A stretch of 64,000 nt of DNA from IMGVR_UViG_3300032245_001860:186001-250000; one strand, 5' to 3'. Positions 1 through 64,000 are shown, numbered from the stretch's first letter. The notes: a model not told the origin generated them from the sequence alone. Numbers and translations: made by a program.

Positions 1-2
1 CT

Positions 3-1856
3 TCAGGATTAGGTTATTATGCAGCTTGTGGATTTATAAATTCTTCTTACAATAATTCCAGTAGCACAACATATAATAGAATTTATGAAATGATTTTTAG
101 AGGTATGCCAAGTTTAAATAACTTGGAAACTGAAAATTATGCTTCAATCAGAACAGTTTCACTTGCACCTGAAGCAATTTCTAATAACAAGTTTTATTTA
201 GGTCAAAAGTTATTATCTGGTCTTACTGACTTTCAAGACTTTATTTATTCTAATCCAGAATCAAGTGCAATAGGTGTAACAGTAGTTGTAGCTTCCAATG
301 GAACAAATGTAAACACTGCTACTATAGCTTCATCTACTGTTGATGGAGTTTCCTTAGCTTCTTTGCCTGTAAATTCTTACGTTTTACTTAAGGATCAAAC
401 AAATCTTTCTCAGAATGGTTTATATCTTAAGAGTGGTACATCAACATACACTTTAGATACTTCCAATTACAATGTTCCATATAATATTACAAATGGAGAT
501 GTAAATGGTGGAGCTACTTTTTATAAAATAAAAACTCAGAAAGATAATGAAGTTGCAGATTTATTTTTATCAACAAGTTATTTTGCTCAAATAAATATAG
601 GACAAATTTCAAATTTTGTTTCTTCTTTGAGAGCACAACTTTTTGAATTTAAATTGAACTTTACAAATTATGAAGTTCCAGTTGATCTGACCAAAATAAA
701 AACAAGATTTTACAGTGACGTAAGTGATTCACCTGATTTCGACAACCCACTTACTGATTGGCTTACTATAGCAACAACACCACTAATAGACACTTATACT
801 GTCGCACCTCATCATAATTTAGTTCAAGTTATAATGTCTGACACAGCAAACTCAGCTCCTTCTGTATCTTCTTTAGATAAAATTTGGGTTCAGATTGTAC
901 TTCCTTTCAACACAGCTTTAGCATCAGCATTTGGACCATCAACTACTTCATCTTATATAACAAAAGGAAAGTTTACTTATTATAAAATTGCTAATAATCT
1001 TTGGCATAAACTTTTTGCAAGATATACAAGTAAATCTTTCAATGCTACACACAAAAATATACAGCATGCAAGAATGAGAGCTAAGTCTCATGCTCAATTA
1101 GAATCTAATTCGACAAATATAACTGGGCCTGTTACAGTTGATATTTTAGGACCTCAATACAATGGTGGTATTCCAAAAATTGACAATCTTACAAATGATA
1201 ACTTGAGATCTATTGAACTTTCAATATTAGCTGAAGACAATGAGTCTGGAATATTAGCTTTCAGAGTTGGCAGATATATTGATAACTTTAGAACTCAATA
1301 CACTCCTTGGATGTCTTGGAATCAGTTTACTGTAGATAATGGTGGTAAATATTTTATTTATCTTTATGGAAATTTGAATTATTACACTTCTGGAACAGCA
1401 AACTCAACTTTTGATTATCAGAATATGGGTTTTTCTGGACCAAGAAAAATTTGGATTCAGTTGATGGACTATTCTGGTAATGTAAGTCAATCTTATCCAA
1501 TAACTTTTGTAGCTCAATCTTGGGGTTTAGTAGACACACAACCTCCAATTGGTAGTGCTTCTTTCTATAATCCAAAAACATATTCAAATGTTGAGGTTAC
1601 TAACTTAATATCTTCAGTTGTAAAGTTAGAAGCCAGCGATACTGTATCAGGTGTCAAAGATTTCAAAATGAGAAGAATTTATGACTCTGGAGCTGATGAT
1701 TGGAGTAACTGGCAATACTACAGTCCATATACAAATGTTAGCCTCAGTGGAGAAAAAGACGGAGTTAAAAAAGTAGAATTTTTATTTAGAGATTTTGGAA
1801 ACAACGCAATGCAACCAGAAATAATTTGGGAAAAAGTAAAGAGGCCAAGCAAATAA
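3..1856 (+). CDS. Virion structural protein (tail/baseplate-associated), 5'-truncated by the window edge
   Basis: The frame of ORF 90..1856 is open back to position 3 (SGLGYYAACGFINSS...). It has the module VLLKDQTNLSQNGLY and two C-terminal 'A.D..SG...F/M....W..W' Ig-like repeats. Confidence 0.6.
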   Translation, partial: SGLGYYAACGFINSSYNNSSSTTYNRIYEMIFRGMPSLNNLETENYASIRTVSLAPEAISNNKFYLGQKLLSGLTDFQDFIYSNPESSAIGVTVVVASNGTNVNTATIASSTVDGVSLASLPVNSYVLLKDQTNLSQNGLYLKSGTSTYTLDTSNYNVPYNITNGDVNGGATFYKIKTQKDNEVADLFLSTSYFAQINIGQISNFVSSLRAQLFEFKLNFTNYEVPVDLTKIKTRFYSDVSDSPDFDNPLTDWLTIATTPLIDTYTVAPHHNLVQVIMSDTANSAPSVSSLDKIWVQIVLPFNTALASAFGPSTTSSYITKGKFTYYKIANNLWHKLFARYTSKSFNATHKNIQHARMRAKSHAQLESNSTNITGPVTVDILGPQYNGGIPKIDNLTNDNLRSIELSILAEDNESGILAFRVGRYIDNFRTQYTPWMSWNQFTVDNGGKYFIYLYGNLNYYTSGTANSTFDYQNMGFSGPRKIWIQLMDYSGNVSQSYPITFVAQSWGLVDTQPPIGSASFYNPKTYSNVEVTNLISSVVKLEASDTVSGVKDFKMRRIYDSGADDWSNWQYYSPYTNVSLSGEKDGVKKVEFLFRDFGNNAMQPEIIWEKVKRPSK

Positions 1857-4834
1857 TGAATAAAACATTATATACTGCCATGACTACTTGGCAAGGACCA
1901 TATGATTCAGAAAGTGTTGTTTATTTAGCTGGCATTACCCAAAAAATATACAAAAATCTCAAATTAGTTAACAGTTTTGACCCAGATTATCCCGACAACA
2001 CTGCTTATAAACTTGTAGGTACAAGTTCCAATGACTTTGATAGAATATATGAACCTCTATCATCAGACAATCTTGTTCTGACAAATATTGACACTTCAGT
2101 TTCCTATGGCATAGATGATGACAAGAATTTGCTTATTTTCCCAGAATCTTATCCATTGTCTGAAACTGAAGCAGCCATAGTTTCAGCAAAGTTAATTAGA
2201 AACTATGCATCAATTTATAAAGCCAATCTTGTGAGTTTTGAATATGTAAATGATTTTTCACATCTCAAGGAAAAAGCAATTACATCTATGCTTGCCACTG
2301 ATTCTGGAATATTTTTGGCTGGTGTATCTGGAAATATTTGGTTTTATGATGGCAATATTATTTCTGGTCCAGTATTTTCGCTATTTGATGGTCAAAGTTT
2401 ACCAGCAACATCTTTGCTAAAGCATAGATTTTCATTTGAAGATGAAGATTATATTTATGCTGGATCCGATAAAAAACCAAGACTATATAGATCGAAAGTT
2501 TCTACAGCAGCTTTAGGACAAGATTGGGAAGAAGTTTATGGTTCTGGTGATTTAGCTGCATCTTCAGGTGGAATTTTAACTTTATTATCTGCATTTGATA
2601 AGATTTTTATGGGTTGTAGAAATAATATAATTTTAAAATACTCAAGAACAAATTCAATAACTTTAGGGCAGCCAGTAGATCCAATCACTGAAGCTGTTGT
2701 AGAGATCAATACTCCAATAGAAACTCTTGAAAAAACAACTTTGATTTCAAATAATGTAGACGATTTTGAGCCTTCAGTGTTTGACATAAAGACACTTGAA
2801 ATTGGCAGGAACCAAATATTTGCTGGTTTGTCTAACAAGCCTGATATCTGGGCTTACTCCGAAGCATTGATTAGTAACCCAGTATCATATGAGCAGTGGG
2901 CAAATACAATATTTGACGAAGTATTCAGAAATGACCCTGCTCCAGCTCAATATTATTCTTATGATGGATTGACTACTTCAAGAAATGATAATAATCTGGC
3001 GATATCACACTATATTGATGATTCAAGCGAAGATCATTACAAAACTGCTTTAGTGATCAAGGGTAATACTATTAGTTCAACAGGCTCATCAGCAATAGGT
3101 CAAAGATTTTTTGAATGGTCAGAAGGTTCAGACTGGGAACAATCTTTGTCTACAAATTTACCTAATCAAGATTTTATTACAATCCAATGTGCAAGTACAG
3201 AAGAAATAAATTCTTTGTCTGATGTTTCAGTTATAGATGGATACACATTACAACAATTTGATAATGTGCTTATTAAAAATCAACCTTCTACATCTTCTAT
3301 CAAGAATGGAGTTTATATTTTCAACGAAGGAAATTTGACTCTTTCTAACAATTTTATTATTTTAGACTCAAGTGTTTTATTAGGATTTTATATACAGCAT
3401 GGATATGTAAATTCTACAAATAGATATTTACTTACTGTCGCAAGTTTTGACAATCAAGAGTTTGAAATATACAAGCCAAAATATACATTTGAGTTTGAAG
3501 CGAAAAATTTAGCCTATAGCAGAGCTATATCTTGCAATCCATTAGAAGGATGCAAATACTTAAACACATTATATAATAACGATGAAATAGTTGGCACTTC
3601 AACTACTTATAATGGATATCAAGGTATTGATATTGCTGATTTGTATGGTTCATTTAGATTAGAGTTAAACCATGAAAATATTCGCATAACAAGTGGAAGC
3701 AATACAGTAGAAAAACCTTTAATTTCTTATGGTATTTACAAGAATTGGATTTTTAGTAGTTCTTCAGGCGCAACAACAAATGGATGGCTTGCTGGAGATT
3801 TTATTTCAAGTATAGGCGCCACTATTGAAGCAACTACAGATTATTTAGGCAATTCTTATGACAAATATTTGCTTTCATTAAACCCTGCCAGATCCGGTAA
3901 TCCATCTATAACTATTTCAGATTTAAACCTGACAGTTAAACCTGAAGCTGTTGTAATTATGAGATGTCGTATAACCCCTTATGGGTCTTATGGGCTCAAG
4001 AACGCTAAGATTAATCTTTATTGGTCTAACAAAGGTGCTGATTTCACAAATTATTCTTCAGTAAATTTAAGATCAGAAGATGATTTTGTTGATTATATTA
4101 TTAGACCTGTATGGAAAGATAAAATATCTAATATTAAAATTGAATTTGATAATTTACCAGAGTTATCTAAAAGACCTTTATTGATAGATATAGACTATAT
4201 AAAAATCATTGACGAATTGCAAACTTTTGATATCAACAATGAGTTTTCAACAATCAGAGTAGCAGTAGAAGGTAAAGATATAAAAGTGTGGTTAGGAAAG
4301 CAATTTTATCCTTATTTTTATCAAAGAAATTTTATTGCTGTTGACAATTATAATGAAAAATATATAAATAAAGATAAAGTGGTCAATGATTTTGATAAAC
4401 CACATATTAGAATTGGTAAAGTCTCATCTTCAAATGAAAATTCTTTGTTTGCATTTAGTAAGATGTCATACATTGTTGGTGAAAATTACGATCCTTTGAC
4501 AATCAAGGTATTTGATTTTCATCACCAACAACAACTACAAGCATCCGGTGGTGTTAGGATGTTTACCTACCATGATGGAACAATATATAGTGTAACAGAT
4601 GGATTTAATTCTAATAAAGTTAATGAAAATCCAGATGATAGACAGTGTAATCTTTTCAAATATGACTCTACTCATCAAGCATGGTTGAAAGAAGAATTAA
4701 CTTTTGAAAGAAAGCAAATTTTCAACACAGATGGTACTTACAATTTGTTGGGTGTAATTAGACCTTTAGCTTCAGTAAGTTATAAAGGTGTTTTGTACCT
4801 AAGTGGTCAGTATGGAAATATCAAAGTGACATAA
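1856..4834 (+). CDS. Large virion structural protein with beta-propeller-like segments
   Basis: Start moved to ATG 1856 (TAATG overlap with the upstream stop). It has WD/propeller-like 'IFLAG..GNIWFYDG' and 'IYAGS' blades and the module VLIKNQPSTSSIKNGVY. Confidence 0.55.
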   Translation: MNKTLYTAMTTWQGPYDSESVVYLAGITQKIYKNLKLVNSFDPDYPDNTAYKLVGTSSNDFDRIYEPLSSDNLVLTNIDTSVSYGIDDDKNLLIFPESYPLSETEAAIVSAKLIRNYASIYKANLVSFEYVNDFSHLKEKAITSMLATDSGIFLAGVSGNIWFYDGNIISGPVFSLFDGQSLPATSLLKHRFSFEDEDYIYAGSDKKPRLYRSKVSTAALGQDWEEVYGSGDLAASSGGILTLLSAFDKIFMGCRNNIILKYSRTNSITLGQPVDPITEAVVEINTPIETLEKTTLISNNVDDFEPSVFDIKTLEIGRNQIFAGLSNKPDIWAYSEALISNPVSYEQWANTIFDEVFRNDPAPAQYYSYDGLTTSRNDNNLAISHYIDDSSEDHYKTALVIKGNTISSTGSSAIGQRFFEWSEGSDWEQSLSTNLPNQDFITIQCASTEEINSLSDVSVIDGYTLQQFDNVLIKNQPSTSSIKNGVYIFNEGNLTLSNNFIILDSSVLLGFYIQHGYVNSTNRYLLTVASFDNQEFEIYKPKYTFEFEAKNLAYSRAISCNPLEGCKYLNTLYNNDEIVGTSTTYNGYQGIDIADLYGSFRLELNHENIRITSGSNTVEKPLISYGIYKNWIFSSSSGATTNGWLAGDFISSIGATIEATTDYLGNSYDKYLLSLNPARSGNPSITISDLNLTVKPEAVVIMRCRITPYGSYGLKNAKINLYWSNKGADFTNYSSVNLRSEDDFVDYIIRPVWKDKISNIKIEFDNLPELSKRPLLIDIDYIKIIDELQTFDINNEFSTIRVAVEGKDIKVWLGKQFYPYFYQRNFIAVDNYNEKYINKDKVVNDFDKPHIRIGKVSSSNENSLFAFSKMSYIVGENYDPLTIKVFDFHHQQQLQASGGVRMFTYHDGTIYSVTDGFNSNKVNENPDDRQCNLFKYDSTHQAWLKEELTFERKQIFNTDGTYNLLGVIRPLASVSYKGVLYLSGQYGNIKVT

Positions 4835-4835
4835 A

Positions 4836-7800
4836 ATGCCAAGAAAAAATAAACCAAACCCAGAAGAACAAAATAATTTTGTTGCATATTCAGGATCAGC
4901 ACCAACACCAGTATCAGCAGGTCAATCTAATGAATCATATACGTCCGCTGATGGAACTAAAGTTTACGTTCAGTTTATTGATGTTGATAGTAATGGTTTA
5001 TATCCTTCAAGTGGTACACATTTAAGATTTACTGTTACTAAAGTAGTAGGTGGATCAGCAACAACAGTCACTCCAATTTCTACTTTTATTGATAGTAATC
5101 TTCCTAAAACTTTACAGCTTACATTAAATTCATCAGACAAAATTATTGATGGTTTATATAATGGGTCTGGTATTGTAACATCTTATCAATCTGTATTTGT
5201 AAACTACACAGATACAACAACAGGTGGTTTTGGAACTATACCATTGTTGTCAGATAATGATACTGTCAAAACAAATGTTCAGGCTTTTGCTGGCTTAGCC
5301 GTAAGTAACAGAACAAGCGAAGCTAATGGACCACAAATTTTATATGCATACTCGTCTACTGACGGTAGATCAATTAATGCAGTTTTCAGAGAAGCTTCTC
5401 CACCATTACTTCCAACAAGTGGGATTGCTGGTTTTGCTGTAACACAAGGCAATACCCCAATAACAATTTCAAGTGCATATGTTTCAAACCCATCTTCTGC
5501 TACTGGGGGAACTATAGTTGTACTCGAACTTGCAAACCCACTTTCAATTTCAACTGGAAATAATCCGGTCAAGCTTTCATATAGTTGGCCTTCACTTTAC
5601 TCTACAAGACTTAGAGACTCTTCTGCTTTAGGAAATACTGCTGTAGCGTTCTCAGGCTTGGCTGTTACAAACCTTACTTCAGAAACTACTGCGCCAAGAA
5701 TTGTAGATGCTTATACAAGTGACTATGGTGTAAGATTAATTTACGTCAAAATGTCAGAGCCTACTCTTCCAGGAGAATCAGGCACTGGATTTTCAGTTGC
5801 AATAGGAAGTTCTTCTTTCCCAGCTACAATTGTCATTGCAGATAATTCAACTTATGCTGGTCAAGGTGTCACAGAATACACAATGACAATATCTCAGGCA
5901 TTTAATGATGTTGATATATTGGAGCTTGACTATCATAAGTTTGACACTAATTTCATAACAGATCAATCTGCAAATTTAAATCCTTTAGCTACATTTTCAA
6001 ATAAATACAGAATAAGAAATTTATATTCAAATTATGATCCTTTGTCTCCTGAGGTTTCTAATGTTTTCAATGCAGCAGAATCTTATGTTGATTCTAATGG
6101 AATTGATATATATCTTTCTTTTGATTTAAATAAATATTACAAAACCTATCCAGATACAGGTATTGAAGGATTACAAGTTTATGTAGATGGTCAACTTACT
6201 CCTGTAAAAAAAGCAATTTCATTAGAAAGAACATTTTTACCTCATGTAAAATTAACTCTTTATCATAGAATATTTTCAGGCAGTGAAGTAAAAGTAGGAT
6301 TTATTCAGGGAAACTTAAGAGATAGCAATTTAGTCATTTTAGCGAACTTTGAACCTGGCACGATTGTTAATAATTCTTTTATTGATCCTCCACAACTTTT
6401 TGATGTATTGACTTGGTATGATAATACAAATGAAAGTATTTCTTACCAGTATGATATTGATGACAATGTATCTGAGTTATTTAGAAAGTCCAAAATAAAT
6501 ACAAACACATCAGTTGTCTTAGATACCACAGCTCCTCAAGGAGTTTTGATATTGAATAGATCTGAAAGTGATGTAGCAAATGGAATTAGAATTCATAAAT
6601 TTTCAGCCTATGGCACAGAAGAAATTGAATATAGTTCAGCTTCTTCTGATACAGATATAAGAACATATCCAGCATCCTTTTCAATAACCAGCACAAAAAC
6701 TAAATTAATTAATAAATTAGTAGTTAAATTAAAGCTTCAGAATGGAATTACAAATACTCATGATTCGGTTAGAATTGCTTTGCATCAAAATGATACCAAT
6801 AGCGATGTTCCTGGTGACTTAATATCTGAATTAGGAAAAGTAAGTTTCGGCAGTTTAACATCAACTTATCAAGAGTTCGAAATTTCATTCGATTCAATTG
6901 AGATTTTATCCAGTTATATATATTGGATACAAATAACTTGTGATAGTGTTATAGATACAAATAATACTTATCCAGCAACAATTTATATACCAAAACATAC
7001 ATCATCTGGTAAATATTTTGCAGTTACTTCAGCTGACACTTCATCTGGCTGGTTAGTAAGTGAAAATTCTTCTGCTTACTATAAACTGTTTTCTACTGAC
7101 GAAAATGATTTAGAACTCTCTTGCAATGATTTTATTTTAGATATTTTTGAAAAACCCATAAGACAAGCTGCTTATTTTACTGATGTATCATTGAAAAATT
7201 ATGAGTTGATAGGAGATAAACAGTCAAACTTCTTGTTAAAGAGAATATCAAAAATACAAATTGATGGTACTACTGTTTACCCTTATGTTTCTAAAATAGT
7301 TTTAGGCGCAACATCTACAAAACCAAAAAATTATGTTTTAGAAGTAAGAACTGATCCAGAATCTACTTGGAAAAAAGTATACGATACAATTGTTGATGAA
7401 ACTACTCTTGATAATCTTGTTTATACTTTTACTAACCCAGTCCAAATTTCTGATATCAGATTAGTATATAAAGGTGATTATTTTACTATAGACTCCGTTG
7501 CATCATTGACTTTAGCAGCCAATGATAATTTCAGTGATGTAGTTTCTGCTCAAATATCTCATTTCCCTGATTTCAGAGATGCTAAAAGTTTTTCTTTAGC
7601 TGATTCAAATGGATATTTTGATTTTTCAGAAGGAGTGACTACATATATAGACTATGCATATACTAACAATGCTGAAGTGTTTGAAGCAACTACATCTTCT
7701 GCCAATTCAGAGATACTGACAGCTCTTAGTTACAATGGAAAAATTATTCTTGGAGCTAACAATACTGCTTTTACCTTTTATAACGGAACCACTTCGGCTA

Positions 7801-10043
7801 TATCAAATTCTGATTTAGTAAGTAGCAATGTTCAAATAACTTGCTCGGCTGTATATAAAAATAAAATATATTTAGGCACAAATGATGGATTAATTTTTGC
7901 TTCAATAACCGGAGATTATTGGAATGTGGTCAATCCAGTAAATCCCAATAACCCAACTTCCTACAAGACTATAAAGCCTGTTGTAAGCATGAAGTCTATG
8001 GGAGATAAGCTTTATATTGGAACCGAAAAAGGATCTTCAAGCTATCCAAGTGTTTATTCATATGATGGTAAATCAATAATTAAGATTAAAGATTTTGATT
8101 CTACTTTTCATAGAGTATCATCATTAGGCTCTTGTAATTTTACTTTATTTGCAGGATTAGGTGGCTTATATTCTTCAGCTAATTCGACCATTTATAAATA
8201 CGATGAAAATGAATGGATTTCTACTTTAGCTACAACTTATGACGATATTGAAGCATTAGAATATTCCACAGCAAGATCTTCATTGATAGCAGGATTTAGA
8301 GGAGGATTTTTGTGGGAGTTGCCTTATACCAATAGTTTACCCACATCATGGACACAGGTTTATGATACAAATGCTGATCATATATATTCTATTAATGATG
8401 ATATAAATGGAGAATATTTATTTGTAAATACAGATGTTAAGAGTGTGATGTATGTTAAAACTTTAGATAGCTTCAAGTCAGTAGATACATATAAGTCCCA
8501 ACAAGATGGTTTGAATATAAGATGGAGAAAGTTTGACACATATGCTGAGTCATACAGTTCTGATTTGGCAGATAATGAAAATTTCACTTATCAAAATTAC
8601 TCATTTTTGTCTACTTCTCTTGATAGTACAAATTTTACAAAAAGTGGTTTCTCATCTAATTCTTCTGTCTTGATAGAAGGATATATAAAGATTAAGACAG
8701 CAGGAGATTACAAGTTTAAGCTTTCCACAAATATGGGAGCAAAGTTTTACATCAGTACATCTGCAGCAGAATCTGATTTTACAACAACTAATAAAACTTC
8801 AGATACAAGCTTAGTCACTCCAAGCTCATATACTCTTGAAGCAGATGATTTAGTCTATCTTAAAATAGAAGCTTTTGTTTCTGCATCCACTACGCCAACA
8901 ATTCATCTCTACTGGAACAACTTGAATGATATCGATGGATATCAAATAATTCCAGCCACATATTTGAAAAAGTCCAGTAAAATTAAATCTATTTTAGAAA
9001 TAGATGAGGTTTATTATGGTGTTGGTAGCGATGGTGTTGTTTACAATTTCGATCCAACATATTATGCTACAAAAGTAAGAAATGTTTACGCAAGATTAAG
9101 AGATAGCGCTGGAAATATTCACGGATATGCTTTAGCTGGTAAATCTGAAGTCGATGAAATTTTGTCAGACAAAATAGTCCAAGATTTAAACACAATAGAA
9201 GGCACTTATCAAACGAAAGGTAAAATATTCCAAGTTCTCAAAAATGCTGACAATACTTTACAAACAAGAGTAGTTTACACTCCTAACACAAGACAATATT
9301 CCATTTATGCTCCTGATAGAAAAGTTAGAGAAACTGGATATTATGAAGCAGAACCTTTCTTTGTTCCAACTCTTGTTAAATGGTCTAATCTTGTAGTTTT
9401 AGTAGCTAACAAATATTCAATCAATACTTATAATGGAGCTGTTTTACCAGGGTTAGATGCTGGAACTGCTGTCAAGATTTATGTCAGAACGGGTGCATCA
9501 AGATCTGAGTGTTTGCTTGCTAATTGGAGTACAGCATACGAAATAAGCTATATTAATATCAATGCAAGCATTCCTCCGGTTGAGACATTAGACATAGCTC
9601 TTCAAGCATACAATGGAAAGTGGTTGCAATATAAGTTCGAACTTATATCTGCCACTAAAAATATATCTCCTGAAGTTATTTCAACTACAATATCTTACAG
9701 CGCTGGAACATCAAGCTATTATTTTACAAAAATATTTGATACAGCTGATTATGATTCAACAGCTCCAGTAATTAGAAGAGGTTTACTCACTTCTAACGAG
9801 CTACTTAATAATGGAACTATTACTTATGGTTACATAAATAGCGACAATGCAAACGATATTTATGATTTCAATAAGTATAAGCAAATTACACCTAATAAAG
9901 TTTTCACTATAGATTCTCCAACAAGTCAAATTAAATTTGGTATCTTGTTCACATCTGTAGGAAGCAATCCTTCAGTTGTTTATGATTTTGCAGTTCAATT
10001 AGATTTAGGCGGGTCAAACATAAGATTCATGCCGAGTTTGTAG
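4836..10043 (+). CDS. Large virion/adhesin-like protein: ~4 SwmB-like repeats, beta-propeller and PA14 domain
   Basis: N-terminal repeats 'Y.S.DG..I...F.E' ... 'LSY.....LRD...GN..V.F....VTN'; propeller blades (IYLGTNDG, LYIGTEKG); PA14-like 'GYIKIKTAGDYKFKLSTNMGAKFYI...HLYW'. Confidence 0.6.
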   Translation: MPRKNKPNPEEQNNFVAYSGSAPTPVSAGQSNESYTSADGTKVYVQFIDVDSNGLYPSSGTHLRFTVTKVVGGSATTVTPISTFIDSNLPKTLQLTLNSSDKIIDGLYNGSGIVTSYQSVFVNYTDTTTGGFGTIPLLSDNDTVKTNVQAFAGLAVSNRTSEANGPQILYAYSSTDGRSINAVFREASPPLLPTSGIAGFAVTQGNTPITISSAYVSNPSSATGGTIVVLELANPLSISTGNNPVKLSYSWPSLYSTRLRDSSALGNTAVAFSGLAVTNLTSETTAPRIVDAYTSDYGVRLIYVKMSEPTLPGESGTGFSVAIGSSSFPATIVIADNSTYAGQGVTEYTMTISQAFNDVDILELDYHKFDTNFITDQSANLNPLATFSNKYRIRNLYSNYDPLSPEVSNVFNAAESYVDSNGIDIYLSFDLNKYYKTYPDTGIEGLQVYVDGQLTPVKKAISLERTFLPHVKLTLYHRIFSGSEVKVGFIQGNLRDSNLVILANFEPGTIVNNSFIDPPQLFDVLTWYDNTNESISYQYDIDDNVSELFRKSKINTNTSVVLDTTAPQGVLILNRSESDVANGIRIHKFSAYGTEEIEYSSASSDTDIRTYPASFSITSTKTKLINKLVVKLKLQNGITNTHDSVRIALHQNDTNSDVPGDLISELGKVSFGSLTSTYQEFEISFDSIEILSSYIYWIQITCDSVIDTNNTYPATIYIPKHTSSGKYFAVTSADTSSGWLVSENSSAYYKLFSTDENDLELSCNDFILDIFEKPIRQAAYFTDVSLKNYELIGDKQSNFLLKRISKIQIDGTTVYPYVSKIVLGATSTKPKNYVLEVRTDPESTWKKVYDTIVDETTLDNLVYTFTNPVQISDIRLVYKGDYFTIDSVASLTLAANDNFSDVVSAQISHFPDFRDAKSFSLADSNGYFDFSEGVTTYIDYAYTNNAEVFEATTSSANSEILTALSYNGKIILGANNTAFTFYNGTTSAISNSDLVSSNVQITCSAVYKNKIYLGTNDGLIFASITGDYWNVVNPVNPNNPTSYKTIKPVVSMKSMGDKLYIGTEKGSSSYPSVYSYDGKSIIKIKDFDSTFHRVSSLGSCNFTLFAGLGGLYSSANSTIYKYDENEWISTLATTYDDIEALEYSTARSSLIAGFRGGFLWELPYTNSLPTSWTQVYDTNADHIYSINDDINGEYLFVNTDVKSVMYVKTLDSFKSVDTYKSQQDGLNIRWRKFDTYAESYSSDLADNENFTYQNYSFLSTSLDSTNFTKSGFSSNSSVLIEGYIKIKTAGDYKFKLSTNMGAKFYISTSAAESDFTTTNKTSDTSLVTPSSYTLEADDLVYLKIEAFVSASTTPTIHLYWNNLNDIDGYQIIPATYLKKSSKIKSILEIDEVYYGVGSDGVVYNFDPTYYATKVRNVYARLRDSAGNIHGYALAGKSEVDEILSDKIVQDLNTIEGTYQTKGKIFQVLKNADNTLQTRVVYTPNTRQYSIYAPDRKVRETGYYEAEPFFVPTLVKWSNLVVLVANKYSINTYNGAVLPGLDAGTAVKIYVRTGASRSECLLANWSTAYEISYININASIPPVETLDIALQAYNGKWLQYKFELISATKNISPEVISTTISYSAGTSSYYFTKIFDTADYDSTAPVIRRGLLTSNELLNNGTITYGYINSDNANDIYDFNKYKQITPNKVFTIDSPTSQIKFGILFTSVGSNPSVVYDFAVQLDLGGSNIRFMPSL

Positions 10044-10050
10044 GAATTAA

Positions 10051-13000
10051 ATGGCACAAAGAACATCCCAATATAGATTTGTTTATCTTCAATACGGAGA
10101 TAAATGGTATCCCGGATACGATTATGAAAATATGCTTACTGTTGAAAATCAGTTGGAATATTTATACAAATTCATTGGTCCAAGTGTAGGGTTTGGATGG
10201 ACTGCTGATTTTCTTACAAACTACAGATCAGAACAACTTTCTTTGTTATCTGGTTACCTTTCAAATCCATTAGGTGAATATGGCAAGTACATGACCAACA
10301 TGAACTTGAACTTCAATTCATCTGCAATTTGTGCTGCTGGTACTACTTCAAATATAACGCTGACAGGAAGTGCTCCAAATTCTGTAGATGGTGTTTCTTT
10401 ATCCTTGAATGATAAAGTTTTAGTAAAGAGTCAAACAGATAAAACTCAAAATGGAATATATAGTGTTTCTACTTTAGGGACTGGATCTAACGGAACATGG
10501 ACAAGATCTTCTATACTTGACACATCAGGAGATTTTAATTCTAACTTTCTTACTTATGTTGCATCTGGATCAGCAAATACATCAACTCTATGGTTAGCAA
10601 CATCTTTAGGAAGTTCTTTTGGTTCTACTGATTTATATTTCATAAATGCTTTTGAACAATGCATTAAGGTTTTTCCAGGATCAGGTATTGTTGACGTTTT
10701 TTCAGCAAAAACTGAAAAACCTTATTATTTTAGATTCCAGAATGATAATAATTATCATGTGTGGGCTGAACCTTCTTCAAGTTTAAATTATAATAATATC
10801 TGCAAAATAACAGCTCCAAATACACCTAACATAAACTATGACACAAATCATAAAGCTACATATCTTCTTACAGCTAAATCTTCTTTAGCATCAACTTCAT
10901 ATGATGCTCCTAAGGTTACAGAAATAATTTATGGATACAAGAGAAGAAATTTATTAGATCAAACTGGTGAATTTCAAGATAGTTTAAACAAATCATACTT
11001 GAATCACAAACATTTAGGTACATCAAGCACACCATCTAAAATAAATTTAGAGTCAGACCTTATTTTATTTGGTTCGTCTACTTACAATGATGTAACAAGA
11101 GTATCAAATTCTGTATTTGTGCTGACTTATTCAGATGGATCATTATTTTCAGGAAATTTTGATAATTATGGCATTCCAAATGTTTATATTGGAAATTCTA
11201 AATTAATATCTTCAGACTATAGATTTGAATTAGATGTCGTACCTTGTAAGTTAATTCTCAAAAATAGTGTTTCAAATGGCAGTATTGTAAGAATTATATT
11301 GCCAATTTCTTCTCAAAAAGAATTAATTGCAATTAATTCTGTTGGAGCACTGGTGGGATCTGCAATTACATCTTCTGGATATGTTTTTATTTCTGATGGT
11401 GTTTTGGAAGATAGAAATCCAAATGACAATATGGCATCTTTGGTTTATAGAAATTTCTCTTGGAGTTTGTCTAAATATCAAACTCCTGAGCTTTTTATAG
11501 ATGGAAATAAAATTAATCCCAAATACTATACGATTAATAATGATTCTGCTTTATTGTATTTCGATAGTACATTACCGCAAATTAGCTCTTACACATATGA
11601 TCAAGTCAAAATTAAACTTTCAACAGTAGGAAAAGAGTTCACAAGCAATTTAGATAGTTCAAAAACACAAGACATCAATGCTTCGACATTCAATTCTGGA
11701 ACTTTGCTCAACAGTAGAATTTCAAATTTATCCCATAATTTTTACATGAGATATAAAAAGAATTGCAGTTTTATTCCAAGCAAACACCTAATTGTTGGTA
11801 ATGGTTCAACCTTTTTCTACCCTGAAAATACAAACTCAGATTTGCAATTTAACATTGCCACATACTCTATTCATTCAAGTGCAAATTTTGGAAACACGAA
11901 TATTCTTTTAGGCACACAAAGAGGTTTGATGACTGCAGGGAGTACTTTAACTCCGGCAAGATTATCAAAATCCTTCAATAATGACTTAGGAAGACCTAAA
12001 GATTTTCAAGACAATATACTTCATCCTGATGAAATAAATTACTTCAAAGAAACATATATGTCTACTTTGCAAGGAAAATTATTTTATACCAATGATGATG
12101 GAGCAAATTGGAGTGAAGTAAAACTTCCTTATACTACAGCAGAAAGACAGGCTGTAGTTTATGATTTTGATGTTTCTACTGAAAAAGTTCAAGAAACAGA
12201 CACTACATATTACTACAAATCAAATTTGTATATCACCACTGACAATGGATTATATTATGCACAAATAAGAGAAGGTTACACTCAAGATAATTGGGATTGG
12301 AACCTGATTACAAGGTTTGTTATCAATGACACAATTAGCTACTCTGTAGACAGTCTTACTTCTTCTGTTGAGATTGTAACAAAAAATACAGAAATTGTTC
12401 CAGGTGATAATGATCTTTTAACTTATGATAGAAATTTATATGTTGGATCTAATTCAGATTCCTATCCTGGACTTTATGTTGGAACAGCTTCTGGACTTGA
12501 ACAAATATTTTACGAACCAGTAAATGGGATATTTTGGATTCAAGAAGGCAAAGTAAATACAAATAAAAATAATCTTATTTGGTGGGGTGATTATGATGTC
12601 TTCCATACTCATTCTGCTAAGTTTGTTACAAATGAAACTGGTTCATATTGGATTCCTCCTTTTACTGACACAAATGCTCTTTTCTCTCCAGTGTCCGGCG
12701 CTACAACATCAAACGTTACTCTTTCTGGAACACAAACAATCGACGGACAATTTCTTGTAGACGGAGATACAGTTTTAGTAAAAGAACAAGATAATCTTGA
12801 AGAAAATGGCATATATATTGTTAGTTCTGGAGCATGGACAAGAAGATCAGATTTCAACTCAAGCTTAGATTACGAAGCTGAAAAAAGAGTAGAAGTTCAA
12901 AATGGTACTTTGAATGGTGGATCATCATGGTTTTTAGTACCAGTAGATTCTTTTGTTTTAGATACTGATCCTGTAGTTTGGGATATTTATAAATCTACTC

Positions 13001-16000
13001 TTTATTCTACCTATCAATACCCTTATGCGACAGCCAGACCTAAGATACAAAATGTCATTATGAGAAATAATGGTGATAATGAGTATTTTATTGTCACTAC
13101 TGATTCTATTATTTTAGTAAATGATAGTGGCACAAGACCTACAATAACGGAATTGCCTTGGGATACTCCATATCAAGGTATTTTAAGAAATGTTTTGAGC
13201 GTAAGAACATCTGATGCAAATGGACTTTTATATGCAGTATCAGACAGAGGTTTATTTGTATCAACTTCTTATCTTTGGGCGGATAAAAATTCATTAACTC
13301 AAACTCTTAATCTTACTGATCATTGGAATAGAGTAGATAAATTTTTCTTAGATACAGATTCTATCAAAGTTTTTAATGTAATAAGTGGAACAGAAAATAC
13401 TAACTTTGATACTATCCCGCAATATCAAATAATTAATTTTAATTCTGCAGTTGAAAAAGGAACTAATTATTTTTATGAAAGGTCATTTACAGATTTTTAC
13501 ACAGAGCCTTGGGAACAATCTTTTTTAGATGACAATGGAAATTTTTATGAAAATAGAGTTGTAGTTTATATCAACAATGAACCTGCAAAAATCCCATATA
13601 TTACTGATCCAACTACAGGATTGATAAGATTTACTTCGAGTATAGATTCAAAGTATTTGAATAGTGTCCAAGTATCTATATCAGCTAATGATATGTATAT
13701 AACCAACATTGGACAAAGACCTCATGAAGAAATTTTTATGGGAATAAGTAAATCAGATCCAATAGCTGTTTTATTTTTTGAAAATTCAATTTCTTCAAGC
13801 TCTATTTTCTTGAACCAAACTATTGATTCAAGAATAAAAATTTTATTGCTTGAAAATGGAAACAATAGAGAAGTTGTTTATGTAAAAAGTGTAGATAACG
13901 TATCTAACCCTGTACGAGTAGATTTACAATATTCAAGAAACAATTCTGGGTCTGTTTACAATTTCCCAATAGGATCTAATGTTTATTCAGTAATGGATAG
14001 TTTAAGCTCAAGTATAGAAAATGATTTGTATGGATTATTGTCAAAAGAAACTTACAATTTAGCTTCAAACAATAATGAGAATACAAATTTACTTATATTA
14101 AATTTAAAGAATGAAATAAATAATCTTTATGATATATCACCTGCAGCAATAGTATCTCAGAATGACACAAGAGGTTTGAAAAATATTACATATTCTAAAG
14201 ATTTTGAAGATAGTAATATTTTTGATAGTTTCAATTCTGATGTAAATGAAAGTTTAGGTTTAGGTTATAGCAATCTCGATCCTGCATTTGAAGTGAAGTA
14301 TATTTCTGGTATTACAAATTTGTCTACAGATACTGTAGATTCAATAATTTCTACAGACAAAGGGTTATGGAAATTTACTGGGGGAATTTGGAAAAACATA
14401 ACCCCAAGTCAAGTAAGTAAGTTTAATTTTGTCAAGAAATTAACAGACGGAACATACTTAGCTGGTTCTGATAATGGCGTATATAATGGTGATACAAATA
14501 TAAATTTTACTAAAGACAGTTTGTATACTGAAAATGTTTTAGATTTTGAAGAGGGATTGTGGGGTTCTGAGTATTTTAGAGCTTATGCTAAAGACAATGG
14601 ACTGCTCTTTATAAAATCACCAACAAGCTCATTTTTTACTTCTGAATATATTGCTGATTTAGACAACAAATCCTGTAATGGAATTTCAAAATTAAGTGGG
14701 TTGAGAATAATAAGTGAAAGTATTTCATCTTACGATATTCTATTTGTATGTTCAGATGATAGTGTGTATGGAATTTGTAATGGTATAAACACTGATGTAT
14801 TTGGAAGTTCTTTGATATCACGTAAGATGATATTAGATACCCCAAGTGGGGTAAATAAATATTTCAAGAGTTTTTCACCTTATATAACTCCTACAATTCC
14901 AGTTAATACTAATACCTCAAATGATTTATTTGTGTTGACTGATGATGGTTTACTTAGAATCAACAATTGGAAATGGTGTGATCCATCAAATAGCACTGGC
15001 GCAACTTTCATTATTGACAAAAGATTTTTACAAGGATATCAATGTTTTTGTTACAATTTAGATGTTTCAGAAAGTCCAGATGGAGTTTTGCCAGGAAAAT
15101 CTAAGATTTATATTGGTACAGATAGGGGTGTATATAGATCTTTAGATGGTGGTATAACTTTCGAACCAACATCAAGATTTAATAAAGAATTGCCAGTTGT
15201 CTATAGTCTTGAAATATTTGATTCAACTTATTTGTCAAATTCAAGTTACATATCTAATAATATTTTAGTTGCATGTACTAACATTGGCATTTGGTATTCT
15301 GCAGATGATGGGGACAATTGGTATTTATCCGGTACTTCTACAGATGATAACGAGTATCCATTATTAGCCACAAGTAATCCAACAAATAAAATAAACTTAT
15401 CAAATAGTTTAACTTCTGATGGATATCTTGGTCAGACATTTATAACAAAAAATTCTTCAACCGTTATAGATAAGGTTTTTGCAATGCTTGAAATCAATAC
15501 TGAACTTTCGAGCAACCAATATTATGCAAATTCTTTGGCTAACAATACAATACAAGCTTTTCTCTGTTATTTGGATGGCAACAATAAGCCCGATTTATCA
15601 AACATAGTTGCTTCAAGTGTGAATACTAAAAACCCAGATGAAATTGTAAATGGTGATTTTGCTTATTTCAATTTTAACTATTCAGCATCATCTAATTTAG
15701 CTTTAGCGTTAGTAATAAAAGAAACTGTAGCAGCAAACTGTATTTCAGTTTTGTCATGGAAAAAATCAAATTTAGCAAATCCATACACAAATGGAAAAGC
15801 TTACGAATACAGATCATTAGTATGGAATATTGTTGATGAAGACAATGACAATGATTTTCTTTTCAAAGTTTTTTACAGCACTCCAAGCACTGAGACCCAA
15901 ACAATAATTCCAGTTGGAAACGAAGATGGTACATCAATTGGCTGGGACTCAGGTGTTTCAAGAGGAGTTATAGCAAATGATTCTGGGCACTTGCAACTTG

Positions 16001-18549
16001 ATATTAGATTTTTAATCAGCCTTGTTATAGATGATTCAGCCTCTATGCAATTTTCTAAGCAAAATTCAAACTATGAGGAAAAACTTGTAGATCTTCTTAC
16101 TGCCTTGAAAAATAGAACAGTAAAGACAGTTTCTTCAGTAAGTCAAGAATTTACGGCTTATGATTTATGGTCTGCAGATACAATTTCAAATCACAAAACA
16201 AAAACAGGTTTCATTAGAGATCTGACAAGCATTGAAGCTTACATCAATGACCTAACTCAAGAAGGAATCAATACGGACATTTATGCTGCTATTGATCTTG
16301 CATCTGTTGGAATGAATCCAGCGTCAGTTAATGATTTGTTTATTAAGAGTAATGATGAAACTAACAATATAACACGCTCTGAAATTGTAAGAAATTATTT
16401 ATCTGAAAATTCAAAACTCAGATTGAATGACCTTATAGCAAAATACGAATTAGTTACTGAAATAAATGATTGGGATGAAACTGAGCCTAATATTTCTTCA
16501 AGCGAAACTGCAAGAAAATTAATGTTAAATAGATTTTCTAATACTTATCTTCCAACAATAATCTGTATTACTGATGGAGAAAATATCACATACACAAATG
16601 TAGATCAATTACTTAAAAATACAGAACTTTATTGGAATAACCAAGGATTTGATGTTTTGGTATTTGGTTTATCGGGATCTGATTTTCAAACAAGTTTAAT
16701 ACACTTGACTAAAAATGGTGGATATTATTTTAGTCTTGAAAATGACAGTGATTGGGATAATGTAATAAATATATTGATACATGGAGGAAACAAATCTCTT
16801 TTCCATGGCTCTTGGAGTAAAGATTTTTACTTTGATATTCCAAAATATATATCATCAGTGTATACAGAATTTACTTATTCTACTGGTCAACTCTACGATA
16901 GTGAATGTTTAGTTGAGATTAGATATTCTGAAGATTATATCAATTTTACAAATTGGACATCACTTAATTCAGGTGTTGATTTTGTTATCAATAAACAAAT
17001 TACAAATATTGAATATAGAATTAACATGGTTGAAGGGTGGACAGGATCAGCTATTGTTACACCTTATGTTTCAAAGCTCTATCACATAGAGGTAACTCCT
17101 GCTGAAAAATATTACATTAGTGAAGTGATTTCAACAGATGGATACATAAATGAGTATATCTTAGCTACAAATGAGATAGAGTTTGATACTGCTAAATTTG
17201 AGTGGGGCATTGTCAGGGGAAATACTACTAATTGGAATAATTTTGAATCTGTTGTTGTGGGCAGAAATTCTGTTTTAAATCAACGTCAGAAAACTATTCA
17301 AAACACAAATGAAGTAGATTATATTGGATTAATAGCTACCAATATTGATAATGGTTACATAAAATATCAAATTTATAATAATGGTGAAGTATTTAAATGG
17401 GGCACTAATGCTTCAATAGATGTTTTTATTTCAGGTGCATTAATTTCTCAAAATCTTTATAGATATGATAATAACCTTGGAATTATCACTTTTGACAGTC
17501 CATTAACTCCTCAAGACGTTGTAACAGTAAATATAAAATTATTGTCCTCAGATTACATTTCTTATGGAGAAAATACATCCACAACAGATTACAAAACATA
17601 TTATTCTGAGAATGGTTCTTGGATTTCTAATGATGATGTTGTTGTTTATGTAAACAATGTAATACAAAGAGGAAACTATGATCTTGACAGTTTTGCTGGC
17701 TCTGTTACATTTAAGAAATATTTGTCTTCATCTGATAAAGTGAATTTGTTTGTAAAGCTTTCTAATTCTTTTAGAATTGCTGTGAAAATATCAGACTATG
17801 ATACAAGTGTCTCAAAAAATATTGATTTTGGTTTAACTTACACATCCCTAAATAATCTAAATAAAGTTTCAGAATATAGAAATTTTACTTTACCAGAAAT
17901 AGTTGATAATAAAGTTACGCTGAAATCTACTTTAAATACTGAAAATAATGGCGTATCTGTAAAGTATCCAATGTATGTAGATTACACTTATAGTAGTTCA
18001 GATTCAAGCGCTGAAAAGTTGTCAAATATATATTGGTTTAGAACAAGAAGCGGTAATACAACTCAAATAAATTCTACTAACTCTTTGCCAAATTATGACG
18101 ATAGGAATTTGCAAAAACAATATCACTTAAATGAAGTGGACAATTTATTTAAGGTAGGAGATGAAATATTTGTAAAGGTTGAGCCTAAAAATCTTTACAA
18201 AACAGGATTGACATACACCTCAGAAATATACACTTTGTCTTCAAGATCAAAACCATATACTACTGATGTCAAAATAAAATCATCTACAGCCATAGTATTA
18301 AATCAAACTATAATTAATGGAAATGCTTTAACAGCATATTACGCATACACTGATTCAGATCTAAATACTGATTCTTCTATAGTAACTTGGTATGATTGGA
18401 CGACTGGCAAAAGAGTTCAAATTGCAATAGGCACAACTTTAGCCTCTTCTTTTGTAACAGCTGGAAAAATATTATCATTTACAGTTCTTCCTTACAATGG
18501 AGTTACTTATGGAGACTTGGTAGAGAGTAATCTTGTTTTAGTAGTATAA
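10051..18549 (+). CDS. Giant (2832 aa) tail/baseplate or receptor-binding protein with Asp-box (BNR) repeats and a vWA domain
   Basis: Asp-boxes YTNDDGANW, YRSLDGGITF, YSADDGDNW; MIDAS-like DDSASM...T...ITDGE; two LVKxQ..xNGIY modules. Confidence 0.65.
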   Translation: MAQRTSQYRFVYLQYGDKWYPGYDYENMLTVENQLEYLYKFIGPSVGFGWTADFLTNYRSEQLSLLSGYLSNPLGEYGKYMTNMNLNFNSSAICAAGTTSNITLTGSAPNSVDGVSLSLNDKVLVKSQTDKTQNGIYSVSTLGTGSNGTWTRSSILDTSGDFNSNFLTYVASGSANTSTLWLATSLGSSFGSTDLYFINAFEQCIKVFPGSGIVDVFSAKTEKPYYFRFQNDNNYHVWAEPSSSLNYNNICKITAPNTPNINYDTNHKATYLLTAKSSLASTSYDAPKVTEIIYGYKRRNLLDQTGEFQDSLNKSYLNHKHLGTSSTPSKINLESDLILFGSSTYNDVTRVSNSVFVLTYSDGSLFSGNFDNYGIPNVYIGNSKLISSDYRFELDVVPCKLILKNSVSNGSIVRIILPISSQKELIAINSVGALVGSAITSSGYVFISDGVLEDRNPNDNMASLVYRNFSWSLSKYQTPELFIDGNKINPKYYTINNDSALLYFDSTLPQISSYTYDQVKIKLSTVGKEFTSNLDSSKTQDINASTFNSGTLLNSRISNLSHNFYMRYKKNCSFIPSKHLIVGNGSTFFYPENTNSDLQFNIATYSIHSSANFGNTNILLGTQRGLMTAGSTLTPARLSKSFNNDLGRPKDFQDNILHPDEINYFKETYMSTLQGKLFYTNDDGANWSEVKLPYTTAERQAVVYDFDVSTEKVQETDTTYYYKSNLYITTDNGLYYAQIREGYTQDNWDWNLITRFVINDTISYSVDSLTSSVEIVTKNTEIVPGDNDLLTYDRNLYVGSNSDSYPGLYVGTASGLEQIFYEPVNGIFWIQEGKVNTNKNNLIWWGDYDVFHTHSAKFVTNETGSYWIPPFTDTNALFSPVSGATTSNVTLSGTQTIDGQFLVDGDTVLVKEQDNLEENGIYIVSSGAWTRRSDFNSSLDYEAEKRVEVQNGTLNGGSSWFLVPVDSFVLDTDPVVWDIYKSTLYSTYQYPYATARPKIQNVIMRNNGDNEYFIVTTDSIILVNDSGTRPTITELPWDTPYQGILRNVLSVRTSDANGLLYAVSDRGLFVSTSYLWADKNSLTQTLNLTDHWNRVDKFFLDTDSIKVFNVISGTENTNFDTIPQYQIINFNSAVEKGTNYFYERSFTDFYTEPWEQSFLDDNGNFYENRVVVYINNEPAKIPYITDPTTGLIRFTSSIDSKYLNSVQVSISANDMYITNIGQRPHEEIFMGISKSDPIAVLFFENSISSSSIFLNQTIDSRIKILLLENGNNREVVYVKSVDNVSNPVRVDLQYSRNNSGSVYNFPIGSNVYSVMDSLSSSIENDLYGLLSKETYNLASNNNENTNLLILNLKNEINNLYDISPAAIVSQNDTRGLKNITYSKDFEDSNIFDSFNSDVNESLGLGYSNLDPAFEVKYISGITNLSTDTVDSIISTDKGLWKFTGGIWKNITPSQVSKFNFVKKLTDGTYLAGSDNGVYNGDTNINFTKDSLYTENVLDFEEGLWGSEYFRAYAKDNGLLFIKSPTSSFFTSEYIADLDNKSCNGISKLSGLRIISESISSYDILFVCSDDSVYGICNGINTDVFGSSLISRKMILDTPSGVNKYFKSFSPYITPTIPVNTNTSNDLFVLTDDGLLRINNWKWCDPSNSTGATFIIDKRFLQGYQCFCYNLDVSESPDGVLPGKSKIYIGTDRGVYRSLDGGITFEPTSRFNKELPVVYSLEIFDSTYLSNSSYISNNILVACTNIGIWYSADDGDNWYLSGTSTDDNEYPLLATSNPTNKINLSNSLTSDGYLGQTFITKNSSTVIDKVFAMLEINTELSSNQYYANSLANNTIQAFLCYLDGNNKPDLSNIVASSVNTKNPDEIVNGDFAYFNFNYSASSNLALALVIKETVAANCISVLSWKKSNLANPYTNGKAYEYRSLVWNIVDEDNDNDFLFKVFYSTPSTETQTIIPVGNEDGTSIGWDSGVSRGVIANDSGHLQLDIRFLISLVIDDSASMQFSKQNSNYEEKLVDLLTALKNRTVKTVSSVSQEFTAYDLWSADTISNHKTKTGFIRDLTSIEAYINDLTQEGINTDIYAAIDLASVGMNPASVNDLFIKSNDETNNITRSEIVRNYLSENSKLRLNDLIAKYELVTEINDWDETEPNISSSETARKLMLNRFSNTYLPTIICITDGENITYTNVDQLLKNTELYWNNQGFDVLVFGLSGSDFQTSLIHLTKNGGYYFSLENDSDWDNVINILIHGGNKSLFHGSWSKDFYFDIPKYISSVYTEFTYSTGQLYDSECLVEIRYSEDYINFTNWTSLNSGVDFVINKQITNIEYRINMVEGWTGSAIVTPYVSKLYHIEVTPAEKYYISEVISTDGYINEYILATNEIEFDTAKFEWGIVRGNTTNWNNFESVVVGRNSVLNQRQKTIQNTNEVDYIGLIATNIDNGYIKYQIYNNGEVFKWGTNASIDVFISGALISQNLYRYDNNLGIITFDSPLTPQDVVTVNIKLLSSDYISYGENTSTTDYKTYYSENGSWISNDDVVVYVNNVIQRGNYDLDSFAGSVTFKKYLSSSDKVNLFVKLSNSFRIAVKISDYDTSVSKNIDFGLTYTSLNNLNKVSEYRNFTLPEIVDNKVTLKSTLNTENNGVSVKYPMYVDYTYSSSDSSAEKLSNIYWFRTRSGNTTQINSTNSLPNYDDRNLQKQYHLNEVDNLFKVGDEIFVKVEPKNLYKTGLTYTSEIYTLSSRSKPYTTDVKIKSSTAIVLNQTIINGNALTAYYAYTDSDLNTDSSIVTWYDWTTGKRVQIAIGTTLASSFVTAGKILSFTVLPYNGVTYGDLVESNLVLVV

Positions 18550-18610
18550 AGGAATATATTCTCTTTCAACAGGAATTTAAAAGTATCGCGTTCATAAAAA
18601 AGGAAAGAAC

Positions 18611-19537
18611 ATGGAACAAGAACATCAATTTATACCTGTTGACGAAAAGCCAATTGAAATTGCAGATTTGATATCTCTTTCTCAGGAGCAAAACTGGGGA
18701 ATAGCAGCTTGTGCAATACAAGATGCGTGGAGAGTTACCAAAGGTGCTGGTATAAGAGTGGCTGTTTTAGACACTGGTATATCAGTACACGATGATTTGA
18801 AAGATGCTTGGACGGAGGCTTACAACTGCAGTAATGAAGCATCTTATGACGACATTAATTCTGGTCATGGTACCCATGTTGCTGGAATTATAGGTGCAAG
18901 AGATAATGCTTTAGGCGTTGTAGGTGTAGCTCCTGAATGTACTTTGATACCAATCAAGGTTCTAAATAATAATGGCTCTGGTAATTTTGCTAATATTGCT
19001 GCTGGCATCAGAAAAGCAATTGAAGTAAAAGCAGATATTATTTCAATGAGTTTAGGTACATCATCCGAACCACCAATAGATGTTCATAGAGCTATTAGAG
19101 AAGCTACTAATGCGGGAATAATTGTTTTAGCTGCAGCAGGAAATGATGCCGGTAGAACCAATTACCCTGCAAGATTAGATGAAGTCATTGCTGTTGCAGC
19201 AATTGATGAAAATGGAGATTATGCTCACTTTTCAAGTGGAGATGAAACTGTAGATAGTGTTGCTCCTGGAGTTAATATTTACTCTACATTTTTAAATAAT
19301 AGTTATGCAAAGATGTCAGGTACAAGCCAAGCCTGTCCTTTTGTAGCAGGTTTATGTGCATTAATCTTAGCTCATAATAGAAGTAATCCAGATGCTCCAA
19401 GAATAAATAATTATGTTGACATGATGAAAGCTATTGATTTAGTTTCTGATGATTCAAGATACGTAAATACTCCTGGACAGAAAAAATGGGGATTTGGTGC
19501 CCCTAAAATTGGCAATATAGATTGGCGAACAATCTAA
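18611..19537 (+). CDS. Subtilisin-family (S8) serine protease, intracellular type
   Basis: Catalytic motifs VLDTG, HGTHVAG, GTSQA and oxyanion AAGN; no signal peptide; RBS AAGGA. Confidence 0.93.
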   Translation: MEQEHQFIPVDEKPIEIADLISLSQEQNWGIAACAIQDAWRVTKGAGIRVAVLDTGISVHDDLKDAWTEAYNCSNEASYDDINSGHGTHVAGIIGARDNALGVVGVAPECTLIPIKVLNNNGSGNFANIAAGIRKAIEVKADIISMSLGTSSEPPIDVHRAIREATNAGIIVLAAAGNDAGRTNYPARLDEVIAVAAIDENGDYAHFSSGDETVDSVAPGVNIYSTFLNNSYAKMSGTSQACPFVAGLCALILAHNRSNPDAPRINNYVDMMKAIDLVSDDSRYVNTPGQKKWGFGAPKIGNIDWRTI

Positions 19538-19603
19538 CTAAAGAGCAAAGCAAAAAAACAAATGAACTTTAGCTCTTCTTTTTCATAAATGAGGAGAAGT
19601 GCT

Positions 19604-20071
19604 ATGAATAAAAAGTTTATTAAGACATTATTAATCACCTTCGTTTTGATTGTTTTTATGATAATCAATCCATATAAAATTATAGTGGTGAGGGGAGAAT
19701 CTATGTTTCCTACTTATAAAAATGGTGACATTTTATTAGGTAGCAAAGACAGAAATTATCAAAAGGGAGATATTGTAGTTTTAAAAAATGATTTTGATGA
19801 AACTATTATAAAAAGAATTACTTTCATGCCAGGTGAAACATATTACACTGTTTCAAGAATTGTTGCTCATGACTGTATTTCTGAAGTTGTAGATAAAACT
19901 ACATATGAGAATATCAAGAAAAATGGCAATTCTAAATATGTTATTGCCATCAAAGACAAAGTTCCATTAAATCAATATTTTATAACAGGTGATAATAAAA
20001 ATAATTCTGATGATAGCAGAAGATTTGGCTCTATTGAAAAGAAAAAGATTCTTTATAAAATAATAAAATGA
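19604..20071 (+). CDS. lepB: Signal peptidase I (S26)
   Basis: N-terminal TM, GESMFPT (Ser), IKRI (Lys), GDNKNNSDDSRRFG box E. GAGGAG at 19591-19596 supports start 19604. Confidence 0.9.
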   Translation: MNKKFIKTLLITFVLIVFMIINPYKIIVVRGESMFPTYKNGDILLGSKDRNYQKGDIVVLKNDFDETIIKRITFMPGETYYTVSRIVAHDCISEVVDKTTYENIKKNGNSKYVIAIKDKVPLNQYFITGDNKNNSDDSRRFGSIEKKKILYKIIK

Positions 20072-20736
20072 TAGATATAAATTACTTAGAGAAGCTTGTA
20101 AAAACTTCTCAAACTCGCAAGAAGATTGAAGATCCAATGAAAGAAATTACTCAAATTGGTCTGCAATCTTCTTGCACCATTTTTGTTAAACATGGCAAAG
20201 GTGGACAAAATCAATGGTCTGGTAGTGGCTTTCATATTGGTAATGGCATGATTGTTACAGCAAGTCATGTAGTCCCTCCTGAAATTCAAAATTTATCGAT
20301 AGATTTAACTTTTGATGATCAAAGCTACTATCCAGCAACAGTTTACAAGTCTGAGCCTAATTTTGATGCTGCAATTATCCAATGCCCTGATATTGCTAAC
20401 AAAATTCCAGCTTTGCAATTGGGTGATTCAGATACATTGGAAGTAGGAGACTTAGTTATTGTTATTAGTGCTCCAGAAGGTTTCCATGACACTGCTACAT
20501 TTGGAAGAGTATCTAATACTCATATGTCTCTTGGAGAAAATGCACCTTCAGCAGCTTGGCAAGACTTCATATTCATAGATGCAGATATCATGGAGGGTTC
20601 ATCAGGAGGCATGGTTTTAGGAACTGATGGGTTAGTTTATGGTTTGGTAATGGGTGTTACAGGTCAACATGCTGAAAGTGGATTAGGAGAAAATTCTATT
20701 TCTCCGTCTAATAAGATCAAACAGTTACTTTCTTAG
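20068..20736 (+). CDS. Trypsin-like (HtrA/S1C-type) serine protease without PDZ domain
   Basis: GSGF, TASHVV (His), FDAAII (Asp), LGDSD, GSSGG (Ser). Confidence 0.9.
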   Translation: MIDINYLEKLVKTSQTRKKIEDPMKEITQIGLQSSCTIFVKHGKGGQNQWSGSGFHIGNGMIVTASHVVPPEIQNLSIDLTFDDQSYYPATVYKSEPNFDAAIIQCPDIANKIPALQLGDSDTLEVGDLVIVISAPEGFHDTATFGRVSNTHMSLGENAPSAAWQDFIFIDADIMEGSSGGMVLGTDGLVYGLVMGVTGQHAESGLGENSISPSNKIKQLLS

Positions 20737-20748
20737 TATAAAAGATTT
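20737..20748 (+). promoter_or_regulatory. Putative -10 box giving a leaderless dnaJ mRNA
   Basis: TATAAA 20737-20742, 6-nt spacer, ATG 20749; no SD. Confidence 0.55.
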
Positions 20749-21738
20749 ATGTCAGATCCTTATTCAATTTTAGGAGTTGCTGCTAATGCAACCAATGATG
20801 AAGTAAAATCAGCATACAGAAAATTAGCTAAAAAGTATCATCCTGATGTAAACAAAGATCCTGATGCAGAGTCTAAGTTCAAGGAAGTCACTAAGGCATA
20901 TGAGGATATTTTAAATCCACCTCCAGCTCCTCCTCCGCAAGATCATTTTGGTGGTTTCAATCCTTGGGATTTTTTTAGACAGCAATCTCATCATATGTCT
21001 CTAAATACCCCAGTATCAATATCAGTCTCTCTAACAATGAAAGAAGCATTTATTGATGTGACAAAAACCATTAACTTTACAAGAAGTATTTTTTGTAAAA
21101 CTTGTGATGGCAAAGGTGGTATTGGACCAGTTAATGCTTGTGCTAAATGTATGGGTACGGGACAAAATAAAATCACAATGCAACAAGGGTTTTATTTTTT
21201 TGAACAAATCTTAGGTCCATGTCAAGTTTGTTCAGGAAGAGGATCAGTTTTTACAAATCCATGTGGCTCTTGTAGTAGTTCTGGATATAAAAATAAAGAC
21301 GAATCTTTTACAATGAAGATTCCAAAAGGGTCTTTATTTAAAACTACAATTATTAATGACTTAGGCAATCATATAGACAGAGCTCAAAAACCTGGAGCTT
21401 TGATTGTAGAAATTAATTTGCTACAAGAGCCTGGTATCAATGTTGATCGAGAATATAATATTTATATTGACAAACTTATAGATCCTATTGCAGCACTGAC
21501 AGGATTTGAAACAAAATTATTACACCCAGATGGTTCAAGTTTAAATTTAAAGTTAAAAAATAAAATATCTAATGGCCATATACATAAAGTTTCAAAAAGA
21601 GGATTACCAAAATCTGAAAATGATTTTGGGGATTTGAACATTAGATTTTTGTATAATATACCTGAAGATTTATCTGATGAAGAAATAAAGATATTGGAAT
21701 CTTATGTAGAATCCAGAAGGAAGAGAGAATTATTATGA
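20749..21738 (+). CDS. dnaJ: DnaJ (Hsp40) co-chaperone
   Basis: J-domain with HPD, four CxxCxGxG-type zinc-finger repeats, DnaJ C-terminal domain. Confidence 0.93.
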
Positions 21739-21944
21739 GCATGATTAAGAGAGCTAATGGCCAAGTTGAAAGTTTTACTGATGAGCAAGGCAAAGAAGTT
21801 AAGGCTGACAATCTTGTTTGGGCCGACGAAAAAGAAACCAAGCCGGAAATTAAAGACGCACTTGATATTCCAGTTGTAGAAGATTTGACTCTTGATGTGA
21901 ATGCGCCTGATGATGATGATACAGTAATAGCTAAGGATTGCTAA
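21735..21944 (+). CDS. Small acidic hypothetical protein
   Basis: ATGA overlap with dnaJ; co-directional. Confidence 0.6.
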
Positions 21945-21945
21945 A

Positions 21946-22386
21946 GTGCAAAATGTCTTGAATTTTTTATTACATTCTTTTGACGGCCTGATACTTTACA
22001 TTTTATTATTTGTTGTAGGTTCGTTTGTTTTATATCATTTAGCAAGACTAAAGAGCCAAAGAGCTTATTTATTTACTACAATTAAGATTATTTCATCAGT
22101 TCTTGGAAATAAATTTGGATCAAAAGCTTCAGCTTTACTTGAGATTTTTGTTGATGGATTAGGTAAAATTCAAGATGGTGATTTTTCTAATGATGATGTA
22201 GTAGATTGGTTTTTGAGATATGTAAGACTTTCTGCCCAGCAAAAAGGCATATCTTTGACTGATGAAGACATTAATAATCTTCACACCTTGATATCATCAA
22301 CTGTATTTACATTTATTGGAAAAAACCCAAAGCAAATTGAACACGCAGTGAATCAATTTAACGCTTTTCAAGCAATGTCAAAATAA
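21946..22386 (+). CDS. Membrane-anchored hypothetical protein
   Basis: GTG start; N-terminal hydrophobic helix LILYILLFVVGSFVLYHL. Confidence 0.6.
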   Translation: MQNVLNFLLHSFDGLILYILLFVVGSFVLYHLARLKSQRAYLFTTIKIISSVLGNKFGSKASALLEIFVDGLGKIQDGDFSNDDVVDWFLRYVRLSAQQKGISLTDEDINNLHTLISSTVFTFIGKNPKQIEHAVNQFNAFQAMSK

Positions 22387-22406
22387 TAGTTTGACTACAG
22401 ATCGTT

Positions 22407-22435
22407 ACAATGCCCATGTCATACATGGGCATTGT
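22407..22435. terminator. Perfect 13-bp inverted repeat (terminator or operator)
   Basis: ACAATGCCCATGT-CAT-ACATGGGCATTGT, between two genes. Confidence 0.55.
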
Positions 22436-22442
22436 TAATTTA

Positions 22443-22457
22443 TGATATAATAAATCT
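22443..22457 (+). promoter_or_regulatory. Extended -10 promoter, leaderless helicase mRNA
   Basis: TG-A-TATAAT (22443-22451), 6 nt, ATG 22458; no SD. Confidence 0.6.
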
Positions 22458-24224
22458 ATGTTTTTTGTTTACGTTTACAATGACAAGTCTGTGGTATATG
22501 ATGACCAACACCCACAAGGCAAACTTGAACATATGTATCAAGAAGCTTTAAGAGTTGAACTGGCATATGATGTTCCTGATGCTGAATGGAGTGCAAAGTT
22601 CAAGCAAGGGCAATGGGATGGAAAAATCTCAATCTACAACAAACGTGAGCAATCTTTTCCAACAGGTTTGACTAATAAAGTCAAGAAATTATTTGAATTA
22701 CTCAATATTGAATTTAAGTTTGTAGACAAAAGAGAAAAACCAGAATTAAATTTTCCAGTTGATGTTAATTTTGGCGGTAAAGAATTAAGAGATTACCAAT
22801 TAAGTTCTGGTGTATTATCTAAAAAGTTTCAGAGAGGGATGTTAGCTCTTTGTACCGGAGCTGGAAAAACTATGACCTCTTGCCAAATATTCAAAGAGTT
22901 ATCAGTTGCTCCTGTTGTTTTCATTGTTCCAGCAATTGAATTATTGAAACAAACACAAAAAGAGTTTGAAAAATATTTGAGATTGAATGGGCAACCTGTG
23001 AAAGTTGGTATTGCGGGTGGTGGACTTTGTGAAATTAATTTTGAAGGCATCAATGTAATTACTTACCAAACAGCTCTTAATTCTCATAATAAAAAATATG
23101 TTGAAAGTCAAAAAAAGTTAGTTGATGATAATGTTGAAGGTTCAAAAACTTCAGCTCAACTTCAAAGTGAGTATGAAGCCGCTCATTCTTCTTACAAAAA
23201 AGCTGTTGATAAAGCTAATATTGCACTTAAAGATTTGCGTCAAGAATTTATCAATGCTCAAGAAAATCAACGCAAAGATGCAGAAATTATTCGTAAAAAA
23301 TATGAACGCTCTTTGAATTCAATAACTAAATTAGAACTTGCTGCATATAAAAAAGCTAAATTGGCATGGGACAATAGACAGGATGTATTGTTTCAAAAAG
23401 CACAAGTAAGAGAAGTTCTTTCACTCTGTCAAGCATTTATTGTCGATGAAGCCCATGTTGCTTCTGTTGTAATTGAAGAATTAGGCAAGTATGCTAAAAA
23501 TGCATTTTATAAACTTGGTTTGTCTGGAACGCCTTGGAGAACCGATAATCAGGAAATCAGAATTGAAGGAGCATTAGGAAGAAAAATTATTCAAGTTTCA
23601 GCTTCTGACTTAATTGAAAGAGGGTTTCTTGTTCCACCTAAAATATTCATTTGTAAGATCAATGAACAACATCATGCAAACACTTATCCTGAAATTTACA
23701 CGTTAAACATAGTAAATAATTGGGAAAGAAATTTTAGAATCAAGCAATTTGCTGAACAGTTTAAGTCAAAAAGCAGACCTACTCTTATTTTAGTAGAAAG
23801 AAGAGAGCATGGTTCTATACTTGAAAGCATGATTGAAGATGCGGTTTTTGTTCCTGGTGGCGATAAAGGTGAAGAAGATCCAACAGATGAGGAAAAGAAT
23901 TATCGTAGAAGAATGCTAAATGCTGTTGAAAACAATGAAATTATTTTGATAGCAACACAATGGGCAAATGTAGGTGTAGATGCTCCAAGAATTAGCTGTT
24001 TGATTTTAGCTGGTTCTAATCAATCTTCCGTAACAACATATCAACAAGTTGGAAGAGTGCTGAGATGTGTAGGTAAAGATATCGAGGAGTCTATTAAAAA
24101 CGGAAAGCCTGATGCAATCATTTTGGATTTTTCATCAGACCAGAAAAACTTGAAAACTCATATCAATATGAGGAAAAAAGTATATAAGAATGAAAGAGCT
24201 TGGACATTATTTGAGCTGAAATAA
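22458..24224 (+). CDS. Superfamily 2 DEAH helicase (UvsW/XPB-like) with a coiled-coil insertion
   Basis: LRDYQ Q-motif, TGAGKT, DEAH, SGT, QQVGRVLR; N-terminal WDGKI as in UvsW-like phage helicases. Confidence 0.88.
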   Translation: MFFVYVYNDKSVVYDDQHPQGKLEHMYQEALRVELAYDVPDAEWSAKFKQGQWDGKISIYNKREQSFPTGLTNKVKKLFELLNIEFKFVDKREKPELNFPVDVNFGGKELRDYQLSSGVLSKKFQRGMLALCTGAGKTMTSCQIFKELSVAPVVFIVPAIELLKQTQKEFEKYLRLNGQPVKVGIAGGGLCEINFEGINVITYQTALNSHNKKYVESQKKLVDDNVEGSKTSAQLQSEYEAAHSSYKKAVDKANIALKDLRQEFINAQENQRKDAEIIRKKYERSLNSITKLELAAYKKAKLAWDNRQDVLFQKAQVREVLSLCQAFIVDEAHVASVVIEELGKYAKNAFYKLGLSGTPWRTDNQEIRIEGALGRKIIQVSASDLIERGFLVPPKIFICKINEQHHANTYPEIYTLNIVNNWERNFRIKQFAEQFKSKSRPTLILVERREHGSILESMIEDAVFVPGGDKGEEDPTDEEKNYRRRMLNAVENNEIILIATQWANVGVDAPRISCLILAGSNQSSVTTYQQVGRVLRCVGKDIEESIKNGKPDAIILDFSSDQKNLKTHINMRKKVYKNERAWTLFELK

Positions 24225-24246
24225 ACTGCTTCATTGCAGTTTTTTT
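24223..24246 (+). terminator. Rho-independent terminator after the helicase gene
   Basis: AAACTGC-TTCATT-GCAGTTT followed by a T run. Confidence 0.6.
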
Positions 24247-24250
24247 CATT

Positions 24251-24322
24251 TTAATAATCAGCTTTAAATAATGTAACAAAAATAGTGTCGAATAACTTTT
24301 CAATATCTTTTAATATGTTCAT
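24251..24322 (-). CDS. 23-aa amphipathic peptide MNILKDIEKLFDTIFVTLFKADY (not in the ORF track)
   Basis: SD AAGGAG (24336-24331) 8 nt before ATG; own TATAAT at 24389-24384; fills the intergenic gap. Confidence 0.6.
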   Translation of the reverse strand: MNILKDIEKLFDTIFVTLFKADY

Positions 24323-24346
24323 TTTATTATCTCCTTGACAAAATTA

Positions 24347-24376
24347 AAACCGCTGATATATTACCATCAGCGGTTT
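24347..24376 (-). promoter_or_regulatory. 5' leader hairpin of the small-peptide transcript
   Basis: AAACCGCTGAT-N8-ATCAGCGGTTT, beginning about 7 nt downstream of a minus-strand TATAAT. Confidence 0.55.
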
Positions 24377-24482
24377 CACTAATATTATACATCAATAACT
24401 TTTCAAAACCCTTTTATAGAATGTTTTTGTAGATGTTTGTTGAATAATATAGTACAGCATAATTGTGCTGTGGAGGTGAGTT

Positions 24483-24842
24483 ATGTTCCACCAAACTATC
24501 GTTGGTAAGCCAAAACATTGTTTGAATAGAAATTGCAAAACTCCTTTCTTTAAGGAATCTCATTTAGGTTGGATGCCAAAGTCAGAGGTAGAAGTCTATG
24601 CAATTATGAGATGCCCAAAATGCAAGGATACATTTGCTGTTGTTCAATTAATATCTATGGCTCATGATTATAAAACTGCTCTACCAAAAGATCCAAGTCA
24701 AGTTTCTCCTTCTGGTCCAATAACAAAAAAAGAACTAACAAATTTTAAGAAAAAACTTGACAATAAAGACTCGTTAAAAAGTTTATTAGAGGGGTACAAG
24801 CCTGGAGGTTCTGTAATCTCTGAAGATGACACTGATATCTAA
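24483..24842 (+). CDS. Zinc-finger hypothetical protein
   Basis: CLNRNC ... CPKC; strong SD GGAGGTGA. Confidence 0.7.
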   Translation: MFHQTIVGKPKHCLNRNCKTPFFKESHLGWMPKSEVEVYAIMRCPKCKDTFAVVQLISMAHDYKTALPKDPSQVSPSGPITKKELTNFKKKLDNKDSLKSLLEGYKPGGSVISEDDTDI

Positions 24843-24847
24843 TCCTG

Positions 24848-24859
24848 TACAATACTTAT
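24848..24859 (+). promoter_or_regulatory. Putative -10 box, leaderless dnaK mRNA
   Basis: TACAAT 24848-24853, 6 nt, ATG 24860; no SD. Confidence 0.55.
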
Positions 24860-26572
24860 ATGAGTATTGCAGTTGGAATAGATTTAGGCAGCACATTTAG
24901 TGTAGTTTCTTATGTAAAAGCAGATGGAAGTATTGAGGTAATTCCTAATTCAGAAGGAAACCGCATTACACCATCTGTTTTTGCAATTGATAATGAATCT
25001 CAAATATTAGTTGGAGATTTAGCTGCGGACTATGAATTAACTAATCCTGATAGAGTTGTTAGATTAGTTAAGAGAAAAATGTCAGATGGATTTAATAAAA
25101 TTTATGATTTTAATAACTATGATAAATCAATAAAACTTTCCGCTTGTGAAATATCTTCTGAAATATTGAAAAAATTAAAAAAAGATACAGAAGATTACTT
25201 AGGAGAAGAAATTACTCAAGCTGTAATCACTGTTCCTGCTTATTTTAATAATAGTGAAAGAGAAGCAACAAAAGCAGCTGGAGAATTGGCAGGATTGAAA
25301 GTCCTCAGAATAATCAATGAGCCTACTGCAGCTTCATTAGCCTATGGTCTTGATAAAAATAATGACTCAACAATCTTGGTTTACGATCTTGGTGGTGGCA
25401 CTTTTGATGTTACTATACTTAGGCTATCTGATGGCTGTGATTTTCATGTTCTCTCAACAGCAGGAGACACAAAACTTGGAGGAGCAGATTTCGATTCCGC
25501 TTTAGGAAAAATTATTGAAAACAAGTTAGGTTTTGAAATTGAATCTTCTGAATTAAGATCTATTTCTGAAAAAACCAAAAAAATGTTATCTCAACTACAA
25601 ATAGCTACTGTTCGCTATGCAGGAAAGCAAGTTTCAGTTCAAAGAGAAGAATTTGAAAAAGCAATTGATTTTTTAATTATGGAAACTAAAGATTGTATAG
25701 ACCAAGCTTTATCTGATGCAAAATTGAGTGCAAATGACATCAATGAAGTAGTTTTTGTAGGTGGATCAACAAGAATCCCATATGTAGCTCAAAAAGTGCA
25801 AGAATGGCTAAATAAAAGGCCAAATAAGTCAATCAATCCAGATGAAGCTGTTTCCGTTGGTGCAGCAATTCAAGCTTCGGTTCTTTCAGGCAATTCAAAC
25901 AAAGAAGTATATTTATTAGATGTCACTCCTTTATCTTTAGGCATTGAAACTCAAGGTGGTTTTATGACTACAATGATTAAAAGAAATACTCAGGTACCGT
26001 CCGAGTTTAAGGAAGTTTTTACTACAGCTATAGATAACCAAACTGAAGTAGATGTAAAAGTTTTTCAAGGCGAAAGACCAAGAGTAGTCAATAACCATTA
26101 TTTGGGTGAATTTAAACTTGAAAATATCAAACCTGCTCCTCGTGGAATACCCAAAATTGATGTTATTTTTGATGTAGATGCAAATGGAATTGTAACTGTA
26201 AGAGCAATTGATGAAAATACAAATGAAGAAAAATCAATGGTTCTTAGTGGAGCAAAAAGTTTATCTAATGACGACATAACGAAAATGCTAATGGATGCTG
26301 AAGACAATAAAGCTAAGGATGAAAGGGATAGAACTATCAAGAAATTATCAGATTATCTTATTGATTGTAAAATTCAAATAACTCATCTTTTAAGTTCAAA
26401 TGTATTAGATAAAAACGATATCAATGAATTGCTTGATTTAAAAAAATCTATTGAAAATGATGTACATTCAGAGAATATAGAATTTTTATCTTCATTGTCA
26501 GAATCAGCTAAAGAATTATTAGAATTATTATCTGACAAAGTACATGAAGAAGCTGCTAAAATGCTGTCATGA
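24860..26572 (+). CDS. dnaK: DnaK (Hsp70) chaperone
   Basis: [55 protein letters not shown]. Confidence 0.95.
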
Positions 26573-26970
26573 ACAAACTTGATAAAATAGGAGCGGTAGC
26601 TTCCATGATTTGTGCTTTCCATTGTACAATCATGCCTTTTATAATTGTTGTATTTCCAGTTCTTAGTTTATCTCTGTTTGTATCAGAAACATTTGAATGG
26701 GCTTTTCTTTCAGCCTCTTTATTATTGGGAATCACAAGTTTATGTTTTGGATATAAAAAACATAAATCATTTAAAGCTTTTCCATTACTTGCATCTGGCC
26801 TTGCATTGATTGTTATTGGAAGAATTATGCACCAACACACAATTCATCAGAAAGAAATGCATATTGATTTATATAATATTATTTTGTTTAGTGGTGGGAT
26901 TCTTGTAGCGTTATCTCATAAAATAAATAGTCTTCTGTGTAATACTTGCACGAAATGTAACATAAAATGA
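26569..26970 (+). CDS. MerC-family membrane protein (metal uptake)
   Basis: LDKIGAVASMICAFHC...P signature; about 4 TM helices; His-rich loop; C-terminal CxxCxxC. Confidence 0.78.
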   Translation: MNKLDKIGAVASMICAFHCTIMPFIIVVFPVLSLSLFVSETFEWAFLSASLLLGITSLCFGYKKHKSFKAFPLLASGLALIVIGRIMHQHTIHQKEMHIDLYNIILFSGGILVALSHKINSLLCNTCTKCNIK

Positions 26971-27482
26971 TAAATAAGAAAAATTTTGATCTTTCTGGAA
27001 TTGATGATTCTATAGATTTGGAACTTCTACCAGTTGAAATTGATCATATTGTAGTTAATCCTGATAAAAGAGTGTATGTAGTCTTAACTGATGGGGAAAG
27101 ACAAAATGGAGTGGAATTAAATCCATTTGAAGCAAGTCATTTATCTTTTGTTCATAAAGGTCTGCATAAAAATTCTCACATTCAGACATTGCATCAGTTA
27201 TATATAAAAACTTTAGATCAAATAAACTCTAAGATTGAGAGTGTTGTAATTGAGTCTAAAGTGGGTGATGTTATTTATTGTTCACTAAAGATTGTAGATA
27301 AAAATCATAATAGATTTTTTACCATTGTGTCTTTAGCTGATGGATTAATTTTATCTAAAATATCAGAAAGTCCCATTCATGTTGTTTCCAATGTTTGGGC
27401 AGACATGGATCCAATTGATGAATGGGACTATGAAGATTATATTTTAGACTTTGATACTGATGAAGAGGAAGAAGACGATTAA
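26967..27482 (+). CDS. DUF151 / bifunctional-nuclease-like protein
   Basis: Pattern VVL.D..R......PFEA...; TLHQL (cf. LTHDL); VVI.....V.Y..L; ADGLILS....PI.V; acidic tail. Confidence 0.62.
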   Translation: MINKKNFDLSGIDDSIDLELLPVEIDHIVVNPDKRVYVVLTDGERQNGVELNPFEASHLSFVHKGLHKNSHIQTLHQLYIKTLDQINSKIESVVIESKVGDVIYCSLKIVDKNHNRFFTIVSLADGLILSKISESPIHVVSNVWADMDPIDEWDYEDYILDFDTDEEEEDD

Positions 27483-27486
27483 TAAA

Positions 27487-28581
27487 TTACTTAATCCAAG
27501 TAATGAAGTTAAAGTCTACAGTCATCAATCCAGGTGTCAAAGAAAAGTTTGAAGTATGAACAATAGCTCTGGTTGTATCGATATCCGAAGAAAGCAATGA
27601 TGTCCAACCAAAGCCAGCTGATGGATTCAATCCTCCATTGATTTGAGCAGCATGCCAAAGTGGATCATATATTTCCACTCTGAAGTCAGCGTTTTCATAT
27701 CTTACAACGCCAGGATCTTGCAATGTCATATCTGTAGTGCCAGATTGCAAGCTTAAGTTCAATGATTCATTGGCATCCAAGAATGTACTTGTTCCAGTTC
27801 CACCAGCATCTGTAAGGTTTTCAAGTAAAACAGCTGCTTTACCATTACCGGAAACTTTTAAACCAGAAATTCCTATAAATGGAAATTGAGTACCTGGCTG
27901 AAATGTAATACCAGTACCAGATCTTGGAGATCCGTCTGCATTTCTAATAGTTAAGTTTGTACTACCTACACCAGTTGCTACATCATATCCAGTAGCTCCA
28001 CCAAGAGTTCCCCAACCTCTATAGTCGTTCCAGTCTCCAGGTATAAAGAAATATGTTTTATCTGTAGTTGCAGAAACATTGATAGTTGCTGACATAACAA
28101 AATATTTTCTTGAACCAATTTGCACTCTAATATCGTAGAATTTTGCCAGTCTTGTAGGAGTACCAAGTGGATTCAAAGCTTCAATAGAACTGCTACTTAG
28201 TTCAAATGCAGTTGTGTTGTTTGGATCACCATCTGATTCTAAAGTCAAACTAACACTTGAAGAATCTTTTCCAATGGAAAAATTAGCTGCAGTCAATATA
28301 GGTAAAACTGCCGATTGAGGACTAAGAATTTCTCTTATTTTTTGATTTGCAATGTATCTTCCATCTACTGTTGAGCCAGCTCCAACAAAAATAGGAGCTT
28401 CTATTGAAATTGTCTCATCAACAGTGCCAATATCCATAACTCTGGCTTTGGGTGTACCTTGAACATAATTGATGGAGCTTGCTTGCATATTCCTATTTCT
28501 GGAAAAGCTTGATGCAACAACTTCTCTGCCACCTAATTTTACTGACTTATATACACCAAAAAGGTTATTGTTTATAGGCAT
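27487..28581 (-). CDS. Putative tail-tube-like structural protein
   Basis: Beta-rich G/S/T protein whose N-terminus aligns by eye with the adjacent 318-aa protein (G..[KR]SVK..G ... N[YF][VI]QG.P). Confidence 0.45.
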   Translation of the reverse strand: MPINNNLFGVYKSVKLGGREVVASSFSRNRNMQASSINYVQGTPKARVMDIGTVDETISIEAPIFVGAGSTVDGRYIANQKIREILSPQSAVLPILTAANFSIGKDSSSVSLTLESDGDPNNTTAFELSSSSIEALNPLGTPTRLAKFYDIRVQIGSRKYFVMSATINVSATTDKTYFFIPGDWNDYRGWGTLGGATGYDVATGVGSTNLTIRNADGSPRSGTGITFQPGTQFPFIGISGLKVSGNGKAAVLLENLTDAGGTGTSTFLDANESLNLSLQSGTTDMTLQDPGVVRYENADFRVEIYDPLWHAAQINGGLNPSAGFGWTSLLSSDIDTTRAIVHTSNFSLTPGLMTVDFNFITWIK

Positions 28582-28618
28582 TCAATTTTCCTCAAACTTA
28601 ATTTAATCTTAGTTATAT

Positions 28619-28647
28619 ATTTTTCGAATTTACAAGATTAAACCTTT
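28619..28647 (-). promoter_or_regulatory. Putative phage late promoter
   Basis: AAAGG-N17-GAAAAAT on the minus strand; similar motif at six other sites. Confidence 0.45.
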
Positions 28648-28648
28648 T

Positions 28649-29605
28649 TTATGCTATGACAAATAGACCATTCGGAGAAGAAGGTCTATCAGGTCTCATT
28701 AATGTTGACCATTCAGTAGTTCTTGTTAACACACTCGAAGTAAGAGGCAATTGAGATATTTTAAACAATGGAGTTATATACGATGCTGTTATAGGTCCAA
28801 TTTTGAAAGTAAGATTTTCGCCTTGCATCCAGCCACCATGAATAAATGTATTTAGCTCTACGCCACTTCTAAGCAATTCTGTCATAGATCCAGTCCATTT
28901 TATTCCTGTTATGCCAAGAAGTTGAATTTGATCACTCCTCGTTGAGACAAGTCCTGACCCTTCTTCTTGATATGGAATTAAAAATACTGGTGTTTCAATT
29001 TGATTTGTAATTGTTAATGTAAAAGAAGTTATTGTCCTCATCGAAGACTCTTCTCTTGAAGCGTTGCAATCACCCCAAGTCAAAGCTCTTCCTAAAACAT
29101 CAAAATTAGCTGGTACCGCATATTCTGAATTTTGCGATGAATCAATCATTCCTTCGAAGTTTACAGTCATATTTGCAAAATCATTTTGTGAACAAGTGAT
29201 ATTCAATGAACTTACAACCATAGAATCAATTTTGAGCAATTGATTGTTGTCAGTTCCTCCATTTTCTGCTGTTATATCATTGTAAACAAGCAAATGGTTT
29301 GTGTCCATAATTAATGCTCTAACTGGATTTTGAGCATGATTTAAGATTTCTTTTATTGCAGGTTCTAATTGAAACTGATCATTTACTCTTATAGGACAAC
29401 TTAATGACCCAGTTATTTTTTTTGATTGAAGATTTGAAATTGAAGATCCTGGTCCACCTTGAATAAAATTATTATCAGTGTCTATATCTTGAGTTTGATT
29501 TATGCTACACTGATCCACAAGAAGATAAAATCCATTTATCTTGACACTTCTTGTTATAAGACCTGTTGCAAATTCAGCTCTTGATAAAATTCCAGGATAA
29601 GCCAT
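28649..29605 (-). CDS. Putative tail-tube-like structural protein
   Basis: Paralog of 27487..28581; 'ITSFTLTITNQIET' and 'KITGSLSCP' strands resemble tube proteins. Confidence 0.45.
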   Translation of the reverse strand: MAYPGILSRAEFATGLITRSVKINGFYLLVDQCSINQTQDIDTDNNFIQGGPGSSISNLQSKKITGSLSCPIRVNDQFQLEPAIKEILNHAQNPVRALIMDTNHLLVYNDITAENGGTDNNQLLKIDSMVVSSLNITCSQNDFANMTVNFEGMIDSSQNSEYAVPANFDVLGRALTWGDCNASREESSMRTITSFTLTITNQIETPVFLIPYQEEGSGLVSTRSDQIQLLGITGIKWTGSMTELLRSGVELNTFIHGGWMQGENLTFKIGPITASYITPLFKISQLPLTSSVLTRTTEWSTLMRPDRPSSPNGLFVIA

Positions 29606-29907
29606 TACATATACCTTGCATCTTCAACTTGAAAAAAACCTTTCCAAGATGCAGTTACATTTCCATATGTAAACCAAGAATATTTCCATTTTCCTACTAT
29701 ATCAACATCAAGATCAATATAAAATATTCCTGTACCTTCTGTTTGAACTGGAGGTGTACTTGTGATGCCATAACTGCTATACTCTGTTTCTCCAGGTTTT
29801 TCAAGATCAAATTGAATAGATTGAGGATTTGTCAATGTGCCATCAATATCTCTTACTCTTGCTTTAATTCTAATTGTTTGATTTGTGTAAATAACGTCAG
29901 CTTTCAT
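29605..29907 (-). CDS. Small Ig-like structural protein
   Basis: 'GTGIFYIDLD...GKWKYSW' Ig-type C-terminus; coupled to neighbours by TAATG overlaps. Confidence 0.55.
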   Translation of the reverse strand: MKADVIYTNQTIRIKARVRDIDGTLTNPQSIQFDLEKPGETEYSSYGITSTPPVQTEGTGIFYIDLDVDIVGKWKYSWFTYGNVTASWKGFFQVEDARYM

Positions 29908-32900
29908 TAACTTGTGCTCCTAAAATTTAAATCACTTTCAATAGTTTGTACTTTAGTAAGTGTACTATCAATACCCTCTAACACTTGTATGTCTACTTCA
30001 ATTGTTTGAAGTTTCTCATACCAACCAACAAGAGGTACATGTATAATTGTAAGTTCACTTTCAATGGTTTGTGGTTTTTCGAACCATGAGTGTATATGAC
30101 CTGGGAATTGAGGTAGTTTTAATCTGTGTCTACCAAGAGTTTGTTTTGTTCTTATTCCAAATGGTCTTATATAACTTTGAGTATATAATTTATGTAAACT
30201 GAAAGTAATTGAGTTGTAGAGATTTACAAAAACTGTATCTGTTGGATTCAGAGGAGTGTCAAATACAACTTTACCTTCTAATGGATAGAGAGTATATCCA
30301 GTAGAAAGTACATTTGAGTTTACTATTACTTTGACATTTTGGAAAACATTGATGTCCCAGTAATATACATTTGTACCATCTGCGGTTAAGAATATTTCAG
30401 TAGATGATCCGAAACCATTAAGTTTGTAAAGTTTAAGGTCAAATTCTCCATTGCTTGCTCTTTCTTGAGACAATATACTCCAAGGAACAATTCTATCTCT
30501 TCTTCGTAATTCATGATATCCAATAGTTTCAAGAGATTTTATTGAGTATGGATTTATTCTTGAAATAGCTTTAAGTTCATGGAATCCTAATTTTTCTTCA
30601 GTTGATATTGGATATGGTTTGATGTTCGTTATTGTTGTGAGCTTGTGTAATCCAAGTTTTTCATCAGTAGAAATATTGAATGGTAAAATTCTGAAATCAA
30701 CTTTTTGTAAAATATGGAATCCAGTCTTAGCTGTTTCTAATATTGTAAGTGGATATATCTTGTAATTATTACTTAAGGTATGTAAGCTAATGGTTTCCAG
30801 ACTTTGAATTGAGTATGGTCTTATGTTGTTGAAATAAGACAGTCTGTGTAAACCAGTTCTTTCAACGCCACTAATAGCATACGGGAATATGTTATAAACA
30901 TTTTGTAATGTATGTAGACCTAAAAGTTGCTCTGTAAGGATAGGCCTTGGTCTTATATTTACAGGTGGTATTGATAATCTATGAAGTCCAGTTTTTTCTT
31001 CGCTTGTTACGCCATAAGGTATAATAGGATATAAGTATTGCAACCTGTGATTAGAAACTCTTTCAACAGTCGTAATTGTGTTAGGTCTGATATTGACTGA
31101 TCCAGCTACAAGCCTTGGAGCACTTGGATACATATCTGCAGGAGATGGTGTAATAGGACCATAGCCAGGCATAGTAGACCAAGAACCATTGAGATAAATA
31201 TACTGACCATATCTCAATGTCATAACTCCACCAGTTGTTGAATCAAAACCAGTATAACCAAATGGATATATGAATGCTCTGGTTGTAAGTCTATGGAGTC
31301 CTAATCTTTCTTGTGTCAAGATTGGATTTGGATTAATTAATATCTGATATTGAAGAGTATGTAATCCCAAAAATTCAGAAGTTCTTATGCCATATGGATT
31401 TATAGACTTAATATTTGTAAGAGTATGTATTCCAAGCAATTCTGTGCTTAAGATTGGATATGGTATTATTTGTAATCTTGTTGTAAGCCTATGGAATCCA
31501 GTTTTTTCAAGCCCAAATACAGTAAATGGATAGATATTTTTATTGCTTCTTAGAGTATGTAAGCCTAATGTTTCAAGAGTTCTTATTCCGTATGGTATTA
31601 TTGATTTTATATTAGTTAATGTATGTAAACCAAGATTCTCAGTAGCACTAATACCATATGGAATAATTTGCAATCTTCCAGCAAGCGTATGTAATCCAGT
31701 TTTTTCTGTAGTCAAAATACCATAAGGAATTATAGATTTTGCACTTGTCAGGGTATGTCTTCCAAGAATTTCTAAAGTTCTTACAGCATATGGGTAAATA
31801 TAATTGTTGCTTCTTAATGTATGTAATCCAGTGTTTTGTGTTGAAAGTATTGCATATGGATTTATCGTGATTAATCCAACCAATCTGTGGAAACCTGTTC
31901 TTTCAACTGAAATTATTGGATAAGGTCTAATATTTACCCCAGCAAGAGATAAAAGATGTAGCCCAGTTTTCTCTAAAGTTCTTACACCATATGGGTAAAT
32001 GTAACTATTACTTCTCAATGTATGGAAGCCAGTTTTTTCTACACTAAATATTGTGTATGGGTATATTGATGAAGTTGTTCTTAAAGTATGGAGACCAGTT
32101 TTTTCTATGCCTAATATTCCATAAGGACGTATATTGCGTAAGCTCGTAAGTGTGTGAAGGCCAGTATTTTGATTTGAAACAATTCCATATGGATTAATAT
32201 TTTTTCTGGTCTGTAGAGTATGTAGACCTAATGTTTCAAGTGAAGTGATTCTGTAAGGAATTATATTATTCCCTCCAGAGTTCAAAATATGTAGGCCTAA
32301 ATTTTCTAAAGTTAATATTCTATAAGGAATAATATTTTTGTTTGAAGTGAGTGTATGTAAACCCAATCTTTCAATAGTATTAATTCCATAAGGAGTAATG
32401 TTTCTAAAGCTTGAAAGTCTATGTCTTCCAATAATTTCTAATGAAATAATTGTGTAAGGGTAAATATTTTTGTTGCTTCTTAGTGTGTGATATCCTGTAA
32501 ATTCATTAGTTCTTACACCATAAGGAATTATGTTATTTCTTGCACTTAGAGTATGAAGTCCATAATTTTCAGTTGTTATGATTCCATAAGGAATTATTGA
32601 TCTTGATGAAGTTAGTCTATGGAAGCCTAATCTTTCAACTGTAAGTATAGGTTTCGGTAATATATTGACTGCACCAGCACTAAGTCTCGTCAATGAGCTA
32701 AACGATTCAGTTGTTCTAATACCAAAAGGCCTGATTTGAGCCAGAGTTGATAATCTGTGTAAGCCTGTAAATTCAGTTGATAAAATACTGTAAGGAAGTA
32801 TATTTCTTGTAGCTGAAAGTCTATGGAAACCGTTTATTGCATTTGATAAAATTCCAAATGGATTGATATTTCTTGATCCTGGTACTAATCTATGGAGGCC

Positions 32901-35900
32901 TATACTTTCTAAGGTATTAATTCCAAATGGTCTAATATCTGTTCCCAATGAAATAAGTATGTTAAAGTTGAGAGCTCTTTCACTTGATGTTAGTGTATAT
33001 GGGTAAATACTTTTTGCTGAAGTAAGGGTGTCTAATCCTAATTTTTCAATTCCTAAGATTTGTTTTGGAATGATATTGTAATTGCTTCTGAGTGTATGGA
33101 AGCCTGTTCTTTCAACAGTATTTATTCCTCTACCGGCAAGATCTATGAAAATTCCACTTGTTCTAAGAGTAGGTATTCCTAATGCTTCTAAACTTGATAT
33201 ACCATAAGTAGGATCAAAGAATTGTGCCTGTATATTTGTTAAGTGGTCAAAAGCTGCATCACTAAATGCAGTAATACCCATGTAGCCTTTAGTATAGGTA
33301 GTATCAGTTGCAGTAAGAATACCAAGGCCTGTAACTAATGATCCACCACCTTGAGCGTAAAGTTTAGCAGTAATGACACCTGTGTCAGACCAAGTTACAG
33401 CGATTCTATATAAAGTATTAGGAACAATTAGACCTGTCAAATTGTAAGAAGCTAAGGTAGTAGTTGTACCACCAACTGTTTTTCTTATAGAGAATGATGG
33501 GTTTGGTGTTGTGTTAGCTGCATTTATGACAGCGAAATAGCCATTTCTTACATCTGAAGCTTGAACTCCAAATGCCATACCAGCTATACCATTTCCACTT
33601 AGAATTTGAAGCCAACCAGCCCAGTAAAAATCTGCTCCTCTGAGATACTCTAATGGATAAGCAATAGTAGCTGTACCAGTAGTGTTAGGGAAGGCAGTGG
33701 ATCTTCTTAGGGTTTTACCGCCAGGATATAAACTGTTTGCTTGTTCCCATATAAATTGATCTGTGTTTCCAAATGCAAATACATTAACAGCATCAAGAGT
33801 ATCATAGAATCTATTGTGGAATCTTAATCCAGATCCTGTATTTTCTATTGATAAAGTTGAATATGGTTTTATAAATCTAATTAATTTATGTAATCCCAGA
33901 GATTCAATACTTCTAATACCGATAGCATTAATTTGTTCAACACTACTTAATGTATTTAATCCTAAAGCTTCTGTTGATCTAATGCCAAATGGCTTGATAT
34001 TTCCTGTAAGTTTGTGTAAAGATGTAATTCTCTCAATAGAAAGAGTAGAGTAAGGGATTATAGTATTTAGATTTGATAATCTATGAATTCCAAGACTTTC
34101 TATTGATCTAATGCCATAAGGAACAATATTTCTGTTCGCAGATAAAGTATTTAATCCAAGATTTTCTAATGTTCTGATGCCATAAGGTCTTATATTTGTA
34201 TTAGTTGTTGAGAGTCTTACCAAAGAAGATAAATTTTCAACAGTAAGTATAGTATATGGATAGATGTTTCTATTTGTGCTTAAGGTATTTCTGCCCAATA
34301 ATTCTAATGGTCTAATTCCATAAGGAATAATGGATTTGACAGTAGTTAAAGTATGGAGACCTAATCTTTCTGTTGAAATGATTGGATATGGCCTTATATT
34401 ATATGCAACTTTAGAAAGAGTATGGAATCCAGTCCTTTCAATAGTATTTACACCATAAGGATAAATATTATAATTTGGTGAAATAGTTTGTCTGCCAATT
34501 ATTTCTATCGATCTTATGCCGTAAGGTATGATAGATTTTACAGTTTGTAATCTGTTTGACCCTGAAACAATTTCAGTGGATAACATTCTATATGGATAAA
34601 TATAAGCCGTTTGTCCTGATAATGTATTTCTTCCAGCTGCTTCTAAAGATACAATAGGATAAGGTCTAATGTTGACCCCACTTACAGTAAATCTTGTTCC
34701 TAATGAAACCAACTCTGAAGTTAATATTCTGTAAGGCCTAATTGAAGCTATGTTATTTAATCTGTGAAGTGAAACGCTTTCTGTAGTAAATATGGTTTTA
34801 GGTAAAATATTTATTGCTGCAGCTGAAAGTGTATGTCTTCCAGTTAATTCTGTGCCTCTGATGCCATATGGAATTATATTAGCAAGTGTATTTAGTCTGT
34901 GGAAACCAATTGCTTCAATTGATCTTATGCCATATGGAATTATAGATCTTATTGCAGAAAGTCTGTGTTGTCCAAGTTGCTCTGTTGATATAATTCTGTA
35001 AGGATAAATATTAGAAACTGCTGATAATCTTACAGAACCACTTACTGTTTCAGTTGTTCTGATGCCATATGGTATTATGTTTCTTATGGAAGATAAAGTG
35101 TTTCTTCCAAGATTTTCAATTGAATTTATTCCATATGGTATTATGTTCCTTATAGAAGATAATACATCAAATCCAGTTCTTTCTGTTGTTCTTATTCCAT
35201 TAGGTATAATATTGTAAACAGATGATAATCTTGTAAGGTTTGAAAAGCTTTCATTACTTGCTAAAGTATAAGGTAATATATTTCTGAGAGTACGAAGTCT
35301 ATGTATACCTAAAAGTTCTGAAGTCAATAATGTGAAAGGTCTAATATTACTACTTGATGATAGTCTAAAGTACCCTGTTCTTTCAACTGTCAATATTGGA
35401 TATGGTCTTATATTATAAGCAGCCTTAGAAAGAGTTGCAAATCCAAGGAATTCGGTACTTAATATAGGTCGTGGTAGTATGTTTGATAATGTAGATAATC
35501 TATTAAGTCCTGCAAATTGTGAAGTTAATATGCCGTATGGAATTATATTAAAGTTACTACTGATTCTTGGGAATCCTGTAAGTTCTGTACCCCTAATTCC
35601 ATAAGGATTGATGTTTATTCCACCAGGGCGTAAAGTGTGTCTTCCGTGTGTCTCTAAGCTTGATATTGCAATATGTGCAATTTGACTTCCTTGAGCAAAG
35701 AATCTGTTGAAATTCAATAATCTTTCGTCTGCACGAATACCGTAAGGATTTATATTGATGGCACCAGGAACAAGTCTATTTGCACTTGTAAAAGTTTCTG
35801 TGCTTAAGATTGGTCTTGGATTGATATTATATCGGCCTGAAAGTCTTACTAAATTATTAGCATTTTCAGTAGATAATACAGAAATACTTCTTATACTTGT

Positions 35901-38033
35901 TGCACCAGTAGTTAAGGTTACAAATCCTAATCTTTCTGATGTCGCAATTCCATAAACTGGATCAGCAAATTGAGGTTCAATATTAGTTAGGTGATCAAAT
36001 GCAGCATCACTAAATGCTGTGATTCCAATGTATCCTGTTGTGTAAGTAGTATCAGTGACTGTAAGAATTCCAGATCCTGATACTAATGAACCACCACCCT
36101 GAGCATAAAGTTTTGCAACAATTTGTCCAGTATTTGACCATGTTACAAAAATTCTATATAAGCTATTAGGGACAATTAATCCAGCCAGGTTGTAAGAAGC
36201 TAATGTTGTTGTAGTTCCTCCAATAATTCTTCTTATAGAAAATGATGGATTTGCTGTTGTATTTGCAGTATTTATAACTACATGATATCCATTTCTTATA
36301 TCAGTAGATTGTATAGCAAATGCCATACCTGCAATACCGTTACCACTAAGAACTTGTAAATATCCTGACCAATAAAAATCAGGACCTCTATCGTATAAAA
36401 GTGGCAATGCGATAGTTGCAGTACCAGATGTATTAGGGAATGCTGTAGATCTTCTTAGTGTTTTTCCACCAGGGTAAATACTGTTTGCTTGTTCCCAAAT
36501 AAATTGATCAGTATTTCCAAAGTTGAAAATATTTACAACATCCAATGTGTCGTAAAATCTATTTCTAAATTTACCGTTTCCAAATGTCTCTACTGAAGTT
36601 ATAGGTCTTGGGTATATTGCATTTGATGCCGATATACTTTGATTACCAATAACTTGATTACTTGTAATGCCATATGGGTTAATTTGAGACCGGGTAGTGA
36701 GTGTGTCTCTTCCTAATTGCTCAGTTGTTCTAATACTGATATGGTTTATTGATACGCCAGTTGATAGTCTTGTGCCAAAAGAAACTAATTCATTTGTTAT
36801 GACAGCATAAGGTCTTATAGAAGAAGAAGCTACAAGTGAATTTCTTCCCAAAAACTCATTATTATTTATAGAGTAAGGATTTATGTTCCTTACAATTTTA
36901 TCAAAGCCAATATTTTCAATTGATCTTATAGCAAAAGGATTAATATTTTGTCGAATATTTTGATTGCCTAAAACCTCATTAGAATTAATTCCAAAAGGAT
37001 TAATATTTCGACTAATTCTTGATTGACCAATTGTTTCTGGTGATAAAACACTAAATGGTTTTATATTGAAAGATAATCTGTTTTGTGATAATGCTTCTAA
37101 AGATCTTACAGAATATGGTTTTATATTTTGTAATAAAGAATTTCTTCCTATATTTTCCGTAAATCTTATCCCATAAGGATTTATGTTTCTTCTAAGACTT
37201 GCTTGGCCTAAATTTTGAGCTGAAATTTGTCCATAAGGTCTTACTTGAGCAGCACTTTTTGTAAGGGTATTAAGTCCAAGTCTTTCTAAAGTAGTGACTG
37301 AATATTCTTTGATGTTTCTTACAATTCTATGTAAAGAAGAAACAAATTCAGTGGAACGAATACCATAAGGATTAATATTAGTTGAAGAAGTTCCACCAGT
37401 GTAAGTTACAACAACATATATTTGGTCAATTTTAGCTAAAGGTGCATCTTCACCACCAGAAGATTTTATAATATTTGCTGCGTAAAATACACCAAATGTA
37501 TTTGCATTAATTTCAGCAGGAGTCCAGGTAGTTCCCCACATATGTGAAGTCCCACCAAAACTTTTTACTTCGTCTGCTCCATAATTCCAAGTTAATTTAG
37601 TATTGGATGCAAACCAGTCTGTTCCGATAGTTGTTGACCCATCTTTTGTAAGAAACAATGAATCGTCAGTTACAATTAATGCTCCATCGACAGCTGGATC
37701 TGAAAAGTTTTGTCTTTCAATATAAACTGTGATGCCAGTTATAGTAGCATCAGATGGAATTGTTTGAGATTTGTCATTGCCTTTGACAATGATATATCCA
37801 GTGCCACCACTATAGGCTAATGGTCTTGAGTCTAATGGTGGAATAAAATCTGCATATTGAACAAAACAGTATAAATTGTCAGAAGCAAAAAGATTTTCTG
37901 GGTTGCTTGAAACAAACGGAGTAACAATACCATTACTTACCCAAGATAACCAAGCCGTACCATTGTGGTATCCAGCTGGCGATGCTCTTTCTGATTGAGC
38001 ATATTGTGTAAATATTACTGTTGCTGATCCCAT
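29907..38033 (-). CDS. Giant fibre-like protein with ~70 tandem ~26-aa repeats and two duplicated lectin-like domains
   Basis: Repeat consensus I.PYGI.[ST].E.[LT]G.[HN][TR]L; two ~205-aa near-identical beta-sandwich inserts; SD-like GGTGATC. Confidence 0.7.
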   Translation of the reverse strand: MGSATVIFTQYAQSERASPAGYHNGTAWLSWVSNGIVTPFVSSNPENLFASDNLYCFVQYADFIPPLDSRPLAYSGGTGYIIVKGNDKSQTIPSDATITGITVYIERQNFSDPAVDGALIVTDDSLFLTKDGSTTIGTDWFASNTKLTWNYGADEVKSFGGTSHMWGTTWTPAEINANTFGVFYAANIIKSSGGEDAPLAKIDQIYVVVTYTGGTSSTNINPYGIRSTEFVSSLHRIVRNIKEYSVTTLERLGLNTLTKSAAQVRPYGQISAQNLGQASLRRNINPYGIRFTENIGRNSLLQNIKPYSVRSLEALSQNRLSFNIKPFSVLSPETIGQSRISRNINPFGINSNEVLGNQNIRQNINPFAIRSIENIGFDKIVRNINPYSINNNEFLGRNSLVASSSIRPYAVITNELVSFGTRLSTGVSINHISIRTTEQLGRDTLTTRSQINPYGITSNQVIGNQSISASNAIYPRPITSVETFGNGKFRNRFYDTLDVVNIFNFGNTDQFIWEQANSIYPGGKTLRRSTAFPNTSGTATIALPLLYDRGPDFYWSGYLQVLSGNGIAGMAFAIQSTDIRNGYHVVINTANTTANPSFSIRRIIGGTTTTLASYNLAGLIVPNSLYRIFVTWSNTGQIVAKLYAQGGGSLVSGSGILTVTDTTYTTGYIGITAFSDAAFDHLTNIEPQFADPVYGIATSERLGFVTLTTGATSIRSISVLSTENANNLVRLSGRYNINPRPILSTETFTSANRLVPGAININPYGIRADERLLNFNRFFAQGSQIAHIAISSLETHGRHTLRPGGININPYGIRGTELTGFPRISSNFNIIPYGILTSQFAGLNRLSTLSNILPRPILSTEFLGFATLSKAAYNIRPYPILTVERTGYFRLSSSSNIRPFTLLTSELLGIHRLRTLRNILPYTLASNESFSNLTRLSSVYNIIPNGIRTTERTGFDVLSSIRNIIPYGINSIENLGRNTLSSIRNIIPYGIRTTETVSGSVRLSAVSNIYPYRIISTEQLGQHRLSAIRSIIPYGIRSIEAIGFHRLNTLANIIPYGIRGTELTGRHTLSAAAINILPKTIFTTESVSLHRLNNIASIRPYRILTSELVSLGTRFTVSGVNIRPYPIVSLEAAGRNTLSGQTAYIYPYRMLSTEIVSGSNRLQTVKSIIPYGIRSIEIIGRQTISPNYNIYPYGVNTIERTGFHTLSKVAYNIRPYPIISTERLGLHTLTTVKSIIPYGIRPLELLGRNTLSTNRNIYPYTILTVENLSSLVRLSTTNTNIRPYGIRTLENLGLNTLSANRNIVPYGIRSIESLGIHRLSNLNTIIPYSTLSIERITSLHKLTGNIKPFGIRSTEALGLNTLSSVEQINAIGIRSIESLGLHKLIRFIKPYSTLSIENTGSGLRFHNRFYDTLDAVNVFAFGNTDQFIWEQANSLYPGGKTLRRSTAFPNTTGTATIAYPLEYLRGADFYWAGWLQILSGNGIAGMAFGVQASDVRNGYFAVINAANTTPNPSFSIRKTVGGTTTTLASYNLTGLIVPNTLYRIAVTWSDTGVITAKLYAQGGGSLVTGLGILTATDTTYTKGYMGITAFSDAAFDHLTNIQAQFFDPTYGISSLEALGIPTLRTSGIFIDLAGRGINTVERTGFHTLRSNYNIIPKQILGIEKLGLDTLTSAKSIYPYTLTSSERALNFNILISLGTDIRPFGINTLESIGLHRLVPGSRNINPFGILSNAINGFHRLSATRNILPYSILSTEFTGLHRLSTLAQIRPFGIRTTESFSSLTRLSAGAVNILPKPILTVERLGFHRLTSSRSIIPYGIITTENYGLHTLSARNNIIPYGVRTNEFTGYHTLRSNKNIYPYTIISLEIIGRHRLSSFRNITPYGINTIERLGLHTLTSNKNIIPYRILTLENLGLHILNSGGNNIIPYRITSLETLGLHTLQTRKNINPYGIVSNQNTGLHTLTSLRNIRPYGILGIEKTGLHTLRTTSSIYPYTIFSVEKTGFHTLRSNSYIYPYGVRTLEKTGLHLLSLAGVNIRPYPIISVERTGFHRLVGLITINPYAILSTQNTGLHTLRSNNYIYPYAVRTLEILGRHTLTSAKSIIPYGILTTEKTGLHTLAGRLQIIPYGISATENLGLHTLTNIKSIIPYGIRTLETLGLHTLRSNKNIYPFTVFGLEKTGFHRLTTRLQIIPYPILSTELLGIHTLTNIKSINPYGIRTSEFLGLHTLQYQILINPNPILTQERLGLHRLTTRAFIYPFGYTGFDSTTGGVMTLRYGQYIYLNGSWSTMPGYGPITPSPADMYPSAPRLVAGSVNIRPNTITTVERVSNHRLQYLYPIIPYGVTSEEKTGLHRLSIPPVNIRPRPILTEQLLGLHTLQNVYNIFPYAISGVERTGLHRLSYFNNIRPYSIQSLETISLHTLSNNYKIYPLTILETAKTGFHILQKVDFRILPFNISTDEKLGLHKLTTITNIKPYPISTEEKLGFHELKAISRINPYSIKSLETIGYHELRRRDRIVPWSILSQERASNGEFDLKLYKLNGFGSSTEIFLTADGTNVYYWDINVFQNVKVIVNSNVLSTGYTLYPLEGKVVFDTPLNPTDTVFVNLYNSITFSLHKLYTQSYIRPFGIRTKQTLGRHRLKLPQFPGHIHSWFEKPQTIESELTIIHVPLVGWYEKLQTIEVDIQVLEGIDSTLTKVQTIESDLNFRSTS
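33198..33822 (-). repeat. Copy B of the duplicated ~205-aa domain
   Basis: NRFYDTLD...GGKTLRRSTAFPNT...GITAFSDAAFDHLTNI matches 35946..36570. Confidence 0.85.
35946..36570 (-). repeat. Copy A of the duplicated ~205-aa domain
   Basis: Same peptide as 33198..33822 with many synonymous changes. Confidence 0.85.
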
Positions 38034-38064
38034 TAGATCACCATGCCATTACACATAAAAACAG

Positions 38065-38137
38065 TTAAACAAAAGCCCAATCTACTTAAAAGACTGCACT
38101 GTCTTGAGCTAATTTTAGATTGGGTATTTTTGTTTAA
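38065..38137 (-). promoter_or_regulatory. Long imperfect stem-loop in the 5' leader of the 2708-aa gene
   Basis: Nested pairings TTAAACAAAA/TTTTGTTTAA, CCCAATCTA/TAGATTGGG and AAGAC/GTCTT. Confidence 0.6.
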
Positions 38138-38204
38138 AGAAAATCTCATACTTGATGCCTTGACCATCACGAAAATATATAATATTATTTTCTGGATAAG
38201 CAAT

Positions 38205-38241
38205 AAAAAAGCCTAATAATAATTGCTTATTATTAGGCTTT
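38205..38241 (-). terminator. Rho-independent terminator
   Basis: 15-bp stem AAAGCCTAATAATAA, GCAA loop on the minus strand, U-tract. Confidence 0.75.
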
Positions 38242-38258
38242 ATGAGTTTTAAAAGGTT

Positions 38259-38501
38259 TTAGTTTAGTTTGACTGATTCTTCGGTAAGGATAGCTTTAGC
38301 TTGCAATACTTGCGCTTCTCTAATTTGCTTAATATCTTCTTCAGAAATTTGCCCAAATTGGCTTTGGAGAGCAATCAGTCTTCTTCTTTCATGAATTCTG
38401 TCTCCAGCTTCAAGCATTTCCTTATGGGCTATTTCAGCAATTGCTTTTTTAGCATTTAAGTCTTCGACAAGTTCTTCTTCGGTCATATTTAATAAATTCA
38501 T
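38259..38501 (-). CDS. Small helical/coiled-coil protein (possible fibre chaperone)
   Basis: 80-aa charged helical ORF between structural genes. Confidence 0.6.
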   Translation of the reverse strand: MNLLNMTEEELVEDLNAKKAIAEIAHKEMLEAGDRIHERRRLIALQSQFGQISEEDIKQIREAQVLQAKAILTEESVKLN

Positions 38502-38510
38502 ATTAGTACC

Positions 38511-39119
38511 CTATATTTTGAAAATTTTGTTTGCGCCTGTGTCCCAAACAATTGTGATGTCACCACCGTTACCACTAACTGGCATTCCAATGGCTGAATC
38601 AAAGAATGCAATAAGGTCCATTGCTGATTCATAAGAATAAGATGTAGCTTGAGTTGCAGTAGCAGCGAGTGTACTTGTGTCTCTATAAATAACAAATGCA
38701 GTGATTGCAGCTCCTGCAGCAACAGCAAGTTGTGTTGTAGATGCAAATGAAGCATTAGCAACACCGTTACCATAGTTAGTAGCTACTATACCTAAAGTAT
38801 TTGCAGCTCCAGCAACGCCACCGTATGACGCTGCAATAGATCTGTGTGCTGTTGGAATTTGGCTCAACCAAGTGATAGCATATCCAGCTCCTCCAGGAGT
38901 AGAGCCCGGGGTAGTACCATCTTCAGACGCACCACCAGCAGATGCTGCTGCAGCAGGGTTCCAAGCGTAACCAGAGTTGCCAGTTGCTGACCAGACGTAG
39001 TTTGTTGCTACACCTGCATTGATAAACATGACTTTATAGCTTGAACTATTATTCCATGCTAATGGTGCCGATTGTGTTAAAAATTTATTTCTTGCCCATG
39101 GATATAAAAAATTGCCCAT
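38511..39119 (-). CDS. Phage virion structural protein (fibre/head-associated)
   Basis: C-terminal MPVSGNGGDITIVWDTGANKIFKI resembles a motif I recall from phage structural clusters; Ala/Gly-rich; SD AAGGA. Confidence 0.6.
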   Translation of the reverse strand: MGNFLYPWARNKFLTQSAPLAWNNSSSYKVMFINAGVATNYVWSATGNSGYAWNPAAAASAGGASEDGTTPGSTPGGAGYAITWLSQIPTAHRSIAASYGGVAGAANTLGIVATNYGNGVANASFASTTQLAVAAGAAITAFVIYRDTSTLAATATQATSYSYESAMDLIAFFDSAIGMPVSGNGGDITIVWDTGANKIFKI

Positions 39120-39162
39120 TTTTGAATTCCTTTATAAAAACTCTAATGTTTTTGTAGTTATA

Positions 39163-39192
39163 ATTTTCTATTGTTGCAATGTTTCTTCCTTT
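39163..39192 (-). promoter_or_regulatory. Putative late promoter embedded in the gyrA 3' end
   Basis: AAAGG-N19-GAAAAT upstream of the structural operon. Confidence 0.4.
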
Positions 39193-41684
39193 GCAATTGT
39201 GTTTTCTACAACTACAAGTGTTTGCACTTTGTCTCCAGAATCTAAACCAACTATTTTACTTCCAATAGTAGTTTTTCCTTTGGAGCGAAAATCTTCTACA
39301 GACATTCTTACCATTTTTCCTTTCTGAGTCAGTACAAGAAATTCCTTTCCTTCACTAACTACAGCTGCGCAAACAATGTTTCCATTACGGTTTTTCTTTT
39401 CTGAATTAATTGTTTTGCTTCCTTTAGCATATCTTCCTGATAAAGATTTGTATTCATTTGCATCAGTTTTCTTACCAAAACCATTTTCAGTAATGACTAA
39501 TATTTCAGAACTTTCATTTCTATCCAAGACAAGCATGGAAACAATAGTATCGCTTTCTTGAAGATTCATAGCCCTTACTCCTTGACCTGCTCTACCAATA
39601 GATCTAACAATATCTTCCGAATATCTTAATGCGTATCCATTAGCTGTGATTAAGGCTATATCTTTTTCGCCATTAGTTGTTGAAACGTGAACAAGTGAAT
39701 CGTCTTCATTTAAGGTTAAAGCTTTTAGGCCTCTTTTTCTCAAACTTGTATTGTATTCTCTGATTTCACTTCTTTTTATAAGGCCATTCTTTGTAACCAT
39801 TATGAAGTACCCATCTACATCTAAAGATTTCATCGTAATAGTAGATGCTACAACTTCTTCAGGAGCTAAAGCAAGCAGATTAGCTGTATGGATGCCTTTA
39901 TTTGTTCTTGAAGACAATGGTATTTCATATCCCTTCTTCTTTAACAAATTGCCTTGATTAGTGAAAAATAAGAACAAATCATGAGTGGAGCCTACGTAAA
40001 TATCAGCAGCTTCATCTTCTTCACGACCCTTGACTGCAATTACACCCTTACCTCCACGCCCTTGAGACTTGAATGTATCAAGTGGAACTCTTTTGATGTA
40101 TCCATCTTTGGTAAGAGAAACAACAATTTGTTCTTCAGTGATCAAATCTTCATAATTGAAATCATCCATAGAAGGAACTATTTCACTGCGACGATCATCT
40201 CCAAGTTTTTCAGCGACATCAAGTTGCTCTTTAGAGATAAGGCTAAGCATTTTCTTTTCTGAAGCTAATTGAGCGCTAAGCCATTCATTTCTCTTTGTAA
40301 GTTTGGCAAATTCATCAGCCATCGAATTGACATCAAGCTTTGTAAGATTTCCTAATGTAATCTTCAAAACTGCATCAGCTTGTTCTGGAGACTTTACAAA
40401 TCCCTGTGTGATGAGTTCTTGTTGTGCCACATTCCTATCATCAGCTTCACGGATGAGTTTAATAACCGCATCAATTTTAGAGGTAATGCCAATGAGCCCA
40501 TCAAGGATATGGAGTCTTCGATTATTCTTGTCCAGTTCTGCATTGAATTTTCTCGTCAAAACATCTTTTCTATGATTCACAAATGTTTCAACTAATTTTA
40601 TTAGCGGGACATTTTCAACAACTTTCTTTCCATCCATTAGAACTGTAGAGTTTACAGAAAAGTTTGTTCTAAGGCATGTATGCTTAAGAATAAGATTGAG
40701 GACAACATTTGTATTTGCTGTTTTATGGATCCAAATTCTTACATCCATTCCTTTTTTATTTGTAAGGTTTTTGAGATTTGTAATTCCTTCAATCTTTTTG
40801 GATTCAACAAGTTCTTTTATTTCTCGACAGAAGCCTTCAGCAGACCCGCCATAAGGCAAAGCTGTAACCCGGATATATTGCTGCCCATTTCTCTCTGACT
40901 CTATTGTGTGATACCCTTCAAGTTGGACAGACCCTCTTCCAGTTGTAAAATAATTCTTTACACCTGTATTACCAAGAATCTTGCATGGCAGTGGAAAGTC
41001 AGGACCTGGAACAATTTCCATAATCTCTTCAATGTTGATATCAGGATTTTTGATATAAGCATCTATGAGTTTTGCTATTTCACGTAAGTTGTGAGGAGCC
41101 ATTGATGTAGCCCAACCAACTGCAATTCCTGAACATCCATTGACAATTAAGTTTGGAATTAATGATGGCATAACTGTTGGTTCGGTCAACTCATCATTGT
41201 AGTTTGAAACATAATCTACAACTTGGTTTGAAAGCTCAGAAACCATTTGATCACCAAAGACAGAAAACTTAGCTTCTGTATAGCGCATAGCAGCTGGTTT
41301 GTCTTCAGGAGCAGGAGAACCAAAGTTTCCCTGAGGTGAAATAAGTGGATATCTCAATGACCAATCTTGAGCCATACGAACAAGTGTAGGATAAACTACT
41401 GCTTCTCCGTGTGGGTGATAGTTACCAGATACGTCACCACAAATCTTTGCACATTTCTTTGTTTTGCCAGATGATCTCAAGTTCAAGTCATTCATGGCAA
41501 CAAGTGTCCTGCGTTGAGATGGCTTTAGTCCATCTCTGGCATCTGGTAAAGCACGATCTTCCATGACTGCAAAAGCATAATTTGTAAACCTGTCATCAAT
41601 GAGTTCAATGAACTCTTTTTCAATGACATGATCCTGCTTAACTTCAAGAGGATTTACTTCTTCAATTTTTAATTTCTTAGCCAT
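39168..41684 (-). CDS. gyrA: DNA gyrase subunit A
   Basis: RALPDARDGLKPSQRR, YHPHG, AAMRYTE (catalytic Tyr), GyrA-box QGRGGKG, C-terminal pinwheel repeats. Confidence 0.96.
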   Translation of the reverse strand: MAKKLKIEEVNPLEVKQDHVIEKEFIELIDDRFTNYAFAVMEDRALPDARDGLKPSQRRTLVAMNDLNLRSSGKTKKCAKICGDVSGNYHPHGEAVVYPTLVRMAQDWSLRYPLISPQGNFGSPAPEDKPAAMRYTEAKFSVFGDQMVSELSNQVVDYVSNYNDELTEPTVMPSLIPNLIVNGCSGIAVGWATSMAPHNLREIAKLIDAYIKNPDINIEEIMEIVPGPDFPLPCKILGNTGVKNYFTTGRGSVQLEGYHTIESERNGQQYIRVTALPYGGSAEGFCREIKELVESKKIEGITNLKNLTNKKGMDVRIWIHKTANTNVVLNLILKHTCLRTNFSVNSTVLMDGKKVVENVPLIKLVETFVNHRKDVLTRKFNAELDKNNRRLHILDGLIGITSKIDAVIKLIREADDRNVAQQELITQGFVKSPEQADAVLKITLGNLTKLDVNSMADEFAKLTKRNEWLSAQLASEKKMLSLISKEQLDVAEKLGDDRRSEIVPSMDDFNYEDLITEEQIVVSLTKDGYIKRVPLDTFKSQGRGGKGVIAVKGREEDEAADIYVGSTHDLFLFFTNQGNLLKKKGYEIPLSSRTNKGIHTANLLALAPEEVVASTITMKSLDVDGYFIMVTKNGLIKRSEIREYNTSLRKRGLKALTLNEDDSLVHVSTTNGEKDIALITANGYALRYSEDIVRSIGRAGQGVRAMNLQESDTIVSMLVLDRNESSEILVITENGFGKKTDANEYKSLSGRYAKGSKTINSEKKNRNGNIVCAAVVSEGKEFLVLTQKGKMVRMSVEDFRSKGKTTIGSKIVGLDSGDKVQTLVVVENTIAKEETLQQ

Positions 41685-43803
41685 GATTTTCTACCAATCT
41701 CTTTGCGGACTTCTGAATAATATGCTCTTTGCGTGGAGCGACTTCACTTCCCATTAATACATTCAAAATTCTTGATGCTTCTTCAACGTCATCAACAGTT
41801 ACCTTGATAATTTGTCTCTTACCAATTTCCATTGTTGTTGTGCCAAGTTCATCAGCATCCATTTCACCCAGACCTTTGAATCTTGTTACTTCTATTTTAT
41901 CACCATACTTCTTTCTGTAACCCTCAAGTTCAGCATCAGTGTGGATATAAAACTTATCATTTTTTACATTGACTCTATATAATGGTGGTTTTGCAATATA
42001 TAGATGGCCTTCTGTAATTAGGGGTCTCATAAATCTATAGAAGAAAGTCATTAAAAGTGTGGCTATATGAGCACCATCATCATCAGCATCAGTCATAATA
42101 ACAATCTTGCCATATCTTAGGTCTTTAAGATTAAAATCATCACGAATTCCAGTTCCAACTGCTGAAATAATTGCAGCAACTTCTTCGTTTTGCATCAACT
42201 TGGCATAATCATTCTTTTCAGGATTAATGATTTTTCCACGAATGGGCATGACTGCTTGATACTCAGGATCTCTACCACCCTTGCAAGAACCAGCAGCAGA
42301 ATCACCTTCAACAATATAAAGTTCTGTTGAAACTGAATCTTCTGAATTACAATCAGAAAGTTTTCCAGGAAGAGAGCCAGATCTACCTAAAAATCCTTGT
42401 CTTTTTATAGACTCAGAAGCTCTTTTTGCTGCTGCTCTTGCTTTAGCTGCTCTGAGTGCTCTTTCCGCAATACTTTTTACAATGGTAGGGTTTTTTTCAA
42501 AGAATTCTGTGAGGGCTTCAGAAAACAATCTGTTAACCACACCTTCAACCTCTTGAGAACCGAGTTTACCCTTTGTTTGACCTTCAAATTGAGGCTGAGG
42601 TAAACGAACAGAAACAATAGCAACAATACCTTCACGAATATCCTCTCCAGTTAGATTAGTATCCTTTTCCTTGAGAACATTTGATGATCTGGCAAATTGG
42701 TTGACAACTCTGGTGATACATGTCTTAAATCCACTTAGATGAGTTCCGCCATCAGAAGTATAGATATTGTTAGCATATGTATAGATTGTTTCATCGTCTT
42801 CGTCACTATATTGAAATGCTACCTGAACATTTACTTTTCCTGACTTATTGTCAAAGAAGAAAGGTTTTACAGGATACACATTTGATCTTGAATTAGCAAG
42901 ATAAGAAACATAATCTGCAATACCACCTTCAAAGAAAAATTCTTCTTTTGTTCCGGTGTTTTCATTCTTGTAGCAAATTTGTAATCCGCCATTAAGGTAA
43001 GCAGTTTCTCTCAATCTTCTTACTAATACATTTTCATCAAATTGAATATTTTTATATGAGTGATTAAACCAAGAGTTATATGCTTCAGTGTAAATATTGT
43101 CTGCGTAATTCATTGACTTGAAACATTCTGAGAAAATATTTAAGTCAACAGGTCCAGAAATAAGGGCTTTTCTCCATTTTCCAGAACATTCAGCAAATTT
43201 TTCATCAATATCAAAATCATCAACAAGGACTTCTCGGAAAGCGTCTTCTACTGCAAACTGACCAAAAATATTATGATCAGGAGTAAAAGTAATCTTAGTT
43301 CCTGTTGAAGTAGATGTTCCACTTTCTGTGACTTGAGATACAGGAATGCCCCTGTCAAAGCTTAGTTGATATTTCTTCTTATCGCGAGAAACTTCAACAT
43401 CAAGTCTTACAGAAAGAAAGTTCACACAGGAAGCACCAACACCATGCAAACCGCCAGATGCTTCGTAGCCTGAACCATCGTCACCAAACTTACCACCTGC
43501 ATGCAATTCAGTAAGAACAATTTCAAGAGTAGATCGCTTTTTGGGATCTTCTTGTTTTACTGCTACAGGAATGCCACGACCATTATCAATTATGGTAACA
43601 GATCGGTTATCTTTTGAAACTACAACATCAATCTTTGAACAATGACCTGCCATATGTTCATCAACAGAGTTGTCTAAAATTTCCCAAACAAGATGATGTA
43701 GACCCTTTTTACCAGTATCACCAATATACATAGCAGGGCGTGTACGCACTGCTTCTTGGCTTTCCAAAATTTGAATGGAATTTTCGTTGTATTGATTTGC
43801 CAT
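41677..43803 (-). CDS. gyrB: DNA gyrase subunit B
   Basis: RPAMYIG, EILDNSVDE, GGLHGVG, TOPRIM VEGDSA, PIRGK, DADDDG, RFKGLGEM. Confidence 0.96.
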   Translation of the reverse strand: MANQYNENSIQILESQEAVRTRPAMYIGDTGKKGLHHLVWEILDNSVDEHMAGHCSKIDVVVSKDNRSVTIIDNGRGIPVAVKQEDPKKRSTLEIVLTELHAGGKFGDDGSGYEASGGLHGVGASCVNFLSVRLDVEVSRDKKKYQLSFDRGIPVSQVTESGTSTSTGTKITFTPDHNIFGQFAVEDAFREVLVDDFDIDEKFAECSGKWRKALISGPVDLNIFSECFKSMNYADNIYTEAYNSWFNHSYKNIQFDENVLVRRLRETAYLNGGLQICYKNENTGTKEEFFFEGGIADYVSYLANSRSNVYPVKPFFFDNKSGKVNVQVAFQYSDEDDETIYTYANNIYTSDGGTHLSGFKTCITRVVNQFARSSNVLKEKDTNLTGEDIREGIVAIVSVRLPQPQFEGQTKGKLGSQEVEGVVNRLFSEALTEFFEKNPTIVKSIAERALRAAKARAAAKRASESIKRQGFLGRSGSLPGKLSDCNSEDSVSTELYIVEGDSAAGSCKGGRDPEYQAVMPIRGKIINPEKNDYAKLMQNEEVAAIISAVGTGIRDDFNLKDLRYGKIVIMTDADDDGAHIATLLMTFFYRFMRPLITEGHLYIAKPPLYRVNVKNDKFYIHTDAELEGYRKKYGDKIEVTRFKGLGEMDADELGTTTMEIGKRQIIKVTVDDVEEASRILNVLMGSEVAPRKEHIIQKSAKRLVENHG

Positions 43804-43821
43804 TTGCTTTCCTTAGGGCAT

Positions 43822-43854
43822 AAAAAAATGCTGTGATTAGAATACCACAGCATT
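43822..43854 (-). terminator. Terminator-like hairpin overlapping the gyrB -10 and start site
   Basis: AATGCTGTG-N10-CACAGCATT followed by a T-tract on the minus strand. Confidence 0.6.
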
Positions 43855-43880
43855 ATACCCAAATTTGCCTTTTTTAGCAA
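43852..43880 (-). promoter_or_regulatory. Sigma70-type promoter for gyrBA
   Basis: TTGCTA (43880-43875), 17 nt, TATAAT (43857-43852). Confidence 0.65.
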
Positions 43881-43885
43881 CTTAA

Positions 43886-44551
43886 TTACAGGACTCGATC
43901 AGCTAATCGATAAAACCCCAATTCATCCAATAAATTTGAAATTCTTACCATATTTTTGTAATGTTGGCTTGCCATAGCTCCACCGCCACCGGCAGGGGCT
44001 TCTTTTGATTTTGCTTTAGAAATTCCAAAAGAAATTGCTTTAACAGCTTGCATAATATTATCAAGTGTGACAGGAATTTCTAATGTGTCAAGTGTTTTTC
44101 CAGCTGGCAATCTTTTCCATCTTTCGTTTCTTGTTGCTTTGATTTCTTCATCGTCAACTTGCTTATCAGGAAGTCTTTCGCCTTTTTTCCATTCATCTAT
44201 TCCACTAAGTTTATTACCGCCATACATTTGGAATATTACATTAGCAATTTCTTCTTCAGAAGTTGATCCAACATTAGATGATGAAGAGAGTATTTCGGAA
44301 AGTTTTTTCTGTAACTCGGCATCTTTTAAAATCATACCAAGATTTTCAAGTGGATAAGGCACACCTTGAGCAGATGTAGTATCAACTGGACCAGTAGCTC
44401 CGCCAGCAGGTGCTGGCATTCCAGGCATTGGTGGCATGGCCCCCATACCCATATCCATAGGTGGAGGAGCTGCACCTACAGTTGGATCTGGAGGTGGGGC
44501 AGCAGCTGCTGCAGGGTCAGCCTGAGCTATTCTTTTAATTACGGTTTTCAT
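43886..44551 (-). CDS. Hypothetical protein with Pro/Met/Ala-rich N-terminus, KxAQ tag and C-terminal LD..G.Y..AD helix
   Basis: MKTVIKRIAQ-ADPAAAAAPPP...; C-terminus VRISNLLDELGFYRLADRVL. Confidence 0.7.
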   Translation of the reverse strand: MKTVIKRIAQADPAAAAAPPPDPTVGAAPPPMDMGMGAMPPMPGMPAPAGGATGPVDTTSAQGVPYPLENLGMILKDAELQKKLSEILSSSSNVGSTSEEEIANVIFQMYGGNKLSGIDEWKKGERLPDKQVDDEEIKATRNERWKRLPAGKTLDTLEIPVTLDNIMQAVKAISFGISKAKSKEAPAGGGGAMASQHYKNMVRISNLLDELGFYRLADRVL

Positions 44552-45033
44552 TATCTGATAGGTGCAGAAATAAAGTCAGATCTATGTTTGCCAGCACCAG
44601 GTGTTATAAGCGCTTCTGAAGTTTGTTGTGCATTCTCAAGTTTTTGTTCAGAATCTGGTTCATCTTTTTCAGGATCGAAATCTAAATAATCTAAAACATC
44701 TGGATTTAATACTTCTTGCAATCCCCATTTAGATTTAGCATTTTCAGCAACTTTTCTTAAAGCTTGACCAGAGCTTAAGCCTTTTACATCGATATATTCT
44801 TCAGAGTAATCATCCCATTCATTGAGACTTGCCATTGCTTTAAGAATAGCATCATTCATACGAGCTTGTATTGTTCTTTCATCAAGTTTTTTTGCAAGTC
44901 TTAAATTTCTGTGTGCTGACTTGAACATAGAAGCAGCATGTGCAATAATCTTACTTTGCTCTTCTCTACTGAATGCATTTTTTGGGTCAATTTCTCTAAG
45001 CAATGTATGTAGTTGCTGTTCAATATTTTGCAT
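44551..45033 (-). CDS. Hypothetical protein
   Basis: TAATG-coupled to the downstream gene; contains FKSAH, LRLAK and RKVAE. Confidence 0.65.
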   Translation of the reverse strand: MQNIEQQLHTLLREIDPKNAFSREEQSKIIAHAASMFKSAHRNLRLAKKLDERTIQARMNDAILKAMASLNEWDDYSEEYIDVKGLSSGQALRKVAENAKSKWGLQEVLNPDVLDYLDFDPEKDEPDSEQKLENAQQTSEALITPGAGKHRSDFISAPIR

Positions 45034-45069
45034 ATGAATACTCTCTTAAAAAACAATCGTTAATATTTT

Positions 45070-45097
45070 ATTTATCAACAGCAGAAGTGTTACCTTT
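45070..45097 (-). promoter_or_regulatory. Putative late promoter
   Basis: AAAGG-N16-GATAAAT. Confidence 0.45.
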
Positions 45098-45101
45098 TAT
45101 T

Positions 45102-48100
45102 TTAGTCTTCTACAGTTTTATATTCTACTTTAAAATTTATATTCCTGATTTTTCCATTTGTTGTTAGGTTATTATTTGATAACGAATCAGATGTTGGAAT
45201 TTTTACAGCTATTGCAAATCTATTACTATTAGCAGTTGAATATTTATCGATTTTAGCTGATCCCAAATAAAATGCATTATCTATATTATTGCCTAAAAGT
45301 TGCCATGTATTTGGATTGGAATTATATAGTCCATCTTTGTCTACTGAAATCCATTGTATAGAATCAGTTCCAATGATGTATTCAGACAATTGTGAATAGG
45401 TTATTGTTCTTGGCAAACCTAATTTAATTCTCCAAATTGTTGCTTCGTTTGTTGTTCCACTCGTAACATAAACTGTCAATTGAGGTTTTACTTCCGAATC
45501 TGAATTTAAATCTTCTGCTCTGGCCCATGCATATTCAGCTCCTGAACCAGTGACAACATATATTCCATTTTGAGATTTATTTGAATCTTGATTTTTAACT
45601 AAAATTCTGTAGCCTTTTTCAAGAATTACACCATCAACAGTAGAAGGTGGATTTGAAAGATTGATGTCGGTGTTACTTGATGTTGTAGCGCAGTTGCAAT
45701 CACTTAATTTATTGTTTAGATTTACTCTTGCCCAATACAGAGAAGAGTTGCCAATACTTGGAGTACCACTTTCATCAAAAACAAGAGCGTAATATCCAGT
45801 AGATGCTAAACCAGATGTTACATAACATTTTTTACTGATAGTTATTTCTGAGGATTCATCTAAATTTTCGTGTCTTGACAAATAATATGAAATATTAGAA
45901 TCAGCTTTATAAATGCCATTTTCTTTGTCATTTGATTGACTAAGCAATAGAATAGTTTGACCTAAAAATATAGATGGATCTGTGAAAGAACTAACCAAAG
46001 AAGTGTTAAAATTTATAATTTTGGTACAAGGGGAATAATTTGCAATCTTATTTCTTTCAAACCAGTCAATATTATCAGATCCAAGAGTCGCATTACTTGG
46101 ATTAAAATACAATTCATATTGTTTTGATGAGTTAAGATCTACAACATAACAAGATGTAATTGAAAAACCAGCAGTATATGTTCCACTTCCTGCGGGTACT
46201 CTTGAATAAATTGGAGCTATATTCTTAGTAAATCTACCGACATATTTTTCATTTGAAGTAGTTTGAGATAGCAAAAGCACTTTGTCATCTGCAGCAAGTG
46301 TCACATTGTCTATAGAATCTGGGAAAGCAGTAGTAAGAGCTAATCCACTATAATTTGTAAATGTTGCAGCTTTGACATCAATAGTTTGTCCATACCCTGA
46401 CTTAATCCAGTTTATTGATGTGTTTCCACTTGTAGTACCAATAGAATATGGAGTGGTTGATGGCAAAATTAATTCATATGTTGTATTACCATAAACAATT
46501 CTACCTAATGCTTTTATGTCTGAAGCACTTGAAAAATCACCGCTTCTTGATAGTTTATAGACAGGATTGCTGTATACTGAATAAATTCCATTTTGTTTTT
46601 TGTTAGTTTGGTCCTTGGCTAATACAAGATCATTGACTGCCGGACTATAAGAGTTTATTATTCCTCCAAAGTCACTAAAATCAGTTATAGCAGTTCCTGT
46701 TGAAATATTGCATGAATAAATATCAACACTTTCGTAATCATACCAAGTTTTATTTCCATCAGAGCGTGAAGTGTTATTTGGATTGTAATGTAAGAAGTAT
46801 TTAGATGCACCATATAACACATTTAATGGTGTTAGTGGATTAGTGAAATTAGTATCATATGAAAGTGTTACAGGTGTATAGCCAAGGTTAGCAAATTTAT
46901 ATAATTTTTGATCTCTTTTACCAGCTTTATTGTGCTTAATGAGAACGTCTTTATCATTGTAATATGATGTTTGAAGTGTCGTGCCAAGTCCAACTTCATT
47001 ATTGCTTAAGACTAAAACATTTTGATCAGATAAAAGATTAAGTGATTGGAACCATTTATCTATTGTGAATCCAGAACCAGATGAAATTGCTTTTTCTAAG
47101 TAAAGAGTTCCAGTAAATAATCCTAATGTTTCTCCAGTACCAGGCATGTAAATATTTGATTCAAAATAAGATGCTGTAAATGCAGAACCTACTTTTTTGT
47201 AATATCCATCTGAAGACAATCTTGATGTAAAGAAATAATCATTATTGTCAGAGACTTCAACAATTTTATCTACATCTAATTTGTAGGATTTATTTTCATC
47301 GTAAATTTTATACCAATGATTTCTATCAGTATTATATTTTGATTCAGTTGTAGTACCTAAGCCAGAAGTGTTCGAAATTTGGAAATAAATATTATCTGGC
47401 GTGTATTTGTGTTGAGTTATAGATGTTCCTGAATTTATGAAATATTTTTGATCAAGAACTTGCTCAACTGTGAAATATCTATTTAAAAGTGATTTTTGTT
47501 GTTCATTGTATCTTGGAGTATTAAAATCAGAATACAAGAAAACATGCAAAGTGTCAGTTGAAGAGGTGGCAAATCCTGAATAAGGAGCTATATATCCAAA
47601 TTGGGGATTTAAGTCAAAATCAATTTGATTGTAAAATGAGGTTTTGTTCCCTTGAGCATCTACAACAAATACATCTACACTTGGATAATTATTTTCACTC
47701 CAATAATATGTGTCTGATGTTCCTGCCTTTACTAAATGAATTGCAGCGTCAAAAATTGTATCACCTGGAGCTATTTCAAGATTTTTGAAATAGTCAATAT
47801 GACCATCAGTTACATTTTGTTTTACTCTTCTTAGATAATAAGTCCAAGTATTTGGATTAATGTGAACAATTTGATAGATTCCATTTACGTGATTTGGTAA
47901 TCCAGAATTCCAGACATCTTCATTGCTGTCTTGGTAAATTACCCTGTCACCAATTTCATAAAAATATATGACAGAAGGATCAGTTAATATTGTGTATAGC
48001 TGACTGCCTCTATTTACTGTCAGCATATCTCCATCAACTGTGTCTTTATTTTGAAGATCTCCAGCAATGAAGTGTTGTATAGGAGCTAAACTTGGGAAGT

Positions 48101-50957
48101 TGAACAAATTGTTGTAATCAATGCTTAGTACTACATCAGAACCAGAAACAAAATATTCTTGCCCTAAATTGTATTGATTGTCATCTCCTGGAGTTATTGA
48201 AGTGACTCCTAAAGCTGAAATGTTATTAGCGTATCCAATAACACCTTGCATGTATATTACTGAGCTTCCAAAAGATGAACCACCAACCATATAGCCACTG
48301 TTAACTAAAACTTTAGTTGGTCTTTCATATGGAGAACTTTTAATTTTTATATTTGTTCCTGAAAGATATTCAGTAGAAACATCAAAATCAGTATGTTTTA
48401 CAAAATAAACGCTGCCACCAGTTCCAGTTAATTTTGCTCTATATATGCCATTATAAGAAGAGGCACATGAATTACCTGTTCCAATATAAAATAAGACTTC
48501 TTCATTATTTGATAACAATGTGTTATTTGATATTTTCGTAGATATAGCTGTTCCTGAACTGATAGGCAATCCTGCAATAGTTGAAGTCTTGTAAACTGCT
48601 TTTACTTTATAATTTTGATAATCTTGTGTATACCAATCAAAATCAATCTCTTGTAAAAATGCACTACTTAAATTATCAGTTGCAAAGAAACTATTAATGT
48701 TTTCTTTGCTTGGATACTTAATTTCTGGCACATAAATATTTCCGTAAGTATTGTTTGCATAAGAAGTTGAACCATATGCAGAGATGTTTCTTGCGTATAG
48801 AACACCATTAATTTCATTTCGCATATTTGGTGTTACGGTAAATATGTCAGAATTTGTTGATGTGATATTTCTTAGAATATCTGCTGACCAAGTTACAAGT
48901 GAATCTGAATAACTAAATACTGCTTTTTGTGGTGATGATAGTGTTGCATTATATAATCCATTGACTAAAGTGTTGGAAGTGTTAACAAGCACTTTGTCGT
49001 TTGTATTAACTCCAACAGAAAAATCATCTGGAGAAATATATACACTACTAAATTTATCTACTACAGTTGAAGTATTTGCGGTTATTGTAGAGGCACTTGT
49101 TATATTTACAAATTCAACATTAGCAGTGCCAGCAGATACATTATTTTCATTTGAATAAAGAAAATAAGTAGTTCCTGTCCCTGTAGAGTTTGCAATTGAA
49201 CCATTGACAATTTGATATTGCGAGTAAAAATTAAGGGCTTTAGTTGAGCCTATAGTACTATTGCCTACAACATAAATTCCATTTTGAGACTGAGTAGCAT
49301 TTTGATTTGCAACTAATACTCTTTGTGAAATTGCAATACCACTATTCGAAAATTTTGATAAATTTACGCTGTTAAAATTAGAAATTTCTGAAATTGTAAT
49401 ATTAGCGACTGGTGCATAGTAGTAATTAGTAAATCTTGAATCTAAAGAAATACCATCTAAATTAAGAACAAAATTAGGATTATAAGTTACTTCTCTATTC
49501 ATATAGAAATAAGAACTTCCAATTGCACTTAAGCTATTCTTGGTACTTACAATATATGGGGCAATTTCTGATGATGTGTCAAAATCCGTATGTCTTTTCC
49601 AAACTGAAGTAGAGCCAAGACCTACACTAAAAATGTTATATACTCCACTGTATGCACTATTGTAATGCTTGACTAATACTTTTTCATTTGCTACAGTAAG
49701 AGTCGTAACTCCAGATCCTGACACTATATGTGATGGCGCACTCGTAAATGTTCCAGCATTGCTTGTAAAATCAAAAGTAAAAGCTATAGAACTTGTATTG
49801 CCAATTTCATAATACCAGTCTGCTGCATATCTGCTGTAGTAATGTGTTGCATCTACCCAATCAGAGGCTAATGTTGTTGCAACTCCGGGAGTGGAATCTG
49901 GAATAATTACTCCGCCACTTCCTCCGCCTTCTTCATAAGATGTCATAGCTGTAAAATCAGATGTTAAGTAATGTCTGTAATATTTACCGCCATATGTTGT
50001 CCCTGTCATGACTTGAACGCTGACAGGTATTTGTTTAGTGATGTTGTAAACTGCTAAGTCCCAAAAACTATCTTTAGCATCTGTACTTGTTCTTGTATCG
50101 ACTATTGTATTTTTATTTGTCGCATAGAGGCTTGAAAGGTAATAAATTCCATTTGTAGCTTTATTTGTTTGATCTTTAACTAAAATTCTGTCATTTAATG
50201 ATAACTGCACATTGTCAATATAATTATTTTGGGAAGAAAGTCCTGATCCTGATGTTTGTAAATTTTCAGTGGTTGCTGCAACTACATTATCTAATTGATA
50301 AATATTGTTTCTGCTTACCCACTTGATGGAAGTTGTTCCATATCCTACAAATTGAAATGGGCTATAACCTGAAAGATATGAAAAATATGAAGAAGCTCCA
50401 ATGCTTACTATTTTTCCGGCAGTGTAAATATCTTCCCCGACTTGGTATGAAAAACCAGAAAAACCTGTACCTGTTTTTTGACCCAATATTTTATATAAGC
50501 CATTTTCACTTTTAGAAGTTTGTGATTTGACTAAAATATTATTTCCAGTTGAAATTTTATATCCATCAATATACAGAGGTGCGACAAGTCTTTGTATACC
50601 TCCTAAATTTTCTGATGAAAGATTCAAATTTGTAGCAACATATGCATTTGGAAGTTGCTCTATATTGAAAGTATCTAATGGGGTGATCCTAAATTCAAAC
50701 CCTAAATCATCAACAATAGAAACTGCATCAGAGGATTTTATGACTGGAAATTCTGTTCCTGTGTATATATCAGCAAAAGAATTATCCAGCCATATTTTGA
50801 CATCTTCAACACTTGAATTTAGCCACTTTAGTTTATAAATCTTTTTGCTCCATGAGTTAGCCGTAGCCGTACCCATACCAGCAAAAGGAATTTCTTTATT
50901 TACTTCACTTTGTAAATCTGTTGTGCTTATTTCTGACCAAATCAGTGCGTGAGACAT
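45102..50957 (-). CDS. Giant tail-fibre/virion protein with ~10 'LVKxQT..xNGIY' modules
   Basis: Examples: ILVKSQTSKSENGLY, ILVKDQTNKATNGIY, VLVANQNATQSQNGIY, VLAKDQTNKKQNGIY, ILVKNQDSNKSQNGIY. Confidence 0.65.
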   Translation of the reverse strand: MSHALIWSEISTTDLQSEVNKEIPFAGMGTATANSWSKKIYKLKWLNSSVEDVKIWLDNSFADIYTGTEFPVIKSSDAVSIVDDLGFEFRITPLDTFNIEQLPNAYVATNLNLSSENLGGIQRLVAPLYIDGYKISTGNNILVKSQTSKSENGLYKILGQKTGTGFSGFSYQVGEDIYTAGKIVSIGASSYFSYLSGYSPFQFVGYGTTSIKWVSRNNIYQLDNVVAATTENLQTSGSGLSSQNNYIDNVQLSLNDRILVKDQTNKATNGIYYLSSLYATNKNTIVDTRTSTDAKDSFWDLAVYNITKQIPVSVQVMTGTTYGGKYYRHYLTSDFTAMTSYEEGGGSGGVIIPDSTPGVATTLASDWVDATHYYSRYAADWYYEIGNTSSIAFTFDFTSNAGTFTSAPSHIVSGSGVTTLTVANEKVLVKHYNSAYSGVYNIFSVGLGSTSVWKRHTDFDTSSEIAPYIVSTKNSLSAIGSSYFYMNREVTYNPNFVLNLDGISLDSRFTNYYYAPVANITISEISNFNSVNLSKFSNSGIAISQRVLVANQNATQSQNGIYVVGNSTIGSTKALNFYSQYQIVNGSIANSTGTGTTYFLYSNENNVSAGTANVEFVNITSASTITANTSTVVDKFSSVYISPDDFSVGVNTNDKVLVNTSNTLVNGLYNATLSSPQKAVFSYSDSLVTWSADILRNITSTNSDIFTVTPNMRNEINGVLYARNISAYGSTSYANNTYGNIYVPEIKYPSKENINSFFATDNLSSAFLQEIDFDWYTQDYQNYKVKAVYKTSTIAGLPISSGTAISTKISNNTLLSNNEEVLFYIGTGNSCASSYNGIYRAKLTGTGGSVYFVKHTDFDVSTEYLSGTNIKIKSSPYERPTKVLVNSGYMVGGSSFGSSVIYMQGVIGYANNISALGVTSITPGDDNQYNLGQEYFVSGSDVVLSIDYNNLFNFPSLAPIQHFIAGDLQNKDTVDGDMLTVNRGSQLYTILTDPSVIYFYEIGDRVIYQDSNEDVWNSGLPNHVNGIYQIVHINPNTWTYYLRRVKQNVTDGHIDYFKNLEIAPGDTIFDAAIHLVKAGTSDTYYWSENNYPSVDVFVVDAQGNKTSFYNQIDFDLNPQFGYIAPYSGFATSSTDTLHVFLYSDFNTPRYNEQQKSLLNRYFTVEQVLDQKYFINSGTSITQHKYTPDNIYFQISNTSGLGTTTESKYNTDRNHWYKIYDENKSYKLDVDKIVEVSDNNDYFFTSRLSSDGYYKKVGSAFTASYFESNIYMPGTGETLGLFTGTLYLEKAISSGSGFTIDKWFQSLNLLSDQNVLVLSNNEVGLGTTLQTSYYNDKDVLIKHNKAGKRDQKLYKFANLGYTPVTLSYDTNFTNPLTPLNVLYGASKYFLHYNPNNTSRSDGNKTWYDYESVDIYSCNISTGTAITDFSDFGGIINSYSPAVNDLVLAKDQTNKKQNGIYSVYSNPVYKLSRSGDFSSASDIKALGRIVYGNTTYELILPSTTPYSIGTTSGNTSINWIKSGYGQTIDVKAATFTNYSGLALTTAFPDSIDNVTLAADDKVLLLSQTTSNEKYVGRFTKNIAPIYSRVPAGSGTYTAGFSITSCYVVDLNSSKQYELYFNPSNATLGSDNIDWFERNKIANYSPCTKIINFNTSLVSSFTDPSIFLGQTILLLSQSNDKENGIYKADSNISYYLSRHENLDESSEITISKKCYVTSGLASTGYYALVFDESGTPSIGNSSLYWARVNLNNKLSDCNCATTSSNTDINLSNPPSTVDGVILEKGYRILVKNQDSNKSQNGIYVVTGSGAEYAWARAEDLNSDSEVKPQLTVYVTSGTTNEATIWRIKLGLPRTITYSQLSEYIIGTDSIQWISVDKDGLYNSNPNTWQLLGNNIDNAFYLGSAKIDKYSTANSNRFAIAVKIPTSDSLSNNNLTTNGKIRNINFKVEYKTVED

Positions 50958-50975
50958 TTGTAATCCATCTGAATT

Positions 50976-52343
50976 TTATTTTCTTTGAGCTTCAGGACGA
51001 TTGAAAATATCACTTGCTACAGCTGCCAATTCTGATCTTTCAACCTTAGTTAAGGTAACAGAAGCGACAAGCGCGTTTTTCTTTCCACCAGAGATAGCAT
51101 GAGCTAAACCATTAGACTTTGCATCCAAATATGGATTCTCCACTTGTGAAAGGTCACCAAGCAAAATTACCTTGGAATCTTTTCCACAGCGCTCAATTAC
51201 CATTCTTGCTTCTCTTGCTGTGATATTTTCAGCTTCATCAAGTATTATTATGGATCTTGGGATAGAACGACCTTGAATAAAAGCCATAGCTTCCACTTCA
51301 ATAATACCTTCACGGCACATTTCCTCAAATCTATTATTTGTGGATAATGTTTTAGCTCCTAAAATTTGGTCAATATTGTCTTTGATTGGCCCTAACCATG
51401 CAGCAATCTTTTCAAATTTATCACCTGGTAATGCTCCAATATCTTTTCCACCAACTGGAATAAGAGGCTTCATAACAACAATCTTGTCATAAATTTCTTG
51501 ATTGATCATTTGAAGAGCAGCAGCTAATGCCAAAAATGATTTACCAGTACCAGCTTTACCAGAAAGTGTTACTAAAGGTATGGTTAAATCAGTGAGAATT
51601 TCAAGAGCACATTTTTGCTCTAAGTTTTTTCCTTGAATACCAGAATAAGCTTTAATTTCTTTTGAATTTGACTTTTCTTTAAGTACTTTTAATTTTCCAT
51701 TTTTATGATACGTAGGGCACTTGCTGTCGCCATACTCAAAAATAGTAAATTCATTTGGATTTAGGTCTTTAATTTTTGCTTGAAGATCTTGTGAAAGAGA
51801 TTCAATAAGAACTTCATCAGTACTCCAAAGAGTATTCCAGTCACTTTGAGAGTCACATGAAACAAATCTAACTCCAGTGTACTCTCTGTCTTCAAGTTGA
51901 TCAGCTTTATAATTCTCTGCAACACATCCCCAGGTTATTGCACGAATTCTTAAACCAGTGTCTTTTGTAATAATGGCTACTTTTTTTCTTGGATTAGCAG
52001 CCTTAAGAGCTAAACAACATTCAATAATAGCATTATCAGAATGTACTTTAACAATATTAGGTCTTTCATTTTTTTGCAAAGGAGATTCAGTGTTATATAC
52101 AAACAATCTACCATTTTGTTCGTTTATTTTCACGCCTTTCAAAAGATCTGTAAGGGTATAGTTTTCTAAGTTTCTAAAAACTTCTCTGGCGCTCCATCCT
52201 ACGCTTTCTTTTCTGGTCTTAATGTCATCTAAGTCGTCAATCACAGCAAGTGGTACGTAGATATCATTTTCGCCAAATTTGTAGAGAGCAAGGGGATCAT
52301 GAAGTAAAACGCAAGTGTCAATGATGTAAATATGCTTTGCCAA
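50976..52343 (-). CDS. phoH: PhoH-family ATPase with N-terminal PIN domain
   Basis: YIIDTCVLLHDP (PIN), GKAGTGKS, QGRSI, DEAEN, GDLSQ, ERSELA; TTG start with GAGGAG SD. Confidence 0.9.
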   Translation of the reverse strand: MAKHIYIIDTCVLLHDPLALYKFGENDIYVPLAVIDDLDDIKTRKESVGWSAREVFRNLENYTLTDLLKGVKINEQNGRLFVYNTESPLQKNERPNIVKVHSDNAIIECCLALKAANPRKKVAIITKDTGLRIRAITWGCVAENYKADQLEDREYTGVRFVSCDSQSDWNTLWSTDEVLIESLSQDLQAKIKDLNPNEFTIFEYGDSKCPTYHKNGKLKVLKEKSNSKEIKAYSGIQGKNLEQKCALEILTDLTIPLVTLSGKAGTGKSFLALAAALQMINQEIYDKIVVMKPLIPVGGKDIGALPGDKFEKIAAWLGPIKDNIDQILGAKTLSTNNRFEEMCREGIIEVEAMAFIQGRSIPRSIIILDEAENITAREARMVIERCGKDSKVILLGDLSQVENPYLDAKSNGLAHAISGGKKNALVASVTLTKVERSELAAVASDIFNRPEAQRK

Positions 52344-52390
52344 AATATTGGTCTCCTCGCATTGTTATAGATCTTGTGATCATAGTGTAA

Positions 52391-52419
52391 ATTTCTTTTT
52401 AGCTATCCGGCAATCCTGT
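52391..52419 (-). promoter_or_regulatory. Putative late promoter
   Basis: ACAGG-N19-GAAAT upstream of phoH and the 1951-aa gene. Confidence 0.35.
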
Positions 52420-53406
52420 TTACAAAGGTAGAGCAGGTGTCTCTTTTTCGTCTATACCAAGGTCTTCGTCATCCTTAATTCCACTTAAGAAATCTGCAGC
52501 TTTCTCATCTTCAACAACTTCAAAAGATCTCATGTTTAAGATTGATGAAAGAGATTGTTTGTCAAATTTCCTTAGCTCATTAGAATCAAGCCATTTAGTT
52601 TCTACAGCTTTTAATTCTACTTTTAGTTTCCCATCTCTAAACATTTGCAAATCATTTGAAAGTTTATTTTCAATATAGTTAATTGCTGTGTCAAGATTTG
52701 TTGTTTCAAGCAAATCAAAATCATTATAAGAAACTGCCCCAATAGATCCTTGGCTTAAAGTGTTGCCAAAAGGATCTAATATTTTTTGCTCAGTTCTAAT
52801 AAAAGAAAGACTTGTTTTAGGTATGCAGATATAAATTTTAAATGGAAGCGAATCATCAATTTGATCAGAATTTGTAAGTCTTAAAACCTCATTTTCATCA
52901 TTAACTATAGATAAAACTAATTTGTTTTTATCGTCAATCACCCAATCCCATTCATAATTATGTTCTTCTGTTTTAGGAATAAAAGCTGGAATTATTTTCA
53001 AGTCACTTTTCTTTTCGCAAATGCTTAAAAATAATTGAAATCCAATAGTATCCTCTGGTGTCCCTTTTCTGAATGTCCCAACTTTATTCCAGTCAATTGC
53101 AAAATCACTGGTAATATTAGTTATCTCAAATTCATCAAAATGTCCCTGATCATATATTCTTCTCAACAATGGATCTTCCAAAATTCTTCTCGCTCTTACA
53201 AGGTCTAAAAATGTTTCCTTAGAACCACCAAAGTCAGGATGTGCTTTTCTTGCTTGTTTGCGAAATGATTTCTCAATTAATTGTGAAATTTCTATTTTGT
53301 TTTGTCTTGTTTTACTATCAGGTAGGTTTTCTTTTGAGATTCCCAAAATAGAATAATAATCCTTATTGAAATCTATGATGTTTTTTGGATCAAATTCTTT
53401 GGACAT
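52420..53406 (-). CDS. J-domain protein with an uncharacterised C-terminal domain
   Basis: DYYSILGI...FRKQARKAHPDFGG...ILEDP..R..YD. Start reassigned to ATG 53406 (MSKEF), which is preceded by TATAAA-N6. Confidence 0.78.
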   Translation of the reverse strand: MSKEFDPKNIIDFNKDYYSILGISKENLPDSKTRQNKIEISQLIEKSFRKQARKAHPDFGGSKETFLDLVRARRILEDPLLRRIYDQGHFDEFEITNITSDFAIDWNKVGTFRKGTPEDTIGFQLFLSICEKKSDLKIIPAFIPKTEEHNYEWDWVIDDKNKLVLSIVNDENEVLRLTNSDQIDDSLPFKIYICIPKTSLSFIRTEQKILDPFGNTLSQGSIGAVSYNDFDLLETTNLDTAINYIENKLSNDLQMFRDGKLKVELKAVETKWLDSNELRKFDKQSLSSILNMRSFEVVEDEKAADFLSGIKDDEDLGIDEKETPALPL

Positions 53407-53437
53407 ATTTTTTTTATAAAGAATTAATGAGAGAATA

Positions 53438-54331
53438 ATGATGAATTTTCGTAAAATAGCACAGTTAGCAACACAGCATGACAAAAAGCAAGATTATAAA
53501 ATTGCTGATTTATTTACAAAAGTATTGCTCAAGTATGCCCAAGAAGAAGCTCCATTTGATATCACTGAGGGAGAAGCCTCCAATGATCCCAAAACTGTAT
53601 TAGACTATTTTACTGGTTTTGTATTTGATATGATTTCAAGAAAACCAACTATCAGTAAATCACAAATAAAAGCAGAGTTGGACAAAAAGATTGATGAAAA
53701 AATAGAAAATCTTTCTAATTTAGAAAAAGTTAAATTAAGTAACATCAAAGAAGATGTTTTGAATGAATTGAACAAAAATTCTTGGTATACAAAATTATCA
53801 GAAGACAATGAAGATTATGGCAAGCCTGGAGAAATTACTGGTGGGCCAAAAGAATTTTTAGAAAAACTTGGACCAGCAGCACAACAAGCATCTCAAAATG
53901 TAGATAACAATATTCCGGCATCTATAATTCTTGCGATGGCTGCTTGGGAATCTGGATGGGGTAAAAGTAAATTAGCAGCTGAACATGGTAATTTCTTTGG
54001 AATTAAACAAAGCCCTACATCTGGATCTTCATCAGGAGTATCTATGGGTACTTTTGAATTTAACGGTGGCAAGCATAGAGAAACTGCCGAATTTGCTCAA
54101 TTTGAAAATGATGCTACAGCCTCAATGTCTGCTCTACCTAATTTCTTTGCAAATAACAGAAGATACAATGATGTTTTTAGAAAAGGCGAACAATATAAAA
54201 ATGATAAATCATCAAGTAGTTTATTTGCTGTTGTAGATGCTATTTTTGATGCTGGATATTCTACTGATCCTGGCGAGCCTGAAAACATAAAGAAACTTAT
54301 TGTCAGATATAATCTTGGTAAATACGACTAA
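53438..54331 (+). CDS. GH73 glucosaminidase/muramidase (FlgJ-like) with N-terminal tag region
   Basis: AMAAWESGWGKS, NFFGIK, GYSTDP, YNL.KYD. Confidence 0.88.
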   Translation: MMNFRKIAQLATQHDKKQDYKIADLFTKVLLKYAQEEAPFDITEGEASNDPKTVLDYFTGFVFDMISRKPTISKSQIKAELDKKIDEKIENLSNLEKVKLSNIKEDVLNELNKNSWYTKLSEDNEDYGKPGEITGGPKEFLEKLGPAAQQASQNVDNNIPASIILAMAAWESGWGKSKLAAEHGNFFGIKQSPTSGSSSGVSMGTFEFNGGKHRETAEFAQFENDATASMSALPNFFANNRRYNDVFRKGEQYKNDKSSSSLFAVVDAIFDAGYSTDPGEPENIKKLIVRYNLGKYD

Positions 54332-54864
54332 TGTGGTACAAAACAGCAAAACAAAAAGTTAATACTTTTGGCTTACCTATTTCTGGTAAAAGCAAATTTA
54401 AATTGTTTGCTGATGAAAACATAGTTCCTGAAGATGAAAATGCTCAGGAAGAAGTTTTTACTGAAGAAGACTCGGTTGAAGAAAAAGTAGACGAGGATGG
54501 GATAGTAATACCCCCTATTGATCCTCAGCCTCAAGAAGAAGTCACTATAGATGATCCTACTAATGATGGTGAATTTTCTCCAGAAGATTTGCAAACAAAT
54601 ATTAGAGCTATGGAAGAGGATCCAACTATAGGCATAAAACTTCCAAAATCTGAAAATGGTGAAGGTGAAGATTTACACCCAAATTGTCATTGTAGAATAA
54701 TAACTTTACCAATACTTTCAAAAATTGGTGTTAATGAGGGTAGAAGAGTTTGGAAACATTCTGAAAATTGCTGTGACAAATGTAGAATGACAGCTCAACA
54801 ATTCAATCAAGCCGAAATTCAAAGATTATTGAACAAAGGTATTGATGTAAATGGAATATCCTGA
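54331..54864 (+). CDS. Acidic protein with an HPNCxC / CxxC metal site (Mu gpF / SPP1 gp7-like motif)
   Basis: LHPNCHCRI ... W.....CCDKC; N-terminus MWYKTAK. Confidence 0.6.
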   Translation: MWYKTAKQKVNTFGLPISGKSKFKLFADENIVPEDENAQEEVFTEEDSVEEKVDEDGIVIPPIDPQPQEEVTIDDPTNDGEFSPEDLQTNIRAMEEDPTIGIKLPKSENGEGEDLHPNCHCRIITLPILSKIGVNEGRRVWKHSENCCDKCRMTAQQFNQAEIQRLLNKGIDVNGIS

Positions 54865-55401
54865 TAAATCAATATCTATTTTCTTTCTCAGTATTTTTTT
54901 AGATGGTGATTTAACATTTCTTAATTGTGATATTAATCTTTTCTTTATGTGATAAGATAAATCTGATCGATTAATTTCTCTAATTAAAATAGTCTTAAAC
55001 TGAGATATTTCAAAATCTGCATGCAAATAGCTATAAAAAATTGTATTTTCTAATTTGTCTAACTGGGCTTCGTAAAGTCCAAATTCTTTTATTGACAAAT
55101 TGTAAAAAGTATTTATTAAGTAATATCTAATTGCATTATATTTCTTAACATTTATTGTTGAAATATCTGACATTTCTTTCAGATCAAACAAAAAATCAAT
55201 ATTTCCCTTGACTTGAAATATTTCTCCATTTACTTTAATTAAGTACAAACCAACTATCACATCATTTTCTAATATTGAAACTATTGGTTGTCCCGAAATT
55301 AAATTAATTTCTTGCAAGCTATTTATATTATTAGGATTTTTTATTCCTAACATATGAATATCTTGCTCATTTTTTCTGACAAAAGTTAAGTATGCTTTCA
55401 T
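54826..55401 (-). CDS. Hypothetical protein
   Basis: 191-aa ORF, ATGA-coupled to the upstream ORF. Confidence 0.6.
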   Translation of the reverse strand: MKAYLTFVRKNEQDIHMLGIKNPNNINSLQEINLISGQPIVSILENDVIVGLYLIKVNGEIFQVKGNIDFLFDLKEMSDISTINVKKYNAIRYYLINTFYNLSIKEFGLYEAQLDKLENTIFYSYLHADFEISQFKTILIREINRSDLSYHIKKRLISQLRNVKSPSKKILRKKIDIDLSGYSIYINTFVQ

Positions 55402-56027
55402 ATCACAATATTTTCAATTATTGAATTTTCAGAATAATTTTTACAATCGCCCCATAAATTAATCCAATAATCTTTTAATTTGTTTTTCTTCGAAATAGAA
55501 GAGCAAGTATCATAAATCGGTTTTTTAATTTCAGTTAGGCTGAGTAATTTTTTATGACTTTTATTTCTTTCTTCATAGATAGTAAATAAAGACTTGTCTA
55601 TAGAATTTTTATTATTAAGTAAAAATTCATAAACTAAATCATTTTCAAAAGGATTTGCTCTTATTTTATCAATTAGAAGAATATTTTCTGAAATAAAGTC
55701 TGACAATTCATCATCAATTAAGTCTATCAAAGTAAGTCTTTTATTTTTTGGCATAATATAAATTTGCACAGGAGAAATTTTTACTTTTCTTAAATTGATC
55801 GTATTTATATTTTTAAAATGAAGAATATTTTTTGAATGAAGAAATGAAAAAACATCTGGGATTTCTTCAATGTTTTTGAAATAAACCCAGGGATAATCTT
55901 CTTGATCAGCTAAAAAAGCTCTCAAACTTATAAGAATATCTATCTTATCATTTTGAGAGCTTTCTGTGATAATTTTTTTCAGGTCTGCTATATTATTCAC
56001 AACGATAACTCTAAAATAAAACAACAA
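55398..56027 (-). CDS. Hypothetical protein
   Basis: 209-aa ORF; start uncertain (TTG or a later GTG). Confidence 0.55.
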   Translation of the reverse strand: MLFYFRVIVVNNIADLKKIITESSQNDKIDILISLRAFLADQEDYPWVYFKNIEEIPDVFSFLHSKNILHFKNINTINLRKVKISPVQIYIMPKNKRLTLIDLIDDELSDFISENILLIDKIRANPFENDLVYEFLLNNKNSIDKSLFTIYEERNKSHKKLLSLTEIKKPIYDTCSSISKKNKLKDYWINLWGDCKNYSENSIIENIVI

Positions 56028-56035
56028 TAGACGAA

Positions 56036-56323
56036 TTATCGCATGCGGTAATTTTTGCCAAACAATTCATAGACATTTTCAGAAACAAGTTCTTGCAATG
56101 TGTCTTTTTTGGTGTAAAGTCTAATATTTGCAATTCCACCATATTTTTCTTCCATATGGTCTAATACCTTTTTGACTTTTCTATTTATTTCTAACTGTGA
56201 AGGATTATAGTTTCTTTGTTTGCTGAGTAAGTTTCTGACAGCATATTCCGCATCCATTGCAAGAACTTTTACTTCATACAATGGTCTTTGTTTATTTTCC
56301 TCTTCAGCTAATCTATACCACAT
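56036..56323 (-). CDS. Hypothetical protein (MWYRLA N-terminus)
   Basis: N-terminus parallels MWYKTA of 54331. Confidence 0.65.
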   Translation of the reverse strand: MWYRLAEEENKQRPLYEVKVLAMDAEYAVRNLLSKQRNYNPSQLEINRKVKKVLDHMEEKYGGIANIRLYTKKDTLQELVSENVYELFGKNYRMR

Positions 56324-56325
56324 AT

Positions 56326-56559
56326 TTATTTATCTATCTTTACATTTGAAACAAAAGCTTCATTAATAACAAAAGCAACATTTTGACTTGGCACGTTGAA
56401 CAAACAACTTGTCATTTTTTCATCCTTATAAATGATGTGAAAATCCTTATTAACTATCAACACTCCCTCGATAGTGCCAATAGAAACTGAAGGATTATAT
56501 GTCTGGATTTTCCACTTGCCTAATCCTCTATTTTGAGAATTATTATCAATAATAGCCAT
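56326..56559 (-). CDS. Small beta-rich hypothetical protein
   Basis: SD AGGGGA; compact spacing. Confidence 0.65.
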   Translation of the reverse strand: MAIIDNNSQNRGLGKWKIQTYNPSVSIGTIEGVLIVNKDFHIIYKDEKMTSCLFNVPSQNVAFVINEAFVSNVKIDK

Positions 56560-56585
56560 TTTTTATGTCCCCTATAGTTATATTT

Positions 56586-56614
56586 ATTTATCGCAAAATT
56601 ACCTAATTACCTTT
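56586..56614 (-). promoter_or_regulatory. Putative late promoter
   Basis: AAAGG-N17-GATAAAT. Confidence 0.45.
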
Positions 56615-56651
56615 ATCTATATCCTGAATCTTATCCTGTATAAGTAATATT

Positions 56652-57995
56652 ATGACAAAAAGAAAAAATCATATTGCTTGTGTTTTTTGTGGAGATAACG
56701 CTTCAAGACAATTGGCGGAAAAATTAGAATATTTCTCAGCAAGAAATCGTGATGTATACCTTTGTGAAAAATGCTTTCATAGTTTTTCAGCTGGTACAGT
56801 CATGGGACAATTTCAATTAAATAATAAAATTTTGTCATTGATATCTTCTGTTGATGATAATGAAACAGTAGAAAATCTGAAAAATAAGATTGCTGATTAT
56901 GCACCATCATCAAAATATACAATAAGAAATACTTCAGTTGCAAAAGCCAAGATTGCACCAGCAGAAATTTATGATTTTTTATCACATTATGTAATTGGTC
57001 AAGAAAATGCAAAGAAACGAATTTCTTTAACAGTTTATGAACATATGAGAAATGCTTACAAGTCTGAACATAATGATAAGCATAATATATTGTTTTTAGG
57101 GCCTTCTGGTAGTGGCAAAACATTAATTGTAAACAGCATAGCGAAGAAATTAGATGTTCCATATGTTGCAACTGACGCTACTTCTTTTTCACCTACAGGT
57201 TTTCAAGGAGCTGATGCAGATTCTTGTATCCATGATTTGTATTTCAAGTCAGATAACGATGTAGAAACTGCTCAAAAGGGTGTTGTATTTATAGATGAAA
57301 TTGACAAGTTATCTTCTAACAATACAGGTACAAGATTGGAAAGTTTTAACTACTCTACTCAAAGTACACTTCTCAAAATGATTGAAGGTAAAAAAGTTAA
57401 AATACCAGCTAATTTGTCTGGAGATTCACCAACACCAGTTTACATTGATACCAAGAAAATATTATTTTGTTTTGGTGGAGCATTTAATGGATTAGAAAAT
57501 ATTATTGGAAAGAAACAAGGATTTTCTGGTAAGTCTATTGGTTTTAGAAATAGCGGAGATGAAGATTATGATATCAAGATGAGAATTTATGATATGTATT
57601 CTCAAATTTCTCATGATGTTTTAGCTGAAAGTCTAATATCATTTGGCTTATCAACTGAACTTGTCGGCAGAATACAAACAATTGTACCTTTGCGTCCATT
57701 GAACAAAGAAGAACTGATGTCTTGTCTTACAAGTTTAGACGATAGCCCTATTCGCAAAAACAAATTAATGTTTGCTGAGTCTAACCTTGAACTTGATTTT
57801 ACTGAAGATTTTTATGATGAAGTGATAGATAAAGCTGTGAAGACTGGTACAGGGGTTAGAGCTTTGAATTCTATTGTAAAATCTTCTGTATCAGGTGCAG
57901 CTTTTGAACATTTAGGCTTGCAAACAGTCAAGTCAAAAAGAATCATTATCACCAAAGAATGTGTGGACGACCCTACAAAATATGAAGTTTTTTAA
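56652..57995 (+). CDS. clpX: ClpX AAA+ unfoldase (divergent)
   Basis: N-terminal CxxC...CxxC, VIGQENAK, GPSGSGKT, DEIDK, GGAF, IGF loop, ELVGR, TGVRAL; leaderless-type TATAAG-N7-ATG. Confidence 0.9.
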   Translation: MTKRKNHIACVFCGDNASRQLAEKLEYFSARNRDVYLCEKCFHSFSAGTVMGQFQLNNKILSLISSVDDNETVENLKNKIADYAPSSKYTIRNTSVAKAKIAPAEIYDFLSHYVIGQENAKKRISLTVYEHMRNAYKSEHNDKHNILFLGPSGSGKTLIVNSIAKKLDVPYVATDATSFSPTGFQGADADSCIHDLYFKSDNDVETAQKGVVFIDEIDKLSSNNTGTRLESFNYSTQSTLLKMIEGKKVKIPANLSGDSPTPVYIDTKKILFCFGGAFNGLENIIGKKQGFSGKSIGFRNSGDEDYDIKMRIYDMYSQISHDVLAESLISFGLSTELVGRIQTIVPLRPLNKEELMSCLTSLDDSPIRKNKLMFAESNLELDFTEDFYDEVIDKAVKTGTGVRALNSIVKSSVSGAAFEHLGLQTVKSKRIIITKECVDDPTKYEVF

Positions 57996-58021
57996 AGGAT
58001 TTGAATAAAGAATCTGAAAAT
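57994..58021 (+). promoter_or_regulatory. Putative late promoter
   Basis: AAAGG-N17-GAAAAT, 8 nt before ATG 58030. Confidence 0.45.
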
Positions 58022-58029
58022 ATAATAAT

Positions 58030-59112
58030 ATGCATTCTCAAATTCCTGAAAACCTAATAAAGCAAGCCTTGGAAATTCATAAAGAAAATACAAGGCTTGT
58101 TCGTTTAGCTGCCAATAGAAATTTTGCAGAATATTGGTTCACCTTACATACAAACCCAGAGGATATTAAACTTCAAACACAATTAGGAATTATGTTTGGC
58201 AGAGAATTTAAAAACTGGTGGCTTGATCTTTATGACAAGACAAAGCGGATAACGGAAATCAGGGGTCTTTTTGACAGAGATGTAATTCCTGGTGAGACAT
58301 TATTAGAATATGGAGCTGTCGAGAGACCTTATGATAATTCTTTAGGTCCTCATGGTATGGATCCAGCTGAATGGAATTTATTAGATGCAAGAATGAGACA
58401 ACTTGCACAATATTTATATGTTTGGATTTTTAGAGTTAGTATGTCTGGAGATAGAACTAACTATGTAGCATTTTTAGGAAGAAATCCATCTCCAGTGAAT
58501 TCATCATCTTCAAGTACTTCCTCTCCATCAATGAGTTCTGAACAAATATTAGAGAAAGCCATTCCTCAAAAACTTTTTGATGAATATCAAGTAAGCAAAC
58601 CAAATGATCCTTTCGTGCAATCTTATGCTTATATAAAGAGAGAGGTCACTGCATTTTTTGTAAGAGCTTTCAGTTTTTCTCAAGAGGGAAAAATAGCAAG
58701 AGGGCATTTCTTGCAACAATTGAATCCTAACAAATTTGATTTTGATGAATATTGGAATTCTCTACCAAGCAGATATGCAAATGTTCCAGAGATTGTTGCA
58801 ATTTTAGATAAATCAATAACTTTATCTCCAGCAAGCACAATTGCAGTTGAAAAGCTCAGCACTTTGGGAACAAGTGCAGGATCTCAAGAAGCAGATTCAG
58901 ATGAGATCAAGAAGACTTTGGAAGCATTAATAAATAAAATTAGAGAAATTGAAGTTGAGTCTTTACAAGAAAATTTAGTAAAAATTTATGGAAATATTGC
59001 TAAAGTTACAAGACCATTCCTTGAATTTTATAATACATCTACAAAGTTAATGGGCGGGATCGGTTCATTATCTGGTGGTCAAGATACATATTCAGGTCGA
59101 AGGAGATTTTAA
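58030..59112 (+). CDS. Hypothetical protein (possible internal virion protein)
   Basis: 360-aa helical ORF with LVRLAA near the N-terminus. Confidence 0.65.
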   Translation: MHSQIPENLIKQALEIHKENTRLVRLAANRNFAEYWFTLHTNPEDIKLQTQLGIMFGREFKNWWLDLYDKTKRITEIRGLFDRDVIPGETLLEYGAVERPYDNSLGPHGMDPAEWNLLDARMRQLAQYLYVWIFRVSMSGDRTNYVAFLGRNPSPVNSSSSSTSSPSMSSEQILEKAIPQKLFDEYQVSKPNDPFVQSYAYIKREVTAFFVRAFSFSQEGKIARGHFLQQLNPNKFDFDEYWNSLPSRYANVPEIVAILDKSITLSPASTIAVEKLSTLGTSAGSQEADSDEIKKTLEALINKIREIEVESLQENLVKIYGNIAKVTRPFLEFYNTSTKLMGGIGSLSGGQDTYSGRRRF

Positions 59113-59114
59113 TA

Positions 59115-59690
59115 ATGTCAAAATTTGTCAAGGTTGCAGCTCCAGCACCTATAAATTTTAGTAAACTTGCTTATGGAATGTTTAAAAATTTTCCACAAAT
59201 TCAAATGGCATTAAAAAAAATGTTTCCTGGGTGGAATCCATTAAATCCTTTAGATGTTACTAATAAATTTTTAGAAGCATTGCAAGATGAAGAATTCCAG
59301 GATTTAGCTATCACATTAGCTCAACAATTTATTTCACATAGGGGTCAAAAATTAAACATAAATGAAAGAGATATGTTTAAGAATTATGACTACTATTTCA
59401 AGACTAAAGGCACACCATTGCCTGGTATGTCTGCAGATTTAATGCCAACTATTGGCGCTGGTGCATATCAAGCTACCACTGCTCAAATGCCAAAAGCAGA
59501 AATAGTTCCAACAAAAACATTTTCTGCTATTATGGATGAAATCAAAACAATTACTTCAGAAGTTGGTTTTCAAACTTTAGACCCTGCAGCTAAAAGAAAA
59601 ATACTATCAAATAAAATTGGTCAATACACGAGAGAATTAGCTCCTTTTAGAGAATATCTTAAAAAGAACTTCCCGGTATTTTATCACTAA
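59115..59690 (+). CDS. Hypothetical protein (possible internal virion protein)
   Basis: N-terminus MSKFVKVAA. Confidence 0.65.
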   Translation: MSKFVKVAAPAPINFSKLAYGMFKNFPQIQMALKKMFPGWNPLNPLDVTNKFLEALQDEEFQDLAITLAQQFISHRGQKLNINERDMFKNYDYYFKTKGTPLPGMSADLMPTIGAGAYQATTAQMPKAEIVPTKTFSAIMDEIKTITSEVGFQTLDPAAKRKILSNKIGQYTRELAPFREYLKKNFPVFYH

Positions 59691-59694
59691 GATT

Positions 59695-60393
59695 ATGAAA
59701 ACAGATTACATTGCACTTGCAAAATACTTAGATAAAATTGGCAAATACAGACAGGCTGATAGTGTAGAAAAATTCCTCAGATCTGCTCAATATTCTGCTG
59801 CACCTACATATCAATCAGGTGGTCCAAGAAATCAGTTTACTGGCGGATATTTTGATGCTACTGCAATGGGAAGACAGCAAGCTGGATTTAATGCTTCTTT
59901 GCAAGAAGGAATTGGAGCTGAGTCAAATATTGAAGGCATTTTGCCATTGACTCCAGATCAAATGAAGAGTATGTCGCCTGAGGACATATTTAATTACAAT
60001 ACTGGTATAGGAGAACGGCTTGTAGCAGATGCAAATAAATATACTGGACCAAGCAAATTTCAACAAATTATTATGTTGATAAGCCAAAGATTGAATACTG
60101 CAACACCTGAGGCAAAATCACAAATTTTTCAAGGTTCTTTAGAAGAACTTATATCTTCAGAAATAAGTAATCTTGTTTTAAATGGCACACCTCAGAACTT
60201 AAATGTAAGTCTGCAATACCTGAGAAACATTGGTATTCCAGAAGTATTTAGTAGAACTGTACCTAATGCAATACAATTTGCTTTATCATCTATGATGATG
60301 GATTCAAATCCACAAACAAAACAAAGATATAATCAATTTGTAAATGATCCAACAATAAAGCAATACGCTCCAACTTTCAATCCAATCCAATAA
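59695..60393 (+). CDS. Hypothetical protein with LD..G.Y..AD N-terminal tag
   Basis: IALAKYLDKIGKYRQADSVEKFLRSAQ. Confidence 0.68.
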   Translation: MKTDYIALAKYLDKIGKYRQADSVEKFLRSAQYSAAPTYQSGGPRNQFTGGYFDATAMGRQQAGFNASLQEGIGAESNIEGILPLTPDQMKSMSPEDIFNYNTGIGERLVADANKYTGPSKFQQIIMLISQRLNTATPEAKSQIFQGSLEELISSEISNLVLNGTPQNLNVSLQYLRNIGIPEVFSRTVPNAIQFALSSMMMDSNPQTKQRYNQFVNDPTIKQYAPTFNPIQ

Positions 60394-60409
60394 TCAGTAT
60401 AAATAATTT

Positions 60410-61180
60410 ATGACTGACAAATGCCCTATTTATCTTGGCAACAATTGTGTATTAAAATCTTTATTTACTAAACAATTCAATTCAAAAATTTTTGGTGTTG
60501 AGCTTAAACAACTTGACGAAAAATATCAAGTTAATTGCGAAGGCCTAATTTCTAAATGTTCTTTTAAAGAAGAAATCTTGCCAGAAGAACAAGTAGAGCA
60601 AAACGAACAACCGCAAGATCAAGAGCCTCAAGAAGAAATTGTTGAAGAAATACCTCAAGTCAAAGTTAGTATTCATCAAATAGAAAATCCTTATTTAGTA
60701 AAAGCTGATATTTTGGTATATCCAGCCAACAATGTACTTACCATTGATGATCCGTTGCTGAATAGACTTTCTTATAATCAAATCCAAAAAGAATGCGACA
60801 AAATGCCTAAACCTATAAATATGGGAAGCGTTTATGTAACTTCTAATGGTGGAGAAAATTCTAAGGTACAGCCTAAAAAAATTATTCATGCTGTTGTAGC
60901 TGGTGAATCAAGACTTGTAAATGAAGCTGATACTAAACTTGCGATACGAAAAGCATTACACTTAGCAAAAGAATCAAAAGCAAGAAATATTGTTATGTTA
61001 CCTCCTGATTGTGGTACACATGACATTCAAGATGCTGCAAGAGTTCAACTTTCATCTATTTATACTTTTTTGCAAACAGAAAAAGATATTACATTTAAGA
61101 ATATTTTCATTGTCATGGAAGACAAGGAATCTTATGATGTTTATAAAGAATACTACAAAAGAGTCTTTAAAAGTAGGTGA
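60410..61180 (+). CDS. Macrodomain protein (divergent) with N-terminal Cys-rich region
   Basis: ADILVYPANN, G.V.VT..G....PKKIIHAV, ALHLA......IV......G; leaderless-type TATAAA-N6-ATG. Confidence 0.78.
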   Translation: MTDKCPIYLGNNCVLKSLFTKQFNSKIFGVELKQLDEKYQVNCEGLISKCSFKEEILPEEQVEQNEQPQDQEPQEEIVEEIPQVKVSIHQIENPYLVKADILVYPANNVLTIDDPLLNRLSYNQIQKECDKMPKPINMGSVYVTSNGGENSKVQPKKIIHAVVAGESRLVNEADTKLAIRKALHLAKESKARNIVMLPPDCGTHDIQDAARVQLSSIYTFLQTEKDITFKNIFIVMEDKESYDVYKEYYKRVFKSR

Positions 61181-61184
61181 GACC

Positions 61185-61529
61185 ATGGATATAGTTAATG
61201 ATTTTAAAAATCCATCAAACTTATTGGTAGCATTATTAGACAGCATAAATAAGCCATTATGTATTATTGATGATAATGGAAATACATTGTTGAATAATCA
61301 AGCTAAAGAGTTAAAAAGTCGGGGATTTGATATAGATTTCCACTCAAGCAAAATAAAGAAAAATACTACTGCTACCATCCTACATAAAGGCACAAAATAT
61401 AGTATTGAAAAAAAAGATATCAATCATGGGACAAATAGTTGTGTTTGTACTGTGAGCGAAGAAGATGAAACTATTGCAAGACTGACTGAATCTTCTCAAA
61501 AATTAAAAAAAGTTCTAAGCGTTTTGTAA
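61185..61529 (+). CDS. Stand-alone PAS-like domain protein
   Basis: LLDSINKPLCIIDDNGNTLLNNQAKEL resembles the PAS N-terminal pattern; SD AGGTGA supports start 61185. Confidence 0.45.
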   Translation: MDIVNDFKNPSNLLVALLDSINKPLCIIDDNGNTLLNNQAKELKSRGFDIDFHSSKIKKNTTATILHKGTKYSIEKKDINHGTNSCVCTVSEEDETIARLTESSQKLKKVLSVL

Positions 61530-61550
61530 TTTCTTCTGAAGGGGGTAATT

Positions 61551-62006
61551 ATGGAAGAAAACGAAATTGGTATAGAACAGCTTAAGACCGTCTACAAAGC
61601 CCAAACTGAAGCCTATTTAGAGTTTAATATGGCTTTGATCAATATTCTTTCAAATCAGAAAGACATCTTGACAAAAGTAGAATCATTGAAAGTATTGTCT
61701 GAAGATGAATTCAGAAATCTTTCTCAAGAATATCATGCTCTTGAAAAACTATTTATAAACTTTCAAAATAGTCAAGTTTTGAGAGATGACTCATTAGAAG
61801 GCACAACAGATGACTTCAAAGCTACCATTACTAATTTCAATGAAGATATAAATTCATTGAAATTAGAAGTAAAAAAACTAACTTCTATGCACTGGGATAT
61901 CAAAAACTCTTGGAATAAATTAGCGTGGACTGTCGGTGGAATTTTAGCTTTCATAACAGCCATGCAACTTTTGACAGGTAAGGGTTTGCTTGATATATTT
62001 AAATAA
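61551..62006 (+). CDS. Coiled-coil protein with a C-terminal transmembrane helix
   Basis: Heptad-rich body; LAWTVGGILAFITAMQLL; SD AGGGGG. Confidence 0.65.
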   Translation: MEENEIGIEQLKTVYKAQTEAYLEFNMALINILSNQKDILTKVESLKVLSEDEFRNLSQEYHALEKLFINFQNSQVLRDDSLEGTTDDFKATITNFNEDINSLKLEVKKLTSMHWDIKNSWNKLAWTVGGILAFITAMQLLTGKGLLDIFK

Positions 62007-62236
62007 TGCCTACAGTAGCTTGCTTTTGTGAAAAATGCGGAAAGAGTTTTTATATGAAAGATGAAATGTATCATCCAATGTCTAAAAATCCTTTCCGCAT
62101 GTCTAAAAAACAAAAAGAAATTCCTAACACTTGGGAGGATTGGATTTTGCATGTATCTTCAAATTGTGAAGAATGTAGATTGCCTTACACCCCTTCAAGT
62201 TGTTATAAGGACTTAGATAGACTAAAAGGGGGCTAA
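62006..62236 (+). CDS. Small zinc-ribbon protein
   Basis: CEKCGK ... CEEC; TAATG coupling. Confidence 0.6.
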   Translation: MPTVACFCEKCGKSFYMKDEMYHPMSKNPFRMSKKQKEIPNTWEDWILHVSSNCEECRLPYTPSSCYKDLDRLKGG

Positions 62237-62517
62237 GACATATCTGGATGAGACAAATTTTCTTCAAAGCTATTTATAATGCTTCTAAGAGTTTCGGCAC
62301 TTAAATTGCCTTTATCGTCAAATTTAATATTGTTGTGTTGTGCAAGATCAAATAAAATTCCACCAATAAATTCATTCATTGCTTGATCTGCATTTATGGA
62401 AGATTTTGATTCTTCTTTATCTTCAATGGGTATTTCTGATATAATATCATCAGCTTCATTTTCTAAGCCCATTTCTGCCAATTCTTGAGCTATTTTTATC
62501 AAAGCATAAGTATTCAT
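62233..62517 (-). CDS. Hypothetical protein with KxAQ / L...G...EAD N-terminal tag
   Basis: MNTYALIKIAQELAEMGLENEADDII. Confidence 0.68.
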   Translation of the reverse strand: MNTYALIKIAQELAEMGLENEADDIISEIPIEDKEESKSSINADQAMNEFIGGILFDLAQHNNIKFDDKGNLSAETLRSIINSFEENLSHPDMS

Positions 62518-62519
62518 AT

Positions 62520-62819
62520 TTATCCCGTTTTGAAAATCTCAGAAAACAATTTGTCAATATAATCTTTGGAAGCTGTTCTGTTATTCCCATTATGCTTGTT
62601 ACAAAGATTTTTTCCAATAAAAGAGTTCATCCATGGTTGGTTTTGTGCGTGTTGTAAAATAAATATGGTACCACATTTATTACGGCAGAATAAACCACCA
62701 CAAAGAGCACAAGTTGCGGGGTATAGCATAGGCTCTCCGCAAACTTCACACAGAGGAGGAGTTTTCTTTCTATTTCTTGGCATATAGTTGTTAAGATTTG
62801 GATTCACGTCATTTACCAA
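62520..62819 (-). CDS. Zinc-finger hypothetical protein (start uncertain)
   Basis: CEVC, CALC, C...C, CNKH. Confidence 0.6.
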   Translation of the reverse strand: MVNDVNPNLNNYMPRNRKKTPPLCEVCGEPMLYPATCALCGGLFCRNKCGTIFILQHAQNQPWMNSFIGKNLCNKHNGNNRTASKDYIDKLFSEIFKTG

Positions 62820-62892
62820 CTTTTGATGATATAATCATTAGTTATTAATACATTAAAAATTTCAAGTAATTCCTGCTTGAAACGGAAAGGAT

Positions 62893-63528
62893 ATGCAAAT
62901 GATTAATATTATAAGAATATTAATTGCTTTTATATGCATGCTGATAACAGTAAGTGCAGTAAAAGCTAAAGAAATTAATCAAAACGCTAAGGCATCCGTG
63001 TCAAATAGTGTAAAAAACAAACTTGATAAAAAAGAAAAAATCTTTAAATTTATCAAACTTGTTCAGCCAAAGTATTCAGCGTCTTATATTAAAAAAATTG
63101 TTGATGCAATATTCAAATATAGCGCAAAGTACAAAATTGACCCATATATCATTACAACAACTGCATATATTGAAAGTGAATTCAATATGAAAAGTGGTCC
63201 TTGTGATGGAATTATGCAAATATACAGACCAACATTAAGATGGTTAGATCCCAAGAAAGAATACAATGTCAATACTATTGATGGAAATATTGGACTTGGT
63301 ACTAAAGAACTTTCCAGGCATTACAATTTCAAGTATGTCAGAGGTCGTCAAATGGATCGTTCTTCAAATAATTTCAATGCTTTAAAATTAATGTGGGGCA
63401 AATATAATGGAGCTGGACCAGATAGTAGTTATGTAAAAAAATGTTTTAATGTCTTAAGAAGATTAGGTATTAAAAATGTTTCAGAAATAGAAATAATACT
63501 TCGAAGAAAACAACTTTGGTCTAAGTAA
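62893..63528 (+). CDS. Lytic transglycosylase (SLT, GH23-like) with signal peptide
   Basis: Signal peptide ending AVKA; IESEF (catalytic Glu), GIMQI, NI..G, YNG.G, YVKK. Confidence 0.85.
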   Translation: MQMINIIRILIAFICMLITVSAVKAKEINQNAKASVSNSVKNKLDKKEKIFKFIKLVQPKYSASYIKKIVDAIFKYSAKYKIDPYIITTTAYIESEFNMKSGPCDGIMQIYRPTLRWLDPKKEYNVNTIDGNIGLGTKELSRHYNFKYVRGRQMDRSSNNFNALKLMWGKYNGAGPDSSYVKKCFNVLRRLGIKNVSEIEIILRRKQLWSK

Positions 63529-63559
63529 AAAAAAGAGGAGAGCAAATGCTCTCCTCTTT
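63527..63559. terminator. Bidirectional rho-independent terminator between convergent genes
   Basis: AAAGAGGAGAGCA-AA-TGCTCTCCTCTTT preceded by an A-tract. Confidence 0.8.
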
Positions 63560-63578
63560 CGAATTGTAAACAGAAAAA

Positions 63579-63998
63579 CTATGCACCACCAGCTGTTTGG
63601 GTGTATCTGTTTTGTGAAGATGGGTATCTTGAAATTGCAGTAGTAGCACCACCAGCATAACCGTATGATCCTGGGGTATTTACAATATTTAAGTCACCGA
63701 GCATTCTATTCATTTCATAAGTAACTTTTTGGCACTTGCTTGATAAGTTAGCATATGTGAGCTTTAAGTATGATGAAGCTACAGCCTTTTCAGTTGCTGT
63801 CATACCAGAAACTGCAGTATTGTAGTTTGTAATGGTTGTTGACAAGTTTGACAATATTGTAGCGAAATCACCAAATGAATCAGTGTAGTATGATGAAGCA
63901 ATAACTCCAAGAGGCGCAGTACCAGCTCTTAAGTCAGTCGGGTACTTTGCTGCTGAGTTGAATGTTACAGTTGTGATGTCATTTGCATCAAGAGCTTG
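63579..63998 (-). CDS. 3' part of an Ala/Thr/Ser-rich (likely structural) protein running off the window
   Basis: Frame is open from 63998 (QALDANDITTVTFNSAAKYP...) to TAG at 63579. Confidence 0.65.
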   Translation of the reverse strand, partial: QALDANDITTVTFNSAAKYPTDLRAGTAPLGVIASSYYTDSFGDFATILSNLSTTITNYNTAVSGMTATEKAVASSYLKLTYANLSSKCQKVTYEMNRMLGDLNIVNTPGSYGYAGGATTAISRYPSSQNRYTQTAGGA

Positions 63999-64000
63999 GA

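What the first reader, a model, noticed from the sequence alone, without database searches (positions are those of the whole stretch)
20737..60409. Leaderless-mRNA promoter class marking the host-like genes
Seen: a -10 hexamer lies exactly 6 nt (once 7) before the ATG, with no SD, for dnaJ (TATAAA 20737), the helicase (TGnTATAAT 22443), dnaK (TACAAT 24848), the J-domain gene (TATAAA 53418-53413, minus), clpX (TATAAG 56639, 7 nt) and the macrodomain gene (TATAAA 60398). Established: this geometry puts the transcription start on the A of AUG, and leaderless mRNAs are translated by 70S ribosomes without SD pairing. Inference: the chaperone/unfoldase/helicase set is expressed early by host RNAP through a translation route that could survive host shut-off, and the host is probably rich in leaderless genes.
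Basis: partly seen in the sequence, partly recalled or inferred. Interest (0 to 1): 0.62.

Follow-up and report, generated by a model that had tools for sequence, protein, structure and literature searches.

The report
Leaderless-mRNA promoters in a freshwater jumbo phage
Six chaperone, helicase and macrodomain genes of a 316-kb freshwater phage carry a conserved promoter -10 box 6-7 bases before their ATG, so they are probably made as leaderless mRNAs; this is a genome-wide habit of the phage (about 30 genes), not a mark of host-like genes.

Summary
All six hexamers lie exactly where stated, with no Shine-Dalgarno sequence, and homology to DnaK, DnaJ and ClpX fixes three of the ATG starts. 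It is far more than chance. Among 247 ATG-initiated ORFs of the 315,852-bp genome, TAnnnT lies 6 nt before the ATG 32 times against 7.9 expected (P 1e-10). The 11,995 other ATGs show no peak.

Independent marks agree. The base at -1 is a pyrimidine in 82% of candidates against 37% elsewhere. In eleven related metagenomic phage stretches (56-90% protein identity) the hexamer is kept at 5-8 nt while the spacer sequence drifts. Where it sits 16-17 nt away, an SD appears in the new leader.

About 30 genes share the geometry, including the portal, primase, DNA methylase, lysozyme, a sigma factor and seven strong early promoters, whereas S8 peptidase, gyrase A and PhoH do not.

The six lack a -35 box and four lack T at -7, unlike the early promoters elsewhere in the genome. 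The phage also encodes three sigma factors. Early expression by unmodified host RNAP is therefore unproven. No RNA data exist and the host is unknown.

The parts
20737..20742 (+). -10 hexamer TATAAA of dnaJ, 6 nt before the ATG; directly follows the TAG stop of the upstream trypsin-like gene
   Evidence: A hexamer (TATAAA, TATAAT or TATACT) lies at 6-7 nt in 8 of 8 related genomes while the spacer sequence varies.
20749..21738 (+). dnaJ (329 aa), predicted leaderless
   Evidence: Pfam DnaJ, DnaJ_C and DnaJ_CXXCXGXG. The J domain begins at residue 3 and an in-frame stop lies 4 codons upstream.
22407..22435 (+). 13-bp-stem hairpin just upstream of the helicase promoter, terminator-like
   Evidence: Hairpins are also seen before the same promoter in L039, L042 and L043.
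22443..22451 (+). extended -10 promoter TGATATAAT of the helicase gene, 6 nt before the ATG
   Evidence: TGnTATAAT or TGnTATACT lies at 5, 6 or 8 nt in 8 of 8 genomes.
22458..24224 (+). UvsW-like helicase (588 aa), predicted leaderless
   Evidence: Pfam ResIII, UvsW_N and Helicase_C.
24848..24853 (+). -10 hexamer TACAAT of dnaK (context cTGTACAAT), 6 nt before the ATG, inside the 17-nt intergenic gap
   Evidence: TGTAyAAT lies at 6 nt in 4 genomes and at 8 nt in 3. In L041 it lies 16 nt away with an AAGAGG SD in the leader.
24860..26572 (+). dnaK (570 aa), predicted leaderless
   Evidence: Pfam HSP70, E 3e-162. The GIDLG motif starts at residue 6, as in cellular DnaK.
53413..53418 (-). -10 hexamer TATAAA of the J-domain gene, 6 nt before the ATG. 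It is part of the palindrome TTTATAAA in the 31-nt divergent intergenic region, which reads TATAAA on the + strand too.
   Evidence: TATAAA or TATAAT lies at exactly 6 nt in 5 of 5 genomes.
52420..53406 (-). J-domain protein gene (328 aa), first gene of a leftward unit, predicted leaderless
   Evidence: Pfam DnaJ domain. Relatives' gene calls start at the same ATG.
56639..56644 (+). -10 hexamer TATAAG of clpX (context cTGTATAAG), 7 nt before the ATG, in a 92-nt divergent intergenic region
   Evidence: TGTATAAT or TGTATAAG is kept in 5 of 5 genomes, at 7, 7 and 10 nt, and at 17 nt with a GGAGGG SD in L046 and L047.
56652..57995 (+). ClpX-like AAA+ unfoldase gene (447 aa), first gene of a rightward unit, predicted leaderless or with a 1-nt leader
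   Evidence: Pfam AAA_2 and AAA. N-terminal CxxC zinc-finger motif as in ClpX.
60398..60403 (+). -10 hexamer TATAAA of the macrodomain gene (TATAAATA with the next two bases), 6 nt before the ATG
   Evidence: G plus TAyAAA lies at exactly 6 nt in 5 of 5 genomes.
60410..61180 (+). macrodomain protein gene (256 aa), predicted leaderless
   Evidence: Pfam Macro, E 7.5e-5, above the curated cut-off. An in-frame stop lies 1 codon upstream.

Best explanation
The six hexamers are real promoter -10 elements. Each sits at -12 to -7 (clpX: -13 to -8) relative to the A of the start codon, so bacterial RNA polymerase should start on that A, or 1 nt before it for clpX. The mRNA would then begin with AUG and need no Shine-Dalgarno pairing.

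They belong to a genome-wide set of roughly 30 such genes in this 316-kb freshwater jumbo phage. The set includes seven of the strong early promoters and genes of every functional kind.

Shown by sequence statistics and comparison: the position, the conservation and the either/or relation with SD. Inferred: the transcription start itself, translation from a 5'-terminal AUG, and which sigma factor reads the six sites.

My leaning, about 55:45, is that the six -35-less G(-13)TAyAAw sites are used after the early phase.
For: (1) Positional peak. TAnnnT lies 6 nt before 32 of 247 ATG starts against 7.9 expected, and TAnAAT 16 against 1.6. There is no peak at 11,995 other ATGs.

(2) From the promoter side. 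Of 331 TTGnnn-16/18-TAnnnT pairs, an ATG opening at least 25 codons lies at 6 nt in 14 cases and at 4, 5, 7 and 9 nt in one case each.

(3) Internal control. Of 18 near-identical strong early promoters, 7 have an ATG at exactly 6 nt and 1 at 5 nt, all without SD. Nine have an SD-bearing leader and one drives tRNA-Leu. No intermediate spacings occur.

(4) The base at -1 is a pyrimidine in 37 of 45 candidates against 74 of 202 other genes (P 3e-8). This fits the Y(-1)R(+1) start-site preference of RNA polymerase (my own knowledge). Leadered genes instead have A at -1 and -3.

(5) ATG is the start codon in 51 of 56 candidates against 195 of 267 others (P 0.003).

(6) Comparison with 11 related stretches. 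Identity is 0.83-1.00 at -14 to -7, 0.33-0.67 at -6 to -2 and 0.89 at -1. Spacers are 5-8 nt in nearly all. Where the hexamer is 16-17 nt away (dnaK in L041, clpX in L046 and L047) an SD appears.

(7) Neighbouring SD-led genes keep their SD in the same relatives, and two non-conserved look-alikes (MerC, the 76-aa ORF) drop out.

(8) clpX and the J-domain gene head divergent units with 92-nt and 31-nt intergenic regions, so each needs a promoter there. The helicase promoter follows a terminator-like hairpin.

(9) TANNNT about 12 nt before the start codon is the published signature of bacterial leaderless genes (PMC3160421).
Against: No transcript data exist: all runs holding the phage are DNA metagenomes.

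Four of the six hexamers lack the T at -7 that housekeeping sigma factors need. Such variants show little or no histogram peak of their own.

dnaJ, dnaK and the macro gene lie 12-17 nt behind same-strand genes. They may also, or mainly, be read from upstream promoters as internal cistrons, for example the TTGACA-16-TATATT promoter at 24335-24362.

In more distant relatives the spacer is often 8 nt, so a 1-2 nt leader is as likely as none.

My gene calls are crude (longest ORF). About a quarter of the TAnnnT hits at 6 nt are expected by chance.
Confidence: 0.75

Rival explanations
1. The six sites are host sigma-70 promoters fired early by unmodified host RNA polymerase. They form a dedicated class for host-like genes, whose leaderless translation lets them escape host shut-off.
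For: The helicase site is a canonical extended -10 promoter (TGnTATAAT) in all relatives. dnaK has ATGACA 16 nt upstream in the window. No phage RNA polymerase was detected. Host-type early promoters in this genome do use the leaderless geometry.
Against: The early promoter family lies only at G000 1-27 kb and looks different. Five of the six lack a conserved -35, and the dnaK -35-like word changes in relatives. Four have A or G at -7. Three phage sigma factors are encoded, one itself behind a TGTATAAT-6-ATG site. The geometry also precedes portal, primase, methylase and lysis genes, and is absent from S8 peptidase, gyrase A and PhoH. Nothing bears on shut-off.
Confidence: 0.2
2. The hexamers are not promoters but AU-rich translation signals, for example S1-binding enhancers or re-initiation sites. 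They would help SD-less internal cistrons on polycistronic mRNAs.
For: dnaJ, dnaK and the macro gene follow same-strand genes by only 12-17 nt. About half of all genes in this genome lack both an SD and the hexamer, so SD-independent internal initiation must be common here.
Against: The motif has the specificity of a -10 box (T-12, A-11, G or TG just upstream) rather than general AU-richness. The same hexamer at the same distance occurs in full promoters with -35 and upstream AT tract. It is retained 16-17 nt upstream when a real SD is present. The -1 base is a pyrimidine, whereas leadered genes here favour A at -1 and -3. clpX and the J-domain gene head divergent units where no upstream cistron exists.
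Confidence: 0.05
3. Chance hexamers in 33% G+C DNA, or wrongly placed start codons.
For: TATAAW-like words are common: 1,100 TATAA[AT] in the genome. A generic promoter scan equals shuffles. Two look-alikes in the window (MerC at 26569, the 76-aa ORF at 62006) are not conserved.
Against: The positional peak (P about 1e-10) with no peak at non-start ATGs. Conservation of hexamer and spacing in relatives at 56-90% protein identity. Starts fixed by homology and by upstream in-frame stops.
Confidence: 0.02

Closest known systems
Bacterial leaderless ('TA-led') genes, as in Actinobacteria and Deinococcus-Thermus (Zheng et al. 2011, PMC3160421; Shell et al. 2015, PMC4633059)
   Same: A TANNNT box whose first T lies about 12 nt before the start codon, no SD, and an AUG start. 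Orthologues switch between SD-led and leaderless forms.
   Different: Here it is a phage genome of 33% G+C with a TAtAAt-type box. G at -13 occurs in half the sites and A at -7 is tolerated. The share is about 10% of genes, against about 19% in Actinobacteria and 39% in Deinococcus-Thermus.
Leaderless phage transcripts: lambda cI from PRM, and middle/late genes of Thermus phage P23-45 with -35-independent extended -10 promoters (my own recollection; the P23-45 paper was not retrievable here)
   Same: Host core RNA polymerase, a -10-only or extended -10 promoter, and a transcript that begins at the AUG.
   Different: Those hosts and their transcription starts are known experimentally; here nothing is mapped. 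This phage encodes three sigma factors, whereas P23-45 uses RNAP-binding proteins.
Jumbo phages with mapped transcription starts: phiKZ (PMC8244752) and AR9 (PMC5312081)
   Same: Genome over 200 kb with AT-rich promoters.
   Different: phiKZ showed no leaderless transcript, with 5' UTRs mostly 31-40 nt. AR9 UTRs are 26-491 nt. Both use their own multisubunit polymerases. This phage has no detectable polymerase gene and many predicted leaderless genes.
T4-type late promoters (TATAAATA read by gp55; my own knowledge)
   Same: A -35-less TATAAA(T/A)A box. The macro gene site is TATAAATA exactly, and the dnaJ and J-domain sites match 6 of 8.
   Different: T4 late mRNAs have leaders with SD. The three sigma factors here have regions 2 and 4, unlike gp55. 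dnaK, clpX and the helicase carry TAyAAT or TATAAG with TG.

Membership tests
Leaderless (TA-led) gene | TANNNT-type -10 box with its first T about 12 nt before the start codon | tested here: met
   All six sites. Genome-wide peak at exactly this position. Kept in relatives.
Leaderless (TA-led) gene | No Shine-Dalgarno sequence before the start codon | tested here: met
   No GGAG/GAGG/AGGA word in the last 20 nt at any of the six. An SD appears only in relatives where the hexamer is 16-17 nt away.
Leaderless (TA-led) gene | AUG as start codon | tested here: met
   6 of 6 sites. Class-wide 51 of 56 against 195 of 267.
Leaderless (TA-led) gene | Primary 5' end of the mRNA mapped at the start codon | not testable with these tools
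   Only DNA metagenome runs hold the phage.
Leaderless (TA-led) gene | SD-independent translation from the 5'-terminal AUG (70S route) | not testable with these tools
   Needs toeprinting or reporter assays.
Housekeeping sigma-70 promoter (-35/-10) | -35 element TTGACA-like, 16-18 nt upstream of the -10 | tested here: not met
   Best matches are 2-3 of 6 for dnaJ, helicase, clpX and macro. dnaK has ATGACA at 16 nt in the window, but it is not kept in relatives. The J-domain site was not scored at its real start.
Housekeeping sigma-70 promoter (-35/-10) | A at -11 and T at -7 of the -10 hexamer | tested here: not met
   A-11 is present in 6 of 6. T-7 is present only in helicase and dnaK. dnaJ, J-domain and macro have A and clpX has G. 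The A at -7 is conserved in relatives of the macro and J-domain sites.
Extended -10 promoter | TGn immediately before the hexamer (T-15, G-14) | tested here: met
   Met for the helicase site only, in 8 of 8 genomes. dnaK, clpX and macro carry TG one base closer (T-14, G-13), which is not the canonical register.
T4-type late promoter | TATAAATA box plus a gp55-type sigma factor | tested here: inconclusive
   The macro site matches 8 of 8 and dnaJ and J-domain 6 of 8. The three phage sigma factors have regions 2 and 4. No specific search for gp55 was made.
Bacteroidota-type promoter (TTTG / TAnnTTTG) | TAnnTTTG enriched upstream of genes | tested here: not met
   No positional enrichment. SD words peak at 6-9 nt spacing instead.

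The most novel reading that the evidence does not exclude
An abundant, uncultured clade of freshwater jumbo phages runs a -35-independent promoter class, G(-13)TAyAAw, that is read with one of its three own sigma factors. The class launches leaderless mRNAs for a proteostasis set (DnaK, DnaJ, a second J-protein, ClpX) among other genes. Within the clade the same genes flip between leaderless and short SD-bearing leaders. This would be the first jumbo phage with extensive leaderless expression and a natural series for studying how initiation modes interconvert.
Probability: 0.3. Interest if true: 0.7.

Novelty: new member of a known kind. Interest (0 to 1): 0.55.

Why it matters
Leaderless genes are known from some bacteria and a few phages. 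The two jumbo phages with mapped transcription starts have none. Here sequence evidence alone points to about a tenth of the genes of a widespread lake phage, including half of its strongest early promoters, being made without leaders.

This matters for annotation, because gene callers that expect an SD can misplace such starts. Two ClpX relatives are on record as 397-aa products covering only 89% of the query, which may be such truncated calls.

It also bears on guessing the host. The signals are canonical -35/-10 and SD, not the Bacteroidota type.

Finally, orthologues in sister phages carry either an ATG at +1 or a 10-nt leader with an SD behind the same promoter. That gives a clean natural experiment on switching between initiation modes.

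Tried and rejected
- RNA evidence: the run search found 17 holders, all DNA freshwater or aquatic metagenomes. Laying four of them gave only fragmentary contigs of related strains. The one useful item was a 1-nt deletion at 22456 in X2, matching the 5-nt helicase spacer of L039.
- Host: the genome-collection scan with the DnaK alignment used poor peptide patterns and returned only distant delta-proteobacterial and planctomycete DnaKs. Metagenome records behind my loci are not held.
- Phage protein matches: the portal is nearest Bacillus phage G (30%) and then actinobacteriophages. DnaK is about 48% identical to Firmicutes-type sequences. This is too weak to name a host.
- The 'moraphage' lineage (PMC12619734) also has DnaK and DnaJ and lives in freshwater. 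It is T4-like with a predicted Bacteroidota host. This phage has a Mu/phage-G-type portal, no glutamine synthetase and no Bacteroidota promoter signal. I do not equate them.
- SD anticorrelation (8 of 56 against 117 of 267) is largely forced by geometry and is not counted as evidence.
- Unsupervised two-class clustering of upstream regions recovered a -10-like class of 28%, but its per-gene posteriors were noisy, so I used explicit patterns.
- The positional test repeated on six distant loci (93 ORFs) was underpowered: 8 against 3.4 at 6 nt.
- Generic promoter scans equal shuffles.
- No phage S21 or IF3 was found that might bias initiation.
- No complex prediction or structure job was needed.


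Full report
**What the window is.** The window is bases 186,001-250,000 of a single 315,852-bp virus record. G+C is 33%. The window holds giant ORFs of 2832, 2708, 1951 and 1735 aa. No isolated phage is close at the DNA level. Only freshwater or aquatic DNA metagenomes hold the sequence. The portal is most like that of Bacillus phage G at 30% identity. No multisubunit or T7-type RNA polymerase gene was detected. Three small sigma-70-family proteins with regions 2 and 4 are encoded.

**The observation.** All six sites are exactly as described. Pfam confirms DnaJ, a UvsW-like helicase, Hsp70/DnaK, a J-domain protein, a ClpX-like AAA+ protein and a macrodomain protein.
- The starts are secure. 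In-frame stops lie 1-8 codons upstream for five genes.
- DnaK, DnaJ and ClpX begin where their cellular homologues begin.
- The J-domain ATG at 53406 lies inside a longer TTG-initiated frame, but it is the start called in relatives.
- None of the six has an SD-like word in the preceding 20 nt.

**Is it more than chance?** A hexamer in 33% G+C DNA means little by itself. A generic sigma-70 scan of the window finds no more sites than shuffles do.
- Among 247 ATG-initiated ORFs, TAnnnT lies 6 nt upstream 32 times, against a mean of 7.9 at offsets 10-60 (P 1e-10).
- TAnAAT lies there 16 times against 1.6 (P 1.5e-11), and 7 times at 7 nt (P 1e-3).
- The 11,995 ATGs that are not ORF starts show nothing.
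- Read from the promoter side, 331 TTGnnn-16/18-TAnnnT pairs are followed by an ATG opening at least 25 codons at 6 nt in 14 cases. The count at 4, 5, 7 and 9 nt is one each.

**An internal control.** G000 1-27 kb holds 18 strong, near-identical early promoters with an AT-rich upstream tract, TTGCAA and TGGTATACT.
- Seven have an ATG at exactly 6 nt and one at 5 nt, all without SD.
- Nine have a leader carrying GGAG-type SD.
- One drives tRNA-Leu, whose mature 5' end lies 7 nt after the hexamer.
- Nothing lies in between.

**Independent marks.**
- Position -1, which is not part of the pattern used for selection, is a pyrimidine in 82% of candidates against 37% of other genes (P 3e-8). All six sites have T there. 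This fits the pyrimidine(-1)/purine(+1) preference of RNA polymerase start sites (my own knowledge).
- Leadered genes in this genome instead favour A at -1 and -3.
- ATG is used by 51 of 56 candidates against 195 of 267 others (P 0.003).
- G is found at -13 in half of the sites.
- The lower SD frequency among candidates is mostly forced by geometry, so I do not count it.

**Comparative evidence.**
- A 110-kb IMG/VR relative, G001, is about 79% identical in DNA. It keeps every hexamer and every spacer length, and its substitutions fall inside the spacers.
- DnaK and ClpX homologues reveal a large clade of lake phage contigs, 56-90% identical in protein and up to 370 kb long. I fetched nine syntenic stretches from it.

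Distance from the hexamer to the ATG across genomes:

| Gene | Spacer in nt, one value per genome |
|---|---|
| dnaJ | 6, 6, 6, 6, 6, 7, 7, 7 |
| helicase | 6, 6, 5, 6, 8, 6, 6, 8 (always with TGn) |
| dnaK | 6, 6, 6, 6, 8, 8, 8; and 16 in L041 with an AAGAGG SD in the new leader |
| J-domain gene | 6 in 5 of 5 |
| macro gene | 6 in 5 of 5 |
| clpX | 7, 7, 10; and 17 with GGAGGG in L046 and L047 |

- Per-position identity over 18 comparisons is 0.83-1.00 at -14 to -7, 0.33-0.67 at -6 to -2 and 0.89 at -1.
- SD-led neighbours keep their SD in the same genomes. These are the gene before dnaK, S8 peptidase, PhoH, the tail tube gene, and the 151-aa and 77-aa ORFs.
- Two look-alikes in the window are not conserved and are probably chance: TAAAAT before the MerC gene, and TTGACA-17-TATATT before the 76-aa ORF at 62006.
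- A translational AU-rich signal would not be retained 16-17 nt upstream of a true SD. A promoter would be.

**How it most likely works.** Host core polymerase binds the -10 box and melts from A-11. It starts at the purine 7 nt (clpX: 8 nt) after the hexamer, which is the A of ATG. The transcript then begins with AUG and is translated without SD pairing.
- clpX and the J-domain gene head divergent units with 92-nt and 31-nt intergenic regions, so each needs a promoter there.
- The palindrome TTTATAAA in the 31-nt region reads TATAAA on both strands. It could also serve the divergent SD-led glucosaminidase gene 20 nt away. This is inference.
- The helicase promoter follows a 13-bp-stem hairpin.
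- dnaJ, dnaK and the macro gene sit 12-17 nt behind same-strand genes. These would be internal promoters, and read-through transcripts may also carry the genes.

The class does not mark host-like genes.
- The same geometry precedes a GH108 lysozyme, a kinase-like protein, an N6/N4 DNA methylase, a Toprim primase, PurA and a sigma-like protein. It also precedes Glf, the Mu-type portal, NlpC/P60, two DUF3431 proteins, several hypothetical proteins and small early ORFs.
- In the window, S8 peptidase, gyrase A, PhoH and the glucosaminidase start differently.
- I estimate about 30 true cases: an excess of about 24 at 6 nt and about 5 at 7 nt, plus variants. That is roughly a tenth of the 323 ORFs.

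'Early, by host RNAP' is not shown either.
- The unmistakable host-type early promoters lie elsewhere and look different.
- Five of the six sites have no conserved -35.
- Four have A or G at -7. Hexamers of that kind show little or no positional peak of their own, although the A is conserved in relatives.
- The phage has three sigma factors, one of which is itself behind a TGTATAAT-6-ATG site.

Resistance to shut-off is speculation.

**The host.** The signals in the genome are canonical: TTGACA/TATAAT promoters, and SD words peaking at 6-9 nt spacing. There is no Bacteroidota TAnnTTTG signal. The host itself could not be identified. The published freshwater 'moraphages' that carry DnaK and DnaJ are T4-like and appear to be a different lineage.

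**Comparison with the known.** TANNNT about 12 nt before the start codon is the accepted computational signature of bacterial leaderless genes (PMC3160421). Leaderless phage genes are also known: lambda cI and Thermus phage P23-45 (my recollection). The kind is therefore known. The two jumbo phages with mapped starts have no leaderless transcripts (PMC8244752; PMC5312081). New here are the setting, the extent, the G(-13)/A(-7)-tolerant -35-less flavour, and the switching between leaderless and SD-led forms among sister phages.

**Verdict.**
- Observation: confirmed and extended.
- Interpretation: partly supported.
- Mechanism: well supported by sequence statistics and comparison, but unverified by transcripts.
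- Confidence: 0.75.
- Novelty: new member of a known kind.
- Interest: 0.55.

Noticed in passing
G000:C1:5447-5567 (L011:5447-5567), outside the window: An early promoter (TTGCCA-17-TGGTATAAT) ends 7 nt before the mature 5' end of tRNA-Leu(TAA). The primary transcript would start at or 1 nt from the mature tRNA end, making it a 'leaderless' tRNA. tRNA-Lys follows directly. tRNA-Ser at 6871 starts 9 nt after another -10 box.
   Followed up: partly
window 53411-53418: The palindrome TTTATAAA in the 31-nt gap between the divergent J-domain gene and the glucosaminidase gene reads TATAAA on both strands. It lies 6 nt before the J-domain ATG and 20 nt before the SD-led glucosaminidase ATG. It may be a shared back-to-back -10 box, and it is conserved in L046 and L047.
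   Followed up: partly
G000:C1:110929-111624 (+), 114792-115355 (+), 311147-311722 (-): Three small sigma-70-family proteins (231, 187 and 191 aa) are encoded. Two have regions 2 and 4; the 187-aa one matched region 4 only in Pfam. No phage RNA polymerase gene was detected. Their promoter specificities are unknown.
   Followed up: partly
window 4836-18549, 29907-38033 and 45102-50957: Four giant ORFs (1735, 2832, 2708 and 1951 aa). Relatives' tables list no Pfam hit for their counterparts, and their sizes vary between relatives (1648 to over 3183 aa). They were not analysed here.
   Followed up: no
window 50976-52343 (-): The PIN-PhoH gene uses a TTG start behind a GAGAC(C/A) SD-like word. Both are conserved in three relatives at 56-59% ClpX identity.
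   Followed up: partly
P0133 and P0135; P0001: Two close ClpX relatives are on record as 397-aa products covering only 89% of the query, possibly truncated gene calls at an SD-less start. The window's own DnaK also lies on a 370,470-bp contig, so the true genome may exceed the 315,852-bp record (CheckV completeness 88%).
   Followed up: no
window 24335-24378: A near-consensus promoter (TTGACA-16-TGATATATT) overlaps a 14-bp-stem hairpin read on the minus strand. It lies about 120 nt upstream of the SD-led 119-aa gene that precedes dnaK.
   Followed up: no
window 26569-26970: A MerC-family membrane protein gene lies directly after dnaK. Some relatives have an RNase HII gene inserted between the two.
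   Followed up: no
window 22456: In one lake metagenome (X2) two contigs lack one base in the helicase spacer, giving the 5-nt spacer also seen in L039.
   Followed up: partly
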